Below, one piece after another: positions 1-64,000 of a stretch of DNA of 64,000 nt. A program made the translations under genes and the position numbers. The notes under the pieces are model-generated. The model saw nothing but the letters and a program-made list of their open reading frames with translations. It was not told the DNA's origin and did not search any database. Positions within the stretch are counted from its first letter, which is position 1; every line of letters starts with the position of its first letter. The DNA lies in IMG/VR virus record IMGVR_UViG_3300045921_000730, positions 124,001-188,000 of that record. The stretch is one strand, 5' to 3'.

Positions 1-3000
1 GTATTTGTGCGTCTACACGAGTTGTGTTATCTGTTTTATCAGAAAGAACTTGATCTTCACCGCACTTAATTGGTTTTTTACGAGGAAGTGTATCTCTTGC
101 TTCTTTTATAGAATCTTCGGCTGTCTTTTGTTGAGCTTTGGGATTTAAACCAGCAGCTGGTCCACAACTTGAGCTTGATGTATTGATATTTGTATTTTCA
201 TTTTGATTAACACGCGTAACCGCCGTGTTATTTCTACTTGCTTGCACGTTTGTTTGTCTTGGTTCTGTTACTGTTTGTCTTTTTTCAGTTGCTACAGGGA
301 TTCCTTTTTCAAGCGAGCCAGCCATCTCCATATAACAAAATACTCTCAAATCTTCAACCGTTTTTACACCAACATTATTGTATGTTCGAGCGTTTCCAGC
401 AATTTGATATATCTTTTCGGGATCAATGCCGATTGACGTTAACATAAAATTCTTTCCGTCATTCGCATTAGTAATTCCAACTATTCTGTTAACATGTCTT
501 TCAGCCTCATTTGGGTAAATTTGTGCTAACAAAAATGTCATGTATATATCCCCCGGTTGTGTTATATTCAACGATTTCAAGTCGTTTATGTACTGTGATG
601 TAACAAAGGTTGCTTTAGATGCTTCAAAACGATCTTCAATAATTTTAGCAGACGGTTTTCCTTTTACGACAATCGTAGGGAACTTTTGAAAGTTTGACTT
701 AACATAAGTTAACCATTTTTGTGGATTCCAGGCATATAATCCAGCACCTCTTAAACCTGCAAAAGAAGGATTATAATTTGATAATTTGTATGCTAACAAT
801 GCCAATAACGTAGAATCAATAACACCGCCACTAACTTTGCGAGTAGGAACCGAAACGATAGCATTTTGTACAACCGGTGATGCCTGTTGCCAATTTTTTA
901 CAGACTGAACACCATTGATAGCATTATTAACAAGAAGTGCTTTACTGTCTACAATATTAGTTGGTGCTGCTCCTACATTTGGTTTTTCGCCTTGTGATAA
1001 ACCACTGTCAAATGGTACAACAATTTGTAAATTATTTGTTTGTTCAAAAGAACTTAGTTGTTTTTCGTCTTGTTGTACTACGGTGGGTTCATTATAAATC
1101 TCATTTAATTTCTTTTTCTTTTGAGTTAAATTTTCAAATGTTTCTGGATTTGGAACTGCAACCATATCTAACGTTTGTGTAAACTGTCCATCAACAAATT
1201 CATGATCAATAGCAAAAATATAATAATACCCTTCATACCAAAAATTTCTAGAATAATCGCTGCCAGTTCTAAATGCTTCAAGATCATCGGCACTCGATGG
1301 CATTAATACATTTATTTTAGCAAAGCACGGATAATCACCCATATCTGGGATTGTTTGCTGTTTTGCTATCGTGGGTTTTTCGGAGGCGACATCAAAATCA
1401 CCAATGGTTAAAGGTGTTATTACTGCCCCTGTTGTTGGATCTGTTTTTACTTTGTAAATTGTATCACCGACAACAAATGACAATGGTCCTGACGGGTCTC
1501 CAAGCTTATTTCCGGCCTCCAAAAACGCTGTGTTTCCTCGAATGGTGATTTTTGCTTCGCTTGATTCGAGAGAAGCGTGCTTTGCCATTGTATACACACT
1601 ACCAACTGTTGCGTTGCTGGTTGTAGTATTATTTACTAAATTATTTGGTCGTAATCCTGGATAAACAACAACCTTGTGTGTTTTCTTTAAACCTACATTA
1701 CGTGGTGCTATATCAACAATCTGAAAACGTTTTGGTTGAAGCTCTTCGCCTTGCTGCCTGAATAAGTTTGCAGAAGAAGCAAGTTGTAAATAAGCTAACC
1801 CCATATTCACTTTTATATCAAAATTTAAAACGTCGGTATTCATTCCGGTGTAAAGATAATCAAACTCAACAACGTTTCTTTCTAATAATGTTGGATCAAA
1901 ATTTTGATTGTTTTGATTTTTAATAACAAAATCTAACAAACCAGTTTGTGGCGTCACAAAACGCTTAACGACATACACTATTTGTGTATACGGTTCGCTT
2001 GCCAAAATCCGTCGCACCGTTGACATAATTTTATACTCTATCTTGACGCCCGTATTATCTTTGTCAATTTTATCATTTTTGATCTGAGGCGTCTTTTCAA
2101 GAATTTGACGTATCATTGTCTCGACGCTGCCGCCTTGTGTGTTCTTGATAATACAGGTACAGTCGCAACCACCCTCTTTATATTGTTGCAACGTATCCGT
2201 TGGCTGATATTTTTTTGCATTTATATGATAATATGGATCGACAATAATCTTGTATTCGACTTTTTCATAATTAACTTGACCTTTTATCCCTTCTGTTTCT
2301 TCAACTTTTTTAAACTTATCAACCAACGATTGATAAATATTTTGATAATCATAATTTAACTTGTCTTCAAGCTGTTTCATTACCTCTGGTAATGTTCCTC
2401 GGCAAGCCAAACTTATTCCTTCAAACTGTGAATATTGCGGAAAGCGAGAAACACCATTACTGATAGCAACAAATCCCATATCATAGACGCCACCTTCCGG
2501 TGTATATACAGCAGAAATATCATATGGGATAAACATCAAAGGTTTTAAGTCGTTAATGGGCTCATTTGAAAAATTATTATCATCTCTAAATCCAACAAAA
2601 AATGGTTTAAGAACATAAACAGCCTGTGATGGGTCTATGTTAAGAACGCTTATCGCTCTTGTAATTGTATCAAGAAATAAAATACCTTTTGGTTCTGAAA
2701 CCTTTAAAGTTCCTTCGACTGCTATAGAAGTACCAAAGTCTCCTGGTACAGCATTGGCGGCTGTCATACTACCATACTTCAATTCTGTAATTACAAAATC
2801 CGCATCTGTTGAACCATTTATCAAAACAATATACTTACCAAAAACGGTATCGGATGAACCGCGCGAAGCTGAATTTCCTCTTGAAGATACTTGTATCGTT
2901 TTTACGCCATATTTTGTTAATTTGTTTTCATCAACCTGATGTTCCCAAACATCTAAATTTGTTTGTTGTGAGATTGCTTCTGCTGTAACAGCACTATCAC

Positions 3001-3091
3001 AAACGACCAATGCAAAATAATATCGATATGATCTATAATTTGATAATCTATTTCTTGTAAAACTTTTAGGGAAAGTAAATTTTTGAGCCAT
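1..3091 (-). CDS. Large baseplate hub protein (gp27/late-control-D-like) with a C-terminal SLT-like region; runs off the window edge
   Basis: ATG at 3091 (MAQKFTFPKSFTRNRLSNYRSYRYYFAL...). Absent from the ORF track, consistent with no stop before the left edge; several segments translated by hand are open. Hub-type end motif GYYYIFAIDHEFVDGQFTQTLDM near 1165-1235; lies downstream of wedge/tube-like genes. Confidence 0.65.
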   Translation of the reverse strand, partial: MAQKFTFPKSFTRNRLSNYRSYRYYFALVVCDSAVTAEAISQQTNLDVWEHQVDENKLTKYGVKTIQVSSRGNSASRGSSDTVFGKYIVLINGSTDADFVITELKYGSMTAANAVPGDFGTSIAVEGTLKVSEPKGILFLDTITRAISVLNIDPSQAVYVLKPFFVGFRDDNNFSNEPINDLKPLMFIPYDISAVYTPEGGVYDMGFVAISNGVSRFPQYSQFEGISLACRGTLPEVMKQLEDKLNYDYQNIYQSLVDKFKKVEETEGIKGQVNYEKVEYKIIVDPYYHINAKKYQPTDTLQQYKEGGCDCTCIIKNTQGGSVETMIRQILEKTPQIKNDKIDKDNTGVKIEYKIMSTVRRILASEPYTQIVYVVKRFVTPQTGLLDFVIKNQNNQNFDPTLLERNVVEFDYLYTGMNTDVLNFDIKVNMGLAYLQLASSANLFRQQGEELQPKRFQIVDIAPRNVGLKKTHKVVVYPGLRPNNLVNNTTTSNATVGSVYTMAKHASLESSEAKITIRGNTAFLEAGNKLGDPSGPLSFVVGDTIYKVKTDPTTGAVITPLTIGDFDVASEKPTIAKQQTIPDMGDYPCFAKINVLMPSSADDLEAFRTGSDYSRNFWYEGYYYIFAIDHEFVDGQFTQTLDMVAVPNPETFENLTQKKKKLNEIYNEPTVVQQDEKQLSSFEQTNNLQIVVPFDSGLSQGEKPNVGAAPTNIVDSKALLVNNAINGVQSVKNWQQASPVVQNAIVSVPTRKVSGGVIDSTLLALLAYKLSNYNPSFAGLRGAGLYAWNPQKWLTYVKSNFQKFPTIVVKGKPSAKIIEDRFEASKATFVTSQYINDLKSLNITQPGDIYMTFLLAQIYPNEAERHVNRIVGITNANDGKNFMLTSIGIDPEKIYQIAGNARTYNNVGVKTVEDLRVFCYMEMAGSLEKGIPVATEKRQTVTEPRQTNVQASRNNTAVTRVNQNENTNINTSSSSCGPAAGLNPKAQQKTAEDSIKEARDTLPRKKPIKCGEDQVLSDKTDNTTRVDAQI

Positions 3092-3110
3092 TTTTTAAAA
3101 AATGTAACTG

Positions 3111-3437
3111 TCAAGTACTTTTTGATAAAATTTCTGTCATTAATCTTTCTCTTGTCGGTAAAACAATCGTCTTACCTGCAACAAATTCTTCATTAATGTC
3201 TACAATATTATTGTATTGTAAAATAAACCAAGCGTATGTGGGTCTTCCGTAAACCAACGTTGAAATAATATCGGGTCGTTTGTTGTGCATGTTTTGTAAA
3301 ACAATTGCCACGTCTGTATCCGATTTTTCATAAACGGTTCGTTCCCACCAACCGATACGTGTCGGTAAACTTTCTGCTGTTCCACCTTGAACATATCTAT
3401 TATTTACACCATTATCTGATCTGTAGGTAAAAGCCAT
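3111..3437 (-). CDS. Baseplate wedge protein, gp53/LysM-like
   Basis: RPDIISTLVYGRPTYAWFILQYNNI...GKTIVLP is the LysM-like pattern of T4 gp53-type proteins; baseplate context. Confidence 0.75.
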   Translation of the reverse strand: MAFTYRSDNGVNNRYVQGGTAESLPTRIGWWERTVYEKSDTDVAIVLQNMHNKRPDIISTLVYGRPTYAWFILQYNNIVDINEEFVAGKTIVLPTRERLMTEILSKST

Positions 3438-3450
3438 TCATTGTATCCTT

Positions 3451-4242
3451 TTAAAAATATTCAAGATCGCCGCGCTTATATTGTGAAAGTGAAAACTCAG
3501 CAAACTCTTGCGGTGAATGTGTTTCAGCAAGGTCTATTCCAACCTCCATCCTGAGAGGAAATGGCTCGTTATTATTCAATGTTGGAATATATTCAACGTC
3601 GTCTGGATATGTTATTGATAAATTTGTTAAAACCACCGGTATTCTATTTAAATTTATTAAATGACCTCCTTGGTGTTCTGGATTAGAATAAGCATAAAGG
3701 AATAACACTTCTGGAGGAGCTCCTCTTAATTCAAACTTTCCTAAGTTTCGTCGTAATATATCAAGCTCTTTGCGGTCACGTTCGTTTCTGCTTGTTCTTG
3801 ATGTGGAAAGACTATTAAAATAGCTTGGTTGGTTTGTTTGTTGTTTAATGTTTAAGATTTGTTCTCGTTGGCCATTGTTGATATTAGCACCTCGTGTTGA
3901 TGTTCCAGTACCAAAAAAAGGGTATCTCCATGATCTCAATGTTTGAAGGTCAGCCATACGACGTGTTGCTTCTTCTGCCGTTCGTGAAATAAAGGTTGCT
4001 GTAATCGAAAAAGATCTAGGTTCTGTACCTTGATATATTTGCGTTGCGCCAGGCATCTGTATTGGTCGTACGGGTGTATAAGTTACAGACCCCACTTCAG
4101 ACAATCTCGGTGTATTTTCAAATACCACTTCCGTTTGTAAATCGTTACCTAAAATAGTCCCTCCCAGCCTTGAAACTGAGTTCAAAACGGAAACTAAACG
4201 TACTTTGTACGGATGTCCTACCTGTTGTGTTGGTGTTGTCAT
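3451..4242 (-). CDS. Tube-fold baseplate/tube-initiator-like protein
   Basis: YQGTEPRSFSITATF...GAPPEVLFL...IPVVLTNLSITYPDDVEYI resembles tube-like baseplate proteins; upstream AATAAATA on the minus strand at 4270-4277. Confidence 0.55.
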   Translation of the reverse strand: MTTPTQQVGHPYKVRLVSVLNSVSRLGGTILGNDLQTEVVFENTPRLSEVGSVTYTPVRPIQMPGATQIYQGTEPRSFSITATFISRTAEEATRRMADLQTLRSWRYPFFGTGTSTRGANINNGQREQILNIKQQTNQPSYFNSLSTSRTSRNERDRKELDILRRNLGKFELRGAPPEVLFLYAYSNPEHQGGHLINLNRIPVVLTNLSITYPDDVEYIPTLNNNEPFPLRMEVGIDLAETHSPQEFAEFSLSQYKRGDLEYF

Positions 4243-4281
4243 ATCACTATATTCAAAATATATATCAAATATTTATTGTTG

Positions 4282-4309
4282 TTGACGCCGACGAAAAAAT
4301 CAGTATAAT
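4282..4309 (+). promoter_or_regulatory. Sigma70-like promoter for the gp55-gp47-gp46 operon
   Basis: TTGACG (4282-4287), 16 nt, TATAAT (4304-4309), then a GAGG SD before ATG 4339. Confidence 0.6.
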
Positions 4310-4338
4310 TAACATAAAAACAAAGAGGTAGCATTAAC

Positions 4339-5043
4339 ATGAAAACAAAAACAAAGGCAAACCCCAAAAACGAAAAAATTAAAAATATTAAAAAAAGTGT
4401 AACAAAAACACTAAAAACAAAAAATGCTAATGTAACAGTAACAGATACAACCAAAACAAAAACAACAACCAAGTCTGTCAAATCTACTAAAGTTGTTAAA
4501 GCTACCAAACCTATTAAGCCAACTAAAGCAATTAAACTCAAAAAGGACATTTCTGAAGTTTACGACATAAATGGTTTACAAGAATTAACAAAAGGAAGAT
4601 ACCTAAATAACAAAGATCTTTTAGCAGAAGTAAAGCTTGCAAAAGAAAAAGGCTTTATGACCGATAGATTAGCTAAAATGTTAATGTTGCTGTGTATGAA
4701 ATATGCAAAAAAAGGCAATTTTGCTAACTATAGTTATAATGATGATATGCAAGCATTCGCAATGTTGATGCTCGTAAAAACATGGAACGCATTCGATCCT
4801 GAAAAAAGCGATAATCCATTTGCATTTTTTACACAATGTATACATCATTCATTTATTCAATTTTTGAACCAAGAAAAACGACAACGAAACATTAAAGATG
4901 AATTATTGTTGGATCAAGGCCTAACTCCTTCGTTTGGTTATGAGGCACCAGAAAAAGATTCAGACGAAAACGTTGACTTTGAAGAGACTTTGCCGAGTGA
5001 AGAAACAAAAAATATTGACGAATTAGAACACACAGAAAAATAA
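4339..5043 (+). CDS. gp55: Late-transcription sigma factor (T4 gp55-like) with a Lys/Thr-rich N-terminal extension
   Basis: YLNNKDLL...NFANYSYNDDM...FDPEKSDNPFAFFTQ...EKRQ; adjacent to gp47/gp46; many TATAAATA sites in the window. Confidence 0.85.
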   Translation: MKTKTKANPKNEKIKNIKKSVTKTLKTKNANVTVTDTTKTKTTTKSVKSTKVVKATKPIKPTKAIKLKKDISEVYDINGLQELTKGRYLNNKDLLAEVKLAKEKGFMTDRLAKMLMLLCMKYAKKGNFANYSYNDDMQAFAMLMLVKTWNAFDPEKSDNPFAFFTQCIHHSFIQFLNQEKRQRNIKDELLLDQGLTPSFGYEAPEKDSDENVDFEETLPSEETKNIDELEHTEK

Positions 5044-5047
5044 AATC

Positions 5048-6106
5048 ATGAAAAAACAATTGAAAAAAGCAGCCTGCTTTACTGATATACACTGGGGCGC
5101 AAAAACAAATTCCGAACTTCACAATCAAGATTGTTTAAATTTTATTGAATGGTTTTGTGCACAAGTAAAAAAAGACAAAGAAATTGACCACATATGTTTT
5201 TTAGGCGATTGGTTTGAAAACCGATCTGCAATTAATGTTTCAACAATTAATTATTCGTATAGAGGCGCCAAGCTTCTCAACGAATTAAACTTACCAATAT
5301 TTTTTGTTGTTGGTAATCACGATTTGTACCATCGACATACGAGAGAAATTCATTCAGTTGTCAATTTTAAAGAATTTACAAATTTCAAAATAATCGACGA
5401 TCCAATAATAATTCCCGAAATTGGAGATGGTGGTGCTGTTTTTTCACCATACCTTTTCCATGAAGAGTATCCCCAATTAACAAAACTTTTAAATTATAAA
5501 ACATGGTGGGGCCACTTTGAATTCAAGGGATTCGTAGTGACAGGCTACAATATTATTTTACCGACAGGTCCCGACCCTAAAGACTACCTAGGTCCAAAAA
5601 GAATATTTTCGGGTCATTTTCACAAAAGACAAGAAGAACTTCATGTGCAATATATAGGAAACGTTTTTCCAACAACGTTTGGTGATGCTAATGATGTAAA
5701 TCGTGGTATGATGATTTATGACCACGAAACTGATAAAGTCCAATATAAAAATTGGGAAAATTGTCCAAAATATTTAAAATTTAAATTATCTGACATACTT
5801 GACAAGTCTGTGAAATTTTACGAAAATGCTAGAGTAAAGTGTGTCGCTGATATACCAATCTCTTTTGAAGACAGCACGCATTTGCGACAAACATTTTTAA
5901 AAAAATATAAACTACGAGAATTTACAATGGAAGAGAGCTACGAAATTAAAGCAGCGTTGACAGAAACGGAAACGTTTATTGATATTTCAAACTCAACAAC
6001 ACTCGATAGCGTTGACAATCTCGTTATTGAAATGTTGAAAGATATTAAAAGTGAACATATTAATAACGATATCTTAATCGAAGAATACAGAAAAATAAAA
6101 GTATAA
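5048..6106 (+). CDS. gp47: Recombination endonuclease subunit (gp47/SbcD/Mre11 metallophosphoesterase)
   Basis: Motifs DIHWG, GDWF, GNHD, GHFE, SGHFH. Confidence 0.92.
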   Translation: MKKQLKKAACFTDIHWGAKTNSELHNQDCLNFIEWFCAQVKKDKEIDHICFLGDWFENRSAINVSTINYSYRGAKLLNELNLPIFFVVGNHDLYHRHTREIHSVVNFKEFTNFKIIDDPIIIPEIGDGGAVFSPYLFHEEYPQLTKLLNYKTWWGHFEFKGFVVTGYNIILPTGPDPKDYLGPKRIFSGHFHKRQEELHVQYIGNVFPTTFGDANDVNRGMMIYDHETDKVQYKNWENCPKYLKFKLSDILDKSVKFYENARVKCVADIPISFEDSTHLRQTFLKKYKLREFTMEESYEIKAALTETETFIDISNSTTLDSVDNLVIEMLKDIKSEHINNDILIEEYRKIKV

Positions 6107-6108
6107 CT

Positions 6109-7893
6109 ATGTTAATTACATTCCATTCTGTTTCACTTAAAAATTTCTTATCATATGGCAATGCTCCAACAACTTTCTTATTGGAAAGACCAGGAACAAC
6201 ACTAATTGTTGGTGAAGACCTTGATAACACAACAAATGGTTACGGAACAAACGGAACAGGCAAATCAAGTATCATTAATGCAATCACATACTGTCTTTAT
6301 GATAAACCTGTTTCAAACATTTCTAAAGACAATCTTGTAAACAACGTCAACAAAAAAAATATGGAAGTTGTTGTTGAATTTACTAACAACGCTGGTGTTA
6401 AATATCTTGTTAAACGAACAAGAAAAACAAAAGCTGGTGCAGCCGGAAATGGAGTATATCTTTATGAAAATGGAAAAGATATTACTTTAGATAGTGTTGC
6501 TGCCACAAACACAAAGATTGAAGAAATTATTGGTGTTCCATATGAACTTTTTGTACGTATCGTTGTTTTTTCTGCATCACATATTCCGTTTTTAGATCTA
6601 CCCACAAAATCTCACTATTCAGCAAACCAAACGGATATTATTGAAGAACTTTTCGGTCTAACAGAACTTTCAAAAAAAGCAGCAGCACTAAAAGAAACAA
6701 TTAAAGAAACCGAAAACAAGCTAACGTCTCAAAAAACAAAACTTGAACTACTTGAAAAAGAACACATACGTCATCAACAACAAATTAATTCTGCTAAAGC
6801 CAGAGTTGACGATTGGAATGAAAAAACAGCAAAAACAATTAAAGAGTTACGTTTACAATTAAAACGTATCGAATGTGTTAATTTCGAAGAACAAAAAACG
6901 TTTCATGAAACGCTACGTGCTCTCAACGAAAAAATATCGGAAAAGCTTGATGAAAAAACAAACATTGAAAAACAAATTAAACAAACTTCACTTTCTATCA
7001 AAAAAAATCAACACGAAATATCTCATTTAAAAGATGATAGGTGTCCGTATTGTAAACAGTCATATGCTGATGCAAAACATAAAATGGTTGAATGTGAACG
7101 AAACAATGAACAACTAACCCAAATACTAGAAACTCAACTAGCAACACTTAACAACTGTGATAAAAGTCTTGAGGAACTCATAAAGCGTCAGAAAGAAATT
7201 TCTAAAAAAATAGAAGTTGATGATATTGAAGAACTCATTAGTATTAAAAATAAATCGTCACAGATTGCATCAAAAATTCATGACTTACTCAATGCAACTA
7301 ATCCGTTTATTGAACCATATCAAGAATTATTAGAGACAAAACTTGAAGAAATCAACTACGAAGAAGTAAATTCAACCACAAAACTTATAGAACATCAAAC
7401 ATTTTTGTTAAAACTTTTGACAAAAAAAGATAGTTTTGTTAGAAAAGCATTGTTAAATAAAAATATTCCGTATTTAAATTCACGCTTGCAATATTATTTA
7501 ACACTTCTCGGTCTTCATCACAAAGTTGAATTTACACATGAAATGACAGCAAAGATTTCTCAATTGGGGAAAGAATTAGATTTTGGTAACTTATCTGCAG
7601 GCCAACGCGCAAGAGTAAATCTTGCACTTTCTCTCTCATTTAGAGACGTTTTACAGAGTCTACATACGAAAATTAACATTTGTATGTTTGACGAAGTTTT
7701 AGATGTCGGTCTTGATGCAGTTGGTGTACAGGATGCAGCAAGACTATTAAAACGTATCTCAAGAGACGAAAAACTTTCATTGTTTATTATCTCTCACAGA
7801 GATGAAATTGAGGGCGTGTTTGACTCAAAACTAACAATCCAGTTAAGTAAAGGATTTTCCTACATAAAAGAAAGTCAACTACTAGACGTCTAA
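6109..7893 (+). CDS. gp46: Recombination ATPase subunit (gp46/SbcC/Rad50)
   Basis: Walker A NGTGKS, coiled coil with CPYC zinc hook, LSAGQ signature, Walker B FDEV, ISH. Confidence 0.93.
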   Translation: MLITFHSVSLKNFLSYGNAPTTFLLERPGTTLIVGEDLDNTTNGYGTNGTGKSSIINAITYCLYDKPVSNISKDNLVNNVNKKNMEVVVEFTNNAGVKYLVKRTRKTKAGAAGNGVYLYENGKDITLDSVAATNTKIEEIIGVPYELFVRIVVFSASHIPFLDLPTKSHYSANQTDIIEELFGLTELSKKAAALKETIKETENKLTSQKTKLELLEKEHIRHQQQINSAKARVDDWNEKTAKTIKELRLQLKRIECVNFEEQKTFHETLRALNEKISEKLDEKTNIEKQIKQTSLSIKKNQHEISHLKDDRCPYCKQSYADAKHKMVECERNNEQLTQILETQLATLNNCDKSLEELIKRQKEISKKIEVDDIEELISIKNKSSQIASKIHDLLNATNPFIEPYQELLETKLEEINYEEVNSTTKLIEHQTFLLKLLTKKDSFVRKALLNKNIPYLNSRLQYYLTLLGLHHKVEFTHEMTAKISQLGKELDFGNLSAGQRARVNLALSLSFRDVLQSLHTKINICMFDEVLDVGLDAVGVQDAARLLKRISRDEKLSLFIISHRDEIEGVFDSKLTIQLSKGFSYIKESQLLDV

Positions 7894-7912
7894 AGAACAT
7901 CAGGTTTCCTTG
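7874..7912 (-). repeat. IS200/IS605-right-end-like hairpin remnant (family A, copy 1)
   Basis: Minus strand reads CAAGGAAACCTGATGTTCTTTAGACGTCTAGTAGTTGAC; similar to 12487-12526 and 36006-36045. Confidence 0.55.
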
Positions 7913-7965
7913 CGGGAATTATATGAAAACGGATAAATACAATTTTATCAACGAGAGACACGACA

Positions 7966-8283
7966 ATGAAACTTAATGACATTTACGAAAACATAAAAGA
8001 TGACACCTCTGGTTTGCTCGCTATTGTAAGACCAACAATCTCAAAGCTCCTAGACGCAAAAGAAAAAAGCACCGACCAGGAAAAGTCGGTATTGTTGAGA
8101 AGAATTTCTGCTTTACTTTCCAAGGTTGTTGTAGATGTAATGAATGTTGAAAATCCAGAAGAAGTCAGGGATGTAATCAATCACATTAATGCAGAAATTA
8201 AAAATGTTGGTGTATTAAACATTCCTAACCAAAAACTTAAAGATTTCCAACGAAGACTGGAACAATCTTTTTATACCCTTTAA
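7966..8283 (+). CDS. Hypothetical protein, possible internal head protein
   Basis: 105-aa ORF after GATAAATA (7932-7939); N-terminus MKLNDIYE. Confidence 0.6.
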   Translation: MKLNDIYENIKDDTSGLLAIVRPTISKLLDAKEKSTDQEKSVLLRRISALLSKVVVDVMNVENPEEVRDVINHINAEIKNVGVLNIPNQKLKDFQRRLEQSFYTL

Positions 8284-8322
8284 AATTTTTTTACACCATT
8301 TTTAAATGGATTAAATAGTCCT

Positions 8323-8817
8323 ATGAAATATTTTATAGGGCTTGATCAATCATACAATTCTTTTGGGTGCTGCATTATTGATGAACGGTTCAATTTACTT
8401 CACTACGAAACGTTCGGCTCACCAAAAGACAAGGACATTTTTGAACGCGCGTGGCATCTTACGAGTCACGTGAAGGATATCGTTTTACGATTCCAACCAT
8501 GCTCAATATGCATCGAAGGTCTTGCATTTGGTATGCGTGGCGATGCAACAAGAGATTTAGCAGGATTACAATTTTCTGTTGTCAACATTTTAAGATTTAG
8601 TTATAATCAAAACATAAATGTTATTGCCCCTCTTTCGTTAAAAAAATTTGTAACGAAAAGTGGTAAAGCAACAAAAGAACAAATGGTTGAAGCATTGCCA
8701 GAAAATATTTTAAATAAATTTTTAGAAAAACATAAAAAAACAACTGGTTTATATGATTTATCAGACTCTTATTGGTTATCAAGATATTGTTTAGATAATT
8801 TTAAGGCAAACTGTTGA
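8323..8817 (+). CDS. ruvC: RuvC-like Holliday junction resolvase
   Basis: YFIGLDQS, CIEGLAFG, LKKFVTKSGKATKEQM, DLSDS: RuvC acidic catalytic pattern. Confidence 0.8.
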   Translation: MKYFIGLDQSYNSFGCCIIDERFNLLHYETFGSPKDKDIFERAWHLTSHVKDIVLRFQPCSICIEGLAFGMRGDATRDLAGLQFSVVNILRFSYNQNINVIAPLSLKKFVTKSGKATKEQMVEALPENILNKFLEKHKKTTGLYDLSDSYWLSRYCLDNFKANC

Positions 8818-8847
8818 AACAAAACAACACTAAAAAATAGAAACGCA

Positions 8848-9121
8848 GTTGGTAATACCCTTCTTCCAACCGAGCGACGAACATAGCCAGCAGTATGCTA
8901 CCAAGCGTCGTTAAATAAGTGCTAACTTGGGAGAAGTCATACTTATTTAAAAGAATAAAAAATCTTTTTTTTCTTTTTGGTCTTGTGGGGGAGTTGTAAT
9001 TTTTGGTTTTTCTTTTTACCAACAACAAGAACCCCGAAATAATTAATAATTACAATGTTGTTTGAAAACGAGTGAAGCGAAGTTTTCAAACAACATTCAT
9101 TAAGCACGTACGTGCTTAATG
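8848..9121. other. Non-coding cluster of five inverted repeats between convergent genes
   Basis: 10-bp stem 8911-8950, 16-bp stem 9054-9097, perfect 24-bp palindrome 9098-9121, plus shorter stems at 8848-8870 and 8874-8911. Confidence 0.7.
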
Positions 9122-9129
9122 GACCGAAT

Positions 9130-9318
9130 TCAATAGATCGGATACATTTTTTCTTTTTCCTGTTCGAGCCTCCGTTCAATAAATTCCCCTATTAGGGAAC
9201 GCTCAAATCTAGACATTAAAAGCATATCGTGGTATTGAATAGAACCACGCATAAAATATACCAATTGAATTATTTCATTTAATATTGATTCAGAATCTTT
9301 TTTCATCTGCTGAAACAT
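9130..9318 (-). CDS. gp51-like hub/tail assembly chaperone; probable C-terminal part of a -1 frameshift product
   Basis: EIIQLVYFMRGSIQYHDMLLMSRFER pattern; in the -1 frame relative to the upstream ORF and open from the slippery site. Confidence 0.65.
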   Translation of the reverse strand: MFQQMKKDSESILNEIIQLVYFMRGSIQYHDMLLMSRFERSLIGEFIERRLEQEKEKMYPIY

Positions 9319-9366
9319 GTCCCTTACATCTTTAGGGGAGCCATGTTTCAGCGTTATGTAAAAAAA
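9309..9366 (-). promoter_or_regulatory. Programmed -1 ribosomal frameshift signal
   Basis: T TTT TTT (9366-9360), 7-nt spacer, stem GCTGAAACATG/CATGTTTCAGC (9352-9342 with 9319-9309). Confidence 0.75.
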
Positions 9367-10142
9367 CCTATCGGATTAATCGGTATGTCAACAATTACTT
9401 TTTCATTACAATCGCGACATTGGATTTCACATGTCGGATCAATACCAAAATCTAACAATTGCTCAATACGCTCACGTATGAGAGTAAACGTATTGATTGG
9501 AACTGATTGAAGCCATTCAACAATCATTTGTTTGTCAAAAACACCGTCAACATCATTGATCATGTTAGCATAATTTTCAACTAACTTTTCTTGAACAAGC
9601 GTTGCTGTATTTTGATTTTCAATTGTTAATGATTGATATAACTCAATAATGTCTTTAAATACAATTGGTTTAAGTATTACTTTTTGTCCTTCAGGTGTTG
9701 TTATTGTTGACGTATTTTTAACAATTGTTGGATCAATTTCTTTAGTTTTTTTAATGATTGGCTCAATGGGAATCGAATAAGTATGTTGTTTTGCATTTTC
9801 GCAAGTGTGTTTATGAGTTATTTCAACGGTTGGTCCATATGAAACGAACCTTAAACACGCCATTAAATAATCAATGTCTTTTGATAAGAGATATTCCGGT
9901 TTATTTACTTGTGGTACACAACGTTTAATTACATTAATTACAGCTGTACCATTGATCAATAAATCTGGCGTATTTAAAGCAATTTCATCTATAGCACTCA
10001 TTGGATATACGTGCACTTCGCCATTAATCACGTCATCTGTTAACTCATTATTTTCGTAAAAAATCGCCAAAGACGGTAAACGAAACGTTTGACCGGGCAA
10101 TCTACTTTTTAAATTTTGAACCAACGGATTAAAATTTTCCAT
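9354..10142 (-). CDS. Baseplate hub assembly protein / tail assembly chaperone (T4 gp26-like)
   Basis: AAGGAG SD before ATG 10142 (MENFNPL); LPS..IFY, PMSAIDE, DIDYLM..LR..SYG, HxC and CxxC motifs, ends PIGFFT; divergent from the tape measure gene. Confidence 0.75.
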   Translation of the reverse strand: MENFNPLVQNLKSRLPGQTFRLPSLAIFYENNELTDDVINGEVHVYPMSAIDEIALNTPDLLINGTAVINVIKRCVPQVNKPEYLLSKDIDYLMACLRFVSYGPTVEITHKHTCENAKQHTYSIPIEPIIKKTKEIDPTIVKNTSTITTPEGQKVILKPIVFKDIIELYQSLTIENQNTATLVQEKLVENYANMINDVDGVFDKQMIVEWLQSVPINTFTLIRERIEQLLDFGIDPTCEIQCRDCNEKVIVDIPINPIGFFT

Positions 10143-10218
10143 AAAAATCTCCTTATTGCACAGATATTTATTGATGTCATAAAACCATAAATAACTCAAC
10201 ATATTGGGGAAACTGTAT

Positions 10219-12408
10219 ATGGCTGATGATGTATTAAAAAATATTAGAGAAGTAGATGCAAATCTTCAAATGTTTTCTGATACACTAAAACGTATAGTTG
10301 AAGTGAACAAAACATATGAAGACGTTCAACGTAATTTAAATGAAACCGTCGAAGAAAATGAGCGTTCAATTGACGAGATTTACAAGAAAAAAATATTAAT
10401 TGAAACTTCATATACAAAGAAAAAGTTAGAAGAAATAAAAGCTGTTGAAGGTTTGGTAAAAAGTCAAAAAGAACAATTACGACAACTTGCACTTGAGATC
10501 GCTAAGAAGCAAGAGCTGATTGAAGCAACCGATCAGAATAGCGAACAGCACAAACTTTTGGTTGAACAAATTGAAACATTACGTAATGAATACTCATCTT
10601 TGAATAATAATATTATTCAAAATCAAGGAAAAATTAACCAGAATACGACCGCTTTAGTTAAAAATCAAACCTCCCTTGGTACTTTTGCAACAAAAATTAG
10701 TGATACAGCAAAAGAAACATTTACATTTAAAGCAGGGTTGGCTGGATTGGGCGCTTCATTAAAGGCTTTAAGCAACGAACTTCGTCAAACAACTAAACAA
10801 TATGGCGGGTTTTATGAAGGGCTTAATCAAAGTACATCCAGTACTGGTCAATTTATTGATATTGTCAAACAACTTGGACAAACATATTACGATTCATATG
10901 TAAAATATGGAATAAATCCCGAAACCTTAGCACGGTTAAATCGTGAATATCGACAAATGTCGTTGGTTATTGGTGATACCAATAAAGTTCAACATCTATT
11001 GAACACCACAAACAAAGAAGGTTTAACCTTCCAGCAACAATATTTTCGTTTGACAGGTAACAACGAACAAGCGATGAGTGCTTTGTATGAGCAGCTGAAT
11101 ATGCTAGCTGTTTCAGGCATAAAACCAACGTCAGCAGCATTGCAATCGATGGCAGATACAACAACACGGGTTAGCAAAATAACCGGTATAATGCCAGACC
11201 AATTTAACGAATTGATGAATTCTATAATTGGAACCACCGAATCGATAGGACTCATGCGTGCAATGTCTGAGCAACAGCGAGTAGCTTTCTTAAAGACCAA
11301 TCAAACAATATTAGCTACAAATGTTGCTCTTGGTATGACAAAAGAACAAGCAGCACAAGCTGCAAAAACATTAAATGAAATGGCTGGACAAAAACCCCTT
11401 GATCGTATGCGGCAAGCAGCACGAATGAGAGCCATGGGAGCGGCGTTTGGTGTTGAAGGAGCTGATGTCGCAGCTCAAGCTGTTATAGCAGGTTCTCGAG
11501 CTACAGACGAGCAAAGGCAAGCGTTAGCAGCTTTTTCCAGATCTATGGCAACAACCATGGATCAAATGAGGGGTGCAGGACTTGGTGCTGAAATTGTATC
11601 AACGACAATGATGGAAAAAATGGATCTTGAAAGATATTTTGGTAAAGAAAGTCCATTTTCGACAACACTAGCAATCCCTGTTAAACAAGCTGCCGAAAAC
11701 TTAAGTACAGCTAACGCCGATTTAACAAAAGGTATGGATGCATTCGTAAAAGTAATGAATGCACTTCAATCGCCGATCGGGGCATTGACGGGTGCAATAG
11801 TAGTATTAACAGGAGCTGTGGTTGCTAACACAATGGCACAAACAGGTAAAGCTATTGGAAATATTGGAAAAGGAGTTGGAAGCGCCGTAGGAAACGCTGC
11901 CAAAGGAGCTGTCGGTCTTGCAGCTCGAGGTACCGCACTTGGATTATCAGGTATGGCAGGATATGAATTGGGTGAGTTATTTTATGGATCCGATTTTGGG
12001 TATACTGCTACTCAGAACCTAATCGATTTCTTTACTGGTGGTCCAAAAGCCGATGCTGCAACAGAAGCACGAAAAAATCAAATGATTCAAGAGATGAAAC
12101 AAAGACGTGCGGAATATGTTGCAGGAAGTAAAACACCAAGTACCATGGTAGTTGAACAAACAGAAGAAACAAACAAAAAAATTGAACAACAAAATAATAT
12201 AATCGATCAAAACTTAAATGAAATCAAACAGTCAAATTCATATCTTAAAACAATTTCTGATATGATTGCTGAGCAACTATTATTAACAAGAAAACAAATT
12301 GAATTGTCTGGATTGAGTGAAGAAGAAAGAAGAAAACAAATTAATTCAATGTTAAGAATTAATGAAATTAAAGGAAAATCAGCAAGCTATATTACACCAA
12401 TTCAGTGA
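10219..12408 (+). CDS. Tape measure protein (putative)
   Basis: About 729 aa, helical Ala/Gln-rich, Gly-rich hydrophobic stretch near the C-terminus; next to the chaperone pair; CATAAATA upstream. Confidence 0.65.
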   Translation: MADDVLKNIREVDANLQMFSDTLKRIVEVNKTYEDVQRNLNETVEENERSIDEIYKKKILIETSYTKKKLEEIKAVEGLVKSQKEQLRQLALEIAKKQELIEATDQNSEQHKLLVEQIETLRNEYSSLNNNIIQNQGKINQNTTALVKNQTSLGTFATKISDTAKETFTFKAGLAGLGASLKALSNELRQTTKQYGGFYEGLNQSTSSTGQFIDIVKQLGQTYYDSYVKYGINPETLARLNREYRQMSLVIGDTNKVQHLLNTTNKEGLTFQQQYFRLTGNNEQAMSALYEQLNMLAVSGIKPTSAALQSMADTTTRVSKITGIMPDQFNELMNSIIGTTESIGLMRAMSEQQRVAFLKTNQTILATNVALGMTKEQAAQAAKTLNEMAGQKPLDRMRQAARMRAMGAAFGVEGADVAAQAVIAGSRATDEQRQALAAFSRSMATTMDQMRGAGLGAEIVSTTMMEKMDLERYFGKESPFSTTLAIPVKQAAENLSTANADLTKGMDAFVKVMNALQSPIGALTGAIVVLTGAVVANTMAQTGKAIGNIGKGVGSAVGNAAKGAVGLAARGTALGLSGMAGYELGELFYGSDFGYTATQNLIDFFTGGPKADAATEARKNQMIQEMKQRRAEYVAGSKTPSTMVVEQTEETNKKIEQQNNIIDQNLNEIKQSNSYLKTISDMIAEQLLLTRKQIELSGLSEEERRKQINSMLRINEIKGKSASYITPIQ

Positions 12409-12426
12409 ATGACTGCCTCGCAATAG

Positions 12427-12654
12427 TTCTACCCCGTAAAATTAAAGACTTTGTGGTCTCTCCAGACTAAACAACAATAAATAATTCAAGAAACCTTGAT
12501 GTTCTTCAGATGTTAGGATAAATTAAATAAATAAAAAAATCAATTAATAATAACCGTGTTAATTGATTTTAATTAAAACTAAATATTGTAATAATCTGTT
12601 GTAACAAATTCGGCCCAGAAAATTAGTTGTTCTTAAGAACAACTAGCAGTTCAC
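12427..12654. repeat. Cluster of IS200/IS605-end-like remnants (families C, A, B) upstream of the portal gene
   Basis: 12427-12475 resembles 44464-44520; 12487-12526 resembles 36006-36045; 12612-12654 GGCCCAGAAAATTAGTTGTTCTTAAGAACAACTAGCAGTTCAC resembles 36070-36110. Confidence 0.55.
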
Positions 12655-12674
12655 TATTAAGAAATGACCCCAAT

Positions 12675-14291
12675 ATGGCAAAATTAACAAATTATTTTAA
12701 AGTCATCACACCAAGAATCGGTACAACAACAATGACCGATAACCAAAATATTGGTGATCAGGGTGCATATGCTAATTATACGTGGTATCAAAGGCTAATA
12801 CAAGGTTCAGCATCCAGAATAACAAGATATCGCGAATACGATTTAATGGATAACGACGTTGAAGTATCTCGTGCTCTTGACACAATTGCTGAAGAAATGT
12901 GTGGTTCTGATCCACAGCGTGATTTACCCTTGGTTTTAAAATTTGAAAGTGATAAATCAAACGAAAATAATCATGCCATTGTTAACACACTGAAAACTGC
13001 TATGCAGTATTGGTCAGATTTACATGAACTTGACATAAGATTATTTAAAATAGCACGCATGACAATCAAGTATGGTGATTGTTTCTTTTTGCGAAAAAGC
13101 CCTACAAAAAAATGGGAATTCATTCACCCAAGAAACGTTATTGCAGCAATTGTTGATGAAAACGACATGACTAAAGTTCTTGGGTGGCAAGTGAAACAAG
13201 ATATAAAAAAACCAAATTCGCCTTACAGTGCTCCAACAGGTCATTTTGGAAACTATAGCGAATCACAAGTTGATACATATTCAGCCGACGAAATAGTTTG
13301 GTTTTCGTTGAATGATGACATAAGTGAAGCAGCACCTTTCGGTGATTCGATACTTCGTGCTGTATATAGAGCACAAAAACAAAAAGAGTTGCTCGAAGAT
13401 GCTATTATTATCTATCGCATCCAACGAGCACCTGAAAGAAGAGTGTTTTACATTGATGTCGGTAAAATGCCTCCTGCTCGCGTAAAAGCATATTTGGAGC
13501 AAATTAAAAATGATATGCGCCAAAAGAAAGTCCCAACAGCAGGTGGTGGCGTTGAACAAGTCGATTCTGTTTACAATCCCCAATCAATGAATGAAGACTT
13601 TTTCTTTGCTCAAAGACCTGACGGCAAAGGATCACGTGTTGAAGTTTTGCCAGGTGGTCAAGGCCTTGGCGAATTAGCAGACCTTGAGTACTTTCAGTGG
13701 AAAGTGTTTAGAGGGTTAAGAATTCCTCTTTCTTATATGCGGGAAGGTCAAGATAATGCAATTTTCAATGATGGTAAAGTTGGTGTAGCGTACATTCAAG
13801 AATTGCGTTTTGCTTTGTTTATTAAAAGATTGCAACGTCATATTGAAAAAATACTTGATGCAGAATTTAAAAAATATTTACGTAGTGCTGATGTTATAGT
13901 AGACAACTCATTATTTAAAATAACCTTACCAGAACCTGAAAACTTTGGTGTATATAGACAACAAGAACTCAATGCAAATCTATTAGCAACATTAAGCAAT
14001 GCTGATAACGTTGAATATATCTCCAAACGTTTTGCTTTAAGAAAATATGCTGGATTTACAGATGAAGAAATTTTGACTAACGAAACAATGCGTGCAGAAG
14101 AACTTGGTGTCTTGGGCGAACTTACTAAAAAAGATTTGTCAAAGATTTATAATACGGCAAACCAATTAATGCCAGATGTGGGAATGGGCGGAGATATGAT
14201 TGCTGAACCTGGAGGAATTGAACAACCTACAGGCGTTGGAGAGCTTGGTAGTGCACCACCAGAAGCTGAACCTACAACTCCTCTAACATAA
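12675..14291 (+). CDS. gp20: Portal protein
   Basis: LLEDAIIIYRIQRAPERRVFYIDVGKMP, EDFFF, LPGGQ: T4 gp20 signature; likely start ATG 12675. Confidence 0.95.
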   Translation: MAKLTNYFKVITPRIGTTTMTDNQNIGDQGAYANYTWYQRLIQGSASRITRYREYDLMDNDVEVSRALDTIAEEMCGSDPQRDLPLVLKFESDKSNENNHAIVNTLKTAMQYWSDLHELDIRLFKIARMTIKYGDCFFLRKSPTKKWEFIHPRNVIAAIVDENDMTKVLGWQVKQDIKKPNSPYSAPTGHFGNYSESQVDTYSADEIVWFSLNDDISEAAPFGDSILRAVYRAQKQKELLEDAIIIYRIQRAPERRVFYIDVGKMPPARVKAYLEQIKNDMRQKKVPTAGGGVEQVDSVYNPQSMNEDFFFAQRPDGKGSRVEVLPGGQGLGELADLEYFQWKVFRGLRIPLSYMREGQDNAIFNDGKVGVAYIQELRFALFIKRLQRHIEKILDAEFKKYLRSADVIVDNSLFKITLPEPENFGVYRQQELNANLLATLSNADNVEYISKRFALRKYAGFTDEEILTNETMRAEELGVLGELTKKDLSKIYNTANQLMPDVGMGGDMIAEPGGIEQPTGVGELGSAPPEAEPTTPLT

Positions 14292-14317
14292 TTTTTCGTA
14301 TAAAAAATTAGTATTTG

Positions 14318-14336
14318 TATAAATACATTATAAATA
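14318..14336 (+). promoter_or_regulatory. Tandem T4-type late promoters (TATAAATA x2)
   Basis: TATAAATA at 14318-14325 and 14329-14336. Confidence 0.75.
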
Positions 14337-14364
14337 ATTACTACTGCTATTAAAGGAGCATGCA

Positions 14365-14739
14365 ATGAACAAAGCAATGAAACAAAATCTCGAAAATTTA
14401 ATTACAGGTCTCATCAACGAAGATACTGAAGGATCAACACAAGCTATTCGTGAATATCTTCGAATGAAGTCTCAGGAAATTCTTCTCGGCGAAAAGAAAG
14501 AAGACGATGAAGATCATGATGAAGATATGGACATGGATGACGAAGACGAAGATCATGACAAAGATCATGATGATGATGATGACGATGATGATGATGACGA
14601 TGATGATGACGATGATGATGACGATGATGATGACGATGATGATGACGATGATGATGACGATGATGATGACGATGATGATGACGATGATGATGACGACGAA
14701 GAAAAAAACAAAAAACACAAAAAACATAAAGACGAATAA
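14365..14739 (+). CDS. Acidic prohead core-like protein (gp67/gp68 position) with a 43-residue poly-Asp tract
   Basis: AAGGAG SD, late promoter, located between portal and protease. Confidence 0.7.
   Translation: MNKAMKQNLENLITGLINEDTEGSTQAIREYLRMKSQEILLGEKKEDDEDHDEDMDMDDEDEDHDKDHDDDDDDDDDDDDDDDDDDDDDDDDDDDDDDDDDDDDDDDDDDDEEKNKKHKKHKDE
14569..14697 (+). repeat. GAY trinucleotide tract, mostly (GATGATGATGAC)n, encoding poly-Asp
   Basis: 129 nt of GAT/GAC codons with 12-nt periodicity. Confidence 0.95.
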
Positions 14740-14816
14740 TCACTTTTTTAATCCTCTTTCGAGCTAAAAATTGCTGAATTTTTAGCTTTGTAGTTGTTGA
14801 TTATTCTTAATAGTTA

Positions 14817-14852
14817 AAACATCCAAGCAAATTTGCTTGGATGTTTTTTTTT
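14817..14852. terminator. Bidirectional intrinsic terminator
   Basis: AAAACATCCAAGCAAATTTGCTTGGATGTTTTTTTTT between convergent genes. Confidence 0.85.
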
Positions 14853-14854
14853 GT

Positions 14855-16471
14855 TCACTTCAGCATTAAAATCCACTTTCCGTTACCGCAGTCCCAAATT
14901 CTATCATACCCGTTATTTTTCATATTTTCCCATTCGGTGAGATTATTGTCAAAATAATCCAACAAATTACGTTGCTTGTGCTTTTGAAAATATATTCGCG
15001 AATATAGTTTGTGACAATTTTTACGTGAAAAATAAAAATAGTTAGGTTTTGTGTTCTCCACAAACGTAAACCCAGTTTTGTTATAAACGTTTCCGGTTGT
15101 ATAACGCAAATCATTGTAGGTTATAATACCTACTGGAAAAGTATTTTTTATGGCGTGTGTTAAAAGTTTTGAAAAACCACCAACAACTATATAATTTAAA
15201 AGAGAAGAAAAACGAACAATTTCCAACATTCCATCTTGTTTGTAACGATTTTTAGACAAAGAAAGCACTTGAACCAACGTGTTATCATAAAATAGCCCAT
15301 AATTATATTTTGATTTTACGCTACCGCCAAGATGGTTAGCTTCATGAAATATTTCAGCATCTTTTGTTGAAATTGTATTAATTTTACATTTTCTTGCATA
15401 CAAAATGTTTTTTGTTAACCCTAACGTATTCACGATAATAGATTTCACAATATTGGGTTGTTCCAAAATTTCTTTATCCCAAAAATGTAATAGTTTAATA
15501 TTTTTAGTTTTACATAAATTTGTTTTTTGCAAATGGTACGAAGCATTTTTTCCGTTTATTTCACTGTGCCAAAAAATACCATTAATTTCAATAGCTACAT
15601 TTGCAGAGGGAATAAAAATATCTAATTCTTTATTGTCTGGTAATATATCTCTCACATTCACTTGATGTTCGATATTGTTTTGTATTAAAAAATCGACAAT
15701 TATTTGTTGTGGTTTAGACTTAAAATGATGTTGAATATCAATATTAAATTCATTCATTCGTGCCCATATGAGGTGTTTGGACACACCCTTTTCTTCAGCA
15801 ATCTCACCAATAGTTTTTTGTAAAATTGTGTGCTGATATGATAACCATTCACTATTATTAATTTGTTGATCTTTATTTGTTTTGTTATGTTGTTCTTTAA
15901 TTTTTTGTCTTATAGCATCGTGCTGGGAACAATACTTAACACCGTATCTTTCTAAATTTGTCGTTTGTTGCTTTTGTTTGTTTTGTTCTATAAAACTTTC
16001 TTTGCTTCCGTAACGATTAATAATCGTTGCTTCTCTTTTTAGCTTAATTTGTTTTTTTGTTTCTTCAGATTGCTTTAATTTTGCTTCTTTTATTTTTTTA
16101 ATGAGATTGACTTTATCAGAAAGTCTCTTTTTAACTTTTTGTGCTTTAATGCTATTATCATTAGCAGCACACTTGCTGGAACAATATTGCTGAAACGATT
16201 TTTTCGAAGGTATGAAACGGAGCGGAACACTACATACTTTACAGGTTGGCTGTTGTGTAATATTTGAAATAATAACAAATATTCGTTCTTGTAAAGACGG
16301 TTCACCCTCCAAAAAACATGTATTATCAATAATTTGCTTAACTATATCTGGATATTTCCCCACAATCTTTGTAAGATTTGGGTTGATTCGGTGTTTATCA
16401 TTAATAAATTTATACTTTTGTAAAATTTCATTCATATAATTTCCACAAATAAACCTGGTGTTTTTTAACAT
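14855..16471 (-). CDS. Free-standing homing-endonuclease-like protein: Zn finger/HTH + PD-(D/E)xK (Vsr/DUF559-like) + Mom/GNAT-like domain (copy 1)
   Basis: CKVC...YCSSKC; ELDIFIPSANVAIEINGIFWHSE; YARKC...NHLGG...EIVRF...RIWDCG. Confidence 0.75.
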   Translation of the reverse strand: MLKNTRFICGNYMNEILQKYKFINDKHRINPNLTKIVGKYPDIVKQIIDNTCFLEGEPSLQERIFVIISNITQQPTCKVCSVPLRFIPSKKSFQQYCSSKCAANDNSIKAQKVKKRLSDKVNLIKKIKEAKLKQSEETKKQIKLKREATIINRYGSKESFIEQNKQKQQTTNLERYGVKYCSQHDAIRQKIKEQHNKTNKDQQINNSEWLSYQHTILQKTIGEIAEEKGVSKHLIWARMNEFNIDIQHHFKSKPQQIIVDFLIQNNIEHQVNVRDILPDNKELDIFIPSANVAIEINGIFWHSEINGKNASYHLQKTNLCKTKNIKLLHFWDKEILEQPNIVKSIIVNTLGLTKNILYARKCKINTISTKDAEIFHEANHLGGSVKSKYNYGLFYDNTLVQVLSLSKNRYKQDGMLEIVRFSSLLNYIVVGGFSKLLTHAIKNTFPVGIITYNDLRYTTGNVYNKTGFTFVENTKPNYFYFSRKNCHKLYSRIYFQKHKQRNLLDYFDNNLTEWENMKNNGYDRIWDCGNGKWILMLK

Positions 16472-16509
16472 TGTTCAATCGACATTTTCACGCAAAAAAC
16501 ACCATTCGC

Positions 16510-16517
16510 TATAAATA
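16510..16517 (+). promoter_or_regulatory. T4-type late promoter
   Basis: TATAAATA upstream of the protease gene. Confidence 0.7.
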
Positions 16518-16622
16518 TTATTATACAACAAAATACATTAATGTTATGATTGACTCATTTCTTCGAATGCAAGAACCGAAGCAGATGATAAACATTTAAA
16601 ACACACAAAGGAGTTAAAAATA

Positions 16623-17261
16623 ATGACTACTATACAACTTTTAACAGAAGAGTTGCTACCATCAGAATGCAGTCTGCTGCAAGAAACATCACAAGACGGA
16701 AAAAATATATGGCTGTCCGGCATATTTATGCAAGCTGACCTCAAAAATCGCAACGGACGTGTATATCCAATGAATGAAATTGCTTCAGCCGTTGAGACTG
16801 CTAAACAAAAAATTAAAGAGCAAAATGGTATCATGGGTGAATTGGATCACCCACAATCTCTTCAAATCAATCTTGATAGAGTATCACATGTTATTACTGA
16901 ACTTTGGATGAATGGTGCTAATGCATATGGTAAAGCCAGACTCCTTAACACACCAATGGGAAATATTGCACAAGAATTAGTTAAAAATGGTGTCAAGCTT
17001 GGCGTATCGAGTCGTGGTGCCGGCAATGTTAATGAAAGCGGTGGCGTATCTCAATTTCAATTTATTACAGTAGATATTGTAGCTCAGCCATCAGCACCAA
17101 ATGCGTATCCTACGTCAGTTTATGAATCTTTACAATTGTCGAAATCGGGCCACAACATCCAATCACTTGCTGAAGCAGCTCAACACGACAAAAAAGCTCA
17201 AGTGTTTCTTAAGAAAGAGATACTTAACTGGCTGAATTCTGCGATTTTTTCTAAAAAATAA
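16623..17261 (+). CDS. gp21: Prohead protease
   Basis: GIFMQAD.KNRNGRVYP, GELDHP, VSH, GVSSRGAG, DIVAQPSAPNAYP. Confidence 0.95.
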   Translation: MTTIQLLTEELLPSECSLLQETSQDGKNIWLSGIFMQADLKNRNGRVYPMNEIASAVETAKQKIKEQNGIMGELDHPQSLQINLDRVSHVITELWMNGANAYGKARLLNTPMGNIAQELVKNGVKLGVSSRGAGNVNESGGVSQFQFITVDIVAQPSAPNAYPTSVYESLQLSKSGHNIQSLAEAAQHDKKAQVFLKKEILNWLNSAIFSKK

Positions 17262-17293
17262 GAATTTTCTTGCGTAAATAACTCTTTGATTTT

Positions 17294-17336
17294 AAACAAG
17301 AAATTCCTTTGTTTTAGGGGAATTTCTTGTTTTTTT
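17294..17336 (+). terminator. Hairpin/terminator between protease and scaffold
   Basis: AAACAAGAAATTCC...GGAATTTCTTGTTTTTT. Confidence 0.55.
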
Positions 17337-17391
17337 ATATTATTTTAATAAATAATATTAATAAAAACCACCCTGTTATAGGAGAAATAAC

Positions 17392-18312
17392 ATGAATGAA
17401 TTATTAAAGAAACTTCTTGATCAAGAAATCTTGACAGAAGAAACAAAAAATGAACTTGAACAAGCAATTACAAAAAAGATAAACGAAGCAATTGAGTTTG
17501 CAAGAGCTGAAACAACAGCACAAGTCACAGCTGAGTTAAACGAAAAGTTTGTTGAAGAAAGAGATATTTTAATTGAAGCGCTCGACGCAAAAGTAACAGA
17601 AGTTCTTAAGGAAGAACTTAATGAACTAAAAGAAGATATCGAACGCTTCCGCGATTTGGAAGCTGAATATGCTGAGAAGCTCGTTGAAGCAAAGAGCGAA
17701 ATGGCTGACCAACTAAAGAATGAACTCGGCGAACTTGTTGAAAAGGTAGATGCATTCTTAGAGATTCGTCTTGCCTCAGAACTTGAAGAGCTCCGCGAAG
17801 ACATCGAAGCCGAAAAGAAGAAAAAGTTCGGTCAAAAGATGTTTGAAGCATTTGTTGAAGAATACAAGAAGTATTTTGCTGGAGACGTTTCAGTTGAAGG
17901 CAAGCTAAATGAAACTGAAGCACGTCTCCAAGACGTTCAAGAACAACTCGAAAAGGCTGAAAGAAAGATTGCAAAGCTCGAGCGTACCAAGAAGCTTGAA
18001 GAAGTTCTTTCACCACTTTCAGGTCGTCAAAAAGAAATCATGGCAGCAATTCTCGAGAAGGTTGACACACCTCTTCTAGAAGATGCTTATAACACATTTA
18101 TTGGTCGTGTTTTGAAAGAAACACAACACGAAAAGACTTCGGAGAAGGAAACTCCAGTACTAGCCGAAGGTAAGAAGGAAGCGATCAAAGAAAAAGCAAC
18201 AGTTGTAAAGACTGGTGATGACTTTGTTCAACTAAACGAAAACAAGAAAACAGATGAAACAAATTTCACACAAGACAGCAAAGCTTGGGTTCGCAAGCTC
18301 GCTGGCATCTAA
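17392..18312 (+). CDS. gp22: Prohead scaffolding (core) protein
   Basis: Glu/Lys-rich coiled coil between protease and capsid; AGGAG SD. Confidence 0.85.
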   Translation: MNELLKKLLDQEILTEETKNELEQAITKKINEAIEFARAETTAQVTAELNEKFVEERDILIEALDAKVTEVLKEELNELKEDIERFRDLEAEYAEKLVEAKSEMADQLKNELGELVEKVDAFLEIRLASELEELREDIEAEKKKKFGQKMFEAFVEEYKKYFAGDVSVEGKLNETEARLQDVQEQLEKAERKIAKLERTKKLEEVLSPLSGRQKEIMAAILEKVDTPLLEDAYNTFIGRVLKETQHEKTSEKETPVLAEGKKEAIKEKATVVKTGDDFVQLNENKKTDETNFTQDSKAWVRKLAGI

Positions 18313-18344
18313 AAAATTTTTGCTAGTACAAAAGGAGAAAAGCA

Positions 18345-19784
18345 ATGAATGAAATTTTTGAAAACTGGTCAGAAGTCAAGGAAACTCTTCTTGACGGTCT
18401 ATCAAAGCAACAAAAGGATATCGTAGGTCCACTACTTGAAAACCAGAAGAATTATCTTCTAACAGAAACAGCAGCTGCTGGTGCAGTTCAAGCACATGAC
18501 ATTGCTGGTTTCCGTAAGATCCTAATTCCAATGATCCGTCGTATTATTCCTGGCACAATTGCAACCGAAATCGTTGGTGTTCAGCCAATGCAAGGTCCAG
18601 TCGGCCTAGTATACACACTACGTTATCGTTACGGTGAAGGCGTCAACGTTCCTGCAGCAGGCACAGCAGGCAACCCATGGACACCAAACCCAATAGGCAA
18701 CTTCGGTAACATTACAGCAAACGATGAAATGTTCGGTAACAATCCCGTTCTACGTCAGTTCTATTCTGGCAATGCTGGCGCAGTAATTGGTGACGGTGGT
18801 GCAGCACAACCCGCTGGCGCATCCGGTATTACAAATGCTGCTGCTGATGAAGCAGACATTCAGTCAAATGCATCACGTGGTGCATGGCCATCAAGCATTC
18901 CAGCTTACAACACAGCTGCATTTGGTCCATATGGTCCAGACGCAATCGGCAAGACATACGCTGGCTCACTATACGGTGGCTCCGGTTCCTTTATTGAAGG
19001 TTCAGGTGGTCGTACAGTTAAGCTAGAAGTTGTATCACAAGCCGTTGAAGCAGCAACACGTAAGCTCCAAGCTGGTTGGACAATCGAAGCCATGCAAGAC
19101 CTTAAGGCACAACATGGTCTCGATCTAGAATCAGAGCTAACACAAGTTGTTTCTGCTGAAATCGTTCATGAAATCGACTCTGAAATTCTTTCAGACCTTC
19201 TAGCTCTTGCAGGCACAGTTGGCACATACGATTATGCAACAATCGGTCTTGGTCCAAACTATCAGCCAGCATACCTAGGCGATCGTTTTGCTAATCTTGG
19301 TGTTATTATCAATGCAGTAGCAAACGAAATTGCACGTAAGACACGTCGTGGTCCAGGTAACTTTATTGTTGTATCTCCAATGGTTGTTTCCGTCCTACAA
19401 TCTGCTGCTAAGTCAGTATTTGCACCAGCAGTTGCAGGTTCATTCAAGGGTCCAAACAACACAATGTTGGTTGGTACTTTGAACGGCACAATCAAGGTTT
19501 ACAGCTACTTGTGGAATCAAGTTTCTGGTTTAGCTGCTGCTCAAGACGATGTGATCCTAGTTGGTTACAAGGGTGGTAACGGTGAGACCGACACAGGTTA
19601 TTTCTACTGCCCATACATCCCATTGATGTCAAGCGGTGTTGTAATCAATCCAGTCACCTTCCAGCCTGTCGTTTCTATGATGACTCGTTATGGTAAGACT
19701 GCATTTACTCAAACACAAACATCTTTGGGTAATAGCGCTGACTACTATGGCAAGATAAATGTTCTAAATTTCCAATTTGCATAA
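18345..19784 (+). CDS. gp23: Major capsid protein
   Basis: IPMIRR...EIVGVQPMQGPVGLVYTLR, TRKLQAGWTIEAMQDL, FYCPYIPL, FQPVVSMMTRYG. Confidence 0.97.
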   Translation: MNEIFENWSEVKETLLDGLSKQQKDIVGPLLENQKNYLLTETAAAGAVQAHDIAGFRKILIPMIRRIIPGTIATEIVGVQPMQGPVGLVYTLRYRYGEGVNVPAAGTAGNPWTPNPIGNFGNITANDEMFGNNPVLRQFYSGNAGAVIGDGGAAQPAGASGITNAAADEADIQSNASRGAWPSSIPAYNTAAFGPYGPDAIGKTYAGSLYGGSGSFIEGSGGRTVKLEVVSQAVEAATRKLQAGWTIEAMQDLKAQHGLDLESELTQVVSAEIVHEIDSEILSDLLALAGTVGTYDYATIGLGPNYQPAYLGDRFANLGVIINAVANEIARKTRRGPGNFIVVSPMVVSVLQSAAKSVFAPAVAGSFKGPNNTMLVGTLNGTIKVYSYLWNQVSGLAAAQDDVILVGYKGGNGETDTGYFYCPYIPLMSSGVVINPVTFQPVVSMMTRYGKTAFTQTQTSLGNSADYYGKINVLNFQFA

Positions 19785-19797
19785 TTGCAAATTGCTT

Positions 19798-19826
19798 AAA
19801 AGCCCGCAGAAATGCGGGCTTTTTTT
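19798..19826 (+). terminator. Intrinsic terminator after the major capsid gene
   Basis: AAAAGCCCGCAGAAATGCGGGCTTTTTTT. Confidence 0.9.
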
Positions 19827-19871
19827 GGTTACTAGGTAATTCTATTGATTAATATGATGTTAACATATTAT

Positions 19872-19879
19872 TATAAATA
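19872..19879 (+). promoter_or_regulatory. T4-type late promoter
   Basis: TATAAATA upstream of ORF 19926. Confidence 0.65.
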
Positions 19880-19925
19880 CGTAGTATAGTTTAATGCACT
19901 TATTCTTTACAAAGGAAGAATTCAA

Positions 19926-21551
19926 ATGCCAAAAGTCGGTGAAATTGACACTAGTTACCCAACCCTTCTTGAAACAGAAAATAAAATCCAACTATTAGAA
20001 CCGTTTACAGGAGCAAAAAATTATCACCAAATGAAATGTCTGGTATGTAATCATATATGGTCAAGTACTCCTATATCAAAACGACAAACTTTTAAAAAAT
20101 ATGGTGTGAGTGGCTGTCCAGTATGTAATAAAAAATCAAAAGAAATAAAATATAAAGCACTTCGAGACAATATTCTATCACAATTGCGTAATGCTGGTCT
20201 TGAAATATTATCAGATTATGATGGTAGTCAAACAACCACTCAATTAGTTACCTTTAAAAATATTCATTGTGGACATGTATTTGATACATATCCTGGTAAT
20301 TTAATTCAATTTGAAAGTAAATGCACTGTCTGTGGTAAGCAAAAAAGAACTAAAAAAATCACAGCATGGTCAAAAGCTAATTCAGAAAAGTGGAAAAAAA
20401 CAGCATCTGCATGGCATATATACAAATCTGAAGTTGCTAAATTAACCGAACAGACATACAAAATGTACAAAGAAACAATCAATCCCAAAAATTTACCGCG
20501 TGGAAAAGCAGGTGTTCCTGGTGCTTATCATTTAGATCATATTGTACCTAAACGTTTCTGCTTTGATAATAATATACCCGCAGAAATATGTGCTAATAAA
20601 TCAAACCTTCAAATGATTGAATGGCACGAAAATGTTGGTATACGTAATCATATAAAAGGCATGATTCCACCTTTGTTTTTTTCATACATAACTTCTAACA
20701 CGAAATTAGAACAATATGCATGTCAGCTTAAAAATATTTTGCCAAATGCTCAACTATTTGTCAATATTGCGGATATTATGGTTACAGCATATGATCAACA
20801 AAGCAATTACGCAATAATTGTTTTACCTATCGATCAATCACATGCTGACTTGAAAAGTGGGTATGTAGCGTACAAAGCATTGACAGCTGCAAACGTAAAT
20901 TTCATTATTCTATTTGAAGACGAATTGACAAACATTCCTTTGTTATTTGCAAAACTTAAACATTATACTCATTCTAATCAATCTGCTCGAATTCATGCTC
21001 GTCAATGTGTTATTAAAAAATGTTCAAAAAAAGAAAAAAAGCAGTTATTAGATTTAAATCATATTCAAGGCAATGACAACTCGCAACTAGCTTATGGTGC
21101 TTACTATCAAGACAAACTGGTTGCAGTCATGACATTTTCGCGTCCACGAATCGCATTAGGACAAAAAAACAAACATCACGACGAAGGGAAATGGGAATTA
21201 AGTCGATTTTGTACAGACGTTCAATATAAAATTCCAGGAATTGCATCAAAACTTTTGACATATTTTAAACGCAATAACTATTGGACAGAAATCTATAGTT
21301 ATGCAGATAAGCGATGGAGTACAGGTAAAATGTACTATAAACTTGGATTTCGTTTAGCAACTGATAATCCACCTGATTATTTTTATGTTATCAATGGAAT
21401 TCGTAAACACAGATGGAATTATAGAAAAGATATTCTTAAACGCACGTTAGTTAATTATGATCCTTCTTTAACAGAATACCAAAATATGCAACGGTGTGGT
21501 TTTTATCGTGTGTGGGATTGTGGGACTTTTAAGTTTGTCATGCAAACTTAA
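19926..21551 (+). CDS. Homing-endonuclease-like protein: Zn ribbons + HNH + Mom/GNAT-like domain (copy 2)
   Basis: CLVCNH...GCPVC; YHLDHIVP...NLQMIEWHEN (HNH); IHARQC...NHIQG...WELSRF...SYADKRWS...RVWDCG. Confidence 0.75.
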   Translation: MPKVGEIDTSYPTLLETENKIQLLEPFTGAKNYHQMKCLVCNHIWSSTPISKRQTFKKYGVSGCPVCNKKSKEIKYKALRDNILSQLRNAGLEILSDYDGSQTTTQLVTFKNIHCGHVFDTYPGNLIQFESKCTVCGKQKRTKKITAWSKANSEKWKKTASAWHIYKSEVAKLTEQTYKMYKETINPKNLPRGKAGVPGAYHLDHIVPKRFCFDNNIPAEICANKSNLQMIEWHENVGIRNHIKGMIPPLFFSYITSNTKLEQYACQLKNILPNAQLFVNIADIMVTAYDQQSNYAIIVLPIDQSHADLKSGYVAYKALTAANVNFIILFEDELTNIPLLFAKLKHYTHSNQSARIHARQCVIKKCSKKEKKQLLDLNHIQGNDNSQLAYGAYYQDKLVAVMTFSRPRIALGQKNKHHDEGKWELSRFCTDVQYKIPGIASKLLTYFKRNNYWTEIYSYADKRWSTGKMYYKLGFRLATDNPPDYFYVINGIRKHRWNYRKDILKRTLVNYDPSLTEYQNMQRCGFYRVWDCGTFKFVMQT

Positions 21552-21688
21552 TTGAACTTTTAAAATAATAAGTGCTTCATATAAAACAAAGTAAAAGTGT
21601 ACATGGATATAAGGGCGGAAAGATTTAGAGTTGCCGTTTATACACAAACAAATATATAATACATGAACACAACACGAGAATGTAATAA

Positions 21689-23476
21689 ATGGCTGCTAAA
21701 AAATCTCACGATCAGTTTTTGATGGATTTACAAAAACGAAACAAATTAAATCCAGACAATCAAATTGAATTAATTTCAGGTCAACAATATACAGGTTTAG
21801 ACGAACCGTTGACATTTAAATGTCTTAATGGACACAGAAACTTTACAACGTTGCCTAGATATATTATCCAAAAACAATCAGGATGCCCCATATGTGGTGC
21901 AAAAAGAGCAGGTAATAAAAACATAAAAACAAACGAATCGTTTATTGATAAGTTAAATAAACGAAATATGATATATTCACCTGTAATGTTAGCACCTAGC
22001 GAACAATACAAAGGTGTGCATACAAAAATAGCATTTGTTTGTGGGAATCCTAAACATTCGTCGTGGTTAGCTACACCAGCTTCTATATTGCAAGGACACG
22101 GATGTCCTGAGTGCGGGAAAGAAAAAAGCAGACAAACTCACCAACACAACCATTCACAGTTTGTTGAATTGTTATTAAAAAGAAATGTAGAACATCCACA
22201 TAAAAAAGTATATCTAGCAGATGGTGAAATATATACCCAGCAAAACAGTAAGCTGAAATTTGCATGTGATAAAGGACACATTTGGTCAACTCTACCAGGA
22301 GATGTCATTCACAGAAAAATTGGTTGTCCCTTTTGTGCATCTTCAAAAACATTTTCGTTCATGGCTATAGAATGGCTTACACAGATTGAACGGAATGAAA
22401 ACATTACAATTATCCATCGTGGAAATTCAGATAAAGAATATGTGTTACCAGGTACCAAATATACTGTGGACGGATATTGTAAAGAAAACAACACCGTATA
22501 TGAATTTTATGGTAATTATTGGCACGGAAATCCTCGAATATACAAAAAAGAAGACATTAATGAGCGCGCCAAGATGACATTTGGTGAACTATATGACAAT
22601 ACAATTAAAAAGGAAAATGCAATTAAAGAAATGGGTTATAATCTAATAACAATATGGGAGGATGAATTTGATAACATCAAACAACAACAAACTCAAATTG
22701 ATAAGTTGAAAGAAATAACAAAAAACCTTTCGGTTGACGTTGTTGTTATGCCCATTGATAGACCATATGACCGGTTGTACTATGTTAATCAATTAAATAC
22801 TGCTATACACAATAATAAGCCAACCATTTTTATATTCAACGATGAGTTAAATAACATAGAACTTATTAGTAGTAAATTAAAACATTATAATAAAAGTAAT
22901 AATGCTACACGTATACACGCACGACAATGCGATATAGTTGAAATAACCAATAAACACAAAAAAGATTTTCTTGACAAGTATCATGTACAAGGTAATCATA
23001 ATGCTGAGATAGCATATGGTGCCTACTACAATGATAATCTTGTAGCTGTAATGACTTTTTGTAAGCCACGAATCGCATTAGGACAAAAAAACAAACAAAA
23101 CAATGAACAACGTTGGGAATTAAGTCGTTTTTGTACTGATGTTAATTATCGAATACCAGGAATTGCTTCAAAGTTATTAACATATTTTAAACGCAATTAT
23201 CATTGGGATGAAATTTATAGTTATGCAGACAGACGGTGGAGTGTTGGAAATTTATATGAAACTCTTGGATTTACGTTGGATAGAATAAATCCACCTGATT
23301 ATTTTTATGTTGTTAACGGAGTACGTAAACACAGATGGAATTACCGTAAAGACATTTTAAAAACAACACTACCAAATTATAATCCTAATTTGACAGAATA
23401 CCAAAATATGGTTAATCATGGATTCTGGCGTGTGTGGGATTGTGGGACCTTGCGTTATTCTTTAAAGAACATTTAA
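21689..23476 (+). CDS. Homing-endonuclease-like protein: three Zn-ribbon repeats + PD-(D/E)xK + Mom/GNAT-like domain (copy 3)
   Basis: Three C..H...GCPxC repeats; YTVDGYCKENNTVYEFYGNYWHG; C-terminal domain very similar to copy 2. Confidence 0.75.
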   Translation: MAAKKSHDQFLMDLQKRNKLNPDNQIELISGQQYTGLDEPLTFKCLNGHRNFTTLPRYIIQKQSGCPICGAKRAGNKNIKTNESFIDKLNKRNMIYSPVMLAPSEQYKGVHTKIAFVCGNPKHSSWLATPASILQGHGCPECGKEKSRQTHQHNHSQFVELLLKRNVEHPHKKVYLADGEIYTQQNSKLKFACDKGHIWSTLPGDVIHRKIGCPFCASSKTFSFMAIEWLTQIERNENITIIHRGNSDKEYVLPGTKYTVDGYCKENNTVYEFYGNYWHGNPRIYKKEDINERAKMTFGELYDNTIKKENAIKEMGYNLITIWEDEFDNIKQQQTQIDKLKEITKNLSVDVVVMPIDRPYDRLYYVNQLNTAIHNNKPTIFIFNDELNNIELISSKLKHYNKSNNATRIHARQCDIVEITNKHKKDFLDKYHVQGNHNAEIAYGAYYNDNLVAVMTFCKPRIALGQKNKQNNEQRWELSRFCTDVNYRIPGIASKLLTYFKRNYHWDEIYSYADRRWSVGNLYETLGFTLDRINPPDYFYVVNGVRKHRWNYRKDILKTTLPNYNPNLTEYQNMVNHGFWRVWDCGTLRYSLKNI

Positions 23477-23501
23477 ACACCAGGTTTTCTTCAATTGTTT
23501 G

Positions 23502-23509
23502 TATAAATA
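23502..23509 (+). promoter_or_regulatory. T4-type late promoter
   Basis: TATAAATA. Confidence 0.7.
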
Positions 23510-23540
23510 TTGTTACCAATTAATTTTATTATCTGTATAA

Positions 23541-23876
23541 ATGAAATTAACATTTAAACAATATCTTGAAAGCAAAAACCAATTAATTGAGGCTGTTCAA
23601 CGTGTGCCACGTTCTATTTCAAAATATAGAATAAAAAAATATTGTACGTTTGTTGTTGGTGAAAGCGAAGTTGAAAAAAATATCTTATCTCTGAAACCAA
23701 ACCAGCACTTGGAAATAGAATGGATTTATGAAAATATACATAAACCAACACGAGGATATATAAAATTAATTGACAATAATGTTCTTGAAGAAGAGCTTGT
23801 AACATTTTGGGATGATAAAAAAATAACAAAATGGTTACAACGATACACAGTTAAACTTAACAACACAGGTCATTAA
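23541..23876 (+). CDS. Hypothetical late protein with a capsid-targeting-like N-terminus
   Basis: MKLTFKQYLESK; late promoter upstream. Confidence 0.65.
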   Translation: MKLTFKQYLESKNQLIEAVQRVPRSISKYRIKKYCTFVVGESEVEKNILSLKPNQHLEIEWIYENIHKPTRGYIKLIDNNVLEEELVTFWDDKKITKWLQRYTVKLNNTGH

Positions 23877-23888
23877 AAGGAGAAAAAA

Positions 23889-24446
23889 ATGAAAAAGATC
23901 GTAAGACTCAATGAAAAATATTCCTTGTTACGTAACGCTGAGTCATATAAAAATAACATTGAAACGACACAAAATATTTGTCTTGAAAATTTCTCTAACA
24001 TGTTTGGTGACCGTGCTATAAATGTTTTAGAAAATGTTACAAAAGTATTGGGTGCTGTTTACGGTTCAATGAACGCAAACAAAGATCCGGCTAATTTAGT
24101 AAAAGGTAATATGAAGCCGCTTATTGATGTTGTGGCGGGAGTAAAAGCTTTAAAAGATGCTGGTCCAAGCGGTGATTCAATGGCTCTTAAAAGTTATATC
24201 GAACGTATAAAAAACGAAAAACGAAATTTGACTCCAGAACAACAAGAAATTGAAGCTGTAAAACAAGCAGGCAGACATTCAAAAACAAATGCCGAAATTC
24301 AACAAACGTTTGCTGAATTTAATCAAGCGATTAGTGCTGGCGATATGGAAAAAGCAAACAAACTCAAGGCTGAATTTGGAAAATTGTTCCAATTCTACCA
24401 AAATTTGGTAGCACGAACTCAGGGTAAATCTAAGCAAAATCGTTGA
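23889..24446 (+). CDS. Hypothetical protein (possible virion internal protein)
   Basis: AAGGAG SD; helical 185-aa ORF. Confidence 0.7.
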   Translation: MKKIVRLNEKYSLLRNAESYKNNIETTQNICLENFSNMFGDRAINVLENVTKVLGAVYGSMNANKDPANLVKGNMKPLIDVVAGVKALKDAGPSGDSMALKSYIERIKNEKRNLTPEQQEIEAVKQAGRHSKTNAEIQQTFAEFNQAISAGDMEKANKLKAEFGKLFQFYQNLVARTQGKSKQNR

Positions 24447-24502
24447 CCTGGAAAAAGTTGAAGTGGACCATGTGCTCCACTTCAACTTTATGGGAGGTTA
24501 AC

Positions 24503-25096
24503 ATGATTGAGCAATCATCTAATTTTTACACAAATTTTCGTAAATTTGTTCGACTGATACCTCTACGTAGTCAACCACTTGAATCGAAATACATTCAAGA
24601 CGAACTAGACGTACTTTACTGCTTAGATGCCGTAAAACAAATGTTTTACGATACAGCAGCATATCTTGGGAAAAGCAAATACCAAGGTCAGCCGTTTGAT
24701 TTTATACGCGAAGTAAAGGAAGAAGTGCAAGAATGGCTTTTGGTAGGAAACACAGATCAGCAAACAGCACATCTAAAGCGCAAAAATCTGATTATGTATC
24801 ACATGGTACTAGAACCGCTTATCGATTTATTTGCTAATTTTACTCACGAAGAAGCTTTATCTCGATGTGATGAAACATTTGAACTTGTTAAACAAACAAT
24901 CGAGAATCATGATATTGAAACAACCTATGACGATGCTATTGTTGCAAGAGAACAAATCCAACAAATTGTTCGTGAGCGTGAGGAACTACGAAAAGCAACT
25001 CTCAAAAAACGAAAGACGCGAAAGAACAAAATGACGTTTATTGAGGAATTTTTGCCCGAAGAACCGTTATTGGAAGAACTTGTGTTTGAAATGTAA
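24503..25096 (+). CDS. Hypothetical protein
   Basis: GGAGG SD before ATG 24503 (MIEQSSN), preferred to TTG 24443. Confidence 0.7.
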   Translation: MIEQSSNFYTNFRKFVRLIPLRSQPLESKYIQDELDVLYCLDAVKQMFYDTAAYLGKSKYQGQPFDFIREVKEEVQEWLLVGNTDQQTAHLKRKNLIMYHMVLEPLIDLFANFTHEEALSRCDETFELVKQTIENHDIETTYDDAIVAREQIQQIVREREELRKATLKKRKTRKNKMTFIEEFLPEEPLLEELVFEM

Positions 25097-25097
25097 G

Positions 25098-25133
25098 AAA
25101 AGGCCGACATATGTCGGCCTTTTTGTATAAATA
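25098..25133 (+). terminator. Terminator hairpin immediately followed by a late promoter
   Basis: AAAAGGCCGACATATGTCGGCCTTTTT then TATAAATA at 25126-25133. Confidence 0.8.
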
Positions 25134-25155
25134 CGCTATACATTTAGGAGCTTGT

Positions 25156-28125
25156 ATGGCAAACAGCACTTTTGATATAAGAAACGATGCGCCCAATTTA
25201 CTTCGTAGCGAGTCTCTTAACATAACATTAAAGTTCGATAGAACAAGCGAAACTACCGGAAGAATAAGTTGGAATATTCCTGCACCAGCTGCTGGCTGTA
25301 CAGCTGAAACACAAGCCTATTGTGGTATATTGCTTACTATTGATACAACTCCAGTAGATCAGTCAAAGCTACCAACAAACGGAAACATTTACACCTCTGA
25401 TCCAACAGCCGATTCTCAATTGTTTGCTGGAGATAAACTTGGTACGTCGATGGTTGTTGGTGCTTATTATCAAGATAGAACAACAACGTTTTTAGATATA
25501 ACTGGTCTTAAACCAAATACACCATATTATGTAAATGGGTTTCCTGTTGATTGTCAAAATCGTTATTATATTGAAGGTGTTTTTGCTTATTCTTTAAATT
25601 ATTCAAAATCAGGAACACCAGCAACAAGCTCAACGCAAACAGTTGGTATTGTTCAGTCTGATGGAACAACCGGAATACGACCAGAAACAGAAACAGGTCT
25701 TGTGTGTGGTGTTACATATGAGTTCAAAATAAAAATTGGAGGAATACAACCTTCGCCTCGTGCTCCGAGAAGACCGAGTGAATGCGTCGATGACGGAACT
25801 ATTTACGCAATAACACTGGACGGTTGCAATGCCTTAACGTTCCAAGATTTGGTTGATGAAATCAATAAACAAATTGCAACAAAGAGCAACTGTCCACAAA
25901 GTCCACTTCCTCCTAATGCTGGGAGCTATTATTTTAATACAACTACAAACAATTTATATCAGTGGGATGGATACCAACATAATGAACTTCCCGTTATTAT
26001 CAATAGCACACAACCAAATATTCCATCCGTAAATGATTATTGGCTAGATACAGACACAAACATTTTATATGTGTGGAATGGTTTAGCTTGGGTTCAAGTT
26101 CAGGTAATCAGTTATGCAACACCCCCAACAGAACCTGTGTGTGATACATCAATCTGGTACAATGGAACAACAGCATATATTTGGAACGGAAACGCTTGGT
26201 GTAATCTTGCAACGTTTATAACAGAACTTGATCCCAGTGCAATACAACCAGCTCCCTGTGGTTCATATTGGTACAATACTGACACAAATCAGATGTTCAA
26301 GTGGAACGATGCGCTCGACCTTTGGACTGCTTCAAATGTTATTAAATCAACAAATGATCCAAATTCATTACCAATAAACTTTTATTGGTTTGATTCATCT
26401 TCGAATACATTATATGCTTACAACACACCAAATCCAGGGTGGAATGAACAAGTAAACGTTCGTATACAAGAAACGACTCCAACACTTCCTGGACCAGGAA
26501 CATTTTGGTACAATCCACAAACAAAAGAACTAAAACAGTGGAATGGTTCTAACTGGCTAACAATTACTACAATAATTACATTCGCAACAGACCCTACAAA
26601 CAGAACAAGCTGTGAGTTGTGGTGGGATACAACGACGGATGATTTGTATGTTTGGAATCAAGTATCTTCAACCTGGGTATTGGTTTCAACATTTTATATA
26701 CAGGAAATTGATCCAACGTTTCCACCAACAATAAACGAAAACGATGTATGGTTTGTACCGTCGTCCGGTCTTCTATATCAATACAAAAACTCGTGTTGGG
26801 TTCAAGTACCATATATTTCTTGGCCAACGAATCCAATTACAACTATAGCACCAGGTACAGGATGGCACAATGGAACTAATTATTATGTATGGAATGGTTC
26901 AGTATGGAATTTAATTAATCCAATATTATCATCAACAGATCCATACACTATTGCCACGGGAACATATTGGTTCAACACAACTAACAACACCTTAAACGTC
27001 TGGAATGGTTTAAACTGGGTTAACTTGCTTTATTCATTAACGCCACTTACACCATCAAAAGGAACCTGCTGGTTTGATCAAACAGAAGGAAAACTAAAAG
27101 AATGGAATGGTACAGAATGGGTATATAAATTACCAATTGCATTTGTTGAAATAGATTGCAATGGCAATTTATTGTTTACTGATAATGTAAAAGGCAGTTA
27201 TTCATTTATTAAAATACAAGATCAACCAACTATTGGAAGTTTGTTTTCTTCTTTACAAACTAACGGGTTTGTTCTAACGTTCAATCATCCACAGCCTGGA
27301 AGCGATGAATTATTAGATGTTCCGATGTATGAGCAATTGGGCATAGGTACAGATGGCTCAGCAGACGAAAGACGTCAATTAGGCACAGAGATTCGTTATG
27401 CGTTGGGTTATCCTGTTGTTGACGTAGAACTTACACAAGAACAAATTGATTTCTTTATAACACAAGCCATTCAAACGCTTCGCGAACGCTCGAGCATAGC
27501 ATATAAGCGTGGTTTCTTTTTTATGAACGTTCGCTCAGAGACACAACGTTATATTCTTACCAACAAAGCGCAGGGATATGATAAAATTGTTCAAATTATG
27601 GGAATTTATCGTTTAACGTCAGCATTTTTAAGTTCCGCACATGGTGCTGGTGTTTATGGTCAAATTGTTTTGCAGCACTTATATAACATGGGAACATTTG
27701 ATCTTTTAAGTTATCATATTATATCTGAATATGTAGAATTAATGGAAATTTTATTTGCTGGTCGCATAACATTTACGTGGAATGAACAAACTCGCGAATT
27801 GTTTATACACCATCGGTTTCCATTTTCTGAAAGAATGGTATTAATAGAAGCATCGGTAGAAAGAACAGAACAGAATATTCTATCCGACAGATGGTGCAGA
27901 CCCTGGATTAGAAAGTTTGCATTATCACAAGCAAGAATTGCTTTGGCTGAAATTAGAGGAAAATATTCAACATTACCCGGTGCTGGCGGAGGTGTTTCGT
28001 TAAACGCAAGTGATCTTCGGGCAGCAGCAACGGAAGATCTAAGACAATGTTATGAAGAACTTGAAAATTATGTTGTTGAACAACCAGAAGAATATGGCTA
28101 TGCAACGCAATTTATAATGGGATAA
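25156..28125 (+). CDS. gp13: Neck protein gp13-like C-terminal domain fused to a long N-terminal region with 11 Trp-rich repeats
   Basis: C-terminal IRYALGYPVVDVELTQEQID...IRGKYSTLPGAGGGVSLN; AGGAG SD before ATG 25156. Confidence 0.8.
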   Translation: MANSTFDIRNDAPNLLRSESLNITLKFDRTSETTGRISWNIPAPAAGCTAETQAYCGILLTIDTTPVDQSKLPTNGNIYTSDPTADSQLFAGDKLGTSMVVGAYYQDRTTTFLDITGLKPNTPYYVNGFPVDCQNRYYIEGVFAYSLNYSKSGTPATSSTQTVGIVQSDGTTGIRPETETGLVCGVTYEFKIKIGGIQPSPRAPRRPSECVDDGTIYAITLDGCNALTFQDLVDEINKQIATKSNCPQSPLPPNAGSYYFNTTTNNLYQWDGYQHNELPVIINSTQPNIPSVNDYWLDTDTNILYVWNGLAWVQVQVISYATPPTEPVCDTSIWYNGTTAYIWNGNAWCNLATFITELDPSAIQPAPCGSYWYNTDTNQMFKWNDALDLWTASNVIKSTNDPNSLPINFYWFDSSSNTLYAYNTPNPGWNEQVNVRIQETTPTLPGPGTFWYNPQTKELKQWNGSNWLTITTIITFATDPTNRTSCELWWDTTTDDLYVWNQVSSTWVLVSTFYIQEIDPTFPPTINENDVWFVPSSGLLYQYKNSCWVQVPYISWPTNPITTIAPGTGWHNGTNYYVWNGSVWNLINPILSSTDPYTIATGTYWFNTTNNTLNVWNGLNWVNLLYSLTPLTPSKGTCWFDQTEGKLKEWNGTEWVYKLPIAFVEIDCNGNLLFTDNVKGSYSFIKIQDQPTIGSLFSSLQTNGFVLTFNHPQPGSDELLDVPMYEQLGIGTDGSADERRQLGTEIRYALGYPVVDVELTQEQIDFFITQAIQTLRERSSIAYKRGFFFMNVRSETQRYILTNKAQGYDKIVQIMGIYRLTSAFLSSAHGAGVYGQIVLQHLYNMGTFDLLSYHIISEYVELMEILFAGRITFTWNEQTRELFIHHRFPFSERMVLIEASVERTEQNILSDRWCRPWIRKFALSQARIALAEIRGKYSTLPGAGGGVSLNASDLRAAATEDLRQCYEELENYVVEQPEEYGYATQFIMG

Positions 28126-28203
28126 ATTTTTTGATAAAAATACATATTTTTTGTTCATTTTGATAAATAATAATGTCCACTTTACTTTTGAGGAGAACTA
28201 ATA

Positions 28204-29376
28204 ATGAACATTCCAGGCGCATTTACTTTAGTTGATGTTGATTTTAACCGAACAGAAGAGCCTGCTCTTTTACTTCGTAGCGCAGGCGGTGTAGACACGT
28301 ATATGCGTTGGTCCAAGCTCACACCCAGCGCTCAGAGCGAATTGTATGATATTATGGGAACAATCGATGCATCTGCAACAGATTGGACGTATGCCACAGA
28401 TGCAATCAGCATTACAGGCACGGGCGTTACACCTCTAGCAGCAACAGAGGTTCCTGCTGGCACATACAATCTTAACGTTAATGTTGATGGTGCTGGTGCA
28501 GTTGATGTTCCTGTTGTTGTAACAGCAGGTATGACATTTCAGCAAATGCTCGATGATGCATTTTTGCCATCACTAAAAGTAGCATTTCCGGCTGCTAAGG
28601 CTTACTGGACACAAGTTAACGCAACAACACTCAATCTAGTTGTTGAAACAGGCACAGTCGGAACGACAGGTGCTGTCGTCGTTGTGGCTGGCACATCCGA
28701 TGATTTAATTACAGCAATTAACGGAACCTCTGCTTGGGCATGCGCAGTTGCAGCTGGTGTTGCTGGTGCGAATGGTGCATCCACTCTACCCGCAGGCGTC
28801 ATTGGTTCTGCAACAATTAACTTTACAGCATTACCAGCCGTAACACCCACAACGGCGTTAGGCATTACTGCAGGTAACTATACGTTTGAAGTCGCTGTTG
28901 ACGGTGGTACATCAACAGTGTATACTGTTGCAGCAACCGGAACTGATACTATGACAACAATGGCAGCTTTAATGGCAGCACAGCTAGCAGGCAAGGCAAC
29001 TGTAGCAGCCGTCGGTACAGGTTTTGTTATTACCACACTAACGCCTGGCTCAGCAGGTTCGGTAGCTGTAACAATTCCTGCTTCCTCCGGTACAGATTTA
29101 GTTGGTGCTATTAACACTTCATTAACGGCAACACACGCTGTAACAACAGTACCAGGTGCCGACGATTGGATGACACAACTCGAAAACGTAAAATCCTTAA
29201 CAGGCTTCCCGCTTCTCCAATCAGTAGGCAATGGTGCTTTTGTTGAGAAGGGACCAAAGCCAACAGCTCTTGGCAAAGCAGTTCAAACATATGTATATTG
29301 GGACGGTGCTGCTTGGAAGTACTATGTTAATGATGTAACAGTTGGTCCAACAGTAAATCCACCCGCAAACGTTTAA
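28204..29376 (+). CDS. Virion structural protein, Ala/Thr/Val/Gly-rich with an internal duplication
   Basis: GATAAATA and GAGGAG SD; two similar halves (GTYNLNVNVDG / GNYTFEVAVDG). Confidence 0.7.
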   Translation: MNIPGAFTLVDVDFNRTEEPALLLRSAGGVDTYMRWSKLTPSAQSELYDIMGTIDASATDWTYATDAISITGTGVTPLAATEVPAGTYNLNVNVDGAGAVDVPVVVTAGMTFQQMLDDAFLPSLKVAFPAAKAYWTQVNATTLNLVVETGTVGTTGAVVVVAGTSDDLITAINGTSAWACAVAAGVAGANGASTLPAGVIGSATINFTALPAVTPTTALGITAGNYTFEVAVDGGTSTVYTVAATGTDTMTTMAALMAAQLAGKATVAAVGTGFVITTLTPGSAGSVAVTIPASSGTDLVGAINTSLTATHAVTTVPGADDWMTQLENVKSLTGFPLLQSVGNGAFVEKGPKPTALGKAVQTYVYWDGAAWKYYVNDVTVGPTVNPPANV

Positions 29377-29385
29377 AGAAATTTA

Positions 29386-29497
29386 AAGCTTGCTAACAAG
29401 CAAGCTTAATAAGCCCCGCCGAATTCGGCGGGGCTTAAAGCCCCGCCGAAGATAGCATCTTCGGCCCGACGCCTCCTACGTGGAGGCGTTTCTTTTT
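29386..29497. other. GC-rich four-hairpin cluster ending in a terminator
   Basis: Stems at 29386-29407, 29410-29437 (28-bp palindrome), 29445-29465 and 29469-29489 plus T tract. Confidence 0.75.
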
Positions 29498-29593
29498 GTA
29501 AGATACAATAAACTTCACGATTTTCTCGACTAATTTTCGATAAATAAACAAGTCTGGTTGTGGAACATAGTACAATAAACAAGAGAATAAAAC

Positions 29594-31174
29594 ATGACTG
29601 AAAATAACTGTTACATAACAGCAACAGGAACTCAATGTCCCAAACCTTCAAATTATACGATCTGTCGTCCTTGGGATTTCACAGTAAGTCGCGATCAATG
29701 TTACATTGACAACTTGGGGGCACAGGCATTAGATATTGCTGGAGCGCAAGTTAATGTGTATAAATTGTTAGGTGTACATGAACAAACAAAATTATTAGAT
29801 TTAACAGGAGACGGTGATCCAATTTCGGGTGGTGACGCTCTTTATTTCCCTGCAAGCAACGCATTTACAATTTTTGCAAAAGAATGGCGTTCAAAACAAA
29901 CGGGCCAACAAGTTTTAACAAGCGCTTACATTGGTTATGATTTTGGTTTTATTAAAATTTCTACTGGGAGACAACGTTATGGTATAGATACCAGTATACG
30001 TAATACAATTTCCACAATTAAAATTAAACAAAGTAATAATCAAAATAATCGAGTAACGAAAGCAAGAATTGAACGTTCTGAAGACGGAAAGTCGTGGTAT
30101 GGTGTAGCAATTGTTCATTTGCCAGATAATGATTTATTAAATACAATTCATTTTAAGGCATCAGTTCCTGCCAGATACTGGAGATTACGTCCGTTAGAGT
30201 TTGCTGGACAACAATGTGATTATTGGGGTGTTCAAGCATTAGAAATGTCCGAATATGAAGAAACGGCACTGAATAATATTGAAGATAAAATCTTTCTTGA
30301 AAATAGAAACAGAGATTATAATAAATTACCAATAACACTCAAAGGATTTTATACATTATCATCCATATCTTCAGACCTTACAAAGTTTGGCATACAAATA
30401 CCAACAGCAACATATCAAATTACAATAAATTTTAATAGATGTGTTGCTTTACTTGGACGACCGGTTGTTGTGGGCGACATAATTGAATTGCCGAGTGAAA
30501 CACAGTATACACCTGACTTAAAACCAATCAAACGTTATTTGGAAGTAACAGACGTTACCTGGGATCCTGGTTCATATACACCCGGATGGCAGCCAACAAT
30601 GTTACTTGTAACAGCCGTCCCTGCAATGGCTTCACAAGAAACACAAGACATATTTGGTGATTTACGTAAAAATACTGACGCTTCTGGTTTGTTTGATAAT
30701 GATGATGGAAACCATCCAAAGTGGCAAGATTATAGCGAAATTGATCAAACCATTCAAGAAACATCATTAAGTAAAGGAAATGTGCCACAAAGAGGCAGTG
30801 AAGGCTCAAATGTTGTTCGCGAATTTACAGAAGAAGAAATAACACAAGCATCTGCGGACGGCTTTCCTAACATACAAAAAATCGGGTTCACGAAAAAATC
30901 ATTATATGTCGAAGATGCAATCCCACAAAACAATGCACCCTACACTGAAGGACCAGAGTTTCCATCTTCACCGAGCGATGGTGATTATCACCGTATGACA
31001 TATGAGGGTTTATCTAAAGATGTGCCAGCGCGTCTATACAGATGGTCAACCTTAAAGGGACGGTGGGTTTATCTTGAAACAGACAGAAGACAACAATTTA
31101 ATTATCAGAAGGAAGTGTTAAACGAATACTTAACGAACCCACAAAGAATTCCAGCTAACAAAATTGGAGAATAA
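29594..31174 (+). CDS. Neck/head-closure protein (gp14-like) with a discoidin (F5/8 type C)-like insertion
   Basis: IEDKIFLENRNRDY, DLTKFGI, LLGRPVVVGDIIELP; position between gp13 and gp15. Confidence 0.65.
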   Translation: MTENNCYITATGTQCPKPSNYTICRPWDFTVSRDQCYIDNLGAQALDIAGAQVNVYKLLGVHEQTKLLDLTGDGDPISGGDALYFPASNAFTIFAKEWRSKQTGQQVLTSAYIGYDFGFIKISTGRQRYGIDTSIRNTISTIKIKQSNNQNNRVTKARIERSEDGKSWYGVAIVHLPDNDLLNTIHFKASVPARYWRLRPLEFAGQQCDYWGVQALEMSEYEETALNNIEDKIFLENRNRDYNKLPITLKGFYTLSSISSDLTKFGIQIPTATYQITINFNRCVALLGRPVVVGDIIELPSETQYTPDLKPIKRYLEVTDVTWDPGSYTPGWQPTMLLVTAVPAMASQETQDIFGDLRKNTDASGLFDNDDGNHPKWQDYSEIDQTIQETSLSKGNVPQRGSEGSNVVREFTEEEITQASADGFPNIQKIGFTKKSLYVEDAIPQNNAPYTEGPEFPSSPSDGDYHRMTYEGLSKDVPARLYRWSTLKGRWVYLETDRRQQFNYQKEVLNEYLTNPQRIPANKIGE

Positions 31175-31176
31175 AG

Positions 31177-32019
31177 ATGTCTGAAAATAAACAAGCAACA
31201 GGAATAGTACCTAAAGCATATTATTATGACAAACAATTGAGAAAATATATTCTCCAATTTATGGCTATATTTTCAGGACTTCAAGTCAGTGTAGGAAGAA
31301 GAAAGACAGACGATGTTGTTATTAATCAAGATTGCGAGGGAAATGAAACAACGGAACCAGTAGTATTAGAAGAAGCATTAATCAGTGTTCCTATTCACTA
31401 TGGCGGCAAAGATCGAGTCGTTGCAGCAATCCTTGCTGAAAATACACAAAATAAACCATTACGATTACCTTTAATGAGCGCCTATGCAAGAGGCATTGAT
31501 TTTAACGCACAGTTTGCAACAGGTTTGCAAACGTCCAGACGTCAAAGTTATCTCCCTACGGGCGGTATAATACCAGATGATATTGAAGTTGTACGACAAC
31601 TAAAACCAGTTCCTTATAAATTAACGATGGAGTTGGCTGTTTATGCAAGTAACACGGACCAACATTTTCAAATTATGGAGCAGATTTTAATGTTGTTTGA
31701 TCCACAAATGCAAATACAAACAACGGACGCGTTATTTGATTGGACAAAAATTACTCACGTAAAACTTGAAAGTGTTAATTTTGATCAAAACTATCCTTCT
31801 GGTACAGATCCTCGAATCATACAATCTACCTTAACATTTTCGATGCCTGTTTGGTTATCAGCGCCCGCAGACGTTCGTAAGGAATTTGTTGAAAAAATAT
31901 ATGCACGAATAGGAGCCGTCAGCGATCTTTCTTCTTCTGAACAAATAATAGCAGAACTTGATGCTCAGGAAATTGAATATAGTTTGTTGTGGGATGTGAA
32001 CAATTTAACTATAAAATAA
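31177..32019 (+). CDS. gp15: Tail terminator / sheath stabiliser
   Basis: YYYDKQLRKYILQFMAIFS, VPIHYG, LPLMS, PVPYKL, QIMEQIL..FDP. Confidence 0.85.
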   Translation: MSENKQATGIVPKAYYYDKQLRKYILQFMAIFSGLQVSVGRRKTDDVVINQDCEGNETTEPVVLEEALISVPIHYGGKDRVVAAILAENTQNKPLRLPLMSAYARGIDFNAQFATGLQTSRRQSYLPTGGIIPDDIEVVRQLKPVPYKLTMELAVYASNTDQHFQIMEQILMLFDPQMQIQTTDALFDWTKITHVKLESVNFDQNYPSGTDPRIIQSTLTFSMPVWLSAPADVRKEFVEKIYARIGAVSDLSSSEQIIAELDAQEIEYSLLWDVNNLTIK

Positions 32020-32086
32020 AAACACCGTTTTTAGATACAGAAACATAAATATTACAAATGGTAATGAGGTTTTTAAGGAGATTTAA

Positions 32087-33817
32087 ATGGCAAATTTAGT
32101 TAGCCCAGGTATCAGCGTAACAGTTACTGACGAATCATTTTTTATTCCCGCAGCTGGTAGAACTGTTCCTTTGTTTTTTATTGCTACCGCTGCTGAAAAA
32201 ACACAACCGAACAATCTTGCAGCTCTCGGAACATATGAACACGATGTCATTCGTACTGTAACATCTTTAACGCAAAGCATACAACTCTATGGTATTCCAC
32301 GTTTCTTGCAAGACAGTCAAGGTCGCCAGCATCACGGCGATGCACGCAACGAGTATGGCTTGTTTGCCTTGAATTCATATCTTGGCATTGGAAACTTGGC
32401 TTATGTTATTCGTGCAAATGTCAATTTAAACGATAACCTTGACGACATTCGCACAATGTGGAACAACAAAGCGCAAGAAGCTTCCTTTGTTCTTGAAAAC
32501 TTAGTAGCACAGTATATTGAAGAATATAACATTGCAAATGGTTATGTTCCTTTAGACCCATTATATAAAGAAACTGTCACCGGTCCAGAGTTACTCTCAT
32601 TAACACAACAAGCGACAGCATTTATTTGGGACATGTCTACATTTAAAAACGTTGAAAATGATTTCTTTGATGATCACACAGCTACTCCTTATGATGTTTA
32701 TGCTAATGGTTATGACCAACCATCAACAGGAACATTCATTGGTTATCAAGGTAATATCGATGACTGGATTGCTAATTTGAGTGGTAGCACATCAGGCAAA
32801 GAAGACCAATGGACGCCAACAGAAGCTGCTAATTTCTTGTTAGCAAACACAGATCAACTCCAATTTACAGTAGAGTTCCGCAATCAAACTTCTCTTGGTG
32901 CTAACAATGCAGCGAGAAGAGCCGCAATAGTTACAGCTCTACAAGCCTCAATTAACAACAATACAGATATTCGTGGTGAAGCTTTTGAATATAACTTAAT
33001 TTTATGTCCAGGTTTCCCAGAAGTTGTCGATGAAATGTTGAACCTTTGTGTCGATATTCAAGAAGAAGCGTTTGTAATCGGTGATGTTCCATTTACACAA
33101 GATCCTGATCAGGTTGTTTCGTGGGCTGCAACGCCAAATAGAATTACATCACGAAACGTTGCTTATTATTATCCACATGGTTTTGGTTCAAATCTTGATG
33201 GCGTAAACGTCGTCGTTCCTGCATCAGCAATTGCAGTTAGAACGATAGCTTATAGTGATAACGTTTCCGAGCTTTGGTTTGCACCAGCAGGTACACGTCG
33301 TGGTGTCGTTTCAGGTGTATCACTAGTAGGATATGTTACTGGAACTCTTGGAACACCAACAACATTTGTTGACGTTGCTCTAAATCAAGGACAGAGAGAA
33401 AATCTCTACAAATATTTTACAAACATTAATCCAATTGTATTCTTTCCAACGCGCGGCTTGATTGTTTTTGGTCAAAAGACTTCAGCACCTGACGCTAGTG
33501 CGCTTGACCGTATTAATGTAATGCGTCTTGTAATGTACATTAAGAGACAACTTCGTAAGAATACGTTGAGTTTCGTGTTTGAACCAAACGATCAGTTAAC
33601 GCGTGATAGTTTAAAGGCTGTCGTTGATAATTTCTTAGGTGATCTTGTTGTTAAGCGTGCTTTATATGACTTTGCAACAGTTTGTGACGAGTCAAACAAC
33701 ACGCCCGACAGAATCGACAAAAATGAAATGTATATCGATATAGCTCTGAAGCCAGTAAAAGCTGCAGAATTTATCTACATACCAATCCGTATCGTTGCTA
33801 CAAACGCTGAAATTTAA
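32087..33817 (+). CDS. gp18: Tail sheath protein
   Basis: LVSPGISV, WFAPAGTRRG, INPI, FGQKT, DRINVMRL, FEPND, CDESNNTP, PVKAAEFIYI. Confidence 0.95.
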   Translation: MANLVSPGISVTVTDESFFIPAAGRTVPLFFIATAAEKTQPNNLAALGTYEHDVIRTVTSLTQSIQLYGIPRFLQDSQGRQHHGDARNEYGLFALNSYLGIGNLAYVIRANVNLNDNLDDIRTMWNNKAQEASFVLENLVAQYIEEYNIANGYVPLDPLYKETVTGPELLSLTQQATAFIWDMSTFKNVENDFFDDHTATPYDVYANGYDQPSTGTFIGYQGNIDDWIANLSGSTSGKEDQWTPTEAANFLLANTDQLQFTVEFRNQTSLGANNAARRAAIVTALQASINNNTDIRGEAFEYNLILCPGFPEVVDEMLNLCVDIQEEAFVIGDVPFTQDPDQVVSWAATPNRITSRNVAYYYPHGFGSNLDGVNVVVPASAIAVRTIAYSDNVSELWFAPAGTRRGVVSGVSLVGYVTGTLGTPTTFVDVALNQGQRENLYKYFTNINPIVFFPTRGLIVFGQKTSAPDASALDRINVMRLVMYIKRQLRKNTLSFVFEPNDQLTRDSLKAVVDNFLGDLVVKRALYDFATVCDESNNTPDRIDKNEMYIDIALKPVKAAEFIYIPIRIVATNAEI

Positions 33818-33837
33818 TTCTTAATTTAAACATAATG

Positions 33838-35349
33838 TTATTTTAATACACCCTCTTCGGAGGGTGTTTCTTTTTGCCATATCCACCGTATATTACCACA
33901 ATCCCAAATTCTATCATATCCATTATTTTTCATATTTTCCCACTCAGATAATGCCGGATCGTATATTTCTAATAATTTTTTTAATTTATGTTTTTGAAAT
34001 TGAATTCGTGAAAATGTTATATTTGTGTTTTGAGTGTGAAAATATATATAGTTTGGTGGTGTATATCGGTCTATTTTAAAACCAAGATGTTCATAGAAAT
34101 TAGTAATACCCCATTTGTTTTCTGAATATGTTACAATTGATTTTATGTTTTTGAGTTGTGTTGTTGCAAATGTAAAAAGTTTAGATGCACCACCCACAAC
34201 GTTGTGATCTCTTTCAACAGCATAACGTGTTAGTTCATATTGTACATTTTTATCATAACGTGATACAGAAAAACTCATGCACGCAACAACTTTTCCACTG
34301 TAAACCAAACCATAATTGTATTTTGAAGGTACATATCCTTGTGTATGATTTTTTTCATAAAAAGTTTTTATATCTTTTGTTTGTAAGGACACAACTTCAC
34401 ATTTTCGCGCATAAATGTTGTTTATATTTTTTGTTTTATTTGTTTTATGTAACAAACGAGACAATATCAATTCTTTATTTTTAATCCAGTCATATTCGAA
34501 TATATGAATCAATGTTATACCTTGTTTATGACAAAGTGTGGTTTTGTTTAGATGGTAATATCTATTTTTTCCTTTTGTTTCACTGTGCCAAAATGTTCCG
34601 TTGAATTCTATTGCTATTTTATGGTCGGGAAGATATAGATCAACATGATACGGTGAAATAATTTTTTTATTTTCTTCAAACGTTATATCATTGTTTTTGA
34701 GAAAATTACATATTTCTTTTTGGGGTTCGGAAGTAAAGGATTGTCGTTTTGTTTTTAATTGTTTTTTTGATAGCAAAGAAGAAATGCGTGGCTGTGTAAT
34801 GCCCAGCACTTCACCGAGCTCTTTTTGTGAAAGTCCTTGCTCGATCAGCTCTTCGACCAAAACGTTGTTTGCATTTTTGTTTCGTGTTCTGAAATTACTT
34901 TTACTGATTTTTTCTTTTATATCTTGCGATTTTGATGGGTTATCAACGCCATATTTTTCTAACCAACGTTGTTGAATATTTTGTTTTATTTTAGAATTAT
35001 TCATAGCACATTTAACACCATAACGTTCAACGTTTGTTTTTTGGATTTGGACGTTGATATCATTATCTTGTCTTGCACATTTTGAACAACAATATGTGTT
35101 ATATGTGCTTTTTTCTTTTCTCCAAGTAACATGATTGTTATTACATATTTTACATTTAGGTACATAAAATATGTTATTTTCAACATGCCATATTCTTGTA
35201 ACAATGTGAGCATATGCGGGAAGAAAAGCAGTGGCTTCGAGTAAATTACTATAACCTTCGTGATATTTTAACGAACTTTTCTTTTTCATTTTTTTGCTTT
35301 GTTCTATCAACATCTGAAGTTTTTTATCCATTTTAAGCCTTTGTAGCAT
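33838..35349 (-). CDS. Homing-endonuclease-like protein: Zn finger/HTH + PD-(D/E)xK + Mom/GNAT-like domain (copy 4)
   Basis: CKIC...YCCSKC; ERYGV repeats; HTH SQKELGEVLGITQPRIS; VDLYLPDHKIAIEFNGTFWHSE; RIWDCG. Confidence 0.75.
   Translation of the reverse strand: MLQRLKMDKKLQMLIEQSKKMKKKSSLKYHEGYSNLLEATAFLPAYAHIVTRIWHVENNIFYVPKCKICNNNHVTWRKEKSTYNTYCCSKCARQDNDINVQIQKTNVERYGVKCAMNNSKIKQNIQQRWLEKYGVDNPSKSQDIKEKISKSNFRTRNKNANNVLVEELIEQGLSQKELGEVLGITQPRISSLLSKKQLKTKRQSFTSEPQKEICNFLKNNDITFEENKKIISPYHVDLYLPDHKIAIEFNGTFWHSETKGKNRYYHLNKTTLCHKQGITLIHIFEYDWIKNKELILSRLLHKTNKTKNINNIYARKCEVVSLQTKDIKTFYEKNHTQGYVPSKYNYGLVYSGKVVACMSFSVSRYDKNVQYELTRYAVERDHNVVGGASKLFTFATTQLKNIKSIVTYSENKWGITNFYEHLGFKIDRYTPPNYIYFHTQNTNITFSRIQFQKHKLKKLLEIYDPALSEWENMKNNGYDRIWDCGNIRWIWQKETPSEEGVLK
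33848..33875 (+). terminator. Sheath-gene terminator with a cUUCGg tetraloop
   Basis: ACACCCTC-TTCG-GAGGGTGT-TTCTTTTT. Confidence 0.8.
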
Positions 35350-35401
35350 AAATACTTTTAAAGAATTATTTTGTTTATATTATACGGGGAGTATTTATAC
35401 T

Positions 35402-35989
35402 ATGGCAACAATCAATGATTTCGGCATTCCAGGTGTAGGAACAGGTATTCTACACCCAAAACATAAAAATCGCTGGAGAGTAACGTTTGCTAACATGGGC
35501 GGTGGTCTTGATTCGCAACCAGTATCTATGCAAGCAATAACTATTCAACGCCCCAAATTGACTTTTGCTGATATCCCTTTGCATCGTTATAACTCTATAG
35601 CATACGTTGCTGGTAAACATAGTTGGGATCCAATTTCGTTAGTCGTTCAAGATGATCAGACAGGAACAGCATCAACAGTTATTCAACAACAGTTACAAGC
35701 TCAACAGTGGTTAATCGGAGCTGAAGGTCAATGGCTTGCTGCAGCCGGCGAAGGCAGTTTATATAAGTTTGTAACATATTTAGATCAACTAGATGGTAAC
35801 GATCAAGTAATCGAAAAGTGGACAATTGAAGGTTGTTATTTAGCCAATGTCAACTGGGACGATCTTGATTATTCGACGGGTGATCCTGTTCAAATCAGTT
35901 TAACAATTAGATATGATCATGCTCGTCAAGTACTTGGTGGTTATGATCAAGGCCAAGGCGTTGCAACAGGTGGTGCAGGTCGTACATAA
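35402..35989 (+). CDS. gp19: Tail tube protein
   Basis: NRWRVTF, RPKLTF, YVAGKHSWDPI, WTIEGCY...DLDYS...ISLTIRYD; CATAAATA at 35347-35354. Confidence 0.85.
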   Translation: MATINDFGIPGVGTGILHPKHKNRWRVTFANMGGGLDSQPVSMQAITIQRPKLTFADIPLHRYNSIAYVAGKHSWDPISLVVQDDQTGTASTVIQQQLQAQQWLIGAEGQWLAAAGEGSLYKFVTYLDQLDGNDQVIEKWTIEGCYLANVNWDDLDYSTGDPVQISLTIRYDHARQVLGGYDQGQGVATGGAGRT

Positions 35990-36005
35990 TTGTACATTAA
36001 AAATT

Positions 36006-36110
36006 CAAGGAAATCTGATACTCTTTAGACGTCAGGATCAATTGAATAAATACAAAAGTAGGGAACACAGCCCAGGAAGTTAGTTGTTTTTACGACAACT
36101 AACAGTTCAC
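36006..36110 (+). repeat. Paired IS200/IS605-end-like remnants (A then B) flanking a late promoter
   Basis: CAAGGAAATCTGATACTCTTTAGACGTCAGG...AATAAATA...GCCCAGGAAGTTAGTTGTTTTTACGACAACTAACAGTTCAC; same order as upstream of the portal gene. Confidence 0.55.
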
Positions 36111-36131
36111 TATATTTCCTGAGAAGAAACT

Positions 36132-37619
36132 ATGGCAAATGATCCACGTTTTAATGTAAAACCATGTCCTCCAACAGTAGGCGGGAGGTCTGTTGCAGAA
36201 AATGTCGCTTCTACAGCGTCCCGTGCTAATTTTTTTAGAGGCATTCAAAAAGCTGGAAATCTCGAAGTTTTAAATGACATAGGTGCTAATAACATTGGTA
36301 GAGGATTACGAACAATAGCAAGCGTTTCCAATTCTATTAGAACGGGATGTGGTGCTTTGCCGTCCTCAATAGGAAATTCTGTACAGGCAGGAACAAACTG
36401 GGTGTTAGAACAGGTAGGTATGAACGCTACAGTAGCCGAATCTGTTAGAGCATTCAATCCACAGGTTGCAAATCAGGCGCTTGGTCAAGCGAGACAAATA
36501 TTTGAAAAAACACAACAAGGAAATTTTAAAATAGAAGATATACCGTTTGTTTTTCAAGATTTGCAAAATCTTGAAAGACTAGGTCGAGGAATTTTTACAC
36601 CCTCGTCGTGGCTTGAAAGAAATAAAGCAACAGCAGTTTGTGAAGCATCGCCATATGCAATCGATCTTGTACGTCAGCACCCTAAGTTTAAGTTTTTGTT
36701 TGTTGTTGAATTTGGTTTTTATCCTGAGTTTGATTCTCTCAAACAAGTACAATTTCCGTTTTTAATCAAAAAAACAACACGACCTTCTATAAAATATGAA
36801 ATGGAAGATATAAATTATTATAATTATCGAACTAAACTAATTACAAAAACCACATTTGATGAAATGCAAATGTCATTTCACGATGACGGACGAAACGAAA
36901 CAATGGATTTTATTACAGCATACTTAAGAGCACTAACACCAATAGCAAACAAGTTCTCGAATGTAATAAACAACGGAAGTTTTAATTCTTCTGAATATAT
37001 GTACGATGGTATATATCCAGGATATTCTGGGAATGCTGATTCCACATATGGACCAAACATTCAAACAACAATCGACGAAGCAGGACAACCCTTAAATGTA
37101 ACAACTAATGATGTACAGCAAGGAAAAAATTTTCAAATACCTATTCAAAATTATTCCTCAACGAGAGGCTTGACAGGTAATTCAATTGGCGTTTTACAAT
37201 ATATTAATCTTTATCATTTTTATGATTGGGGTAGAAAACTGAATAGTTATTCTTTTATCAATCCAAGAATTTCAAATATAAGCATGGATGAACTTGATAT
37301 GAGTGCATCCGAAAGTTTATCTGAAATAACAATTTCTTTTAATTATGATACAGTAATCATTGACACAGGTATTGATTTTGAGACGCTTGAAGGAAGAGTC
37401 ACGTCTCTTCAAGAAGCAGGTATCTATAAACTTAGAAATGTTAGTAGTAAAGAGAAAAACACATCGTCGCCCGATGTACCTTTTGGTCTTGCTACACCAC
37501 CCAATCCAGCAGAATGTAATCCGGCAAACACACAACGAGGTAACCAGCCGGTTGGAACCGCACGATCGTTATCAGGAATTGGTTCTACACCGTTTGGACC
37601 ATCATTATTCAGATCATGA
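36132..37619 (+). CDS. Tube-fold baseplate-tube junction protein (gp54/gp48-like)
   Basis: PKFKFLFVVEF, RPSIKYEMEDINYYN, FHDD, FINPRI...DELDMS...ITISFNYD: paralogous to the tube protein. Confidence 0.65.
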   Translation: MANDPRFNVKPCPPTVGGRSVAENVASTASRANFFRGIQKAGNLEVLNDIGANNIGRGLRTIASVSNSIRTGCGALPSSIGNSVQAGTNWVLEQVGMNATVAESVRAFNPQVANQALGQARQIFEKTQQGNFKIEDIPFVFQDLQNLERLGRGIFTPSSWLERNKATAVCEASPYAIDLVRQHPKFKFLFVVEFGFYPEFDSLKQVQFPFLIKKTTRPSIKYEMEDINYYNYRTKLITKTTFDEMQMSFHDDGRNETMDFITAYLRALTPIANKFSNVINNGSFNSSEYMYDGIYPGYSGNADSTYGPNIQTTIDEAGQPLNVTTNDVQQGKNFQIPIQNYSSTRGLTGNSIGVLQYINLYHFYDWGRKLNSYSFINPRISNISMDELDMSASESLSEITISFNYDTVIIDTGIDFETLEGRVTSLQEAGIYKLRNVSSKEKNTSSPDVPFGLATPPNPAECNPANTQRGNQPVGTARSLSGIGSTPFGPSLFRS

Positions 37620-38053
37620 GTAAACCATATCAACAAGGACGATATATTCCAAAAAATCCATCAAAATATATCGGCGATATTACAAAAATTCGTTATATGT
37701 CTTCGTGGGAATACGAAATGCATAAGTTTTTAGATAATAATCCATATGTAATCGAGTGGGCATCTGAAGAAATAGCAATACCCTATATTAAACCTACGGA
37801 CAACAAGGTACATAAATACTATGTAGATTATTATATAAAATATGTTGATAAAAACGGAAATATAAAAACAGAACTTATAGAAATAAAACCGACGACACAA
37901 ACAAAAGCGTCTCGGTCTAAAAAGACTATTACACAATTAAAAGAAAACATTACATTTGCAATTAACGTTGCTAAATGGAAAGCAGCACAAGACTTTGCTT
38001 ATAAAAATGGCTGGACATTTCGTATCATAACAGAAAATGAAATTTTTAAATAA
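37616..38053 (+). CDS. gp4: Head completion nuclease (T4 gp4, TnsA-like)
   Basis: QGRYIPKNPSKYIGD, SSWE, WASEEIAIPY, HKYYVDY, IEIKP, N.AKW.AA. Confidence 0.9.
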   Translation: MSKPYQQGRYIPKNPSKYIGDITKIRYMSSWEYEMHKFLDNNPYVIEWASEEIAIPYIKPTDNKVHKYYVDYYIKYVDKNGNIKTELIEIKPTTQTKASRSKKTITQLKENITFAINVAKWKAAQDFAYKNGWTFRIITENEIFK

Positions 38054-38055
38054 AA

Positions 38056-38508
38056 ATGGATATTATTAAAAAACAAAAAACAATCGAGCATCCTTTAGAA
38101 GAAGTGTTTGATATTGAAAATAATTCTACTGTGGTCGAATATTCGGAAACGTTGCCAACGCCACCGGTTGATGCACCTATATATGACGAAAAAGACAACG
38201 AAATAGATTTACAGTTTGAAGAAGTTTATGTTTCTGCCATGAATAAAGTAATAGGAATTAGTGATGAAATTGAGCGCGTCGAAGGAAAATATAAAGCACG
38301 TTTAGGTGAAGTAACAGCAACAATGCTTACCGTCGCTCTAAATGCTGCAAAAGAAAAAAGAGAACTTAAACAACATAAAGATAAACTTTTATTACAAAAA
38401 CAAGTTTCAGGACCATCAACAGTAAATAATAATTTAGTTATAACTGATAGAAATGAAATTTTAAAGTTGTTACAAGAAGGAAAAAATTTAAAGAGCGATA
38501 AATTATGA
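38056..38508 (+). CDS. Terminase small subunit (putative)
   Basis: Helical core with C-terminal TVNNNLVITDRNEILK; upstream of the large terminase. Confidence 0.7.
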   Translation: MDIIKKQKTIEHPLEEVFDIENNSTVVEYSETLPTPPVDAPIYDEKDNEIDLQFEEVYVSAMNKVIGISDEIERVEGKYKARLGEVTATMLTVALNAAKEKRELKQHKDKLLLQKQVSGPSTVNNNLVITDRNEILKLLQEGKNLKSDKL

Positions 38509-39215
38509 CCAGGTTTATACAATTTTTATATGAACAAATGCAAGGACGTGTAGCGCGCGGTGTTACAGGACAACAACAAGTAATTGACTACTTGCAAAGT
38601 CAAGGCTACACGATTGATCAAAAAAATATAGCTATAGCACACAGTCAAAGACCTGACATTATTTTACACATTAAAGAATTTTCTGAACCTATACAAATAG
38701 AAGTAAAAACAAGAGATAGGCCCCAAAGACATATTCAAACTATAGAAATGGCTGTTCTTGGTGATAAATCTAATCCAGAGTTGGACAAACTTGTTCAGGT
38801 GATAACTAACGGAAAGTTTAATTCTTTTAAACAAGCGATAAAGTTTTACAGAAAAAAATATATTAATTATAATGAAACAAGCCAAAAACCAAAAACGTTG
38901 CCTGGTTATCCGGGAAACGAAGGAACTGCAAAAAGTGGTACTATACCATCAGAATTGAATTCTTCTGATCCTCAGGCACTTTCGTATATAAGAGAATTGT
39001 ATGTTACTAATTTAAAACATTTTGGAAATAATTATTTTGCTTTGATAACAGGCGAAAATGACGTAAAAATATATTTTACCGGTCTTGGAAAAAACTTTTT
39101 AAAAGCGCCTGCGTTTCCAATGCCTAAACACGTAAAAATAGATTCATATGGCAGTGCTGATAAATTACTTGGCGGATATAAATTTAGAGTAGGACCTAAA
39201 ATTATGTTACCGTGA
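38505..39215 (+). CDS. PD-(D/E)xK nuclease-like protein
   Basis: RPDIILH...IQIEVKT; ATGA overlap with the small terminase. Confidence 0.5.
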   Translation: MTRFIQFLYEQMQGRVARGVTGQQQVIDYLQSQGYTIDQKNIAIAHSQRPDIILHIKEFSEPIQIEVKTRDRPQRHIQTIEMAVLGDKSNPELDKLVQVITNGKFNSFKQAIKFYRKKYINYNETSQKPKTLPGYPGNEGTAKSGTIPSELNSSDPQALSYIRELYVTNLKHFGNNYFALITGENDVKIYFTGLGKNFLKAPAFPMPKHVKIDSYGSADKLLGGYKFRVGPKIMLP

Positions 39216-39252
39216 ACTGTCGCCTAACATAAATGAAGTAGCTTCCTGGGCC
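39212..39252 (-). repeat. IS200/IS605-end-like remnant (family B, copy 3)
   Basis: Minus strand reads GGCCCAGGAAGCTACTTCATTTATGTTAGGCGACAGTTCAC; overlaps the TGA of the upstream ORF. Confidence 0.55.
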
Positions 39253-39328
39253 AGATCTATAAACGAAATCATATCTTCGCAGCCATTATTTTGAACAATC
39301 TCTGTGATATACAGAAAACAATAAAGCC

Positions 39329-40258
39329 ATGGCAAAATCAAAAAATCCTTATCTTAAAAAAGCCAACGAACAACACGAGTACACAAATCAGCAAGTTTTA
39401 GAATTAATGAAATGTGCTGACGATCCTATTCATTTTATTACTAATTATGTTGTTATTGAACATCCTGTAAAAGGTGCCATTAAGTTTGATATGTACCCAT
39501 ATCAAAAACGAATAATTAGAGCATTTAAAGATAACAGACAAGTAATTGTTTTGTCAGCAAGACAAACAGGTAAAAGTATTTCATCAGCAGCTTATTTGCT
39601 TTGGTTTGCTTGTTTTCATTTTGATAAAACTATTCTTATAGCATCAAACAAAAACGACAATGCTATGGAAATGATTCACAGAATTCGTTTTATGTATGAA
39701 AGACTGCCTCATTGGTTAAAACCAGGTATCACCGAAGACGGATGGAATAAACATAGTGTGGGGTTTGATAATGGTTCGAGAATAATTTCGCAAGCAACCT
39801 CTGAAACAACAGGTCGTGGTATGTCAATATCTCTATTGTTTTTAGATGAGTTCGCTTTTGTTAGAGAAACAATTCAAGAAGAATTTTGGACTTCGGTTGC
39901 ACCAACTTTAGCAACAGGTGGTAGTTGTATTATCACATCAACACCGAATGGTGATACAAACAGATTTGCTCAACTCTGGAGAGGTGCGTGCGTAAAAGCA
40001 AACGATAACGGATTTGTTCCCATTGAAGTAAAATGGAATGAACCACCGGGACGAGACGAAAAATTTAAACAAAAAGAGATGGCAAAGATAGGTGAAACCC
40101 GATGGAAACAAGAATACGAATGTTGCTCCATAAATACAAAAGTAGAGATAATGGATGAGAATAATAATATACTTTGTTTAACTATTGGAGAACTTTATAA
40201 TGTTTTATCAACAAATAGCGAGAGATCTGACACAAAAATATGTAACATCTCCAATTGA
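39329..40258 (+). CDS. gp17: Terminase large subunit, N-terminal ATPase extein + split-intein N fragment
   Basis: ARQTGKS Walker A, LLFLDEFAF Walker B, TSTPNG; ends QEYE|CCSINTKV...TIGELY. Confidence 0.92.
   Translation: MAKSKNPYLKKANEQHEYTNQQVLELMKCADDPIHFITNYVVIEHPVKGAIKFDMYPYQKRIIRAFKDNRQVIVLSARQTGKSISSAAYLLWFACFHFDKTILIASNKNDNAMEMIHRIRFMYERLPHWLKPGITEDGWNKHSVGFDNGSRIISQATSETTGRGMSISLLFLDEFAFVRETIQEEFWTSVAPTLATGGSCIITSTPNGDTNRFAQLWRGACVKANDNGFVPIEVKWNEPPGRDEKFKQKEMAKIGETRWKQEYECCSINTKVEIMDENNNILCLTIGELYNVLSTNSERSDTKICNISN
40121..40258 (+). mobile_element. Split intein N fragment (45 aa)
   Basis: Block A CCSINTKVEI followed by TIGELY, then stop. Confidence 0.85.
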
Positions 40259-41717
40259 CGGGAAACAATATTGTCGTAAAAATGGAGAATTTTTACGACA
40301 CATACGACAACACGAATTTGATAACTATCAATCTTTTTTTGAACACTATTATCCTTCACTAATACAATACTGTCCGGTGTGTAACAAAAAATGTACTTTT
40401 TTACCCTCAAAAATGACATATCGCAAAACTTGTGGGTCAAAAAGTTGTGCAAATCAAATATCTTCAAACGTAAAACAAGGATTCACAGAAGAACAGAAAC
40501 AAATTCGAACTGAACGATACCGACAATCAATGTCATTAAAGACAAAGAAACAAATAGAGGAAATATCCACTAAGCGAAAAAGCACATATGTTTTAAAATA
40601 TGGTGTTGATCATCCTTGGAAATCTTCGCAGGTAAGAGAAAAAATTCAACTCACAATGGAAAAAAAGTATGGACACAGGAACTTCAGTTCAACTCTGATT
40701 CCTCCTGAGAGTAAAATACTTTTGGAAAATCGTGAGTGGCTTTACACCAAACACGTATTAGAACAAACTCCGCTATATGTAATTGCCAAACAACTGAACG
40801 TTGGAGATAGAACTGTAGGTGTTTACCTACATAACCACAACATCAAAACACACAATTTTCAATCTGCACAATGGGAAAAAGAATTAGAAGATTTCTTAAA
40901 AGAACATAATGTTCAATTTCAACGAAACGCAAGAGATATCATTCCTCCAAAAGAATTAGATTTTTATATTCCAAAATTTAATTTGGCAATCGAGTTGTGT
41001 GGTTTATATTGGCATAGCGATGCGAAAGAAAGAATCACCAAACATTATCATGAACACAAATACAAAGAATGCCAACAACAAAATATTAGATTATTAACAA
41101 TATTTGAAGACGAGTGGGAAAGAAAACATGTTATTTTTTCTAAAATTAAACATTTGATACGTGCAACAACAAGCAAGTGTTATGCTCGGAATTTGCAAGT
41201 TGTCAGTGATATTTCTAAGACTGAAAGAAATAATTTTTTTGAAAAAACACATATACAGGGAGATGGTAAGGGTAGTATTTGTATAGGATTACGAAATGCC
41301 AACCAGGTACTTGTTGCACTAGGATTATTTTCAAAACAATCCAACCAAAAAGATACTTATGTTCTTGAAAGATATTCTACCTGTGAACACGTCGTTGGTG
41401 GATTCAGCAAAATCATTTCTGCGTTTGAAAAACTTACAAATTGCAAAAAAATAATAACATTTGCTGACAAACGTTGGAGTAACGGTGAACTATATTTAAA
41501 AACAAATTTTTATAAAGATAAAGACCTTCCAATAGATTATGCATACGTAGTAAATAATAAACGAATACATAAATTTAATTTCAGACACAAACATCTAAAG
41601 AAACGTTTGAACAACTACGATCCGTCACTATCCGAATCACAAAATTGTAATTTGCATGGAATATATAGGATATGGGACTGTGGGAAAATTCGATTTGTTC
41701 GTGAGAGGAAATTATGA
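40200..41717 (+). CDS. Homing-endonuclease-like protein between the intein halves: Zn finger/HTH + PD-(D/E)xK + Mom/GNAT-like domain (copy 5)
   Basis: GGAG SD before ATG 40200; CPVC...TCGSKSC; ELDFYIPKFNLAIELCGLYWHSD; FADKRWSNG; RIWDCG. Confidence 0.8.
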   Translation: MFYQQIARDLTQKYVTSPIDGKQYCRKNGEFLRHIRQHEFDNYQSFFEHYYPSLIQYCPVCNKKCTFLPSKMTYRKTCGSKSCANQISSNVKQGFTEEQKQIRTERYRQSMSLKTKKQIEEISTKRKSTYVLKYGVDHPWKSSQVREKIQLTMEKKYGHRNFSSTLIPPESKILLENREWLYTKHVLEQTPLYVIAKQLNVGDRTVGVYLHNHNIKTHNFQSAQWEKELEDFLKEHNVQFQRNARDIIPPKELDFYIPKFNLAIELCGLYWHSDAKERITKHYHEHKYKECQQQNIRLLTIFEDEWERKHVIFSKIKHLIRATTSKCYARNLQVVSDISKTERNNFFEKTHIQGDGKGSICIGLRNANQVLVALGLFSKQSNQKDTYVLERYSTCEHVVGGFSKIISAFEKLTNCKKIITFADKRWSNGELYLKTNFYKDKDLPIDYAYVVNNKRIHKFNFRHKHLKKRLNNYDPSLSESQNCNLHGIYRIWDCGKIRFVRERKL

Positions 41718-42046
41718 CAGAACTTTTGGCAAAGAACACAAAAAACTGGAAAATACGAACGAATGTTGGTTTTGTTCCTTTTGTTGGGGTTGCTCACATG
41801 GGAAGAAAACCAATATACAAAATAACATTTGAAGATAGTACATTTATAGATGTAACTGATACCCATACCTTTTTTACATTAGATGGACGTGAAATTACAA
41901 CGAGGGAACTTTCGCCAGGTATAACATTAATGGGCATCGAAAATAAAACAATATCTTCAGTAGAGCCTGCTGGTGAAGAAGAAACTTTTGATATCGTTGA
42001 AAGTGAAACACATACATTTTTTGCTAATGGTTTATTGTGTCATAAT
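41714..42046 (+). mobile_element. Split intein C fragment (111 aa)
   Basis: Block B VTDTHTF (TxxH), block F ETFDI...HTFFANG, block G CHN followed by Cys+1. Confidence 0.88.
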
Positions 42047-42793
42047 TGCGAATTTTTATCAAGCGATCCATTACTAATTGATACGCTTGTTCTTGCTAAT
42101 TTAACAAACAGCGTCAAAGATCAACAACCAGTAGCAATTATGGGAGATATTTTATTTTTTAAACAACCACAAAAAAATTCAATATATCTTGTAGGGATGG
42201 ATCCGGCAACAGGCAGAGGACATGATTATACGACAATTACGGCTTTTGAATTTCCGTCGATGGAGCAAGTGGCACAATTCAGATCGAATACAACATCTAC
42301 AGTCGATGCGTATCAAAATTTGAAACGCCTATTAAAAGTCTTTGAAAAAACACAATCTACTGTTTATTATTCAGTTGAAAACAATGGTGTCGGTGAAGGA
42401 ATTATTGCTTTGTTACAAAACGATGAATCACCACCAGAGACAGCTGAATTTGTATCTCAATCCAACAGACAAAAAGAAGGTATGGTAACAACAAAACAAG
42501 CAAAAATGAAAGCTTGTTTAACGTTAAAAGAAATGATAGAAAGAGATAAAATAAAAATTAAATCACCTTTAATAATTCAAGAACTAAAAAACTATGTAAG
42601 AAAAGGCGGTTCATATGCTGGTAAAATAGGATCTACTGACGATTTAGTTTCATCTTTGTTAATTGTAGTAAGACTTTTAGAAGAAATATCTTCATTTGAA
42701 CAAGAAGCTTATGATAAATTATATTCTTCTTCGTATTTTAACGTCAATGATGAATTTGATGAAAACGACATACCGCCAGCAATAGTATTTTAA
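41714..42793 (+). CDS. gp17: Split-intein C fragment + terminase large subunit C-terminal nuclease extein
   Basis: ...FANGLLCHN|CEFLSS; RNase H-like YLVGMDPATG..DYT, VENN, DDLV. Confidence 0.92.
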   Translation: MTELLAKNTKNWKIRTNVGFVPFVGVAHMGRKPIYKITFEDSTFIDVTDTHTFFTLDGREITTRELSPGITLMGIENKTISSVEPAGEEETFDIVESETHTFFANGLLCHNCEFLSSDPLLIDTLVLANLTNSVKDQQPVAIMGDILFFKQPQKNSIYLVGMDPATGRGHDYTTITAFEFPSMEQVAQFRSNTTSTVDAYQNLKRLLKVFEKTQSTVYYSVENNGVGEGIIALLQNDESPPETAEFVSQSNRQKEGMVTTKQAKMKACLTLKEMIERDKIKIKSPLIIQELKNYVRKGGSYAGKIGSTDDLVSSLLIVVRLLEEISSFEQEAYDKLYSSSYFNVNDEFDENDIPPAIVF

Positions 42794-42824
42794 AGTAAAT
42801 ACTACACGAAAGGAATTATATAGT

Positions 42825-43322
42825 ATGAAATTATTTGAACTTACTCAAAAACCAACAGTTTATTTTCCAATTGGACCTTCAGGAACAGGTAAATCAACAG
42901 TATATAAAAAGTTAAAAGAAAAAAATCCGAATCTTAATATTTTTTCTTTAGATATTCTTCGTCATAAATTTTATGATAAAAATGATTATGCCAAGGCTTG
43001 GAAAATGTCAACAGAGGATAAAGATTTTTCAAAAAAAGCAAATGATGAATTTTTCAAAATTTTGAAGCAAAAACAAGATTTATACATTGACAACACAAAC
43101 TTAACTCCAAAATCAAGAAAGTTTTATTTAGAACAAGCAAAAAAGCACGGATATATGGCAACGGCAATTGTCTTTGATATCGATTTAGACACAATTATTA
43201 AACGACAGACAACAAGAACGGACAAATCTGTTCCTGAAGAGGCTGTAAGAAGGCAATACCAATCAATGATCTTGCCACAAGAAAAAGAATTTGACAAAAT
43301 AATTAACGCAAATGAATTATAA
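42825..43322 (+). CDS. P-loop kinase (AAA_33 / polynucleotide-kinase-like)
   Basis: GPSGTGKST, SLDILR, YIDNTN, R..R.DKSVPEEAV. Confidence 0.8.
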   Translation: MKLFELTQKPTVYFPIGPSGTGKSTVYKKLKEKNPNLNIFSLDILRHKFYDKNDYAKAWKMSTEDKDFSKKANDEFFKILKQKQDLYIDNTNLTPKSRKFYLEQAKKHGYMATAIVFDIDLDTIIKRQTTRTDKSVPEEAVRRQYQSMILPQEKEFDKIINANEL

Positions 43323-43848
43323 ACAAATAACTGGAAAACAATTAATACAAGGACTTGAAGAGTCTTCGTATAATGATTTAGAACAAAACATCATTAATAA
43401 CTTTGTAACAAATAGACGACAAAATGCTGTTAATGAAGTCGTTGTAAACAATATTACTTATACTCCATTTGAAAATAGTGGTATTCTTCAAGTTGATGCA
43501 TCTGTAAGAAGTAATCAACATAACTACAAAGTTACATTACAATTTCAAAATGTTGTGTTTGGTGAAGGGCCAACATCAATTACTATAACATCAACAGACG
43601 GTGAAACAAATAATTTACAACCAATTTCAATTCAAACTAATGACATAAAAGTTAAGTGTAATTGTTTAGATTTTTTTTGGCGTTTTGCATATTGGAATGC
43701 AAACGATAAAAGTTTAGTTGGAGAACCGCCAGCTTTATATAAGAGAAGAACTAATAGACCACCAGTAAACGCTGCCAGAGTTCCTGGCATTTGTCGTCAT
43801 ATTATTAAAGTTGTCGATGAATTAACTAAGCAAGGTATTGTTAAATAG
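43312..43848 (+). CDS. SWIM zinc-finger-like protein
   Basis: VKCNCLDF...GICRHI. Confidence 0.65.
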   Translation: MNYKQITGKQLIQGLEESSYNDLEQNIINNFVTNRRQNAVNEVVVNNITYTPFENSGILQVDASVRSNQHNYKVTLQFQNVVFGEGPTSITITSTDGETNNLQPISIQTNDIKVKCNCLDFFWRFAYWNANDKSLVGEPPALYKRRTNRPPVNAARVPGICRHIIKVVDELTKQGIVK

Positions 43849-44437
43849 ATTTGATAATTTTTTCGAGTGTTTTTTTGATTTTTTGTTCTTTTGTTTGTTT
43901 CAAAGAAGAAAGATTATCAAAATTATTTACTATTGATTTTGAAAGCTCTGTATTAATCGGTTCGATATTAAATGTTGGTGTTGTTTGTATTTTTTCAATT
44001 TCTTTGATAAGATCTTTAATATCTTTTTTGGTTTTTTTGTTTGTTGTTTGGTTTTCTTGTTTTTCTGTAAGAATTTTGTTTTTTGATTTTAAGATTTTAC
44101 CTTCAGTTTTAGTAGGAGAAACGTTGGAAACGTTTTGAGTTGTAACTTGAGGTAGATTTTCATCGAAAGAAATATTTCCTTGAGCAGGTTTAAAATAATA
44201 ATGACCAACGATTACTTCAATCATATATGTAGCATTGTCTGGTAGACTTACTTCAGGAACTTTAACTTCCCATAGTTTATCTTGTTTGTGAGTAGCAAAA
44301 AAACTAACGCTCGTTTGTTCATTAAGCGAAACAGTAAATTTAACTTGTGGCTCTTCGCTGTCAATACCACCTTCAATGTCCAAATCAAAATTTACTATAG
44401 TTTCATTATTTTTTGCTAATTTAATTGTTTCATTCAT
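43841..44437 (-). CDS. Hypothetical late protein
   Basis: AAGGA SD; GATAAATA on the minus strand at 44459-44466; beta-rich N-terminal half. Confidence 0.65.
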   Translation of the reverse strand: MNETIKLAKNNETIVNFDLDIEGGIDSEEPQVKFTVSLNEQTSVSFFATHKQDKLWEVKVPEVSLPDNATYMIEVIVGHYYFKPAQGNISFDENLPQVTTQNVSNVSPTKTEGKILKSKNKILTEKQENQTTNKKTKKDIKDLIKEIEKIQTTPTFNIEPINTELSKSIVNNFDNLSSLKQTKEQKIKKTLEKIIKSI

Positions 44438-44463
44438 AATCAAAATCCTTTATCGCTCTATTT

Positions 44464-44570
44464 ATCAACTACCACGAAACTAAAGATTTTGTGGTTTTCG
44501 ATCTCATAGACTCAGCCAACATCATCGGTACTTTCTTCGGTTTTTGTTTGGTGCTTGACTGCGCTCCACA
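44464..44570 (-). repeat. Longest IS200/IS605 right-end/omegaRNA-like remnant (family C)
   Basis: Minus strand: TGTGGAGCGCAGTCAAGCACC...GAAAACCACAAAATCTTTAGTTTCGTGGTAGTTGAT. Confidence 0.5.
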
Positions 44571-44641
44571 ATTAGATAATTTTATTTATGATTGATTAAT
44601 TGACGAAACAAAAAATTTCGTAGTTTTCAGTATGAAGGAAG

Positions 44642-45070
44642 TTAAAACACTTTCTTAAAAAACGCTTTAATGTTTGATATTTGCACTTTAATTCCTTGAT
44701 AAATTTTATGTACTTTAACTAAAGTATCGACAATGCTTTTTTTCACCACGTAATATTTTACAACTTCTTTGTTGTTTAATTTTAAAGTCAATTTAATTGT
44801 TGTTTTATTATAGAGCGGTTGATTAACAGGAACCAGATATGGTGGTTGTTGTATATTTTGTCTCGGAACATTAAAATATGCAGGATTTCTTCCTGGAGTA
44901 GCTTGATTCCAGGCACCAACATAAGGATATGGCCCACCACCTCCGCCGCCTGAAGGAGGTATTACTTCAATATGAAATAAATGAAAATGCATTGTAATTA
45001 ATCCTGCAGAAGCAGGACCACCAAGGCCATTTGTAATTATTCTATTTGTTGGATTTGGAATTGTTGCCAT
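44642..45070 (-). CDS. Hypothetical protein with a Gly/Pro-rich linker
   Basis: 142-aa ORF directly downstream of 45078-45659. Confidence 0.65.
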   Translation of the reverse strand: MATIPNPTNRIITNGLGGPASAGLITMHFHLFHIEVIPPSGGGGGGPYPYVGAWNQATPGRNPAYFNVPRQNIQQPPYLVPVNQPLYNKTTIKLTLKLNNKEVVKYYVVKKSIVDTLVKVHKIYQGIKVQISNIKAFFKKVF

Positions 45071-45077
45071 TATTCAA

Positions 45078-45659
45078 TTAAATGGGGTCGCGTTCACACA
45101 CATCAACAACACTTGGAGCACCCACGCTGTCTTTTAAGTTAAAAACTGTTAGTGGCGTTACTTCATCATCATCATAAACAGTTAATGTTTTTGCGACAAC
45201 GTCAATTCTTGTTCTATTTTTTTCGTATTTTAACAACGTGTTCAACAAATTGTTGATTGTTGGTATTGATACACTAATAAACGTTGTGTCTGCTTTAATC
45301 TGAGCAAGATTTTGACCGGTTGATCCAGGAATCAAATGTGATGCGTTCGGAATGTCCCAAACGTTTGCAGCAATGTTGGTTATTGATGTTGCTTCAACTT
45401 GAGCAGTAATAATTGTTCCTGATTGATATCTTTCGCCGGCCGGTAAAGTTCCACCACCATCTGTTCTGAATACATAATCTTTTGAAGCATCATACGCAAC
45501 AAAATTATATTTGTAAAAACCGTCACCGGTCTCGACCATTGGTGCATTATTGACAATTAATGTGTCTGAACCGACACCAACAACTTCCCAAATGCGAATG
45601 GTTGGTGTAAGTCCAGTTTGAGGATTACCGTTATTTGTAAAAAAAGAACTAATTATCAT
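45078..45659 (-). CDS. Putative virion structural protein
   Basis: AAGGA SD, minus-strand CATAAATA at 45685-45692; beta-rich N-terminus; C-terminal LTVYDDDEVTPL..FNL. Confidence 0.6.
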   Translation of the reverse strand: MIISSFFTNNGNPQTGLTPTIRIWEVVGVGSDTLIVNNAPMVETGDGFYKYNFVAYDASKDYVFRTDGGGTLPAGERYQSGTIITAQVEATSITNIAANVWDIPNASHLIPGSTGQNLAQIKADTTFISVSIPTINNLLNTLLKYEKNRTRIDVVAKTLTVYDDDEVTPLTVFNLKDSVGAPSVVDVCERDPI

Positions 45660-45797
45660 ATTGTATCCTTATTGTTTATTGAGATATTTATGGCATTACT
45701 TAACATAAAACCTATAAATATTTTGATATATAATAATATTATTAGAAGCAAAACTGAAATTGTATAAATACATTATAACCAATATAAATCTCTAACA

Positions 45798-46514
45798 ATG
45801 ATTACCTTCAACCTTCCAATTCAACTAACTGACAACGATAAGAAGATGATCCTTGAATTCCAGAGGGTCCAGTCTTCGATGATTCGCACTGCATACAAAC
45901 AGGCTCAATATGAATGCACTGAGATCTCCGTCAGACAGAAAGTTCGAGATAGGTTCAAAGATCAACTCGATTCCTGGTTCCAACAATCTGCTGTTAAATA
46001 TGGAATCGGAATGTTCAAATCAGATCATGAAACTGGTCGATCTGGTCGAATCTTTGGTGGCAAAGGCAATCTGATTAGACGTGCAAAAAGGCTCATTTCA
46101 AAAGAAGAATGGAAACAAAAACGACTTCTTCCGTTGTATCTGATTGGTGAAGCTCCAGCCAAAGGAAATCGCAAGTTTGAGTTCCATGAAGAGTATGAAA
46201 TCAATGCAGCATATTCCTCAACTATAGGAAACATTCTGCATCCCAAATTACCAGACCCGATAGCCGCAAGTACTGAAATTGCACAGCGTGGTTATCGGCT
46301 TGTAATACTCAAGAACAAACAGTTCTATCCAAAACTACCAGCAGTATCGTATCTAGAGGACCTATGGAAGGAAACCAAGATACCTTTGGTAGAGACTTGG
46401 AAAGAGCAACATTCTTGGGTCAAAAACTCGAAATTGAAATATCGAGTTCCGGTTCCAGATGAATCGGTTTTTAGAATTTTTCAGTCACCAGCTAGTTTGG
46501 TTGGTGTTTTATAG
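45798..46514 (+). pseudogene. tnpB: Internally deleted, in-frame TnpB-like (IS605/IS607 OrfB) protein
   Basis: N-terminal IRTAY...LDSWFQQSA...FGGK..GNRKF joined directly to EINAAYSSTIGN...DPIAASTEIAQRG; no RuvC-I or RuvC-II motifs; more GC-rich than its flanks. Confidence 0.7.
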
Positions 46515-46568
46515 ATTTGTATTACTTATATGAATTTATAAGGAAAATTTATTTTATAGGATTATTTA

Positions 46569-47210
46569 ATGAGTGGAATTACAATAACACGACCATCAGG
46601 ATCTGGTGCCGGCGGAGGTGGGCCCGGTTCTGCTGAATTATATTCAGAAAATCCAAGTTTGCCTGTAAATCCAGTTGCTTCGGGTGTGAACAGCGTTGCT
46701 ATTGGGTATGCTGCTGACGCTGGCAGTAATAAATCATTAGCAATTGGTGAACAATCATTAACTCACATAGACGGCAGTATTGTAATAGCCAACGGCAGAT
46801 TTGCATCTACAGGCGATGCTCAACACGGAAAATATCTCTTAAGAACTGTAACAGTTAACAACACTCCAACAGAAATGTTTATGGATGGAACCGGCGGCTC
46901 TGTTCGTTTGGTGTTGCGTGACAATTCAACGTGGACATTTCGAGCATTGGTAACAGCTCACAGAACAGATGCTTCCGATGGTCATGCAGGCTATGAATTA
47001 AGGGGTGTTGTATACAGAGTTGTTGGGGCTTCATCAATTAATGTACAAGGAACAATCTCAAAACAAGTGATAGCTGAAAGCAACTCGCCGCTTGATATAA
47101 CAGTAGATGTTGATACTATAAACGGAAGCTTAAGATTTAGAGCAACTGGTCAAAACGGAAAAACAATTAGATGGGTAGCATATGTTGAAACTGTCGAAAT
47201 CACAAACTGA
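46569..47210 (+). CDS. Short fibre/adhesin-like virion protein
   Basis: YadA-head-like SVAIG/SLAIG repeats; C-terminal domain paralogous to that of 47259-49904. Confidence 0.7.
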   Translation: MSGITITRPSGSGAGGGGPGSAELYSENPSLPVNPVASGVNSVAIGYAADAGSNKSLAIGEQSLTHIDGSIVIANGRFASTGDAQHGKYLLRTVTVNNTPTEMFMDGTGGSVRLVLRDNSTWTFRALVTAHRTDASDGHAGYELRGVVYRVVGASSINVQGTISKQVIAESNSPLDITVDVDTINGSLRFRATGQNGKTIRWVAYVETVEITN

Positions 47211-47258
47211 TATTAATAAATATAATTTGACCCTTTTAACTCCAATGGAGACAAAAAC

Positions 47259-49904
47259 ATGAACTTTAATCATGATACTGGGACAATATTGTCCCTTGTT
47301 ACTATTGATACAACAGTTGCACCACCGATTAACCCCTCAGCACAAAATATTTTAACAATTGTTGGTAATGGTGCGTTAATACTTCCAGTTGGTGCTATTG
47401 TTGACCGTCCTTCGTCTCCAGCGGCAGGTATGTTCCGTTATCAAACAGACGGAAACGTTCTTGAATATTATAACGGTACAGTATGGACATCTTTATCTAT
47501 TGGCGGTGGTACTGTAACATCTGTTGATATTAGTGCATCATCAGGTGGTATCACAATTACTGGCAATCCAATTACATCAAGCGGCACAATTAATTTAACA
47601 TTGGATAGTGATCTACTTGCATTGGCCAACACAACAACAACCGGTCTTTATACTGTAACAGGCACAGGCACCAGTGCAACAAGATCTATTCAAGGTTCAA
47701 CTGGTAATATTGTTGTAACAAACGGCGACGGCGTTTCCGGAAACCCTGTAATTGATTTGGCTAATATTGGAACGCCAGTGGCTAATAGTTTTGTAAAAAT
47801 TACAACTGATATTCATGGTCGTGTAACAGCAACTTCTGCTGTTACAACAAGTGATATTACAGCTCTTGTAGATTCTACGTACGTAAATGTAAACGGCGAT
47901 ACATTAACTGGCACATTAACCTTCATCGGTGGCGCAACAATTACAGGCATTCCAACTCCTGTAAATTCAACAGATGTTGTTAATAAGGCATACGTCGATG
48001 GTATTGCTCAAGGAATGCAAATTAAACAAGCATGTAATCTAGCAACAACGGGCAATATTGACTTATCGAATGCTCCCTCGACGATCGATGGCGTTTCACC
48101 TTCCAATGGTAATCGTATTTTAGTTCGTGCACAAACAAACGCGGCAGACAATGGTATATACATTTACAATGGCCCTGGAAATCCACTAACAAGAGCTACT
48201 GATTATGACACAGCTGCTGAAGTACAGCCTGGCGATTTTGTTTTCGTGATCGGTGGTAATACGCTTGCTACTACATCATGGGTACAAACACAAGACGTAA
48301 CAACACTAGGTACAGATTCAATTCTTTTTAACCAGTTTTCAGGTCCTGGTGTTTATGTTGCAGGTGTTGGATTAGATTTAACAGGAAATATATTTAATGT
48401 AAAACTAGGTGCCGGTATTACAGAACTTCCAAACGACGAAGTTGGTGTTCACATCTACAATTATACAGGTAGCGCATTAGGTTTTTCGACATCAGGAGGC
48501 GTGAGAGTAGCAACCGAAGCTGCTGCTGTAGGAGGCGATCTTCTTTACGTATTCCTTGATGGTACAACACTAGAACAATCAGGCTCAGGACTAAAATTTC
48601 GAGATAGCGTCGGCATGAGTGTTGTTGGTCGTATTAACAACACACCTGGTCCCGTTCAAGACATTCAAGCTGGTTCAGATTACCAAATTTTACGTCGCTC
48701 GGGAACAACAATTGGTTTTGGATCAATTAATCTTTCTCAAACAGCTGCAGTAGGCACAAGTGTGTTACAGGTCGGTAACGGTGGTACCGGATTATCAGTT
48801 CTTGGCGCTGCTAATACATTCTTGTCAGTAAATCCAGGTGGTTCAGCATATGAATATAAAACATTGCAAACTTCCGGATCCGGTCAAACAATTAGTTTTG
48901 CCTCCGGCACAGCAACCTTTACACTCGACACAGACTTGCAGGCATTGGCTGATACGACAACAACTGGCATTTATACAATTACGGGAGCTGGAACGTCTGC
49001 CACAAGAACAATTACAGGAACAACCAATCGCATCGATGTAACCAATGGTTCAGGAGTTTCTGGAAATCCAACAGTTGACATTGCTGCAACATATGCTGGT
49101 CAAGCATCTATTACAACGCTTGGTACAATAACAACAGGCACATGGAACGCTACACCAATTCAACCAGCATATGGCGGTACAGGTTTAACTTCACTTGGCG
49201 GTGCAAACACAGTTCTTGGTGTAAATGGTGCGGGTACAGCTGCTGAATATAAAACACTTGTGGGAGGTATAGGCATTACTGTCGTACACGGTGCAGGCAC
49301 AATAACACTTTCAACGTCTGAAACGCTTGATTTGTATCGTGAGAATCCATCAACACCAACAACACCTTTAGCTACTGGAACAAATGCAATTGCACTCGGT
49401 TCTAACTCTACATCATCAGCAACAGAAGGTTTTGCTGTCGGTAATGGATCTAATGCTCGTGTATTTGGAATGAAAGCATACGCAAACGGCGAATTTGCAA
49501 GTGCTGGCGATGCACAAATGGGCATTTATGTTTTACGTAACGAAACGACTGATAACACGGCAACAGAACTATTCTTAGATGGTACAGGAGGTACACAACG
49601 TTTGATTGTTATTAATAATTCTGTTTATACATTTGACATTCTAGTAGCTGCACGCAGAACAGATGCAACAGGAGGCGGTGCTGGATATCGTTTTGTTGGC
49701 GTAATTCGCAAAGATACAACACCAGGATCGACAACATTCGTTGGTACTCCATCAAAAACTGTTATTGGTGAAACTGATGGTCCGTGGGATGCAAACGTTG
49801 TTGCTGATACAATAAACGGTTCATTACGTATCAACGTTACAGGACAAAACGGCAAAACAATTCGTTGGGTAGCAACCGTAAGAACAACGGAAGTCACAAA
49901 CTAA
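47259..49904 (+). CDS. Fibre protein (Gly/Thr-rich, modular)
   Basis: TDIHGRVT, VNKAYVD, IDGV...RILVRAQT..DNGIY, NGDGVSGNP modules; AATAAATA and GGAG upstream. Confidence 0.8.
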   Translation: MNFNHDTGTILSLVTIDTTVAPPINPSAQNILTIVGNGALILPVGAIVDRPSSPAAGMFRYQTDGNVLEYYNGTVWTSLSIGGGTVTSVDISASSGGITITGNPITSSGTINLTLDSDLLALANTTTTGLYTVTGTGTSATRSIQGSTGNIVVTNGDGVSGNPVIDLANIGTPVANSFVKITTDIHGRVTATSAVTTSDITALVDSTYVNVNGDTLTGTLTFIGGATITGIPTPVNSTDVVNKAYVDGIAQGMQIKQACNLATTGNIDLSNAPSTIDGVSPSNGNRILVRAQTNAADNGIYIYNGPGNPLTRATDYDTAAEVQPGDFVFVIGGNTLATTSWVQTQDVTTLGTDSILFNQFSGPGVYVAGVGLDLTGNIFNVKLGAGITELPNDEVGVHIYNYTGSALGFSTSGGVRVATEAAAVGGDLLYVFLDGTTLEQSGSGLKFRDSVGMSVVGRINNTPGPVQDIQAGSDYQILRRSGTTIGFGSINLSQTAAVGTSVLQVGNGGTGLSVLGAANTFLSVNPGGSAYEYKTLQTSGSGQTISFASGTATFTLDTDLQALADTTTTGIYTITGAGTSATRTITGTTNRIDVTNGSGVSGNPTVDIAATYAGQASITTLGTITTGTWNATPIQPAYGGTGLTSLGGANTVLGVNGAGTAAEYKTLVGGIGITVVHGAGTITLSTSETLDLYRENPSTPTTPLATGTNAIALGSNSTSSATEGFAVGNGSNARVFGMKAYANGEFASAGDAQMGIYVLRNETTDNTATELFLDGTGGTQRLIVINNSVYTFDILVAARRTDATGGGAGYRFVGVIRKDTTPGSTTFVGTPSKTVIGETDGPWDANVVADTINGSLRINVTGQNGKTIRWVATVRTTEVTN

Positions 49905-49915
49905 AGGAAAAATAA

Positions 49916-52900
49916 ATGCAATTTGATTTTGTAACAGAAACTATAACACCAAACGAAACCAATATATTGACAATCGAAGGTGATGCTGTTGAACTTCCTT
50001 TTGGAACAACTCTTCAGCGTCCTCTCAACGCTGCTACTGGTGCATTAAGATTCAATACTGATACAGATCGTTTTGAAGGATTTTATAATAGTACATGGAT
50101 ATCGTTCACGGATTGGTCTATTATTGACAATAGACCAACCACGTTATCGGGGTATGGTATTACAGACGCTGTTTCTAACACTTTAGGCACTCCGGGAATA
50201 ATTCAAGATATTTTTGCAAATAGACCAGCAGCAGGAACTACTGGTAGATTGTTTATTGACACGACAAACAATGTAATACAAAGAGATACTGGTACAACAT
50301 GGGAAACGATTGGTACATATGTACAATTCTTAAACGATCTCTCTGATGTTGTATTATCAACCCCATCAACAAATCAAGTATTACAATATGACGGTGTAAA
50401 TTGGGTAAATTCGACAATTCCTCTTGGAAGTGTTACCTCCGTTGCCGTTGGGTCAACAACTTTAACAATTACAGGTTCTCCAATAACAACATCTGGTACA
50501 ATTACTGTTGATTTACCAAACGTTGGAACTTCTGGTACATACGTATCTGTTACAACAGATGCACAGGGACGTGTAACAAGCGGATCAACCACACAAGCCT
50601 GGAGTACAATCACAAGTACACCAACAACACTTTCTGGCTATGGTATTACTGATGCACAGCCATTAAGTACAAGTTTAACAAACCTTTCGTCGCTTCCAGG
50701 TAATGGAATAGTTGTACAAACAAATGCTACAACATTTACAAACAGATCAATCGATGGGACAACAAATCAAATCACACTAACAAACGGTGATGGAGTATCT
50801 GGTAATCCTACTATTAGTATAAGTAACAACCCCGTAATACCCGGAACAGCAAGTTTAACAATACCAACTGGTACAACAGCACAAAGACCTGGTACGCCTA
50901 CAAATGGCATGGTTCGTTATAATACGACTACCAAAGATGTTGAATTTTATGAAGACGATAAATGGGTTAATCACGTAAGAGAAGATGTACTTTTTGACCA
51001 AAGAGAACCAACAGGTTTTATAGATAGAACAACGAGCACAATATCTTTTGATGATACAACAAGAACATTTACAATTGCGCCTGTGGGGTTATTTTATGAA
51101 TACTTTTATCGAGGCGAGAGAGTAAGAAAAACAACGCCGGACACAGTTATCATACCCGATGTGGAAGGTACATATTATTTTTATTTTGATAGCAACAAAA
51201 TACTTCAACAGAGTACAACTATCCCTGATTTTTCCACGAATGTCTTAATTTCTTTCATGTATTGGAATGCAGACGATAATGTTACTGAATTTTTTGCTGA
51301 TGAACGACATGGCATAACAATGGATGGAGCAACCCACAGATATTTACATTTCACACAAGGATTTCAGTGGGTAAATGGAGCAGATATTGGTAATTTTACA
51401 ATTACAGGTACAGGAAACGCAAATACAGATGCACAGTTTAGTTTATCAAATGGTCGTTTTTATGATGAAGATTTAATTGTTAATATTAATCACGCTACTA
51501 CTCCAACAAACGCCTATGAACAAACATTAACTCCTGTCGCAAAATGTCGAATTACGTGGTTAGTCGGTACCGATAAGTTTAGATCAACTCTAACACCACA
51601 AGATTATCCAGTAATTTTAGATACAAATAGAATTTTTTATAACTTCTTTGATGGTTCAAATTGGTCAAGAGTTGAAGCTTCTGAAGGCTATTTTGTAGCT
51701 GCCTGGGTATTTGCTTCAAATGCATTACTGAATCCAATTGGTGTATTAATGGGTCAACGTCAGGATGCCACTCTCAATGATGCAGATGTAAATAACGCAT
51801 TAAGCAGTTTAAATCTATCACATTTTGAAATCCCAGAAATAAAACCTTTGTATAGGTTAATATTTCAAACAAGTTCCACATACACAAATGCTGTTAAAGC
51901 AAGGTTAGTTAGAGTTGACGATTTACGTCTTATACAAACAACCGCTGTTGGAATTTCGTCAGGCACTCAAGTGCATGGTGATTTGTCAGGCTTGTTGAAC
52001 GACGACCACCCACAGTATGTACATACATCTCAAAATAGAACAATTACAGCAGTACACACTTTAAACCCAACGTCTCCAGGAGCTCCATTTATTCTTGGAA
52101 CAAACGCAAACAATCAATTGGTAACAGGACTAAATGCTGATTTACTCGATGGATTAGATTCGACTGCATTTCAACCTATAGATAGCGACCTAACTGCATT
52201 AGCCAATACTACAACAACGGGTCTCTATGTTAGAACCGGTTCAGGTACTTCAGTAACAAGAACAATAACTGCTGGTGCAAATATTGCTGTTACAAACGGT
52301 AATGGTATAAGCGGCAACCCAACAATAGCATTCAACGGCACATTACCTATTGCAAACGGAGGTACAGGTACTACAACAACACCAACAAACGGTCAATTAT
52401 TAATTGGTAACGGTTCAGGATACACAGTTGCAACATTAACCGCTGGTTCTGGAATTTCAATCACTAATGGAGCGGGTTCTATTACAATTGCTGGTAATAC
52501 AGGTACCGTAACTTCTGTTGCTGCAACAGCACCAGCAGCCGGATTAACAATTTCTGGTTCTCCAATTACGACATCAGGCACATTAACATTTGCTCTTGCT
52601 AACGATTTGGCTGCTGTTGAAGGACTTTCGGGCACAGGTATTGCCGTAAGAACTGGTACAGATACATGGAATACAAGAACAATAACAGGCACAACAAATC
52701 AAATAACAGTAACAAACGGTGATGGAGTAAGCGGTAACCCTGCATTGAGCATTCCTTCAACTTTTGTTGCTCCCGGATCTGTACAAGTAACAACACAGTT
52801 GTATCAGACTGTTGCAGCAACGGTTACGGCTGCAGGTGCAACACAAGGAACTGCAACAGAATTAACAGCTCGTTATAATATAGTAACAACAGTTCCATCA

Positions 52901-54331
52901 GGAACAGGTGTTCGTTTACCTGTGCCAGTATCACCATTTGGTAGTGAAATATATGTAACAAACCGCGGCGCAAACAATCTAAACGTTTATCCAAACGCAA
53001 GCGCATCGATCGAGAACGGATCAGTTAATGCTGCTGTAATTTTACCACCGGGTCAACAAGCAACATTTGTATCATCGTCAGCGACACAGTGGTGGGCCAT
53101 AGAACCAATTGTGGTGGCTGGAACGAATGTATCACTAACAACCGGACCAGCAACCCTGACAGTAAATTCCAGTGGAGCAACGCCGGGCGGTGTTAATACA
53201 AACATTCAATACAATAACAACGGTGTGTTTGGTGGCGCTCAAACATTTAATTATATTAATGGTGCTCCACAAAGAGTAGAATCGCGTGGAACTGATTTAA
53301 CGACACAGCTTGTTGTAGGTTTAGGTAATCGTACATATTCTACAGCTGTTACTGACGGCAGCAACAATGCAACTGTTTATATTCAAAACAACGGTGATGC
53401 AACATCAGAAGGTTTGCGTTGTCATTTTCGTCGTTCTTCTCCTGGTATTAGTGGTTGGATTACTTACGATTATGATCAGAATACACCAAACCTTCGTTTA
53501 ACGGATGAAGATGATGATCCACCTTATGTACAGTTTAACATTATTGGTTCTGGCTCATATTCTTCACCACAATTCATGAATTTGTTTAGTGGAAGAGGAA
53601 CATATGGAAACGGAACAACAGGGTTTGCATGGAGAATTGCGCAAAACGTTACAAACGTAACAGGCATGCAAACAACTCCTGTCATGGAACTAGACTCACA
53701 GTGGTTACGTGTACCTTCTGGTACAACAGCACAAAGACCCGGTACACCTACAAACGGCATGGTTCGTTACAATTCGTCTGAACGCATGCCTGAATTTTAT
53801 CGACCAAATGTTTGGGTTCGTGCAACAGGAGTAATCGATAAAACAACTATATTACAAACAGTTACAAATACAGGTCCAACAAATATTCTTTCATATACTG
53901 TTCCGGGAGGAACACTTGGAACTGATGGAATATTAAGATTGCGTATGCAGGGCGATGTTCTGAACAGTTCTGGTGCAAACAGAACAATAACAGTCTCGGT
54001 TACTTATGGTGGTACTACAATGTATTCAGATGCAACAGGAAACTTAAGTAATGGATCGCGTACCGGTTTTTCGATTGAACTGTTTCTTGCCCCCATTAAT
54101 TCAACAACAGAACAATCATTGACTGGAGTAATTGTGTTTGGTAATACAGGTGCAGTAACGACAGGCATTATAGGAAACCTTGATTCAGGTACAGCTTTTG
54201 CACAAGCAGTTTTACTGGGCAACACTGCTTCAGTCAACAGTGCTGCAAATCAATCGTTTAATGTGGCTGTTACATTTAGTGGCACAGGCGTTACGTTAAG
54301 AAAATTCTTTCATGTTTTGGAGTTACTGTAA
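49916..54331 (+). CDS. Long fibre protein (1471 aa)
   Basis: PTTLSGYGITDA x2, GTTAQRPGTPTNGMVRYN x2, HGDLSGL..DDHPQY, LNADLLDG motifs. Confidence 0.8.
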   Translation: MQFDFVTETITPNETNILTIEGDAVELPFGTTLQRPLNAATGALRFNTDTDRFEGFYNSTWISFTDWSIIDNRPTTLSGYGITDAVSNTLGTPGIIQDIFANRPAAGTTGRLFIDTTNNVIQRDTGTTWETIGTYVQFLNDLSDVVLSTPSTNQVLQYDGVNWVNSTIPLGSVTSVAVGSTTLTITGSPITTSGTITVDLPNVGTSGTYVSVTTDAQGRVTSGSTTQAWSTITSTPTTLSGYGITDAQPLSTSLTNLSSLPGNGIVVQTNATTFTNRSIDGTTNQITLTNGDGVSGNPTISISNNPVIPGTASLTIPTGTTAQRPGTPTNGMVRYNTTTKDVEFYEDDKWVNHVREDVLFDQREPTGFIDRTTSTISFDDTTRTFTIAPVGLFYEYFYRGERVRKTTPDTVIIPDVEGTYYFYFDSNKILQQSTTIPDFSTNVLISFMYWNADDNVTEFFADERHGITMDGATHRYLHFTQGFQWVNGADIGNFTITGTGNANTDAQFSLSNGRFYDEDLIVNINHATTPTNAYEQTLTPVAKCRITWLVGTDKFRSTLTPQDYPVILDTNRIFYNFFDGSNWSRVEASEGYFVAAWVFASNALLNPIGVLMGQRQDATLNDADVNNALSSLNLSHFEIPEIKPLYRLIFQTSSTYTNAVKARLVRVDDLRLIQTTAVGISSGTQVHGDLSGLLNDDHPQYVHTSQNRTITAVHTLNPTSPGAPFILGTNANNQLVTGLNADLLDGLDSTAFQPIDSDLTALANTTTTGLYVRTGSGTSVTRTITAGANIAVTNGNGISGNPTIAFNGTLPIANGGTGTTTTPTNGQLLIGNGSGYTVATLTAGSGISITNGAGSITIAGNTGTVTSVAATAPAAGLTISGSPITTSGTLTFALANDLAAVEGLSGTGIAVRTGTDTWNTRTITGTTNQITVTNGDGVSGNPALSIPSTFVAPGSVQVTTQLYQTVAATVTAAGATQGTATELTARYNIVTTVPSGTGVRLPVPVSPFGSEIYVTNRGANNLNVYPNASASIENGSVNAAVILPPGQQATFVSSSATQWWAIEPIVVAGTNVSLTTGPATLTVNSSGATPGGVNTNIQYNNNGVFGGAQTFNYINGAPQRVESRGTDLTTQLVVGLGNRTYSTAVTDGSNNATVYIQNNGDATSEGLRCHFRRSSPGISGWITYDYDQNTPNLRLTDEDDDPPYVQFNIIGSGSYSSPQFMNLFSGRGTYGNGTTGFAWRIAQNVTNVTGMQTTPVMELDSQWLRVPSGTTAQRPGTPTNGMVRYNSSERMPEFYRPNVWVRATGVIDKTTILQTVTNTGPTNILSYTVPGGTLGTDGILRLRMQGDVLNSSGANRTITVSVTYGGTTMYSDATGNLSNGSRTGFSIELFLAPINSTTEQSLTGVIVFGNTGAVTTGIIGNLDSGTAFAQAVLLGNTASVNSAANQSFNVAVTFSGTGVTLRKFFHVLELL

Positions 54332-54928
54332 ATGTATACATGTTTTAATAAAGTAAATTTTGCGTGGACAGAAGTTGAAAATACATTGGAATTAGAGTCA
54401 CCACACGATTGGATTGTCAATCCTGTGTTTAGTGATCCTGTTCGTGCTACTCAAGTACCTCCTCGTTTGTGGTCGTATCCGGGTGGACCAACCATATACA
54501 TCCCTACAGATCAAGAGATTGATCAGCATCCAACATATTTATTAGAAACAAAAATATCGAAAATCAATGAATTGAGTTTAGCCTGCAAAAATGATATTAT
54601 TAGCGGGTTTGAGAGTAGCGCACTAGGAACACCACACATTTATGATTCTGAAGAAGTAGATCAGTTAAATTTGGTGGGAAGTGTAGCGACAACAGCTCCC
54701 ATACCCGACACTCCTGCTGGCTATTCAATATATTATGCTGTTCGTGATGTAAACACTAACGAAAAATCATATCAACTTCATACACATGGACAATTACGAC
54801 AAGTTTTGGCCGATGGCGCTCAACGCAAATTATTTTTATTACAAAAATTTGCAACCAAGCGTGCTATTGTAGAAGCACAAACAACTGTAAGTGGTGTAAA
54901 TGCAATAACATGGAACTCTAATCCATAA
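54332..54928 (+). CDS. Tail fibre assembly/chaperone-like protein (DUF4376-like)
   Basis: ACKNDIISGFESSALGTPHIYDS..DQLNL...HT..QLRQV...ITW; directly after a fibre gene. Confidence 0.65.
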   Translation: MYTCFNKVNFAWTEVENTLELESPHDWIVNPVFSDPVRATQVPPRLWSYPGGPTIYIPTDQEIDQHPTYLLETKISKINELSLACKNDIISGFESSALGTPHIYDSEEVDQLNLVGSVATTAPIPDTPAGYSIYYAVRDVNTNEKSYQLHTHGQLRQVLADGAQRKLFLLQKFATKRAIVEAQTTVSGVNAITWNSNP

Positions 54929-54955
54929 TATTTTTCATGTTTAAGATACCTTTGG

Positions 54956-54963
54956 TATAAATA
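54956..54963 (+). promoter_or_regulatory. T4-type late promoter
   Basis: TATAAATA. Confidence 0.7.
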
Positions 54964-54998
54964 GTAAAATATAGTATATTTTTGGAGAGCATGTTAAT

Positions 54999-57900
54999 AT
55001 GAAAGTTAATTTCAGACAGGGCATAGTTCGTTACGGCCCACCGCTTTTAAACGTAAATCCAACAACCGTTGATTTAATAGCCTCACCATCAACACCAACC
55101 ATTGTTGTATTTGCTGATCGTTCACAAGATTATATTTGGATTGAAAAGAATTCTGTTCCTAATGCTTGGACAATAGTTCCCGGTATTGATCAGTGGTTGT
55201 ATTGGGACATTGATTTTGGTACAGGACAAAGAACATTTGGTACAACAACATTAAGACCACTTTTTGGTAATAAAGCACCAAATCAAGCAATACTTCCTGG
55301 ACAAGCCGTAAACATTGCAGGTGTTAATTTAACGGGTGGACCTGGATCAAATTATTTTGAAGTGGTTGGTAATTTTACAGCATCTTTACCGTCAGGAAAA
55401 ACTTTTACGGTTGCTGGTTCTACAAATAACAACGGAACATACACAGTAGTATCAACTGGCTCCGTGTTTTTTCCGTCTGCTAATATTACTAGAATCCCTG
55501 TAAACCAGACAATTCCTTCTGATACTGGCACACTTGGAAGTTTAACAACACCAGGTTCAACGATTTCAAATGATCAACATTGGTTTGATACACAAAACCA
55601 GGTAATGTATGTTTTCCAAGCAACAGGCGGTCCAGGTGGTGGACGATGGATCAAGAAAATTCGCGTGTTTGCATGCTTGTTATCGAATGGTGCTGTACCT
55701 ATAAGTGTTGGAGCAGACGGTCCAGCGCTTTTTTCAGGAACACAGGCTGGTCTTAATTTCCCAGTAGATGCTGGTGAAATTTTATTTGATAGCGAGACAG
55801 GAAAACCTCTTATTCGACGTCTAACTGGATCTGAAATTCAATTTGTTACATCAGAATCAAACTTAACAACGCCTTCAGTATTTGCTTCTTCATTAAAGTT
55901 TAATTCTCTTACAGTTGCAGCAGAAACACAAGAACCTTTTGCTGGTTATATGGTTGCTAAGTTTTCTGATTTCGGAAAAATCGTACACGCAGATATAAAC
56001 ACAGCTGGAAACGAGCCCTTTGGTCTTGTCATTGAAGATGTTGATACAAATGCGTATGTTAACGTTGTTACATCAGGTTCTGTGTCTAATCCAAATTGGA
56101 ACTGGCCAACAATTAATCAATATGTTTACTGTGATAACACAGGTCTATTGACATTAACCCCAGCGTTTGCAGATCAGGTTCCTGTTGGTGTTGTTCTCGA
56201 TAGAAGAACAATTTTCTTTGGTATTCCTCCAGGATATGTTCGTCCAGGTGGTGGTTTACAAGGAACTGGTACGGTAACTTCTGTTGGTGTTACAGGTCCA
56301 TCTCAGGGTATAGGCATATCTGGTTCTCCTATTGTAACATCAGGAACAATTACACTCTCACTAACAAACGACCTCAATGCTCTTGAAGGATTAACGAGTG
56401 TTGGTTATGCGGTTCGTACAGGTGTAGATACTTGGACTACTCGTTCTATTACTGGTGCAGCAGGAGAAATCACAGTAACAAACGATAATGCTGTTATAGC
56501 AGATACTGTTTTGTCATTATCAAATGTTGGTACACCTGTAACAAACAGTTTTGTAAAAATTACAACTGATGCAAAAGGAAGAGTAACGGCAACAACACCG
56601 GTATCATCAGGCGACATCACACCACTTGTAAGTGGTAATTTCTTACCGTTGTCCGGTGGTACAATGACAGGAAGTTTAATTCTCGACGGTGATCCAATAC
56701 TTGCCTTTGAAGCAGCAACAAAACAATATGTTGATGCACTTGCATCTGGATTGCATCCAAAACAAGCTGTCCGTGTTGCAACGACAGGTAGCAACATTAC
56801 ATTATCGGGTCTTTTGACGATCGATGGTGTAACATTAAGTCCTTTAGATCGTGTTCTTGTAAAAGACCAAACAAACCCAGTTAACAACGGAATTTATGTT
56901 GCTTCTGCTGGTGCTTGGACAAGAGCTTCTGACTTCGACGGTACACCTTTTGGTGAAGTGGAAAGCGGAGACTTTGTTTATGTAATCGACGGTACAATTA
57001 ATGGTACAACTTCATGGATTGTAATAACACCAAACCCAATCAACGTTGGAACAACACCGATTAATTGGTCACCATTTGGTGTTGGCGGCGGTGCCGTTTC
57101 ATCAGTATTTGGAAGAATTGGTGCAGTTGTTGCACAAGATGGCGACTACACATTAACACAACTTGCAGATGTAACTATTACAGCGCCTTCGCTTGGACAA
57201 GTATTAAAATACAATGGCACAACATGGATAAATGATACTGATGCCACAGGTGGTTTAACAGACCCAGGTTCCAACGGAATTGTTGTTAGAACAGCTTTAA
57301 ATACAACAACAGCAAGAACAATCCAAGGTACACCTTCAGAAATCAATGTAACAAACGGAAATGGTATTTTAGGTAATCCTGTACTACAACTAGCAAACGT
57401 AGGAACGCCTGGAACATATACGTCTGTTACAGTAGATTCTAAAGGCAGAGTAACAAGCGGCACAACAACACAATCATGGAGTACTATTACATCAACGCCA
57501 ACAACACTTTCCGGCTATGGTATTACAGATGCTGTAAGAAATGCTCTTGGTACTCCAAGCATTACACAAGACATATTTGCTAACCGTCCAACCGCTGGTA
57601 CATCTGGTAGGTTGTTTGTTGATACAACAAACAACATTATTCAACGTGATGATGGTTCTAACTGGGTAACTCTTGGTGGTGTAGGCGGTGGCACTGTAAC
57701 ATCTGTTGGTATCTCAAGTACAGGTGGCTCAATTACAGTATCGGGCTCACCAATCACAACTTCTGGCACGATTGATCTGGTCGTAAATCCTGCTAACGTA
57801 AACCACAATGCACTTCAAAATTATGTTACAAACGAACACATCAATCACGCATTGGTTTTCATTAATGCAGGAGCGGGCTTAACAGGTGGTGGTGATTTAA

Positions 57901-58415
57901 CAACAACAAGAACATTGTCATTGACAAACACTGGCGTAACACCAGGTTCTTATGGTAATGGATCTAACGTAGCATCGATTACTGTTGATGCACAAGGTCG
58001 TATCACATCTGTAACCAATGTTCCTATAACTGGTGGCGGTGGTGGTTTACAACGTTATAGTGTTGGCGGTGGCTCGTACGTATTGGCTTCGGGTCCAGGT
58101 GTAACAATATCTATAACACCAGGAAATGCCGTGATCAATGGTGTTCCGGGAGTTGAAATTGTCAGTGCCTCAATTTATGTTAGCTCTGCTAATGCTTCAG
58201 GTACTGCTTTCCTTATTGACATTGGTCAAAACGAAGGTACAGGTGACAACACAAGCTATGCAACAGCATCAGTACCGAATGTTCAAGCGTGGAACGATAC
58301 TTCAGGCAGAGGTTTACGCACAACGTTAACAGCAAATATAAATTCTGGTCCAAATCTTGTACAGCTTACTGGCTTAACAGCTGGACAGCCTTTCTGGGTT
58401 AAACTTGCATTCTAA
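54999..58415 (+). CDS. Fibre protein with a capsid-cement-like domain (possible head fibre)
   Basis: Shared fibre modules in the C-terminal two thirds; decoration-like segment near aa 305-405. Confidence 0.7.
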   Translation: MKVNFRQGIVRYGPPLLNVNPTTVDLIASPSTPTIVVFADRSQDYIWIEKNSVPNAWTIVPGIDQWLYWDIDFGTGQRTFGTTTLRPLFGNKAPNQAILPGQAVNIAGVNLTGGPGSNYFEVVGNFTASLPSGKTFTVAGSTNNNGTYTVVSTGSVFFPSANITRIPVNQTIPSDTGTLGSLTTPGSTISNDQHWFDTQNQVMYVFQATGGPGGGRWIKKIRVFACLLSNGAVPISVGADGPALFSGTQAGLNFPVDAGEILFDSETGKPLIRRLTGSEIQFVTSESNLTTPSVFASSLKFNSLTVAAETQEPFAGYMVAKFSDFGKIVHADINTAGNEPFGLVIEDVDTNAYVNVVTSGSVSNPNWNWPTINQYVYCDNTGLLTLTPAFADQVPVGVVLDRRTIFFGIPPGYVRPGGGLQGTGTVTSVGVTGPSQGIGISGSPIVTSGTITLSLTNDLNALEGLTSVGYAVRTGVDTWTTRSITGAAGEITVTNDNAVIADTVLSLSNVGTPVTNSFVKITTDAKGRVTATTPVSSGDITPLVSGNFLPLSGGTMTGSLILDGDPILAFEAATKQYVDALASGLHPKQAVRVATTGSNITLSGLLTIDGVTLSPLDRVLVKDQTNPVNNGIYVASAGAWTRASDFDGTPFGEVESGDFVYVIDGTINGTTSWIVITPNPINVGTTPINWSPFGVGGGAVSSVFGRIGAVVAQDGDYTLTQLADVTITAPSLGQVLKYNGTTWINDTDATGGLTDPGSNGIVVRTALNTTTARTIQGTPSEINVTNGNGILGNPVLQLANVGTPGTYTSVTVDSKGRVTSGTTTQSWSTITSTPTTLSGYGITDAVRNALGTPSITQDIFANRPTAGTSGRLFVDTTNNIIQRDDGSNWVTLGGVGGGTVTSVGISSTGGSITVSGSPITTSGTIDLVVNPANVNHNALQNYVTNEHINHALVFINAGAGLTGGGDLTTTRTLSLTNTGVTPGSYGNGSNVASITVDAQGRITSVTNVPITGGGGGLQRYSVGGGSYVLASGPGVTISITPGNAVINGVPGVEIVSASIYVSSANASGTAFLIDIGQNEGTGDNTSYATASVPNVQAWNDTSGRGLRTTLTANINSGPNLVQLTGLTAGQPFWVKLAF

Positions 58416-58429
58416 GGGAAAAGTAAATA

Positions 58430-58966
58430 ATGAATTTATTAAATGCTAACTTGCAAATTACAAATGTTTCACCCACCCTTCAACCAGATGAATGGGAAAT
58501 AGAGAGTGATTTTTTGGATTATACTGGTTCTTTTTCTGCTCTTGATGTACAGATTGGAGATAGAATTTTTAATGATGGTACTCTTCTCGGAAATGGAATT
58601 TATATCTATCGAATAGAGCAAATTTTACCTGGAACTAACTTTAATACGTTAGTGTGTAGAGTAAAGTGGGACAGACAACAACAACCACCACTACCTAATG
58701 GACCATTTGAGCCTCTGGCATTTTTTGAATCGGCTGTCTGCAGTGTTATATATGATACAGCTACAATCACGTCATTTTCAGCACAAAATTTATCAGAACC
58801 GTTTGTTAATGCTGTTCGCAACCAAGAAACGATTCGTATAAGTAGAAAAACGCAACCAGCAACAGAAACATCGCCTGGTATTGTACGATTAGATACGCCA
58901 GCCACAAATCCAAACGATCCAATAGTTTTAACTCCTAACTCTGTAATTCAGGGGGGAAATTTTTAA
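58430..58966 (+). CDS. Fibre-associated hypothetical protein
   Basis: ATETSPGIVRL fibre repeat; ends IQGGNF. Confidence 0.6.
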   Translation: MNLLNANLQITNVSPTLQPDEWEIESDFLDYTGSFSALDVQIGDRIFNDGTLLGNGIYIYRIEQILPGTNFNTLVCRVKWDRQQQPPLPNGPFEPLAFFESAVCSVIYDTATITSFSAQNLSEPFVNAVRNQETIRISRKTQPATETSPGIVRLDTPATNPNDPIVLTPNSVIQGGNF

Positions 58967-59060
58967 AAACTTTAATTTTACCATATTTAATAATAAATAT
59001 ATTCACTAAAGCTTCCAGCTTTAAACACAATAACCATTAACTTTCAAGGAGATCATAATA

Positions 59061-62000
59061 ATGGCTAATAAAATTTTACTTAAGCGTTCTGCTACGCCAA
59101 ATGCAGTTCCGACAGCAGCGCAGTTAGAATATGGTGAATTAGCAATTAACTATAACGTTGCTGATCGCAAAATATTCTTCAAAGACTCTGCTAATAATAT
59201 CGTAACATTGGCAACAGCTGATGATACACTTATCAGACTCGATAACCTTCTTGCTGCAACATCTACAAATACAATTAACAACGGCAACTATGCGCAAGTA
59301 TGGAATTGGGCATTAACAGGCTCTAACGTAACAGCATTCACAATCGGTGAAAACACAGCTGCTACAAACCCAAGTACGTTATTTGCTGTTAAGACACTTA
59401 CAGGCTCTGATGCAGACCCATTCGTTGTGTCCATTGGTTCAAATCAACTAATTCGTGTCAAAGCTTCGGGTGAAATTGATATTGTGGGTCGACCAAGCTC
59501 AGGTGCAGCTGGTGATATTATTATTGCCGCTGGTGATTCGACTGGTGGCGCTGGTGGTGATCTAAGCCTTCAAGGTGGTGATGGTGTAACAGGCGGTGTT
59601 GTTGAAATCATTGGTGGTCAAGGTTCAAACACAGCCGGTAACGTCAACATCGTTGCTGGTGCAAACACAGGTTCCAATGCCGGTGGTACATTAACATTAG
59701 CATCAGGCACATCAACATCTGGTAACGGTGGTGCAATCAGCGTTACAACAGCAGGTGGTGTTGCTGGTGGTGCAATGACATTTACAACAGGTAATGGTAG
59801 CACAGGTAACGGCGGTAACGTTACGTTTACAACTGGTAACTCAACATCTGGCAACGCTGGTAACTTTACAATTAACTTAGGTTCTGGTGGTGGTTCACAA
59901 GGTATATTCAATGTTGTACAGAACAACAACTCACGTTTAACTGTTGATGCTGATGGTCAAGTTGGTGTTAACATAGCAAACCCAACAGAAGCATTGCACG
60001 TATCAGGCAACATTCGCTTAACAGGCTCTGTAAAGTTCGCTGATGGTGATCAAACAGGTTCCACACTTGGCGGCTTGAGCAACGTTGCAGCAGCTGTTGA
60101 TACTGCTCCTAACCTCTCAGTACTACAGAGAGTATCTGGTCAGTGGGTTGCAACTACCAAAACAACATTGTTAGAACTTGATGATCTTACTGATATTAAC
60201 ATCGGTACACCAACAACTGGTCAGGTTCTTTATTATTCAGGTACAGACTGGATCAACCAGACGCTTGTTATTGCTAACATTTCTGGTTTACAAACAGCTC
60301 TTAATGGTAAGTTGAGCTTGTCTGGCGGTACAATGACAGGTCCATTGATCCTTTCTGGTGCTCCTTCAGATCCAAATGAGGCAACTACAAAAACATATGT
60401 TGACAATGCTGTTGCAACAACTCAAACAAACCTAACAAACCACATTAACGATCAGGCACTACACCTAACAGCTAGCCAGAACACGTTCTTGGATAACTTC
60501 GACTATGTTGACGTCAACAGCGCCTCTACTGGTGATGTTATTCAGTGGAATGGTACACAGTGGGTTGCAAGTCCTCCTGTAACAAACTTGGATGGTTTGT
60601 CCGATGTTATTATTACAACACCTACAGCATCTCAAGTTCTACGTTATAATGGCTCTAACTGGGTTAATGCAGCTCTAGTTGCAGCAGACATTTCTAACTT
60701 CAACACAGCAGTAACAACACAAGTCAACTCATTGCTCGGTTCAGTAGTACAAGCTTATGATGCTGATTTGGCTGCATTGGCTGCTATTGCAACAACAGGT
60801 ATCTATGTAATTACAGGTTCAGGTACATCTGTAACACGTGATATTCTAGGTACAGCAGGCCGTGTTGTTGTAACAAACGGCTCGGGTGTTAGCGGTAATC
60901 CAACTATTGATCTAGCTGGTGTAACAAACAGTAACACAGGTACCTTCCAAAAGGTTGATGTTGATGCTTATGGTCGTGTAACTGGTCATATTCCAGTTGT
61001 TCAGGCAGACATTACAACTCTTGTTGATAGCGTATATGTAAACGCTAGCGGCGATACAATGTCTGGTATTCTTAATATGGGCAGCAACAGAATTACCGGT
61101 GTTGCCAATGCAACTACCGGTACTGATGCCGTTTCGCGTGATTATGGTGATACACGTTATCTACAATTAAGTGGCGGCACAATGACTGGCTTCTTGACGT
61201 TGAATGCAGATCCAACAGCAGCGTTGCATGCAGCCACAAAAGCATATGTCGATGCTGTTGCACAAGGCTTAAAGGTTAAGGCAGCAGTTCGTGCAGCAAC
61301 AACTGGTAACATCACATTATCTGGTCTACAAACAGTTGATGGTGTTTCGTTGGTAGCTGGTGATCGCGTCTTGGTTCGTGCTCAAACAGACCAAACCGAA
61401 AACGGCATTTACGTTGTAAGTGCAGGTACATGGACACGCTCGACAGATGCTGATACAGGTGCAAAACTAGTTTCTGCATTCGTGTTTGTTGAATCTGGTA
61501 CAATATACGCTGATGTTGGTTTTGTACAAACAACTGACTCGCCAATCACACTTGGCACAAGCCCAATCGTTTGGACACAATTCTCTGGCGCTGGTACATA
61601 CGTTGCTGGTGCAGGTTTGACATTAACAGGCAACATATTTGATGTTGGTACGGCATCTCCTTCACGCATCGTTGTAAATGCTAATGACATTGACTTGGCA
61701 ACAACAGGCGTAACACCAGGTTCATACAACTATATTACAGTTGATGCATATGGTCGTGCAACAACGGCTGTAAATCGCACATTAACTGCTGGTTCATCAA
61801 AGGTCACCATTACAAACGGTAACTTCTCTGGTGATCCAACAATCGATGTAGTTGAATCTAATATTCTCATTAACAACCTTGGTGGCGGCCCACTATCGAT
61901 TGCTAATGGTGGTACAGGTCAAACTACTGCTTCTGCAGCTGCTCAAACATTCTTGGGTACAGTTCTAACCGCAAAGGGCGATCTGTTAACACGCACTAAC

Positions 62001-62111
62001 ACAAACAGCGTTGCACTACCGGTCGGTCCAAACGGTTATATCCTTAAAGCCAACTCAGCAACCACTACTGGTCTTGAGTGGAGCGATACTATCGACGGCG
62101 GTAATTTCTAA
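59061..62111 (+). CDS. Fibre protein (1016 aa)
   Basis: N-terminal ILLKRS..PNAVPT..QLEYGELAIN, Gly-rich 14-16-aa repeats, LSGGTMTG...ATK.YVD modules; ends IDGGNF. Confidence 0.8.
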   Translation: MANKILLKRSATPNAVPTAAQLEYGELAINYNVADRKIFFKDSANNIVTLATADDTLIRLDNLLAATSTNTINNGNYAQVWNWALTGSNVTAFTIGENTAATNPSTLFAVKTLTGSDADPFVVSIGSNQLIRVKASGEIDIVGRPSSGAAGDIIIAAGDSTGGAGGDLSLQGGDGVTGGVVEIIGGQGSNTAGNVNIVAGANTGSNAGGTLTLASGTSTSGNGGAISVTTAGGVAGGAMTFTTGNGSTGNGGNVTFTTGNSTSGNAGNFTINLGSGGGSQGIFNVVQNNNSRLTVDADGQVGVNIANPTEALHVSGNIRLTGSVKFADGDQTGSTLGGLSNVAAAVDTAPNLSVLQRVSGQWVATTKTTLLELDDLTDINIGTPTTGQVLYYSGTDWINQTLVIANISGLQTALNGKLSLSGGTMTGPLILSGAPSDPNEATTKTYVDNAVATTQTNLTNHINDQALHLTASQNTFLDNFDYVDVNSASTGDVIQWNGTQWVASPPVTNLDGLSDVIITTPTASQVLRYNGSNWVNAALVAADISNFNTAVTTQVNSLLGSVVQAYDADLAALAAIATTGIYVITGSGTSVTRDILGTAGRVVVTNGSGVSGNPTIDLAGVTNSNTGTFQKVDVDAYGRVTGHIPVVQADITTLVDSVYVNASGDTMSGILNMGSNRITGVANATTGTDAVSRDYGDTRYLQLSGGTMTGFLTLNADPTAALHAATKAYVDAVAQGLKVKAAVRAATTGNITLSGLQTVDGVSLVAGDRVLVRAQTDQTENGIYVVSAGTWTRSTDADTGAKLVSAFVFVESGTIYADVGFVQTTDSPITLGTSPIVWTQFSGAGTYVAGAGLTLTGNIFDVGTASPSRIVVNANDIDLATTGVTPGSYNYITVDAYGRATTAVNRTLTAGSSKVTITNGNFSGDPTIDVVESNILINNLGGGPLSIANGGTGQTTASAAAQTFLGTVLTAKGDLLTRTNTNSVALPVGPNGYILKANSATTTGLEWSDTIDGGNF

Positions 62112-62131
62112 TTTTGAATTAGAAAGGTTAG

Positions 62132-62158
62132 AAGGGGAGCTTCTAGCTCCCCTTTTTT
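62132..62158 (+). terminator. Intrinsic terminator
   Basis: AAGGGGAGCT-TCT-AGCTCCCCTT-TTTT. Confidence 0.85.
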
Positions 62159-62224
62159 ATTGAACATTTTCGTGAAGCAGACAAAAAACGATAAATATTA
62201 CACACAACTTTAAGGAGTTCAAAC

Positions 62225-64000
62225 ATGGCATATATTCCATTAAGCCGTAGAATTGTTGTACGTACAAGTGATAGTTTTGGTCAAATACCTACAACATCTG
62301 ACTTAGATTTTGGCGAAATTGGTATTAATACTGATGACGGCAAAATGTACATTAAACGTGATACTGGTGTTGTCGAAATTGTTACACCCTATGTTAATGT
62401 ACCACAATCTTTAGGTTATACACCAGTAAATCGTGCTGGTGATACATTAACAGGATTTTTAAATTTACATGCAGATCCACAACTATCAACACATGCTGCA
62501 ACAAAACAATATGTCGATAGCGTTGCTCAAGGTCTACACCCAAAACAATCGGTACGAGCAGCAACAACAGCCAACTTAAGTTCACTATCTGGACTTTTAA
62601 CAATTGACACTGTTACATTAAATCCGGGCGACAGAATCCTCGTAAAAGATCAAACTACAGGCTCTCAAAATGGTATATATATTGCATCAGCAGGAGCATG
62701 GTCGCGTGCTACTGACTTCGATGGCACACCACCAAATGAAGTAGAAAGCGGAAATTTTGTTTTTGTTCAACAAGGTTCAGTAAATGGTGGTTCAAGCTGG
62801 GTCCTTATTACTCCAGACCCAATCACAATCGGCGTCACATCTTTGACATTCACACAATTTAGCGGTGGTCAAACATATGGAGCAGGCGCTGGTCTTTCAT
62901 TGTCTGGAAATACATTTAGCATTGCATCGAATCCTGTAATTCCAGGTACGGGTGCCATAACTGTACCGATTGGAAATCAAGCACAGCGCCCAGGTTCACC
63001 AACAAATGGAATGATTCGTTTTAACACAGATTCGGGAAGATTTGAATTCTATGAAGCTGGCACGTGGATCAATTTTGCAACAGGTACAGGTTCACCAGGT
63101 GGAAGCAACACAGCTGTTCAATATAATAACAATGGTGACTTTGGTGGTTCTTCTAACTTTACGTGGAATATTGGCAGCAATACATTAACAATTGGTACAA
63201 ATGGTACAGTTTCGGTAAGAAATATTACAGGTCCTGCTGCTCTTTCATTAGACATTGCTGGTTCACCAGGTTTATCGAACAACGAAACAGGATATCCAGT
63301 AAATATTAAAGGTGGTCTTGGCGGTTCTGGTAATTCGAACACCGGAAACGTTAACATTTCAACACCAGCTCCAAACGGAACAGGCGTTGGAGGTTCTATT
63401 ACCTTTGAAACAAGTGGTGTTGCTCGTGCAGCCATTACAAATACCGGCGCATTTACTTGGGGTGGTTCTGCAGGAACGAGCGGTCAAGTACTAAAAACAA
63501 ATGGTAGTGGTTCTCCACCATCATGGTCTTCGTTGACAAGCGGTGACATATCCACGGCACTCGGTTACAATCCTGTAAACCGCGCTGGTGATACGATGAC
63601 AGGCTTCTTGACATTAAATGCAGATCCAACATCAGCACTTCACGCAGCAACAAAACAGTATGTCGACGAAGTTGCATCTGGCATTACTGTAAGACCAGCC
63701 GTAAAAGCAGCAACAACAACTAATTTATCAGCAACATATAATAACGGCACACTTGGCGTCGGAGCAACTTTGAATCTTGGTCCACTTGTAACATTGAACA
63801 TCGATGGTGTGATAACTTGGTCACAAGATGATGGCATTCTTGTAAAGAATCAAACAAATGCTGCTCACAACGGTCGTTATTACATTTCGCAAGTTGGCAA
63901 TGGTTCTACAGATTGGATTTTAACACGTTCTACCGTCTGTGATCAAGCAAGCGAAATTCCTGGCTCTTACGTTTTTGTTCAAGGAGGATCGCAAGTAGGC
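62225..64000 (+). CDS. Fibre protein, truncated by the window end
   Basis: GATAAATA at 62190, AAGGAG SD, MAYIPLSRRIVVRTS...LDFGEIGINTDDGKMYI (paralogous to the 59061 N-terminus); repeated LHADPT...AATKQYVD-type modules; not in the ORF track, consistent with no stop before the edge. Confidence 0.8.
   Translation, partial: MAYIPLSRRIVVRTSDSFGQIPTTSDLDFGEIGINTDDGKMYIKRDTGVVEIVTPYVNVPQSLGYTPVNRAGDTLTGFLNLHADPQLSTHAATKQYVDSVAQGLHPKQSVRAATTANLSSLSGLLTIDTVTLNPGDRILVKDQTTGSQNGIYIASAGAWSRATDFDGTPPNEVESGNFVFVQQGSVNGGSSWVLITPDPITIGVTSLTFTQFSGGQTYGAGAGLSLSGNTFSIASNPVIPGTGAITVPIGNQAQRPGSPTNGMIRFNTDSGRFEFYEAGTWINFATGTGSPGGSNTAVQYNNNGDFGGSSNFTWNIGSNTLTIGTNGTVSVRNITGPAALSLDIAGSPGLSNNETGYPVNIKGGLGGSGNSNTGNVNISTPAPNGTGVGGSITFETSGVARAAITNTGAFTWGGSAGTSGQVLKTNGSGSPPSWSSLTSGDISTALGYNPVNRAGDTMTGFLTLNADPTSALHAATKQYVDEVASGITVRPAVKAATTTNLSATYNNGTLGVGATLNLGPLVTLNIDGVITWSQDDGILVKNQTNAAHNGRYYISQVGNGSTDWILTRSTVCDQASEIPGSYVFVQGGSQVG

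What the first reader, a model, noticed from the sequence alone, without database searches (positions are those of the whole stretch)
7874..44570. At least eight IS200/IS605-right-end-like hairpin remnants at gene ends and leaders
Seen: three related motif families of the form GAA-stem-loop-stem-(C/T)AGTT(C/G)A: A at 7874-7912(-), 12487-12526(+), 36006-36045(+); B at 12612-12654(+), 36070-36110(+), 39212-39252(-); C at 12427-12475(-), 44464-44570(-). Copy A1 encodes the last codons of gp46 (SQLLDV*), B3 supplies the stop of ORF 38505, and C1 runs into a GATAAATA promoter. Known: IS200/IS605 right ends are a subterminal hairpin plus a short terminal motif and form the 3' part of TnpB omegaRNA. 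Inference: scars of repeated transposition, surviving only where essential genes are spared, possibly reused as RNA structures.
Basis: partly seen in the sequence, partly recalled or inferred. Interest (0 to 1): 0.6.

Follow-up and report, generated by a model that had tools for sequence, protein, structure and literature searches.

The report
TnpB transposon ends littering a jumbo phage
The repeated hairpins are the left and right ends of IS200/IS605-type (TnpB) transposons and of their gene-less miniature copies, which have spread through this hot-spring jumbo phage and still differ between near-identical strains; this is a known kind of element in an unusually crowded viral setting.

Summary
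Seven of the eight copies are statistically solid; C1 is weak. All share the form GAA(A)-stem-TCTTTAG loop-stem.

- **Left ends** (family A) finish in ATGAAT.
- **Right ends** (families B and C) finish in AGTT[C/G]A[T/C].
- **Covariation:** the stems covary strongly.

The same 244-kb phage record holds seven intact tnpB genes. Their 3' ends carry the B or C hairpin, and family A lies upstream of them. The record has 53 such hairpins, most in gene-less miniature elements.

In the window:
- A2+B1, A3+B2 and C2 are each one complete miniature element.
- B3 is a decayed right-end fragment.
- A1 is a 49-nt single-hairpin element.

A 98-99% identical phage lacks A1 exactly. There is no target duplication, and the insertion lies 3' of TTCAT. 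Public runs from two studies show the same empty joint. About 80 related phage loci lack the motif at the same gene junctions.

No Y1 TnpA is found in the record. All seven tnpB genes sit behind T4-type late-promoter motifs, which the miniatures keep.

Verdict: a new member of a known kind, of moderate interest.

The parts
7874..7922 (-). A1: a 49-nt single-hairpin element. It joins the left-end 5' part and the right-end tail TAGTAGTTGAC of the tnpB element at genome 50.0-51.4 kb. Its reverse complement encodes the last 6 codons and the stop of the gp46-like ORF 6109-7893.
   Evidence: Covariance model 47.9 bits. blastn gives 97.7% over 43 nt to that element's left end and 96% over 28 nt to its right end. 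It is absent from the 98-99% identical contig L009, where the ORF ends ...YIKENENE*. The joint 7873>7925 is seen in runs X5, X7 and X8.
7923..7927 (-). Target-adjacent motif TTCAT, immediately 5' of A1. It reads TTCGT in the empty allele.
   Evidence: The same TTCAT flanks the left ends at genome 50.0, 73.3 and 122.2 kb.
12477..12654 (+). One 178-nt miniature element made of A2 and B1. It has a left hairpin (12481-12533), an internal AATAAATA (12526-12533) and a right hairpin ending CAGTTCAC at 12654, 21 nt before the portal ATG (12675).
   Evidence: Covariance model 33.5 and 43.6 bits. blastn to the ends of the element at genome 61.7-63.0 kb begins at that element's first base. The right-end profile gives E 1.3e-10. 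It is also present in L009.
12427..12475 (-). C1: a possible decayed right-end hairpin of the C type, just after the stop of ORF 10204-12408.
   Evidence: Not found by the covariance model or nhmmer. A local alignment to C2 scores 32 against a background of 12.8 +/- 2.6. Weak.
35998..36110 (+). One 113-nt miniature element made of A3 and B2. It has a left hairpin, an internal AATAAATA (36045-36052) and a right hairpin ending CAGTTCAC at 36110, 21 nt before the ATG of ORF 36132. It is preceded by TACAT (35993-35997).
   Evidence: Covariance model 37.6 and 38.4 bits. The right-end profile gives E 1.3e-11. Relatives at 71-81% protein identity (four clear cases) have an ordinary terminator plus NATAAATA at this junction and no such hairpin.
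39212..39292 (-). B3: an 81-nt right-end fragment that includes the remnant of a tnpB 3' end. Its hairpin has decayed. The terminal GTTCAC supplies the TGA stop (39213-39215) of ORF 38505-39215 on the + strand.
   Evidence: nhmmer E 2.6e-4 over profile positions 77-160. The covariance model gives only 12.1 bits.
44464..44631 (-). C2: one 168-nt degenerate miniature element of the type belonging to the tnpB gene at genome 231.8-233.0 kb. It has a decayed left hairpin (44585-44637 by the covariance model), an internal CATAAATA, about 125 nt of guide-RNA scaffold and a right hairpin ending GTTGAT. TTCAT lies at 44632-44636. The junction GAT|AAATA forms GATAAATA (44459-44466), 15 nt before the ATG of ORF 43841-44443.
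   Evidence: nhmmer E 2.5e-24. Covariance model 49.3 and 28.4 bits. The alignment with 12 sister copies is. Four of 11 pairs of the first scaffold stem are broken in this copy.
23476..23508 (-). An additional decayed left-end remnant at the stop of ORF 21689-23476.
   Evidence: blastn 88% over 33 nt to the left end of the element at genome 61.7 kb, E 4e-5. Weak.
29538..29582 (+). GATAAATA followed by GTCTGGTTGTGGAAC, the first 15 nt of the scaffold of the 215-nt miniature family. It lies upstream of ORF 29594. It may be a fragment or a shared leader.
   Evidence: nhmmer E 0.0046. Weak.

Best explanation
**What it is (shown).** The motifs are the subterminal hairpins and terminal motifs of IS200/IS605-family, tnpB-type insertion sequences that have colonised this T4-like jumbo phage.
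- A left end reads TT[T/C]AT | about 20 nt - GAAA - stem - TCTTTAG - stem' - ATGAAT.
- A right end reads GAA(A) - stem - TCTTTAG - stem' - (N)AGTT[C/G]A[T/C] |.
- Seven divergent tnpB genes (31-72% amino-acid identity to each other) share this end architecture.
- At least 25 gene-less derivatives share it too. They fall into three forms:
  - About 215-nt elements that keep a late-promoter motif and the whole scaffold of the guide RNA (omegaRNA).
  - 113-230-nt elements of a second lineage.
  - 49-57-nt single-hairpin forms.

**In the window.** A2+B1, A3+B2 and C2 are three complete miniature elements sitting just upstream of late genes in the sense orientation. B3 is a right-end fragment, A1 is a recent single-hairpin insertion, and C1 may be a decayed right end.

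**How it works (inferred from the known biology of the family).**
- A Y1 TnpA, supplied in trans, would fold the top strand into these hairpins.
- It would then cut after the TT[T/C]AT motif and after the right-end motif, and paste the single strand 3' of another TT[T/C]AT without any duplication.
- TnpB would be transcribed late in infection from the NATAAATA motif inside each left end.
- TnpB would load guide RNAs that end in the right hairpin and continue into the flanking DNA.
- These guides would let TnpB cut empty alleles, so the element is restored or copied by recombination, for example into co-infecting genomes.
For: **Link to tnpB.**
- Seven intact tnpB genes, plus a 12-residue remnant of an eighth, are present. 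All seven have the full Pfam architecture.
- The D-E-D and zinc-finger motifs are visible in the translations.
- One copy matches the solved ISDra2 TnpB structures at E 5e-69.
- In five of the seven genes the stop codon lies in the right hairpin.
- The miniature at genome 99.5 kb is an internal-deletion copy of the full element at 61.7-63.0 kb.

**Copy number and structure.**
- Thirteen copies of the scaffold and right-end module were aligned: twelve gene-less miniatures (nine of them 79-97% identical to the tnpB 231.8 kb module; window copy C2 76%) plus the full element, all with sharp common boundaries.
- The genome holds 53 covariance-model hits at E<0.01.
- The stems covary strongly.

**Mobility.**
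- A1 has an empty site in L009: a net 49-nt insertion with no duplication. The same joint appears in three runs from two studies.
- A reciprocal case exists. A roughly 200-nt miniature is present in the relative contig L343 and absent from this genome at position 122366.
- The motif is absent from 1.06 Mb of related structural loci, except for L082.

**Wider distribution.**
- The right-end motif alone retrieves at least 117 IMG/VR stretches. In 47 places among 118 loci held, a TnpB homologue ends 17-153 nt upstream of it.
- A cultured Parabacteroides phage tnpB carries the same right end.

**Promoter and target motif.**
- All seven tnpB genes have NATAAATA ending 5-31 nt before the start codon, where 0.13 would be expected by chance.
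- The motif is 9-14 times enriched upstream of genes in this genome.
- TTTAT and TTCAT are the experimentally shown target-adjacent motifs of Geobacillus ISGst2 TnpB2 and ISGst5 IscB. Gene-less PATE-like elements with shared ends, and PATEs that often encode guide RNAs, are also described there (PMC10055086).
Against: - No Y1 TnpA was found in the 244-kb record, nor in five other viral records that carry the motif. The agent of mobility is therefore not identified. The record is only about 72% complete.
- No RNA data exist. Transcription, guide-RNA processing and TnpB activity are all inferred.
- Rfam has no matching family. There are only sub-threshold RAGATH-18 hits near two tnpB 3' ends.
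- The window's miniatures A2+B1 and A3+B2 keep only about 50-58 nt of the right-end side. C2's first scaffold stem is broken. These copies are probably not working guide-RNA genes.
- A single-hairpin element such as A1 does not fit the canonical model, in which TnpA binds two hairpins.
- C1 and B3 fail the hairpin model.
Confidence: 0.88

Rival explanations
1. Domesticated modules. The window's miniature elements are no longer mobile. They now serve as the late promoter and the structured 5' leader of the portal gene, of ORF 36132 (a paralogue of the tail-tube protein) and of ORF 43841-44443. This is compatible with an IS origin; it is a rival only about present function.
For: - Right ends lie 20-21 nt before the ATGs of these genes, in the sense orientation. 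The same placement (11-35 nt) is seen at about 10 other sites.
- The only NATAAATA between the upstream stop and each of these ATGs lies inside the element or at its junction.
- Relatives have a terminator plus NATAAATA about 25 nt before the ATG at the junction orthologous to ORF 36132, and no element.
- The target motif is degenerate at A2 (CAACA) and at A3 (TACAT), so these copies look fixed in place.
- They are conserved in the 99% identical strain.
Against: - There are no transcript data.
- The spacing from promoter motif to ATG (79 and 141 nt) is unusual for T4-type late genes.
- Sense orientation could simply be what survives selection in a densely packed genome.
- Conservation across 1% divergence says little.
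Confidence: 0.3
2. Native phage regulatory hairpins unrelated to transposons. Examples would be terminator/promoter cassettes, RNA-stability elements, or operator sites for a phage RNA-binding protein.
For: The sites are intergenic and next to late-promoter motifs. The loop is conserved while the stems vary, as expected for a protein-recognised RNA hairpin.
Against: - The same sequences form the ends of seven tnpB genes.
- They are absent from orthologous junctions of 83 related loci.
- Insertion and empty-site pairs exist.
- A1 and B3 are antisense to the local genes.
- No T-run follows the hairpins.
Confidence: 0.03
3. REP-like elements mobilised by a RAYT-type transposase rather than by classical IS200/IS605. 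This would fit the single-hairpin 49-57-nt forms such as A1.
For: - Single-hairpin units occur several times: A1; genome 195301, 195639 and 210564; and two identical copies in L082.
- A GTAG lies at the foot of many right-end stems.
Against: - No Y1 or RAYT gene is present (PF01797 search).
- The single-hairpin forms are chimeras of the left and right ends of tnpB elements.
- The paired-end elements are the majority.
Confidence: 0.04
4. Chance similarity of AT-rich palindromes.
For: The genome is 64% A+T, and short hairpins are common in it.
Against: Covariance-model E-values run from 1e-5 to 1e-9. There are 12 exact-loop hairpins against 0.8 in shuffles. nhmmer E-values reach 1e-78.
Confidence: 0.005

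Closest known systems
IS200/IS605-family tnpB-only elements with shared ends and PATE-like miniatures in Geobacillus stearothermophilus (ISGst1-5; Meers et al., PMC10055086)
   Same: - Many tnpB lineages share similar left and right ends.
- The target-adjacent motifs are TTTAT and TTCAT.
- There are about 50 elements lacking tnpA, presumed to be mobilised in trans.
- Gene-less miniatures exist that still encode guide RNAs and would need TnpB in trans.
   Different: - Here the host genome is a virulent-type T4-like jumbo phage, not a bacterial chromosome.
- No tnpA was found at all.
- The tnpB genes and miniatures sit behind T4-type late-promoter motifs.
- Single-hairpin forms of 49-57 nt occur.
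- I could not compare the hairpin sequences with those of ISGst.
ISCaje1-4, IS200/IS605 elements (mostly tnpB-only) in the T4-like Campylobacter phages CP220 and CPt10 (Timms et al. 2010, PMC2853527)
   Same: tnpB-only IS200/IS605 elements occur in T4-like myoviruses, at different places in closely related genomes.
   Different: - Five IS elements in the two genomes there, against seven tnpB genes and 53 end hairpins here.
- No miniature family was described there.
- The ends were not compared.
ISDra2 TnpB and its omegaRNA (solved structures 8H1J, 8EXA)
   Same: The TnpB at genome 231.8 kb aligns over its full length at E 5e-69. The guide-RNA gene overlaps the 3' end of tnpB and the right end.
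   Different: - The ISDra2 target motif is TTGAT (from memory).
- No RNA evidence exists here.
- Rfam gave no match to the window sites.
PATEs (palindrome-associated transposable elements) of haloarchaea
   Same: They are gene-less miniatures bounded by the hairpin ends of IS1341-type tnpB elements. This is recalled from memory; the paper was listed but not read.
   Different: They are archaeal chromosomal elements. Nothing was tested here.
PeSL promoter/stem-loop cassettes of T4-type phages (Arbiol et al. 2010; recalled from memory, not tested)
   Same: Repeated intergenic promoter-plus-hairpin units in T4-like genomes.
   Different: - Those pair an early promoter with a stem-loop and are not tied to tnpB.
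- Here the units are bounded by IS ends, carry late-type motifs and have empty sites.

Membership tests
IS200/IS605 family | Subterminal imperfect palindromes (hairpins) at both ends, with no terminal inverted repeats | tested here: met
   The left and right hairpins share a loop and have covarying stems. The ends differ in their tails: ATGAAT on the left and AGTTCA[T/C] on the right.
IS200/IS605 family | Insertion without target-site duplication, 3' of a conserved tetra- or pentanucleotide | tested here: met
   Two occupied/empty pairs show this. A1 is a net 49-nt insertion after TTCAT. A roughly 200-nt miniature lies after TTTAT in L343. TT[T/C]AT flanks the left ends of the aligned copies.
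IS200/IS605 family | Y1 (HUH) transposase TnpA that acts on the hairpins | tested here: inconclusive
   A PF01797 search of the whole record found nothing at E<=1. Five other records carrying the motif gave none above the cut-off. The record is about 72% complete, and most family members lack tnpA (PMC10055086).
IS200/IS605 family | Accessory tnpB gene (HTH, RuvC and Zn-ribbon) whose 3' end overlaps the right end | tested here: met
   Across IMG/VR, 47 TnpB homologues end 17-153 nt before the motif.
TnpB omegaRNA | A structured RNA from the tnpB 3' end and right end, running into the flank as a guide | not testable with these tools
   No RNA runs are available. The predicted consensus fold of 13 copies has 32 pairs, 4 of them with compensatory changes. 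Rfam gave no match above threshold.
Miniature (PATE/MITE-like) derivatives of IS200/IS605 | No ORF, and both ends the same as those of a full-length element in the same genome | tested here: met
   Shown for the miniature at genome 99.5 kb, for A2+B1, for A3+B2 and for the 215-nt family including C2.
IS607 family | Serine-recombinase TnpA next to tnpB | tested here: not met
   Only a 99-residue ORF that looks, by eye and untested, like a serine-recombinase C-terminus lies upstream of one tnpB (genome 48.5-49.7 kb). That copy lacks the TCTTTAG right hairpin. This does not bear on the window sites.
REP/RAYT | A RAYT gene, with REP hairpins that carry a 5' GTAG | tested here: not met
   No PF01797 match. 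The hairpins are the ends of tnpB elements.

The most novel reading that the evidence does not exclude
The seven late-expressed TnpB nucleases and the guide-RNA-only miniature elements may form an RNA-guided homing drive inside a lytic jumbo phage population. During co-infection they would cut genomes that lack a given insertion and convert them by recombination. In both polymorphic sites found, the empty allele differs from the occupied one by one base in the 5-nt target-adjacent motif (TTCGT against TTCAT; TTCAT against TTTAT). These empty alleles could therefore be drive-resistant. Older copies next to the portal and tail genes would have been kept as promoter and leader modules.
Probability: 0.25. 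Interest if true: 0.75.

Novelty: new member of a known kind. Interest (0 to 1): 0.5.

Why it matters
It shows a virulent-type jumbo phage carrying a dense and recently active population of TnpB transposons and guide-RNA-only miniatures, wired to the phage's own late promoters.

Practical points:
- **Annotation.** These hairpins are not terminators or operators. Two ORF ends in the window are made by them.
- **A model.** The work yields a covariance model for a right-end and guide-RNA terminal hairpin that is common in viral metagenomes and missing from Rfam.
- **A natural test system.** Two co-occurring strains carry reciprocal insertions. They could be used to ask whether TnpB acts as a homing nuclease between phage genomes.

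Tried and rejected
- **Rfam.** A scan of the window at E<=10 found nothing at any site. A scan of the tnpB loci found only sub-threshold RAGATH-18 hits (34.8 and 31.1 bits, against a threshold of 44.9), plus a tmRNA and tRNAs.
- **Cultured phages.** A megablast of the portal region against cultured phages found no match.
- **Bacterial relatives.** The nearest TnpB homologues in bacterial genomes are at most 45-57% identical. Their flanks lack the hairpin, apart from one marginal hit. Neither a host nor a donor IS was identified.
- **Three cultured-phage tnpB loci.** Geobacillus E3, Gifsy-1 and Bacillus SPG24 do not carry this hairpin.
- **Idea: right ends generally rebuild a late promoter at their junction.** Rejected as a general rule. 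Only C2, and loosely the copy at genome 59530, show it.
- **Idea: the right-end tail GGTAGTTCA reflects tRNA 5' halves or insertion into tRNA genes.** Noted but not pursued. Aragorn finds only four tRNAs, none at the window sites.
- **Search for further contigs with the left end of the 215-nt miniature.** Only the relative contig was found.
- **Read laying.** Only assembled contigs were available, so there is no information on depth or on excised circles.

Full report
**Setting**

The window is bases 124001-188000 of a 244,293-bp IMG/VR virus record. The record is 35.6% G+C and CheckV estimates it at 72% complete.

Gene content marks it as a T4-like jumbo myovirus. It has a gp46-like SbcC, a portal, tail-tube proteins and a split large terminase. 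The nearest cultured portal is that of Xanthomonas phage XacN1, at 52% identity.

Public runs holding this DNA come from hot-spring and microbial-mat metagenomes.

**Observation**

A genome-wide scan showed that they belong to one architecture: GAA(A), a 5-9 bp stem, the loop TCTTTAG, the complementary stem, and then one of two tails.
- (N)AGTT[C/G]A[T/C] follows families B and C.

This architecture is far above chance:
- Twelve hairpins have the exact loop and a stem of at least 4 bp, against 0.8 in Markov shuffles.
- In an alignment of 32 copies (A1), 91% of stem cells pair and all 8 pairs show double changes.
- The covariation score is 0.775, against 0.27 when shuffled and about 0.1 when the partners are slid.

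A covariance model built from that alignment finds 53 hairpins in the genome at E<0.01.

| Window copy | Covariance model, filters off | Other support |
|---|---|---|
| C2 | 49.3 bits | nhmmer E 2.5e-24 |
| A1 | 47.9 bits | empty site in a relative |
| B1 | 43.6 bits | right-end profile E 1.3e-10 |
| B2 | 38.4 bits | right-end profile E 1.3e-11 |
| A3 | 37.6 bits | |
| A2 | 33.5 bits | |
| New hairpin 44585-44637(-) | 28.4 bits | |
| B3 | 12.1 bits (E 3.3) | 80 nt match a right-end profile at E 2.6e-4 |
| C1 | not found | local alignment to C2: score 32 against 12.8 +/- 2.6 |

**What they are**

A Pfam search of the whole record found seven intact tnpB genes of 393-422 residues, plus a 12-residue remnant of an eighth.
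- All seven have HTH_OrfB_IS605, OrfB_IS605 and the Zn-ribbon/TNB domain.
- All seven show the GIDLG, E[ND]L and HDRD motifs.
- One copy matches the solved ISDra2 TnpB structures at E 5e-69.
- In five of the seven, the stop codon is the TAG inside the B- or C-type hairpin.
- Family A lies upstream of the gene.

So A is the left end, B is the right end of the lineage at genome 61.7-63.0 kb, and C is the right end of the lineage at 231.8-233.0 kb.

The copy at genome 99.5 kb is an internal-deletion derivative of the 61.7-kb element. It keeps the left end and the last 161 nt.

The 231.8-kb lineage has left at least twelve gene-less copies of about 215 nt. Their right-end halves are mostly 80-97% identical to the corresponding part of the tnpB 231.8 kb element, with sharp common boundaries.

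The seven TnpB proteins are only 31-72% identical to each other. Several lineages therefore share one end type, as would be expected if one TnpA mobilises them all.

**Anatomy in the window**

- **A2+B1, 12477-12654(+).** This is one 178-nt element. Similarity to the full element begins at that element's first base and ends at CAGTTCAC, 21 nt before the portal ATG.
- **A3+B2, 35998-36110(+).** This is one 113-nt element, ending 21 nt before the ATG of ORF 36132.
- **C2, 44464-44631(-).** This is one 168-nt element with four parts:
  - a decayed left hairpin;
  - an internal CATAAATA;
  - about 125 nt of scaffold, in which 4 of 11 pairs of the first stem are broken;
  - a right end whose GAT joins the flank to give GATAAATA, 15 nt before the ATG of ORF 43841-44443.
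- **B3, 39212-39292(-).** This is a right-end fragment. Its terminal GTTCAC, read on the other strand, gives the TGA stop of ORF 38505-39215.
- **A1, 7874-7922(-).** This is a 49-nt single hairpin that joins the left-end 5' part and the right-end tail of the lineage at genome 50.0-51.4 kb.

**Mobility**

L009, a contig from another metagenome, is 98-99% identical to genome 130578-138852 but lacks A1 exactly.
- In element orientation L009 reads ...CGTTTTCGT|TTTCTTTT...
- This genome reads ...CGTTTTCAT|49 nt|TTTCTTTT... with no duplication.
- The gp46-like ORF ends YIKENENE* in L009 and YIKESQLLDV* here.
- The same joint (7873>7925) is present in contigs of three runs from two studies.

The reciprocal case also exists. 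The relative's contig L343 carries a roughly 200-nt miniature after AAATTTAT, at a place where this genome reads AAATTCAT|CTGCGCC.

In both pairs the 5-nt motif next to the left end differs by one base between the occupied and the empty allele. With only two cases and about 1-1.5% background divergence, this is suggestive only.

Related phages with 41-81% identical structural proteins lack the motif:
- 83 loci totalling 1.06 Mb gave hits only in L082. That locus has two identical 50-nt single-hairpin copies after TTTAT.
- At the junction orthologous to A3+B2, four relatives (71-81% tail-tube identity) have an ordinary terminator plus NATAAATA.

**Distribution**

The right-end pattern alone retrieved at least 117 IMG/VR stretches, with varied stems that are mostly perfectly complementary.
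- At 47 places among 118 loci held, a TnpB homologue ends 17-153 nt upstream of the motif.
- The tnpB of the cultured Parabacteroides phage PF672P2 has the motif too.
- TnpB homologues occur in 427 cultured phage records.
- IS200/IS605 elements, mostly tnpB-only, are already described in the T4-like Campylobacter phages CP220 and CPt10 (PMC2853527).

**Mechanism: shown and inferred**

Shown here:
- the end architecture;
- the link to tnpB;
- insertion without duplication, 3' of TT[T/C]AT;
- recent polymorphism between strains;
- a NATAAATA motif ending 5-31 nt before every tnpB start, where 0.13 would be expected by chance;
- 9-14-fold enrichment of the same motif upstream of genes in this genome;
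- retention of that motif inside the miniature elements.

Inferred from established IS200/IS605 biology (PMC10055086):
- peel-and-paste transposition by a Y1 TnpA supplied in trans;
- guide RNAs ending in the right hairpin and running into the flank;
- TnpB cleavage of empty alleles, followed by recombinational repair.

TTTAT and TTCAT are the experimentally determined target-adjacent motifs of ISGst2 TnpB2 and ISGst5 IscB in that work.

Not shown:
- any TnpA;
- any RNA.

**Present function of the window copies**

Right ends lie 11-35 nt before a same-strand start codon at about a dozen sites. For the portal gene, ORF 36132 and ORF 43841, the only late-promoter motif lies in the element or at its junction.

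These old copies, which are partly immobilised (the target motif is degenerate at A2 and A3), may now provide the promoter and a structured leader. I give this 0.3. It needs transcript mapping.

**Novelty**

This is a known kind of element: IS200/IS605 and TnpB with PATE-like miniatures. The setting and density are not commonly described, and the reciprocal polymorphisms make the homing idea testable. I rate it a new member of a known kind, with interest 0.5.

Noticed in passing
window 39329-42793: The large terminase gene is split. The pieces are an N-terminal ATPase ORF (39329-40258), an intervening 510-residue DUF7487 ORF (40185-41717), and a C-terminal ORF with a weak intein-splicing trace plus the Terminase_6C nuclease (41714-42793). 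It looks like an intein or another intervening mobile element.
   Followed up: partly
G000 genome 63118-63441 (outside the window; L004:1945-2268): A phage-encoded tmRNA (Rfam beta_tmRNA, 107.7 bits; permuted tmRNA, 121.3 bits). It lies between a tnpB right end and a miniature element.
   Followed up: no
G000 genome 122366-122371 (window -1634) and L343:11449-11649: A second polymorphic site. The 98.5% identical relative carries a roughly 200-nt miniature element here and this genome is empty. The adjacent motif is TTTAT in the occupied allele and TTCAT in the empty one.
   Followed up: yes
window 29538-29582: GATAAATA followed by GTCTGGTTGTGGAAC lies upstream of ORF 29594. This is the same late-promoter motif and first 15 scaffold bases as in the 215-nt miniature family. 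It follows three strong terminator-like hairpins.
   Followed up: partly
window 23476-23508 (-): A decayed left-end remnant overlaps the stop of ORF 21689-23476.
   Followed up: partly
whole genome: TT[T/C]ATAAATA, the target motif fused to the late-promoter core, occurs 0 times. T[T/C]ATAAATA occurs 18 times. About 5-6 occurrences would be expected, so the target motif may be avoided at promoters.
   Followed up: no
window 14365-14739: An ORF made largely of a GAT/GAC (Asp-rich) 12-nt tandem repeat.
   Followed up: no
window 47500-64000: Several families of diverged direct repeats lie inside the very long ORFs 47259-64000. They look like the repeated domains of tail-fibre-like proteins.
   Followed up: no
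G000 genome 49723-50022 (L091:9923-10222, -): A 99-residue ORF lies directly upstream of one tnpB; by eye, untested, it resembles a serine-recombinase C-terminus. It suggests a decayed IS607-type element among the IS605-type ones.
   Followed up: partly
G000 genome 235041-235100 (L100, after the tnpB at 233859-235040): The right end there is followed by a sequence that resembles the T-arm and acceptor 3' half of a tRNA. tRNA-Ala lies about 320 nt upstream of the same element. The element may have inserted into a tRNA gene.
   Followed up: no

Follow-up and report, generated by a model that had tools for sequence, protein, structure and literature searches.

A predicted -1 frameshift site conserved in the gp26-type tail-hub assembly gene of jumbo myoviruses

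Organisation of the gp26-type locus

As a starting point, we considered a stretch of 64,000 nucleotides (hereafter, the window; positions 124,001 to 188,000 of the 244-kb IMG/VR virus record IMGVR_UViG_3300045921_000730) in which a preliminary description, made from the sequence alone, had proposed that two ORFs are fused by a programmed -1 frameshift of the lambda G/GT kind. Every sequence feature of that description was found in the DNA, and the organisation of the locus is as follows:

9098..9121, minus strand: terminator-like perfect palindrome followed by a T-rich tract, just after the stop of the extension and likely the end of the transcription unit
9130..9360, minus strand: -1-frame extension (76 codons plus stop), forming the C-terminal domain of the predicted 337-aa long product and including a 62-aa ORF at 9130-9318
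9309..9352, minus strand: hairpin 7 nt 3' of the heptamer (11-bp outer stem plus inner stem), candidate frameshift stimulator
9354..9356, minus strand: 0-frame stop codon TAA, one codon after the heptamer
9360..9366, minus strand: slippery heptamer U_UUU_UUU (X_XXY_YYZ) in 0-frame register
9354..10142, minus strand: 0-frame CDS of the gp26-type hub assembly protein (262 aa, short product), with the Shine-Dalgarno sequence AAGGAG at 10154-10149
10219..12408, plus strand: divergently transcribed 729-aa probable tape measure protein (the ORF opens at TTG 10204; the likely start is ATG 10219, with GGGGA at 10206-10210)
12627..14291, plus strand: portal protein (gp20 type; PF07230, E = 8e-95)

The gp26-like ORF starts at ATG 10142 and ends with GGT TTT TTT ACA TAA, so that a run of seven T (9366-9360) lies in the register T_TTT_TTT. 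After a spacer of 7 nt there is a perfect 11-bp stem (arms 9352-9342 and 9319-9309) with an inner 4+2-bp stem, the minimum free energy of which is -24.8 kcal/mol (z = -4.65; 0 of 200 shuffled sequences fold as well), and the 3' arm of this stem covers the ATG at 9318. The -1 frame is open from 9360 to 9133 (76 codons, stop 9132-9130), giving a predicted fusion of 261 + 76 = 337 aa, as the preliminary description had stated. The T run is not an assembly error, since an independent IMG/VR contig has the identical junction and two strain variants from other hot-spring and microbial-mat assemblies, with 14 and 17 substitutions per 1.1 kb, show no insertion or deletion.

The 262-aa protein belongs to PF12322 (T4_baseplate, 34.8 bits against a cut-off of 24.5) and matches phrog_150, baseplate hub (E = 1e-13), whereas the 62-aa ORF has no family match. 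The closest cultured relatives of the gp26-like protein are jumbo myoviruses at 23-38 % identity, among them RsoM2USA, XacN1, CM1, PA5oct, RaK2, 121Q and Atu_ph07. The phage is a jumbo myovirus of the RaK2/XacN1/RsoM2USA kind and only distantly T4-like, which corrects the preliminary description of a T4-like phage. A DNA-level search of the phage collection found no relative. The gene is usually transcribed divergently from a large gene, and the order gp26-like gene, large gene, portal is shown in PA5oct, RaK2 and 121Q. In the window, this large gene product weakly matches phrog_167, tail length tape measure protein (E = 3e-8), and the RaK2 counterpart is annotated as TMP-like and as a virion protein, but BLASTP found no similarity to T4 gp29 or even to the syntenic RaK2 protein; the tape-measure identity, taken as given in the preliminary description, is thus probable but only weakly supported.

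Conservation of the slip site and of the -1 frame

We then collected the junction from 25 loci (the window, 16 phage records and 8 metagenome contigs), to which eight more viral contigs added five new distinct sequences; single-protein scans of viral contigs gave only a few extra loci. In all 30 distinct loci, at 23-55 % protein identity, the PF12322 ORF carries an invariant Phe-Phe near its end, the codon before it ends in T and the first Phe codon is TTT, so that NNT TTT TTY is always in the same register, although the preceding amino acid varies (G, V, A, S, T, R, H, Y, N, D, F). The 0-frame tail after FF is 1-20 residues long and unconserved (a single residue in 11 of the first 25 loci), the -1 frame stays open for 70-82 codons and the +1 frame closes quickly. 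Given the codon usage of each gene, the joint probability for the first 25 loci is about 1e-18, a figure that assumes independence and is overstated because the loci share ancestry. Moreover, FF is a conserved protein feature, so part of the T run is explained by coding and only the preceding T and the choice of TTT at the first Phe are extra. Still, synonymous sites are saturated at this divergence and even the phages that prefer TTC (XacN1, CM1, RsoM2USA) use TTT here. T4 gp26 is the natural control: it keeps FF but encodes it TTC TTT, has no -1 extension and is followed immediately by gene 25.

The extensions align essentially gap-free from the first codon after the slip in 24 of 25 loci (Phosso has a one-residue insertion and LR756511 aligns with gaps), with examples such as SPKDVRDMFQQ, SPEEIQEVLKE and TPDDIRNVIQE, so that conserved residues precede any start codon. 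The first ATG lies anywhere from codon 2 to codon 57, PA5oct has no ATG, GTG or TTG in its 73 codons, and an SD-like motif precedes the first ATG in 1 of the 24 loci that have one. An exhaustive profile search of 1.84 billion representatives found 354 family members, nearly all of them small called ORFs whose N-termini start at profile positions 1, 3, 15, 19, 26, 33 or 37, which is the signature of gene callers taking the first available start. All three strain substitutions inside the extension fall on third positions of -1-frame codons, and two are synonymous.

Interestingly, four of these representatives (P0232, P0247, P0252 and P0266; 325-342 aa, from metagenomes) carry PF12322 and the extension in a single frame. 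Their junctions (...NIF-RNKLIP..., ...VTF-RNKLIQ..., ...EEF-KTKIQT... and ...DQFF-NQLVNV...) are colinear with the predicted trans-frame junctions (...FF-RSQLLQ... in RaK2 and ...FF-YITLKH... in the window). The DNA was read for two of them: in the 195-kb contig L030 the junction is AAT ATA TTC CGG AAT, with no T run, and so is not a homopolymer error, while L031 keeps TTT TTT. In L030, the fused gene is directly preceded by a second, 305-aa PF12322 gene that lacks the extension.

Across the family, the 60 nt beginning 3 nt after the heptamer are more structured than control windows of the same genes (mean z -1.79 against -0.24; 44 % against 5 % with z < -2; Mann-Whitney p = 3e-5). However, the structures differ between lineages and some relatives (the locus L015 and RaK2) show little or no structure, so that the hairpin put forward in the preliminary description is specific to this lineage. 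Rfam has no family at the site, and no common Shine-Dalgarno-like motif is visible upstream of the heptamer.

Relationship to T4 gp26 and gp51 and to tail assembly chaperones

The preliminary description called the 62-aa ORF gp51-like. As a gene this is incorrect, because T4 gene 51 lies on the opposite strand, divergent from gene 26, and gp51 is mostly a PF12322 paralogue of gp26 (match over residues 1-201, E = 3.9e-52; alignment with gp26, E = 2e-6). gp51 then continues in frame through NPDEIFTF-YQINH...MIPAERGFVLKLIEKDKQ, and precomputed annotation gives gp51 homologues a second domain, PF28602. Comparing the extension profile with the single T4 gp51 sequence gave nothing (probability 0.65 %), and a signal appeared only with family profiles: E = 0.0036 with small profiles and, with 152 against 91 sequences, E = 1.9e-4 (probability 47 %) against whole gp51 and E = 1.3e-5 (probability 80 %) against its C-terminal segment. 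The match always pairs the last ~34 residues of the extension with the extreme C-terminus of gp51, so that this possible homology rests on about 34 columns, although the fused family aligns with gp51 colinearly from end to end (E = 0.001). It is the long frameshift product as a whole that has a gp51-like architecture, even if the gp51 tail is about 40 aa and lacks the long first helix of the extension. T4 has two PF12322 genes, whereas the complete genomes of RaK2, RsoM2USA, XacN1, PA5oct and 121Q have one each, as does the part of the window's genome that was searched. T4 gp26 shares with the window protein the CxxC...CxxC pattern and the terminal FF, and gene 26 is also divergent from the cluster that holds the tape measure gene 29, but it yields a second product by internal initiation (26', annotated in the record).

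The AF2 model of the 262-aa part is confident (pLDDT 91) and looks like two tandem tail-assembly-chaperone-like domains clamped by a Zn-ribbon. Foldseek searches against PDB and Swiss-Prot models gave nothing significant, although their highest-probability hits were the HK97 tail assembly chaperone and Mu-like gp41. Among 48,161 PDB chains, the three best fold matches are HK97 gp13, YqbN and Rbstp2171 (2OB9, 3KLU and 3FGX), which are exactly the three described as phage tail assembly chaperones sharing one core (PMC9603447), and fold matches in BFVD to annotated hub (assembly) proteins reach E = 2e-20. By sequence, all 30 homologues match PF12322 and none hits a Pfam tail-chaperone family at E <= 5. 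The extension, modelled separately, is predicted with confidence to be a small helical domain (pLDDT 88; helices 9-36, 43-47 and 51-69) with no Pfam hit, no solved-structure match by sequence and no informative fold match; in PHROGs, only the unnamed family phrog_18291 is matched, by 7 of 25 members. In line with a chaperone role, although only as indirect evidence from relatives, the gp26-like protein was not detected by mass spectrometry in XacN1 and RaK2 virions (PMC5852040), the PA5oct record lacks the ESI-MS/MS tag on this gene while its neighbours carry it, and T4 gp26 and gp51 are listed as hub assembly chaperones, with gp51 absent from the particle (PMC3004832).

As in lambda G/GT and the conserved -1 frameshift of tail assembly chaperone genes in long-tailed phages (Xu, Hendrix and Duda 2004, cited in PMC9024508), a -1 slip a few codons before the 0-frame stop is predicted to give a short and a C-terminally extended product sharing their N-terminus, from a gene adjacent to the putative tape measure gene. 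By contrast with that system, the protein family is PF12322, the protein is about twice as long, the slippery sequence is different (U_UUU_UUY), the extension is only about 76 aa with no detectable relation to a T domain, and the gene is transcribed divergently from the putative tape measure gene rather than sitting between the tube and tape measure genes.

Decoding of the gene and its implications

We consider it very probable (a probability of about 0.8), on comparative and structural grounds and without experimental evidence such as a junction peptide (here ...VIVDIPINPIGFFYITLK), reporter assay or RNA data for any of these phages, that the gp26-type gene is decoded in two ways. Most ribosomes would read GGU UUU UUU ACA UAA and release the 262-aa short protein, while a fraction would slip back one base on U_UUU_UUU, with both tRNA-Phe re-pairing in the -1 frame, and add 76 residues (YITLKHGSPKDV...) to make the 337-aa long protein; the slip is probably promoted by the hairpin and by the nearby 0-frame stop. 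Both products are inferred, although the tail-chaperone fold is not established, to be non-virion assembly chaperones of the tail hub and tape-measure complex, and the extension would add a second binding function, as in lambda G and GT. The analogy with the G/T pair proposed in the preliminary description gains support, with the corrections given above.

The same long protein would be obtained if RNA polymerase stuttered on the T run and added one U to a fraction of transcripts, and this cannot be excluded without RNA data, as the site is a homopolymer run (T7 here and up to T9 in RsoM2USA and the locus L020) and adding one base gives exactly the -1 register. We nevertheless regard transcriptional slippage as unlikely: about half of the loci have only T6 followed by C, which is probably too short for a bacterial RNA polymerase that seems to need about 8-9 bases, the T before the first Phe codon, required for P-site re-pairing but irrelevant to polymerase stuttering, is always present, the equally long run NNV TTT TTT never occurs, and the enrichment of RNA structure at stimulator spacing is not expected for polymerase slippage.

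Independent translation of the small ORF, as many database records annotate it, could be suggested in the window by an ATG (9318) 36 nt after the 0-frame stop with AAGGGA just upstream, either directly or by termination-reinitiation. This appears very unlikely, as the ATG is buried in the 11-bp stem and the SD-like run is only 2 nt from it, as the conserved residues, variable or absent start codons and ragged called N-termini described above do not fit a separate gene in general, and as the natural fusions show that the two parts work as one chain. An assembly error or a recently frameshifted pseudogene, although homopolymer runs are error-prone and in-frame fused versions exist in other phages, is effectively refuted by the same two-frame layout in 30 of 30 distinct loci from isolates and metagenomes sequenced independently, by the identical junction in a second contig, by the strain variants and by the selection on the nucleotides of the site.

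None of the 16 phage records annotates a joined CDS, the genome papers on XacN1 and PA5oct do not mention a frameshift, and in the literature searched, which did not cover subscription journals, we found no report of a frameshift in gp26-type genes or of gp26/gp51 as relatives of tail assembly chaperones. What is already known is the recoding logic of tail chaperones, and what is new is its apparent use in a different protein family and phage group. Many jumbo-phage records, including those of phages considered for biocontrol or therapy such as PA5oct and the Xanthomonas and Ralstonia phages, appear to mis-annotate as a hypothetical protein what is really the C-terminus of a frameshift product.

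The -1 frameshift in tail assembly chaperone genes is one of the most conserved recoding events in phages, to which T4 and its relatives seem to have stood as the exception. The simplest reading of our results is that these phages need a short and a long form and obtain them by recoding in the jumbo lineages, by tandem paralogues in L030, or by divergent paralogues in T4, in which gene 26 would be the short form and gene 51 the long one with an in-frame C-terminal tail. It is perhaps as likely as not that the PF12322 proteins are the long-missing tail assembly chaperones of T4-type myoviruses, in which case the G/GT rule of a short and an extended chaperone in a set ratio would apply to them too. 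The locus gives a testable model in which gp26 corresponds to G and gp51 to GT.

Genes of the PF12322 family in T4 and in metagenomic phages

The T4 genes 51 and 26 lie at L010:480-1226 and L011:1503-2129, respectively, L010 and L011 being our labels for the T4 loci. T4 gp51 matches PF12322 over residues 1-201 (E = 4e-52), so it is a paralogue of gp26 with an added C-terminal tail, and T4 gene 26 is also annotated with an internal-start product, 26'. A two-gene solution like that of T4 genes 26 and 51 is found in a 195-kb metagenomic phage contig (L030:9084-10978), in which a 305-aa PF12322 gene without the extension is followed in tandem by a 325-aa gene with the extension fused in frame. The natural fusion encoded by a second metagenomic locus (L031:225-1247) keeps CAA TTT TTT AAC at the junction and its -1 frame stops after about 4 codons; a slip there could make a short form from a long gene, the reverse of the logic seen in the window. 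The heptamer lacks the first T. The profile search with the extension also recovered a 1903-aa protein (P0156) that matches positions 1-25 of the extension profile in 17 separate stretches; this is a repetitive protein of unknown meaning and is probably unrelated.

Surroundings of the gp26-like gene in the window

The following features of the window lie around the gp26-like gene and its extension:

5048-8817 (+), neighbouring genes encoding SbcD/SbcC-like (gp47/gp46-type) recombination nuclease subunits and a RuvC-like resolvase
about 9057-9094, a second long palindrome (gttgtttgaaaac...gttttcaaacaac)
9098-9121 (-), a perfect palindrome followed by a T-rich tract, terminator-like
10165-10172 (-), AATAAATA, 23 nt upstream of the gp26-like ATG
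10204-12408 (+), the putative tape measure ORF

The terminator-like palindrome and its T-rich tract lie right after the stop of the extension and are followed by the second long palindrome, possibly a bidirectional terminator between convergent units. Upstream of the gp26-like ATG, the AATAAATA motif matches 7 of 8 bases of what is probably the T4 late-promoter consensus, TATAAATA, a match whose weight in this AT-rich DNA is uncertain. The putative tape measure ORF opens at TTG 10204 but more likely starts at ATG 10219, after GGGGA at 10206-10210; it holds a Gly/Ala-rich hydrophobic stretch around residues 515-581 and shows no pairwise similarity to T4 gp29 or to the syntenic protein of RaK2. 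The neighbourhood formed by the recombination nuclease and resolvase genes is also seen next to the gp26-like gene in RaK2, in 121Q and in several metagenome contigs.

Occurrence of the phage and of the gene pair

The phage occurs in several hot-spring and microbial-mat metagenomes from different studies and, over window positions 9100-10200, co-existing strain variants differ from it by about 1.3-1.5 %. Among the BFVD entries for Leptospira phage LE4, a hub-like 290-aa protein and an extension-like 71-aa protein have adjacent accessions (A0A343LED6 / A0A343LED7), which suggests that the same pair, and perhaps the frameshift, exists well outside the jumbo-phage group.

What the first reader, a model, noticed from the sequence alone, without database searches (positions are those of the whole stretch)
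14855..41717. Five-member family: interchangeable nuclease modules fused to a conserved Mom/GNAT-like domain, inserted among core virion genes
Seen: ORFs 14855(-), 19926(+), 21689(+), 33838(-) and 40200(+) share a C-terminal domain of about 190 aa (YAR.C...NH.QG...YG...LV.VM.F...EL.RF...G..SKL...SYAD.RWS.G..Y...GF...R(I/V)WDCG). Their N-termini differ: Zn finger + HTH + PD-(D/E)xK in three, Zn ribbons + HNH in one, triple Zn ribbon + another PD-(D/E)xK in one. Sites: portal/protease, after the capsid gene (x2), sheath/tube, inside terminase. Known: free-standing homing endonucleases sit beside conserved T4-like genes; the NH, ELxR, S(F/Y)AD and GxxY...F motifs recall phage Mu Mom, a GNAT-fold DNA adenine modifier. 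Inference: the constant part is the putative modifier rather than the nuclease, suggesting a selfish cut-and-protect element that marks its own genome and cleaves unmarked competitors, or a reader of modified DNA.
Basis: partly seen in the sequence, partly recalled or inferred. Interest (0 to 1): 0.8.

Follow-up and report, generated by a model that had tools for sequence, protein, structure and literature searches.

The report
Hef-type homing endonucleases with Mom-like domain
Five selfish 'homing endonuclease' genes of an already described, very common phage family sit between the virion genes of an uncultured hot-spring jumbo phage. Each carries a C-terminal domain related to the phage Mu DNA-modifying enzyme Mom, whose role in these proteins has never been tested.

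Summary
Five ORFs (m1-m5) share a ~185-aa C-terminal domain (pairwise E 1e-19 to 1e-102), and there is no sixth copy in the window. All claimed insertion sites are correct.

The domain is a GNAT whose closest relative is phage Mu Mom:
- hhalign against a Mom-family profile gives 93.5% probability.
- Foldseek of a pLDDT-94 model puts Mom (8BV8) first.
- Five of the six Mom active-site positions examined are 92-99% conserved.
- None of the five passes Pfam's Mom cut-off alone, so they form a sister subfamily.

The proteins are Hef-like homing endonucleases. The canonical core is a Vsr-like (I-Bth0305I type) nuclease plus the Mom-like domain. m2 and m3 keep a degenerate nuclease remnant and have gained an upstream HNH or a second Vsr-like nuclease.

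Mobility is directly supported. Relatives have empty, single or double slots, and a co-occurring near-identical phage lacks exactly the 1,776-bp m2 cassette.

The family is huge (more than 20,000 cluster representatives). The fusion and the cut-and-protect idea were published in 2021. These are new members of a known kind, and the function of the Mom-like domain remains open.

The parts
14855..16471 (-). m1, a Hef-like homing endonuclease gene (538 aa). Layout: Zn/DUF7487 repeats, Vsr-like nuclease (about 15422-15709), Mom-like C-domain (14858-15406). Lies between o14365 and the prohead protease.
   Evidence: GC 0.292 against 0.364 for the neighbours. This slot is empty in all retrieved relatives.
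19828..21603 (+). The m2 cassette: the exact 1,776-bp block that is absent from a co-occurring, near-identical phage. It holds an AT-rich leader with TATAAATA at 19872 and the m2 gene (19926-21551).
   Evidence: read laying: a 12,969-bp contig of run X6 joins 19827 to 21604 with 8 other letters in between. Sequence.
19926..21551 (+). m2 (541 aa). Layout: three zinc ribbons, an HNH-like unit (about 20508-20645, YHLDHIVPK...NLQMIEWHEN), a degenerate Vsr-like fold lacking the catalytic D/E/H (about 20694-20969), and the Mom-like C-domain (20976-21548).
   Evidence: Foldseek of the aa 1-350 model: best hit 3R3P I-Bth0305I, E 0.016, TM 0.64 on the target. Most same-site genes in relatives keep the HNH motif.
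21689..23476 (+). m3 (595 aa). Layout: treble-clef zinc ribbons, a complete Vsr-like nuclease (about 22361-22723), a second truncated nuclease remnant (about 22769-22888), and the Mom-like C-domain (22910-23473).
   Evidence: The AF2 model of the C-domain has pLDDT 94, and Foldseek puts Mom 8BV8 first.
33838..35349 (-). m4 (503 aa). Layout: DUF7487 repeats, HTH, Vsr-like nuclease (about 34435-34743), Mom-like C-domain (33841-34419) with Glu and Lys at the Mom D149 and R151 positions. Lies between sheath and tube.
   Evidence: (MTES_1575, HTH_3, DUF7487). The sheath-tube gap is 29-60 bp in most relatives.
40200..41717 (+). m5 (505 aa from ATG 40200, with GGAG at 40187-40190; 510 aa from TTG 40185). 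Layout: Zn/DUF7487, Vsr-like nuclease (about 40857-41159), Mom-like C-domain (41175-41714; the most diverged of the five). Lies between the two split-intein halves of the large terminase.
   Evidence: The start overlaps the end of the terminase N-piece, and the stop overlaps the start of the C-piece (ATGA).
39329..40120 (+). Large terminase N-extein (ATPase domain, aa 1-264, ending ...WKQEYE).
   Evidence: (Terminase_6N).
40121..40255 (+). Split-intein N-fragment (45 aa, CCSINTKVEIMDENNNILCLTIGELYN...), fused to the terminase N-piece.
   Evidence: The same sequence type occurs in L110.
41714..42046 (+). Split-intein C-fragment (111 aa: block B VTDTHTFF, block F ETFDIVESETHTFFANG, block G LLCHN).
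   Evidence: Intein_splicing, sub-threshold; gp41-1 intein 6QAZ, E 2.8e-8, query aa 14-111 on intein positions 29-128.
42047..42793 (+). Large terminase C-extein (RNaseH-like nuclease domain), starting with the +1 Cys (CEFLSSDPLLID...).
   Evidence: (Terminase_6C). Joining the two exteins gives QEYE-CEF, as in the contiguous TerL of L083.
19800..19827 (+). Intrinsic terminator of the capsid gene (gcccgc-agaaat-gcgggc plus a T-run). The m2 cassette begins at the next base.

Best explanation
The five genes are free-standing homing endonuclease genes of the Hef-like family, resident in an uncultured T4-like jumbo phage from hot-spring microbial mats.

Each protein combines three parts: sequence-reading modules (zinc ribbons, DUF7487 repeats, HTH), a DNA-cutting module, and a C-terminal GNAT domain that is a diverged sister of phage Mu Mom. 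The cutting module is the family's Vsr-like / I-Bth0305I-type nuclease in m1, m3, m4 and m5, and probably an acquired HNH in m2.

Shown here: the homology, the domain architectures, the precise intergenic insertion next to conserved virion genes, presence/absence polymorphism among relatives and within one population, site-faithful lineages alongside intragenomic spread, and the split-intein setting of m5.

Inferred mechanism, step 1. During co-infection the enzyme cuts the element-free allele at or near the empty slot. Recombinational repair then copies the cassette in; the phage encodes gp46/47-like SbcCD. This is what was reported for Hef of phage U5.

Inferred mechanism, step 2. Because Mom's active-site residues and the GNAT cofactor loop are almost invariant across the family, the C-domain most likely still binds an acyl donor and a flipped-out adenine. 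It would act on the same DNA site as the nuclease. The most probable role is to acylate it, so that the resident genome is immune to its own enzyme, as in a single-chain restriction-modification enzyme. At the least it would serve as the base-flipping recognition module.

The donor (acyl-CoA or aminoacyl-tRNA) and the product are unknown.
For: Family and nuclease:
- PHROGs gives full-length matches to phrog_3339 'homing endonuclease' for m1, m4 and m5 (E 3e-98 to 3e-114), and phrog_559 is the best hit for m2 and m3 (E 1e-73 and 8e-98).
- tblastn finds 418 phage records annotated Hef-like, F-Lim or nuclease/acetyltransferase.
- The family profile hits the I-Bth0305I catalytic domain 3R3P at E 2.5e-7.
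- The literature places Hef in the Vsr-like family and reports that hef cleaves nrdB.

Mom relation:
- Close homologs and 32 of 72 representatives pass or hit Pfam Mom.
- hhalign against the Mom family gives 93.5%, E 2.3e-7.
- Foldseek top hit is 8BV8 at E 2e-8.
- The Mom H58, R111, D149, R151 and Y159 equivalents are 92-99% conserved, and the motif A Gly is 100% conserved.
- An insertion between beta6 and beta7 with conserved basic residues parallels Mom's essential insertion.

Mobility:
- Slots are empty, single or double in relatives.
- Run X6 holds an m2-free allele with exact boundaries.
- GC is lower than in the neighbours.
- The after-MCP clade is shared with other phages, m1 and m4 are sisters, and the L076 copies form an intragenomic clade.
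- Split or frameshifted copies occur elsewhere.
- The m5 arrangement equals the published fractured-gene arrangement.
Against: - No cleavage, homing or modification was measured for any of these proteins. The primary Hef paper could not be read.
- Homing endonucleases normally need no protective modification, because insertion disrupts or alters the target. Here too the m2 insertion replaces 8 nt at the junction.
- None of the five C-domains passes Pfam's Mom gathering score alone.
- Mom's essential S124 aligns to a variable position in the hhalign register. It aligns to a conserved Ser only in an alternative register.
- m4 has Glu and Lys at the D149 and R151 positions.
- The T4-type Hef-like gene of phage N2 has Asn at the D149 position.
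- The conserved residues could be kept for binding a flipped base, not for catalysis.
Confidence: 0.55

Rival explanations
1. The genes are homing endonucleases, but the Mom-like domain no longer catalyses anything. It is an exapted DNA-binding or base-flipping module (or a dimerisation module) that gives the nuclease its target specificity. Immunity of the resident genome comes simply from disruption or divergence of the target.
For: - Free-standing homing endonucleases generally work this way, from established knowledge of the Seg and Mob enzymes (reviewed in PMC2988022).
- The m2 insertion replaces the junction sequence.
- Mom S124 is not conserved in the hhalign register.
- m4 carries Glu and Lys, and the T4-type Hef of phage N2 carries Asn, at Mom-essential positions.
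- None of the five passes the Pfam Mom cut-off.
- Mom's R111, D149 and R151 surround the flipped adenine in the published model, so they could be conserved for binding.
Against: A binding-only domain would not be expected to keep the GNAT cofactor loop (Gly 100%, Ala 88%) and all five active-site equivalents at 92-99% across representatives that are less than 50% identical to each other.
Confidence: 0.3
2. Each protein is a phage-borne restriction-modification-like conflict system, not a homing element. The Mom-like domains mark the phage genome globally at short motifs (anti-restriction and self-marking). The nuclease domains degrade unmarked host or competitor DNA. This is the reading published for jumbo phages.
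For: - Iyer et al. 2021 propose exactly this and note five such genes in phage PA5oct.
- Multiple diverged copies per genome are common: 10-11 in Campylobacter CP81-type phages and 5 in Lak phages.
- The active-site residues are conserved.
Against: The genes are precisely inserted cassettes with sporadic presence or absence next to conserved genes. They include site-faithful lineages and a copy between split-intein halves. They are dispensable in close relatives and even within one population. That is the signature of selfish homing elements, not of a maintained defence function. Long sequence-reading N-terminal modules suggest rare, long targets.
Confidence: 0.12
3. The GNAT domain acts on something other than DNA. 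It might acylate a tRNA, an aminoacyl-tRNA or a host protein, as GNAT toxins and the phage Rac-type acetyltransferase do. Its fusion to nucleases would then be a delivery or regulatory arrangement.
For: After Mom, the structural neighbours are ordinary acetyl-CoA protein and small-molecule acetyltransferases with nearly equal scores. The family keeps a more canonical CoA-type motif A than Mom does.
Against: The nearest relative by profile and by structure is the DNA-modifying Mom. The Mom-specific residues R111 and R151, absent from general GNATs, are conserved. The domain is fused to DNA-binding and DNA-cutting modules in the large majority of representatives examined.
Confidence: 0.03

Closest known systems
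Hef of T-even-type phage U5 and the 'Hef-like' homing endonucleases (F-LimIII, VII, VIII and X of Dickeya phage LIMEstone1; Campylobacter CP81-type phages; T4-like coliphages such as N2)
   Same: Full-length homology (phrog_3339; tblastn E down to 1e-59). The genes are free-standing and sit next to conserved genes, including tail tube and capsid neighbours. Many copies occur per genome. The Hef-like gene of phage N2 between nrdA and nrdB has the same C-domain (hhalign 100%).
   Different: These are new, diverged copies (under 40% identity to any GenBank phage protein) in an uncultured hot-spring jumbo phage. m2 and m3 carry an added nuclease upstream of a degenerate core. One copy lies in a split intein. 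The C-domain was not discussed in the Hef literature I could read.
Vsr-like (EDxHD) homing endonuclease family, I-Bth0305I (PDB 3R3P)
   Same: The family profile matches its catalytic domain (E 2.5e-7). The conserved D, E, WH and (F/W)ED motifs are present in m1, m3, m4 and m5. The degenerate region of m2 still gives 3R3P as its best structural hit, though weakly (E 0.016, TM 0.64 on the target). Taylor et al. 2011 already include Hef-type enzymes.
   Different: I-Bth0305I is intron-encoded, uses NUMOD/HTH modules and has no GNAT domain.
Mom of phage Mu (PDB 8BV8; Pfam PF25680), a Gly-tRNA-dependent adenine N6 modifier
   Same: GNAT fold and best structural hit. Profile-profile probability is 93.5%. 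Equivalents of H58, R111, D149, R151 and Y159 are conserved, and there is an insertion between beta6 and beta7.
   Different: About 15% identity. The five score below Pfam's Mom cut-off when scanned alone. S124 and Y59 are not clearly conserved. Motif A is more CoA-like. The domain is fused to nucleases, where Mom is a stand-alone late protein under Com control. Activity, donor and product are unknown.
Mom-REase fusions of jumbo phages, predicted as 'momylation' restriction-modification systems (Iyer, Anantharaman, Krishnan, Burroughs, Aravind 2021)
   Same: The same domain fusion, the same phage class and multiple copies per genome.
   Different: That work treats them as conflict systems and does not discuss homing. 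The data here (cassette indels, site-faithful lineages, intein setting) show selfish mobility.
[quoted passage not shown] 2009), including the atypically split terminase intein
   Same: m5 lies between an intein N-fragment fused to the TerL ATPase piece and a C-fragment fused to the nuclease piece. The break point is early (about 28 residues in), as reported for the terminase case. A relative (L110) has the split intein without the endonuclease gene, like one gp41 locus in that paper.
   Different: The intervening endonuclease here also carries the Mom-like domain. In the passages of that paper retrieved by term search, the words acetyltransferase and C-terminal domain do not occur.
Single-chain Type IIG/IIC restriction-modification enzymes (for example MmeI); this is an analogy from my own knowledge, not tested here
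   Same: One polypeptide would read a site, then either modify an adenine or cut. This is the way the cut-and-protect model would work.
   Different: Those enzymes use SAM methyltransferase domains, not a GNAT, and are cellular defence genes, not homing elements. No homology is implied.

Membership tests
Hef-like homing endonucleases | Sequence homology to annotated or characterised Hef-type proteins over the nuclease plus C-domain core | tested here: met
   phrog_3339 E 3e-98 to 3e-114 for m1, m4 and m5; phrog_559 is the best hit for m2 and m3. tblastn finds Hef-like and F-Lim annotated genes. The Hef-like gene of phage N2 matches the C-domain profile at 100%.
Hef-like homing endonucleases | Free-standing gene in an intergenic slot beside conserved genes, sporadically present among related genomes | tested here: met
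   An m2-free allele exists in the same sample.
Hef-like homing endonucleases | Site-specific cleavage of the element-free allele and unidirectional transfer in mixed infection | not testable with these tools
   Only reported in the literature for U5 Hef. The primary paper is not held.
Vsr-like / EDxHD nuclease family (I-Bth0305I) | Homology to the I-Bth0305I / Vsr catalytic domain with the conserved acidic and His residues | tested here: met
   Family profile against 3R3P, E 2.5e-7. The ELD, AIE, WH(S/G) and (F/W)ED motifs are present in m1, m3, m4 and m5. In m2 only the fold remains, and in m3 the second copy is truncated.
HNH (His-Me finger) nucleases, for m2 only | beta-beta-alpha metal finger with the catalytic His and Asn residues | tested here: inconclusive
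   The motif YHLDHIVPK...NLQMIEWHEN has D204, H205 and N227 invariant in 10 same-site genes. Pfam HNH_4 gives only E 0.028. Atlas neighbours include HNH families. Foldseek of the model gave no HNH hit.
Mom family (Pfam PF25680) | GNAT fold with Mom as the nearest relative | tested here: met
   AF2 model pLDDT 94. Foldseek: 8BV8 first at E 2e-8, TM 0.60/0.52. hhalign against the Mom-family profile: 93.5%.
Mom family (Pfam PF25680) | Score above Pfam's curated gathering threshold (27.1 bits) | tested here: not met
   C-domains alone: m2 24.9, m1 17.8 and m5 15.2 bits; m3 and m4 hit generic GNAT models best. Close homologs (P0006, P0012, P0072) do pass the 27.1-bit cut-off, and 32 of 72 representatives hit the model at E <= 0.001. 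So this is a sister subfamily at the border of the model.
Mom family (Pfam PF25680) | Active-site residues H58, R111, D149, R151 and Y159 (mutants are dead or strongly impaired in Mom) | tested here: met
   The aligned columns are H 99%, R 99%, D 97%, R 92% and Y 99% in 159 domains. They are present in m1, m2, m3 and m5; m4 has Glu and Lys at the D149 and R151 positions.
Mom family (Pfam PF25680) | Essential Ser124 at the start of helix alpha3 | tested here: inconclusive
   hhalign puts S124 on a variable column (T 30%, Y 22%, F 21%). An alternative register with equal spacing (SRAISY against SKLLTY) puts it on a Ser that is 74% conserved, at the start of the modelled alpha3. No coordinates were available for a residue-level superposition.
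Mom family (Pfam PF25680) | Essential HTH-like insertion between beta6 and beta7 | tested here: inconclusive
   The model has a 40-residue insertion (a hairpin plus three helices, aa 128-170) at that place, with R139, R142 and K147 82-96% conserved. hhalign did not align this part, so equivalence to Mom's insertion is topological only.
Mom family (Pfam PF25680) | Gly-tRNA(Gly)-dependent transfer to N6 of adenine in double-stranded DNA | not testable with these tools
   The biochemistry is described in PMC13219725. There are no data for Hef-type domains.
Split-intein 'fractured gene' (for the m5 locus) | Intein blocks A, B, F and G divided over two ORFs, nucleophile residues at the junctions, exteins that join to the uninterrupted host protein, and an endonuclease gene in between | tested here: met
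   Cys1 (CCSINT...), TxxH (TDTH), block F, HN plus the +1 Cys. QEYE|CEF equals the contiguous TerL of L083. The C-fragment matches gp41-1 intein 6QAZ at E 2.8e-8. The Pfam Intein_splicing hit is sub-threshold. Trans-splicing itself was not tested.
Group I intron with an endonuclease ORF (considered for the split terminase) | A recognisable group I intron RNA around the ORF | tested here: not met
   No Rfam family reaches its gathering score anywhere in the window. The ORFs overlap one another.

The most novel reading that the evidence does not exclude
The Mom-like domain of Hef-type endonucleases is an active DNA-adenine acyltransferase, using acyl-CoA or, like Mom, a charged tRNA. It marks the very site its fused nuclease would cut. 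Each element would then be a single-chain 'homing restriction-modification' unit with epigenetic self-immunity. A phage carrying five to eleven of them would bear several different rare, site-specific hypermodified adenines.
Probability: 0.25. Interest if true: 0.75.

Novelty: new member of a known kind. Interest (0 to 1): 0.33.

Why it matters
As found, this is ordinary: five more members of a family with over 20,000 sequence clusters, whose domain fusion and whose fractured-gene setting are both published.

Its value is as a well-documented natural example in three respects:
- An exact element-free allele is available in the same population, which gives a ready substrate for cleavage mapping.
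- Nuclease replacement has occurred on a conserved scaffold made of a nuclease remnant plus the Mom-like domain.
- One copy is nested in an atypically split terminase intein.

The open question it points to is real: why does one of the commonest phage homing endonuclease families carry a Mom-type GNAT with an intact-looking active site? The question has become testable now that Mom's chemistry and structure are known.

Tried and rejected
- **Sixth copy:** a six-frame HMM scan found none in the window.
- **Close GenBank relative of the phage:** megablast of 22 kb found nothing.
- **Group I intron or in-frame intein containing m5:** there are no Rfam hits, and m5 is in a different frame from both terminase pieces, so it is a separate gene between split-intein halves.
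- **Stand-alone C-domain proteins as evidence that the domain works alone:** the two examined are preceded by or overlap a DUF7487 N-terminal gene, so they are split or frameshifted copies.
- **m2 and m3 as a recent tandem duplication:** rejected, because m2 is closer to same-site genes of other phages.
- **Single-sequence PDB and NCBIfam searches of the m2 and m3 N-termini:** uninformative.
- **ESM Atlas:** gave only leads.
- **Fold search for the HNH unit of m2:** failed to confirm it.
- **TATAAATA late-promoter motifs upstream of m2 and m4:** noted, but the count of 10 in the window is about what I estimate by hand for chance from base composition, so no claim is made.
- **Primary sources:** the Hef paper (Sandegren et al. 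2005) and Iyer et al. 2009 are not held in the library.
- **Residue-level structural superposition on 8BV8:** not possible, because model coordinates are not exposed.

Full report
**1. The observation**

The window is part of IMG/VR contig UViG_3300045921_000730 (244 kb; L033, L082 and L120 are 100% identical). Public runs that hold it are hot-spring and microbial-mat metagenomes. No GenBank phage is close at the DNA level.

The five ORFs exist as described and share a 180-193-aa C-terminal domain. Pairwise identity is 32-70%, with E values from 8e-19 to 2e-102. A six-frame HMM scan finds exactly five copies in 64 kb.

The neighbours are portal, prohead protease, major capsid protein, sheath, tube and the two pieces of the large terminase. 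The window also encodes a gp55-like late sigma factor, gp47/46-like SbcD/SbcC and many virion proteins. This is a T4-like jumbo myovirus.

**2. What the proteins are**

PHROGs covers m1, m4 and m5 end to end with phrog_3339 'homing endonuclease', and all five match phrog_559 'HNH endonuclease', which is the best hit for m2 and m3. tblastn finds relatives in 418 phage records, annotated as Hef-like homing endonuclease, F-LimIII/VII, or nuclease/acetyltransferase. Some genomes hold many copies: 10-11 in Campylobacter CP81-type phages and 5 in Lak phages.

The LIMEstone paper defines the 'Hef-like' group and lists copies next to the tail tube and other conserved genes. A review states that U5 hef cleaves nrdB. 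The Hef-like gene of the Tequatrovirus N2 lies between nrdA and nrdB and has the same C-domain (hhalign 100%).

A profile of 72 full-length family members hits the catalytic domain of I-Bth0305I (3R3P) at E 2.5e-7. This agrees with Taylor et al. 2011, who placed Hef-type enzymes in the Vsr-like family.

An exhaustive profile search finds 20,229 cluster representatives (11,399 at E <= 1e-30). Among the best 149 the median length is 563 aa, and the domain is almost always at the C-terminus. The N-terminal parts mix DUF7487, MTES_1575 REase, treble-clef and C2H2 zinc fingers and HTH.

**3. Architectures of the five**

Alignment to the family profile shows the following:
- m1, m4 and m5 are canonical: sequence-reading modules, a Vsr-like nuclease with its conserved D, E, WH and acidic motifs, then the C-domain.
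- m3 has a complete Vsr-like nuclease, followed by a second copy reduced to its last third, then the C-domain.
- m2 has zinc ribbons and an insertion of about 100 aa with an HNH-type motif. Its core residues (D204, H205, N227) are invariant in nine same-site genes of relatives. A region follows that has lost the Vsr catalytic residues. Its model still gives I-Bth0305I as the best structural hit, though only weakly (E 0.016, TM 0.64 on the target).

Those two look like replacements of a decayed resident nuclease. Family-wide, the constant unit is the nuclease plus the C-domain.

**4. The C-domain and Mom**

The evidence for a Mom relationship is as follows:
- PHROGs gives Mom-like hits for m2 and m3.
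- Close homologs (about 50% identical to m3) pass Pfam's curated Mom family PF25680, and 32 of 72 representatives hit it at E <= 0.001.
- A 71-sequence profile of the domain, compared with a 31-sequence Mom-family profile, gives 93.5% probability at E 2.3e-7.
- An AlphaFold2 model (pLDDT 94, pTM 0.83) has the GNAT topology.
- Foldseek ranks the Mom crystal structure 8BV8 first (E 2e-8), ahead of ordinary acetyl-CoA GNATs.

The Mom residues shown by mutagenesis to matter are H58, R111, D149, R151 and Y159. They align to columns that are 99, 99, 97, 92 and 99% conserved in 159 domains. The GNAT motif A glycine is invariant.

There are caveats:
- Scanned alone, none of the five reaches Pfam's Mom cut-off.
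- Y59 is not conserved.
- S124 falls on a variable column in the hhalign register. It falls on a 74%-conserved Ser in an equally spaced alternative register that fits its description as 'a serine in alpha3'.
- m4 has Glu and Lys at the D149 and R151 positions.
- The N2 Hef has Asn at the D149 position.

The family is therefore best called a diverged sister of Mom, with an active site that looks intact in most members.

**5. Evidence that they are mobile**

Across relatives with 64-90% identical capsid proteins, the slot after the capsid gene is empty in some (110-150 bp to the next gene) and holds one or two copies in others. The sheath-tube gap is 29-60 bp in most relatives. In five phages it is 1.5-3.2 kb, with copies in either orientation. 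The portal-protease copy is unique to this phage. The five genes have GC 0.29-0.32, against 0.36 for their neighbours.

The most direct evidence comes from run X6, which is from the same sample as the probable source. A 12,969-bp contig at depth 16.5 matches 19183-19827 with one difference, skips 19828-21603 with 8 other letters in their place, and continues through m3 with 33 differences. The missing block starts at the base after the T-run of the capsid gene's terminator and contains only m2 with its own leader. The slot also separates a near-identical left flank from a 1.6%-diverged right flank.

A tree of 37 C-domains shows two patterns. An after-capsid clade (support 90/91) holds m2 and m3 together with the same-site genes of other phages, and m2 is nearer to those than to m3. 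There is also intragenomic spread: m1 and m4 are sisters, the four copies in L076 form one clade at different sites, and m5 groups with copies at other sites.

'Stand-alone' domain genes in metagenomes are split or frameshifted copies, which fits decay of selfish elements.

**6. The terminase copy**

In most relatives the large terminase is one gene (532 aa in L083). Here the N-piece ends ...WKQEYE followed by CCSINTKVEIMD.... The C-piece begins with 111 residues containing TDTH, ETFDIVESETHTFFANG and LLCHN, followed by CEFLSSDPLLID.

Removing these two parts restores the QEYE-CEF sequence of the contiguous protein exactly. The C-fragment matches solved inteins: gp41-1 intein at E 2.8e-8, with query residues 14-111 on intein positions 29-128.

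This is therefore a naturally split intein broken after about 28 residues. m5 lies between the halves, overlapping both neighbours.

It reproduces the 'fractured gene' arrangement of Dassa et al. 2009. That paper lists terminase as a host and singles out its intein as the one with an unusual break point. L110 has the same split intein with no endonuclease gene, and also a second, contiguous intein in the Walker A region.

**7. Mechanism and its status**

Shown: homology, architecture, insertion pattern, polymorphism and the intein setting.

Inferred from the family's known behaviour: cleavage of the empty allele and copying by recombinational repair.

Inferred from conservation only: that the C-domain is catalytically active on DNA and provides self-immunity or target reading. 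The cut-and-protect idea was already published for Mom-REase fusions in jumbo phages. The alternative, that the domain is a non-catalytic base-flipping reader, cannot be excluded. The substitutions in m4 and in the N2 Hef favour that alternative.

**8. Verdict**

These are new members of a known kind. The most interesting open point is the untested function of a Mom-type GNAT in one of the commonest phage homing endonuclease families.

Noticed in passing
window 40121-40255 and 41714-42046: The large terminase is a split-intein 'fractured gene'. A 45-aa intein N-fragment is fused to the ATPase piece, and a 111-aa C-fragment is fused to the nuclease piece, with m5 in between.
   Followed up: yes
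L110:4927-7847: A relative has the same split terminase intein with no endonuclease gene between the two ORFs, which overlap by 7 nt. It also has a second, contiguous intein of about 275 aa in the Walker A region (SARQTGK|ALALNT...VPTHN|STVSAAY).
   Followed up: partly
window 19183-23600 (run X6 contig): In the m2-free allele the left flank (end of the capsid gene) differs at 1 of 645 positions, and the right flank (m3) at 33 of 1,997. The endonuclease slot therefore marks a boundary of genetic exchange.
   Followed up: partly
window 21893-22863 (run X5 contigs): Another hot-spring run holds the capsid gene and m2 nearly identical, but an m3 variant about 10% diverged (69 differences in 672 bases). 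That is mosaicism around the elements.
   Followed up: no
window 19872 (+) and 35399 (-): The T4-type late-promoter motif TATAAATA lies about 45-50 nt upstream of the m2 and m4 start codons, and the window encodes a gp55-like late sigma factor (4339-5043). However, the 10 occurrences in the window are about what I estimate by hand for chance from base composition.
   Followed up: partly
window 5048-7893: gp47/gp46-like SbcD and SbcC recombination nuclease genes. This is the machinery that processes double-strand breaks during homing in T4.
   Followed up: no
window 36132-37619: A 495-aa protein with a tail-tube-like domain lies directly after the tube gene. It may be a second tube-related protein.
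   Followed up: no
window 47259-62111: Four very large virion proteins (881, 1471, 1138 and 1016 aa). Three of them (all but the 1471-aa one) share the same head-decoration / fibre-like domain (phrog_2647, phrog_27782).
   Followed up: no
L200:1709-3301 (Escherichia phage N2): The T4-type Hef-like gene between nrdA and nrdB has Asn where Mom has the essential D149 (SYGNRRW). This hints that catalysis by the C-domain may be dispensable in that lineage.
   Followed up: partly
L198:2953-4591 and L199:659-1957: Apparent stand-alone C-domain genes are preceded by or overlap a DUF7487 N-terminal gene, so they are split or frameshifted family members. In L198 a separate small ordinary GNAT gene lies just upstream.
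   Followed up: partly
proteins P0241, P0242, P0243, P0249, P0273: Some database proteins of 830-1040 aa contain two complete copies of the C-domain. They are presumably tandem elements read as one gene, or true fusions.
   Followed up: no
window 42000-46000: A low-GC stretch (0.30-0.33) after the terminase holds several small genes on both strands. The two minus-strand ORFs scanned (43841-44443 and 45078-45659) have no PHROG match.
   Followed up: no

Follow-up and report, generated by a model that had tools for sequence, protein, structure and literature searches.

How does a phage obtain its terminase large subunit (TerL) when the gene, terL, lies in two pieces with a nuclease gene between them? 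The question is raised by a 64-kb stretch (hereafter the window) of a phage genome of at least 244 kb. Positions 39329-42793 of the window hold three genes, all on the (+) strand: the ATPase part of TerL followed by the N piece of an intein (IntN), a homing endonuclease gene, and the C piece of the intein (IntC) followed by the nuclease part of TerL. This arrangement is real, and it is a fractured terL with a split intein and an intervening nuclease gene. We consider it very probable that the intein is a split class 1 mini-intein with the nuclease gene inside it, and that TerL is rebuilt by protein trans-splicing. The metagenomic DNA runs that carry the locus are labelled hot springs or microbial mat, and the phage is large. 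The features are as follows.

39329-40258, (+): gene 1, 309 aa, composed of a 264-aa TerL ATPase part ending QEYE and 45 aa beginning CCSINTKV
39329-40120, (+): TerL N-extein, ATPase domain, 264 aa, ending WKQEYE (Pfam Terminase_6N, E 3e-13)
40121-40207, (+): IntN core, 29 aa, Cys1-Leu29, block A and the ..GELY..L segment (17-piece alignment, match to CatN)
40187-40190, (+): GGAG, ribosome-binding site of gene 2, 9 nt before ATG 40200 (direct reading)
40200-41717, (+): gene 2, 505 aa, from ATG 40200 to TGA 41715-41717
40200-40868, (+): gene 2 residues 1-223, predicted DNA-binding part (Pfam DUF7487, E 8e-8)
40208-40258, (+): IntN tail, 16 unconserved residues and stop; the 5' part of gene 2 in another frame
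40869-41156, (+): gene 2 residues 224-319, Vsr-like (I-Bth0305I-type) nuclease domain (PDB 3r3p, invariant residues)
41157-41717, (+): gene 2 residues 320-505 and stop, Mom-like GNAT-fold domain (Foldseek, hhalign, Atlas clusters)
41703-41708, (+): GAGAGG, ribosome-binding site of gene 3, 5 nt before its ATG (direct reading)
41714-42793, (+): gene 3, 359 aa, residues 1-111 ending HN, then CEFL
41714-42046, (+): IntC, 111 aa, with block B (T48..H51), block F (D93) and block G (H110-N111) (CatC, gp41-1 intein, AF2 and Foldseek)
42047-42793, (+): TerL C-extein, RNase H-like nuclease domain, 248 aa, beginning with Cys+1 (CEFL) (Pfam Terminase_6C, E 2e-10)

Given the metagenomic source, a chimeric contig could in principle have placed a nuclease gene in terL, but this can be virtually dismissed. 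Contigs of several independent runs carry the same DNA with gene 2 in place: a single contig of run X1 covers the whole stretch with zero differences, run X5 provides a 9.3-kb contig that reaches across 38800-43127 and carries 31 substitutions, and run X7, from a separate study, has contigs that tile most of the stretch, again with substitutions. Syntenic relatives also occur in samples unrelated to these.

The two exteins are readily recognized as parts of one terminase. The N-extein matches the phrog_5989 terminase large subunit (E 3e-59) and is 55% identical to TerL of Xanthomonas phage XacN1, and the C-extein matches gp17 of T4 and RB49 by sequence and 3cpe by fold (E 6e-13). The intein is inserted where the ATPase domain meets the nuclease domain, in line with the original prediction, which divided the protein in the same way and whose coordinates and gene lengths hold as well. 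Joined, the exteins (264 + 248) come to the 512 aa that had been foreseen, and intact homologs measure 511-525 aa. The QEYE-CEFL junction expected from splicing is identical to the contiguous sequence of one such homolog, P0179, which runs uninterrupted across the predicted joint (QEYECEFL, within ..RWRQEYECEFLSNDPLLIDT..).

The assignment of IntC to the inteins is no chance match. By sequence it aligns with CatC (6dsl_B, E 2e-6 over residues 5-114, the +1 Cys-Glu included) and with the gp41-1 intein (E 3e-8), and it scores 18.4 bits against TIGR01443 intein_Cterm, for which the curated cutoff is 15.6. The AF2 model of gene 3 (pLDDT 87) superposes on 6dsl_B with a TM of 0.77 (Foldseek), matches more than 30 intein structures at E < 1e-5 and has the HINT fold. 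Block B reads T48-D-T-H51, and among relatives position 48 is Thr or Ser; H51, D93, H110 and N111 are invariant in 39 IntC-TerL-C homologs, as is C112, which is Cys+1. With Cys1, TxxH, blocks F and G with His-Asn, and Cys+1, the intein is class 1 by sequence criteria, and its split point is the atypical one, with block A on IntN and blocks B, F and G on IntC.

IntN begins with Cys1 directly after QEYE. This residue is invariant across 17 aligned IntN pieces, Leu29 is nearly so, and over positions 2-29 the profile built from them finds CatN (6dsl_A) at E 1.3e-10. This bears out an atypical split: the N piece is short, its core of 29 aa is homologous to CatN, and it stands opposite an IntC homologous to CatC. 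In relatives IntN is 30-45 aa long and ends 1-16 residues past the conserved LY..L. Since these pieces share the 29-aa core, the 16 extra residues in the window are best regarded as an unconserved tail that overlaps gene 2; the suspicion that the tail is mere overlap is further upheld by the relatives' tails, which do not align, and by CatN, which terminates one residue past the core. A Cys-Cys start had also been singled out as notable. It is indeed present, but it is not particular to this locus: seven relatives have it, and on their sequences it is a trait of the clade.

On this basis we infer that one late operon would yield three proteins, TerL-N-IntN, the nuclease and IntC-TerL-C. IntN, which is short and probably disordered, would dock into the near-complete IntC and so complete the HINT fold, after which Cys1, the Thr and His of block B, the terminal His-Asn and Cys+1 would carry out trans-splicing and free a 512-aa TerL with the QEYE-CEFL joint. 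Alternatively, the two TerL halves could act as a non-covalent two-subunit terminase, with the intein pieces serving association and nothing being spliced. There is precedent in NrdA of phage Aeh1: a homing endonuclease gene splits it, and its parts come together again with no splicing step (PMC3045599). In atypical split inteins IntN does bind IntC (PMC11766414), and in T4-type TerL the ATPase domain and the nuclease domain each fold as a unit. Association by itself, however, would leave Cys1, the block B His, His-Asn and Cys+1 dispensable, and yet the splicing residues are invariant in 17 IntN and 39 IntC relatives that are 45-60% identical, while kin of the same intein family are reported to splice (PMC11766414). 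We therefore regard association without splicing as quite unlikely.

Gene 2 overlaps both of its neighbours, by 59 nt with gene 1 and by 4 nt with gene 3. As originally read, its ATG at 40200 and its GGAG both lie inside gene 1 codons for IntN, and its stop overlaps the gene 3 ATG as ATGA. The GGAG is made by the Gly-Glu codons of the GELY motif of IntN, and RNA folding indicates no structure around it. A program-made list of open reading frames gives an alternative start at TTG 40185; ATG 40200 is the likely one because the N-terminal residues that follow it are conserved in relatives.

These overlaps bear on a further possibility, that gene 2 sits in a group I intron and that RNA splicing yields a contiguous terL, either plain or intein-containing. 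Vsr-type endonuclease genes of the related phrog_559 do lie within group I introns of terL in Bastillevirinae (PMC11878797), so that relatives of gene 2 are known to be intron-borne in this very gene, and genes 1 and 3 share a reading frame (locus L009). However, the terL halves of relatives are often in different frames, and each half here has its own stop or start codon as well as its own intein motifs. No Rfam family, group I introns included, was detected in 39000-43200 at E up to 1, and RNA at both junctions folds no better than shuffled sequence. Because gene 2 overlaps both neighbours, there is no non-coding room for a ribozyme core. An intron is accordingly exceedingly unlikely, and protein trans-splicing remains our preferred route to a joined TerL.

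It might also be supposed that terL is dead, broken by a selfish nuclease gene, and that another terminase encoded outside the window packages the DNA. The genome, after all, measures at least 244 kb, of which 64 kb are visible, and three relatives (L025, L049 and L088) have a second, distant TerL-like gene beside terL. Against this, both halves are full-length with every motif present, terL is in its usual place after the small terminase gene, and no second terL occurs in the 64-kb window. Strain-variant sites fall mostly at third codon positions in all three genes (5/7 in gene 1, 5/5 in gene 2 and 20/21 in gene 3), a pattern which shows, at the level of sequence variation, that all three are under purifying selection. 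The fractured arrangement is moreover maintained in at least 14 distinct relatives. A dead terL is thus very unlikely; we return to a terL that would function through splicing, and as the sole terL in the window it makes the spliced TerL presumably necessary for DNA packaging.

The product of gene 2 matches a phrog_3339 homing endonuclease (E 2e-98), and its AF2 model has a pLDDT of 94. Residues 1-223 comprise a small beta/zinc-ribbon-like start, helical DUF7487 repeats and a helix-turn-helix; the SPID..YCRKNG.FLRH module at the N terminus is conserved solely in the terL-resident subgroup. The nuclease domain resembles I-Bth0305I modestly by sequence (PDB 3r3p, phmmer E 0.015) and closely by structure (3r3p_B, Foldseek TM 0.78, rmsd 2.9, 25% identity). 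D254, E265, W271, H272 and E305 are invariant in the family, as is D304 of the D304/E305 pair, and from PMC2677866 these positions would correspond to residues of Vsr.

Fusion of this nuclease to a Mom-like GNAT domain had been anticipated, and three lines of evidence agree with it. The top Foldseek match of the domain is phage Mu Mom (8bv8_A, E 2e-7), with GNAT acetyltransferases next; a weak hhalign alignment (E 0.059) places the essential R111, D149, R151 and Y159 of Mom on the invariant R391, D423, R425 and Y432 and brings Mom S124, likewise essential, near the GGFSK motif of gene 2, in an uncertain register; and Pfam PF25680 Mom is found in 12-31% of the members of related Atlas clusters. 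Gene 2 itself has no match to a Mom HMM of Pfam or NCBIfam at E up to 0.1. The Mom-like GNAT domain is common to several thousand Hef-like endonucleases, and at least five genes of this type are present in the window's genome. Mom of phage Mu carries out tRNA-dependent carbamoylmethylation of adenine (PMC13219725, PDB 8BV8). It is tempting to speculate that the domain in gene 2 and its Hef-like kin is likewise catalytically active, beyond being a DNA-binding scaffold, but we consider this doubtful. If true, the element would pair a nuclease with a DNA modification of the Mom type, possibly aminoacyl-tRNA-dependent, that could mark or protect its own allele or genome, amounting to a homing endonuclease with built-in self-immunity chemistry.

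Several observations point to gene 2 as the mobile agent. The 12 closest relatives listed are 43-57% identical to it, and all three that were examined sit between IntN and IntC of terL. To account for the interrupted state, a tree of 62 TerL exteins requires at least seven changes, and near-identical exteins can differ in this state (L064 and L085; L004 and L062). Interrupted and intact terL alleles are interleaved on the tree, which indicates a mobile element, with the proviso that state frequencies there are biased because the sample was picked by similarity to IntC-TerL-C. Among the strain variants of the locus itself, no allele without gene 2 was found. Some relatives keep the split intein while the nuclease gene is full-length, truncated or absent; others have an intact terL, a contiguous mini-intein, or a nuclease fused to either intein half. 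Lying some 29 codons into the intein coding sequence, this free-standing homing-endonuclease gene divides it in two. Gene 2 would probably cut terL alleles that lack it, whether intein-less or intein-bearing without a nuclease gene, and would then be copied in through recombinational repair, carrying the intein halves along.

With three intact genes under purifying selection, the locus is a complete example of how a selfish nuclease gene can tie an essential gene to trans-splicing. It and its relatives between them show every stage of the cycle: intact terL, a contiguous mini-intein, a split intein whose nuclease gene is full, decayed or lost, and the fusions. The gene-breaking model of 2009 gains support from many more loci than PMC2677866 had. 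There is also a practical side. Protein labelling calls for atypical split inteins whose N piece is short, and few natural ones have been characterised. According to the review PMC11766414, AceL-TerL works best at 8 °C. The toolbox could be widened by a Cys1/Cys+1 member from runs labelled hot springs or microbial mat, and by the 29-aa N piece in its roughly 15 natural variants.

The original prediction is upheld in each of its sequence-level elements. The locus adds one more case to a kind on record since 2009 (GOS-TerL, AceL-TerL, fractured genes), and what is known of that kind is unchanged by it. The prior description that the original prediction acknowledged is borne out by annotations of cultured phages and by Dassa et al. 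(2009, PMC2677866), who had already published the fractured layout, including its occurrence in terL and the unusual place of the split. The fractured loci of that paper share with ours a free-standing endonuclease gene between same-strand halves; they have non-coding spacers of 27-51 nt, whereas in the window the genes overlap. Vsr-like homing endonucleases are known from fractured genes, from group I introns and as free-standing genes (PMC11878797, PMC2677866). I-Bth0305I (PMC3239194, PDB 3R3P) shares with gene 2 the nuclease core fold and the conserved acidic, His and Trp positions; its solved structure is the catalytic domain alone, to which gene 2 adds the Mom-like GNAT domain and the N-terminal module of the terL subgroup. 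Mom ranks first by structure for residues ~320-505 of gene 2, with marginal sequence similarity, and unlike Mom the domain in gene 2 is fused to a nuclease. A "Hef-like homing endonuclease" of Acinetobacter phage 133, from the T4-related phages, matches gene 2 at the DNA level.

Among cultured phages, Aeromonas phage PX29 (gp17A/gp17B), Yersinia phage MHG19 and Vibrio phage Va1 (GenBank) have terL split at the homologous ..QEH|C site, with an IntN of 32-37 aa, a long IntC and an endonuclease between them, annotated in PX29 as "putative N-intein" and "GIY-YIG endonuclease and C-intein". These are T4-like Straboviridae whose exteins are ~30% identical to those of the window. PX29 and MHG19 have an endonuclease of the GIY-YIG type, and PX29 and Va1 encode theirs as an in-frame fusion with IntC, whereas that of the window is Vsr-like and a separate gene.

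Trans-splicing has been reported for AceL-TerL (IntN of 25 aa), GOS-TerL (IntN of 37 aa, reducible to 27) and Cat (PMC11766414). Both halves in the window are homologous to Cat, the consensus atypical TerL split intein (Stevens et al. 2018; PDB 6DSL), with a C piece that likewise begins NTKN.K..T..GF..F.G and Cys-Glu at +1/+2; Cat is, however, an engineered consensus with ~26% identity to the window IntC, and the window IntN has 16 residues beyond the CatN-matched region. GOS-TerL (Dassa et al. 2009; Bachmann & Mootz 2015) also resides in a T4-type large terminase, as does AceL-TerL (Thiel et al. 2014). Both are split after block A (N1) alone, with an IntN of 25-37 aa and an IntC of 104-122 aa that contains the remaining motifs, and with its 29-aa core in a 45-aa open reading frame and its 111-aa IntC, the window has the sizes of an atypical split. 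It differs from them in the longer reading frame around that core and in its source, a hot-spring or microbial-mat metagenome; GOS-TerL is Ser1/Cys+1 (PMC11766414), whereas the intein in the window is Cys1/Cys+1, with a Cys at position 2.

The three open reading frames of the interrupted large terminase gene (terL) agree exactly with the original prediction:

39329-40258, + strand: gene 1, 309 aa, a T4-type terminase ATPase domain of 264 aa followed by 45 aa
40200 (ATG) to 41715-41717 (TGA), + strand: gene 2, with GGAG 9 nt upstream of the ATG, both lying within IntN codons
41714 (ATG), + strand: gene 3, sharing ATGA with the gene 2 stop, with GAGAGG 5 nt upstream

The ATPase part of gene 1 matches Pfam Terminase_6N (E 3e-13) and phrog_5989 (E 3e-59); its first 264 residues end in WKQEYE, and the remaining 45, the putative N piece of an intein (IntN), begin with CCSINTKV. 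Residues 1-111 of gene 3, the putative C piece (IntC), end in His-Asn and after them come Cys-Glu-Phe-Leu and the RNase H-like nuclease domain of a terminase (Terminase_6C, E 2e-10) that also matches gp17 of T4 and RB49. A mechanical ORF list places the start of gene 2 at TTG 40185; the ATG at 40200 is preferred, as originally proposed, because the peptide that follows it is conserved in relatives. No second terL was found within the 64-kb window. The small terminase gene and terL flank an ORF of 236 aa (38505-39215, + strand) with no PHROG match, and at two related IMG/VR loci (L004, L005) a gene for a TnsA-like N-terminal nuclease domain is found close to terL.

By profile comparison and structural modeling, the end of gene 1 and the start of gene 3 are the halves of an atypically split intein with a short IntN, in keeping with the original prediction. 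IntC alone matches an intein C-terminal model above its curated cutoff, and aligns with the gp41-1 intein (E 3e-8) and with the C part of Cat, the consensus atypical TerL split intein of PDB 6DSL (CatC, 6dsl_B; E 2e-6, residue 5 to +3). Modeled with AF2 (pLDDT 87), the gene 3 product superposes on 6dsl_B (TM 0.77) and dozens of other inteins, and its C-terminal part on the nuclease domain of T4 gp17. The 45-aa IntN was too short to yield a relevant match in a PDB search as a single sequence; a family profile of 17 IntN pieces, gathered from relatives at IMG/VR loci, aligned at profile positions 2-29 with the N part of Cat (CatN, 6dsl_A; E 1.3e-10). The full set of class 1 splicing residues is present, and is invariant in these 17 pieces as well as in 39 proteins joining IntC to the C-terminal half of TerL, which are only 45-60% identical. 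Were the TerL halves to associate non-covalently without splicing, these invariant catalytic residues would be left unexplained. Excision of the intein would restore a normal TerL of the predicted 512 aa, because the uninterrupted homolog P0179 is contiguous across the site (..QEYECEFLSNDPLLIDT..) and matches the expected junction; intact TerL relatives are 511-525 aa long.

Among 16 relatives the IntN ORF measures 30-45 aa, of which only the first 29 residues, ending ..ELY..L, can be aligned; the remainder varies in both length and sequence. Because CatN likewise ends one residue past this conserved point, the last 16 residues of IntN in the window are considered an unconserved tail, produced because gene 1 extends, in a different frame, beyond the start codon of gene 2, the overlap that had been suspected. 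The Cys-Cys start of IntN, also singled out beforehand, is present but not special to this locus: Cys2 occurs in seven relatives (L004, L005, L011, L016, L049, L051, L061), and is therefore a clade trait.

It is unlikely that gene 2 instead resides in a group I intron and is removed by RNA splicing. Scanned against Rfam at E up to 1, positions 39000-43200 gave only a chance sRNA match (AgvB, E 0.17), the locus has no non-coding room for an intron, the starts of the three genes show no local RNA folds better than those of shuffles, and the reading frames of the two terL halves vary among relatives. Promoter-like sites were modestly above expectation (30, against a shuffle mean of 20.5, sd 4.3) and terminator-like sites equaled the shuffle mean, none of them interpretable. 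A hairpin of 12 perfect base pairs and a 5-nt loop (40272-40300, + strand) begins 14 nt past the gene 1 stop, within the gene 2 codons for CRKNGEFLRH. It is kept in L005, and in L006 via two double, apparently compensatory changes; as a conserved regulatory element it was nonetheless rejected, being found in only three of 11 distinct relatives with the same peptide motif and lacking in the other eight, and is probably a non-conserved element.

Gene 2 is a member of a very large family in phages, with 2,240 proteins matched at E up to 1e-5 and at least 567 stretches in IMG/VR; it matches phrog_3339 'homing endonuclease' (E 2e-98), and is of a kind named Hef-like in cultured T4-related phages. 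The description of its product as a nuclease joined to a Mom-like GNAT domain is right in structural terms. In a confident AF2 model (pLDDT 94), residues ~224-319 are predicted to fold like the catalytic domain of I-Bth0305I (3r3p_B, TM 0.78), whose Vsr-like family was first predicted from fractured genes (PMC2677866), and residues ~320-505 to adopt a GNAT fold with phage Mu Mom as the top match (8bv8, E 2e-7). A weak profile alignment (E 0.059) pairs the essential Mom residues R111, D149, R151 and Y159 with family-invariant R391, D423, R425 and Y432. Neither Pfam nor NCBIfam reports a Mom model for the gene 2 protein itself; Pfam PF25680 Mom is found in related Atlas clusters. The sole match in a nucleotide search of GenBank phages was an 84-149 nt piece of gene 2, and a cultured close relative is therefore absent. 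Four paralogs, ~30-36% identical to gene 2, are found in the window:

14855-16471, - strand: gene 2 paralog
19926-21551, + strand: gene 2 paralog
21689-23476, + strand: gene 2 paralog
33838-35349, - strand: gene 2 paralog

Two are full-length Hef-like genes, and the others match only the nuclease/Mom-like part or only the Mom-like part; one of the four lies directly downstream of the tail sheath gene on the opposite strand. This endonuclease family has heavily colonized the genome.

Matching contigs came from sequencing runs labeled hot springs or microbial mat metagenome, all of them DNA. A single contig covers the full stretch without a difference, and independent contigs carry the same arrangement, which excludes an assembly artefact. 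Gene 2 is kept in strain variants, among which no joint lacking the nuclease gene was found.

Strain differences in the three genes (among the differences listed; 12 further exist)
Gene 1: 7 variable sites, 5 at third codon position
Gene 2: 5 variable sites, 5 at third codon position
Gene 3: 21 variable sites, 20 at third codon position

Given this excess at third positions, all three genes look constrained; a dead terL is contradicted by this selection pattern and by the conserved arrangement. Within gene 3, strain variants X5 and X7 share ~18 substitutions in 470 nt (41838-42307), against five variable sites in 1.5 kb of gene 2 (40200-41600), or 19 versus 3 per kb among the differences listed. 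Such mosaic variation could reflect recombination or gene conversion near the nuclease gene.

Twelve relatives of gene 2 were listed at 43-57% identity, and all three that were looked up lie between IntN and IntC of terL on syntenic contigs. Across 80 IMG/VR loci, terL was found in several states.

States of terL in 80 surveyed loci
Intact terL: the majority
Split terL with full-length nuclease gene: L004, L005, L006, L010, L013, L014, L049
Split terL with truncated nuclease remnant: L019, L021, L042, L061
Split terL without nuclease gene: L011, L016
Nuclease N-terminal module fused in frame to IntN: L051, L061

When 62 distinct TerL exteins (the TerL parts flanking the intein) are placed on a tree, the interrupted state needs at least seven changes, six of them forced by well-supported branches, and differs even between near-identical exteins; state proportions in this tree are not meaningful, because the sample was selected by similarity to the IntC-TerL-C proteins. 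The patchy distribution fits a mobile element with repeated gain or loss. In the L051 fusion (1587-2609), IntN is joined to a Hef-like N-terminal DNA-binding module, and an HNH-like motif at the ORF end takes the place of the Vsr/Mom domains, pointing to an exchange of nuclease domains on an unchanged targeting module; the L061 fusion (4563-4934) has an ORF that stops after 123 aa. In PX29 and Va1, two cultured phages, the nuclease is fused to IntC. In a homolog, P0161, the same terL site is occupied by a contiguous mini-intein, in which an IntN-like piece of 31 aa is directly joined to M-NWKILTP.., resembling the start of IntC; from its sequence this looks like an in-frame fusion following loss of the nuclease gene. 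A second intein, inserted in the Walker B region of P0161, is represented by its C piece, with which this TerL fragment of 593 aa begins (..HN, then CLFLDEFAFVR). Insertions of ~0.8-2.4 kb also occur in the ATPase half of relatives' terL, near the Walker A region at TerL residue 80-90 (L016, L017, L038, L049, L059, L060, L064, L066) and further on at residue ~185-215 (L051-L054, L061). In this group of phages, terL is a hotspot at which several intervening elements have inserted independently.

A terL with an atypically split intein and an intervening nuclease gene is an arrangement already known from published loci. The fractured-gene paper described a terminase locus with an intein 'fractured at an unusual point', whose 122-residue C part carries every motif but N1 (PMC2677866), and the GenBank annotation of PX29 17A/17B reads N-intein, and endonuclease plus C-intein. 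Functional atypical split inteins include AceL-TerL (IntN 25 aa), GOS-TerL (IntN 37 aa, Ser1/Cys+1) and Cat (reviewed in PMC11766414), and related Vsr-type nuclease genes reside in terL introns too (PMC11878797). For the locus in the window, splicing and the cleavage specificity of gene 2 are predictions, and any activity of its Mom-like domain is hypothetical. Only modest features set it apart: its own sequence, an IntN tail that is long and unconserved, the resident Hef/Mom-type nuclease, its environment, and genes that overlap by 59 nt and 4 nt where published fractured loci have spacers instead.
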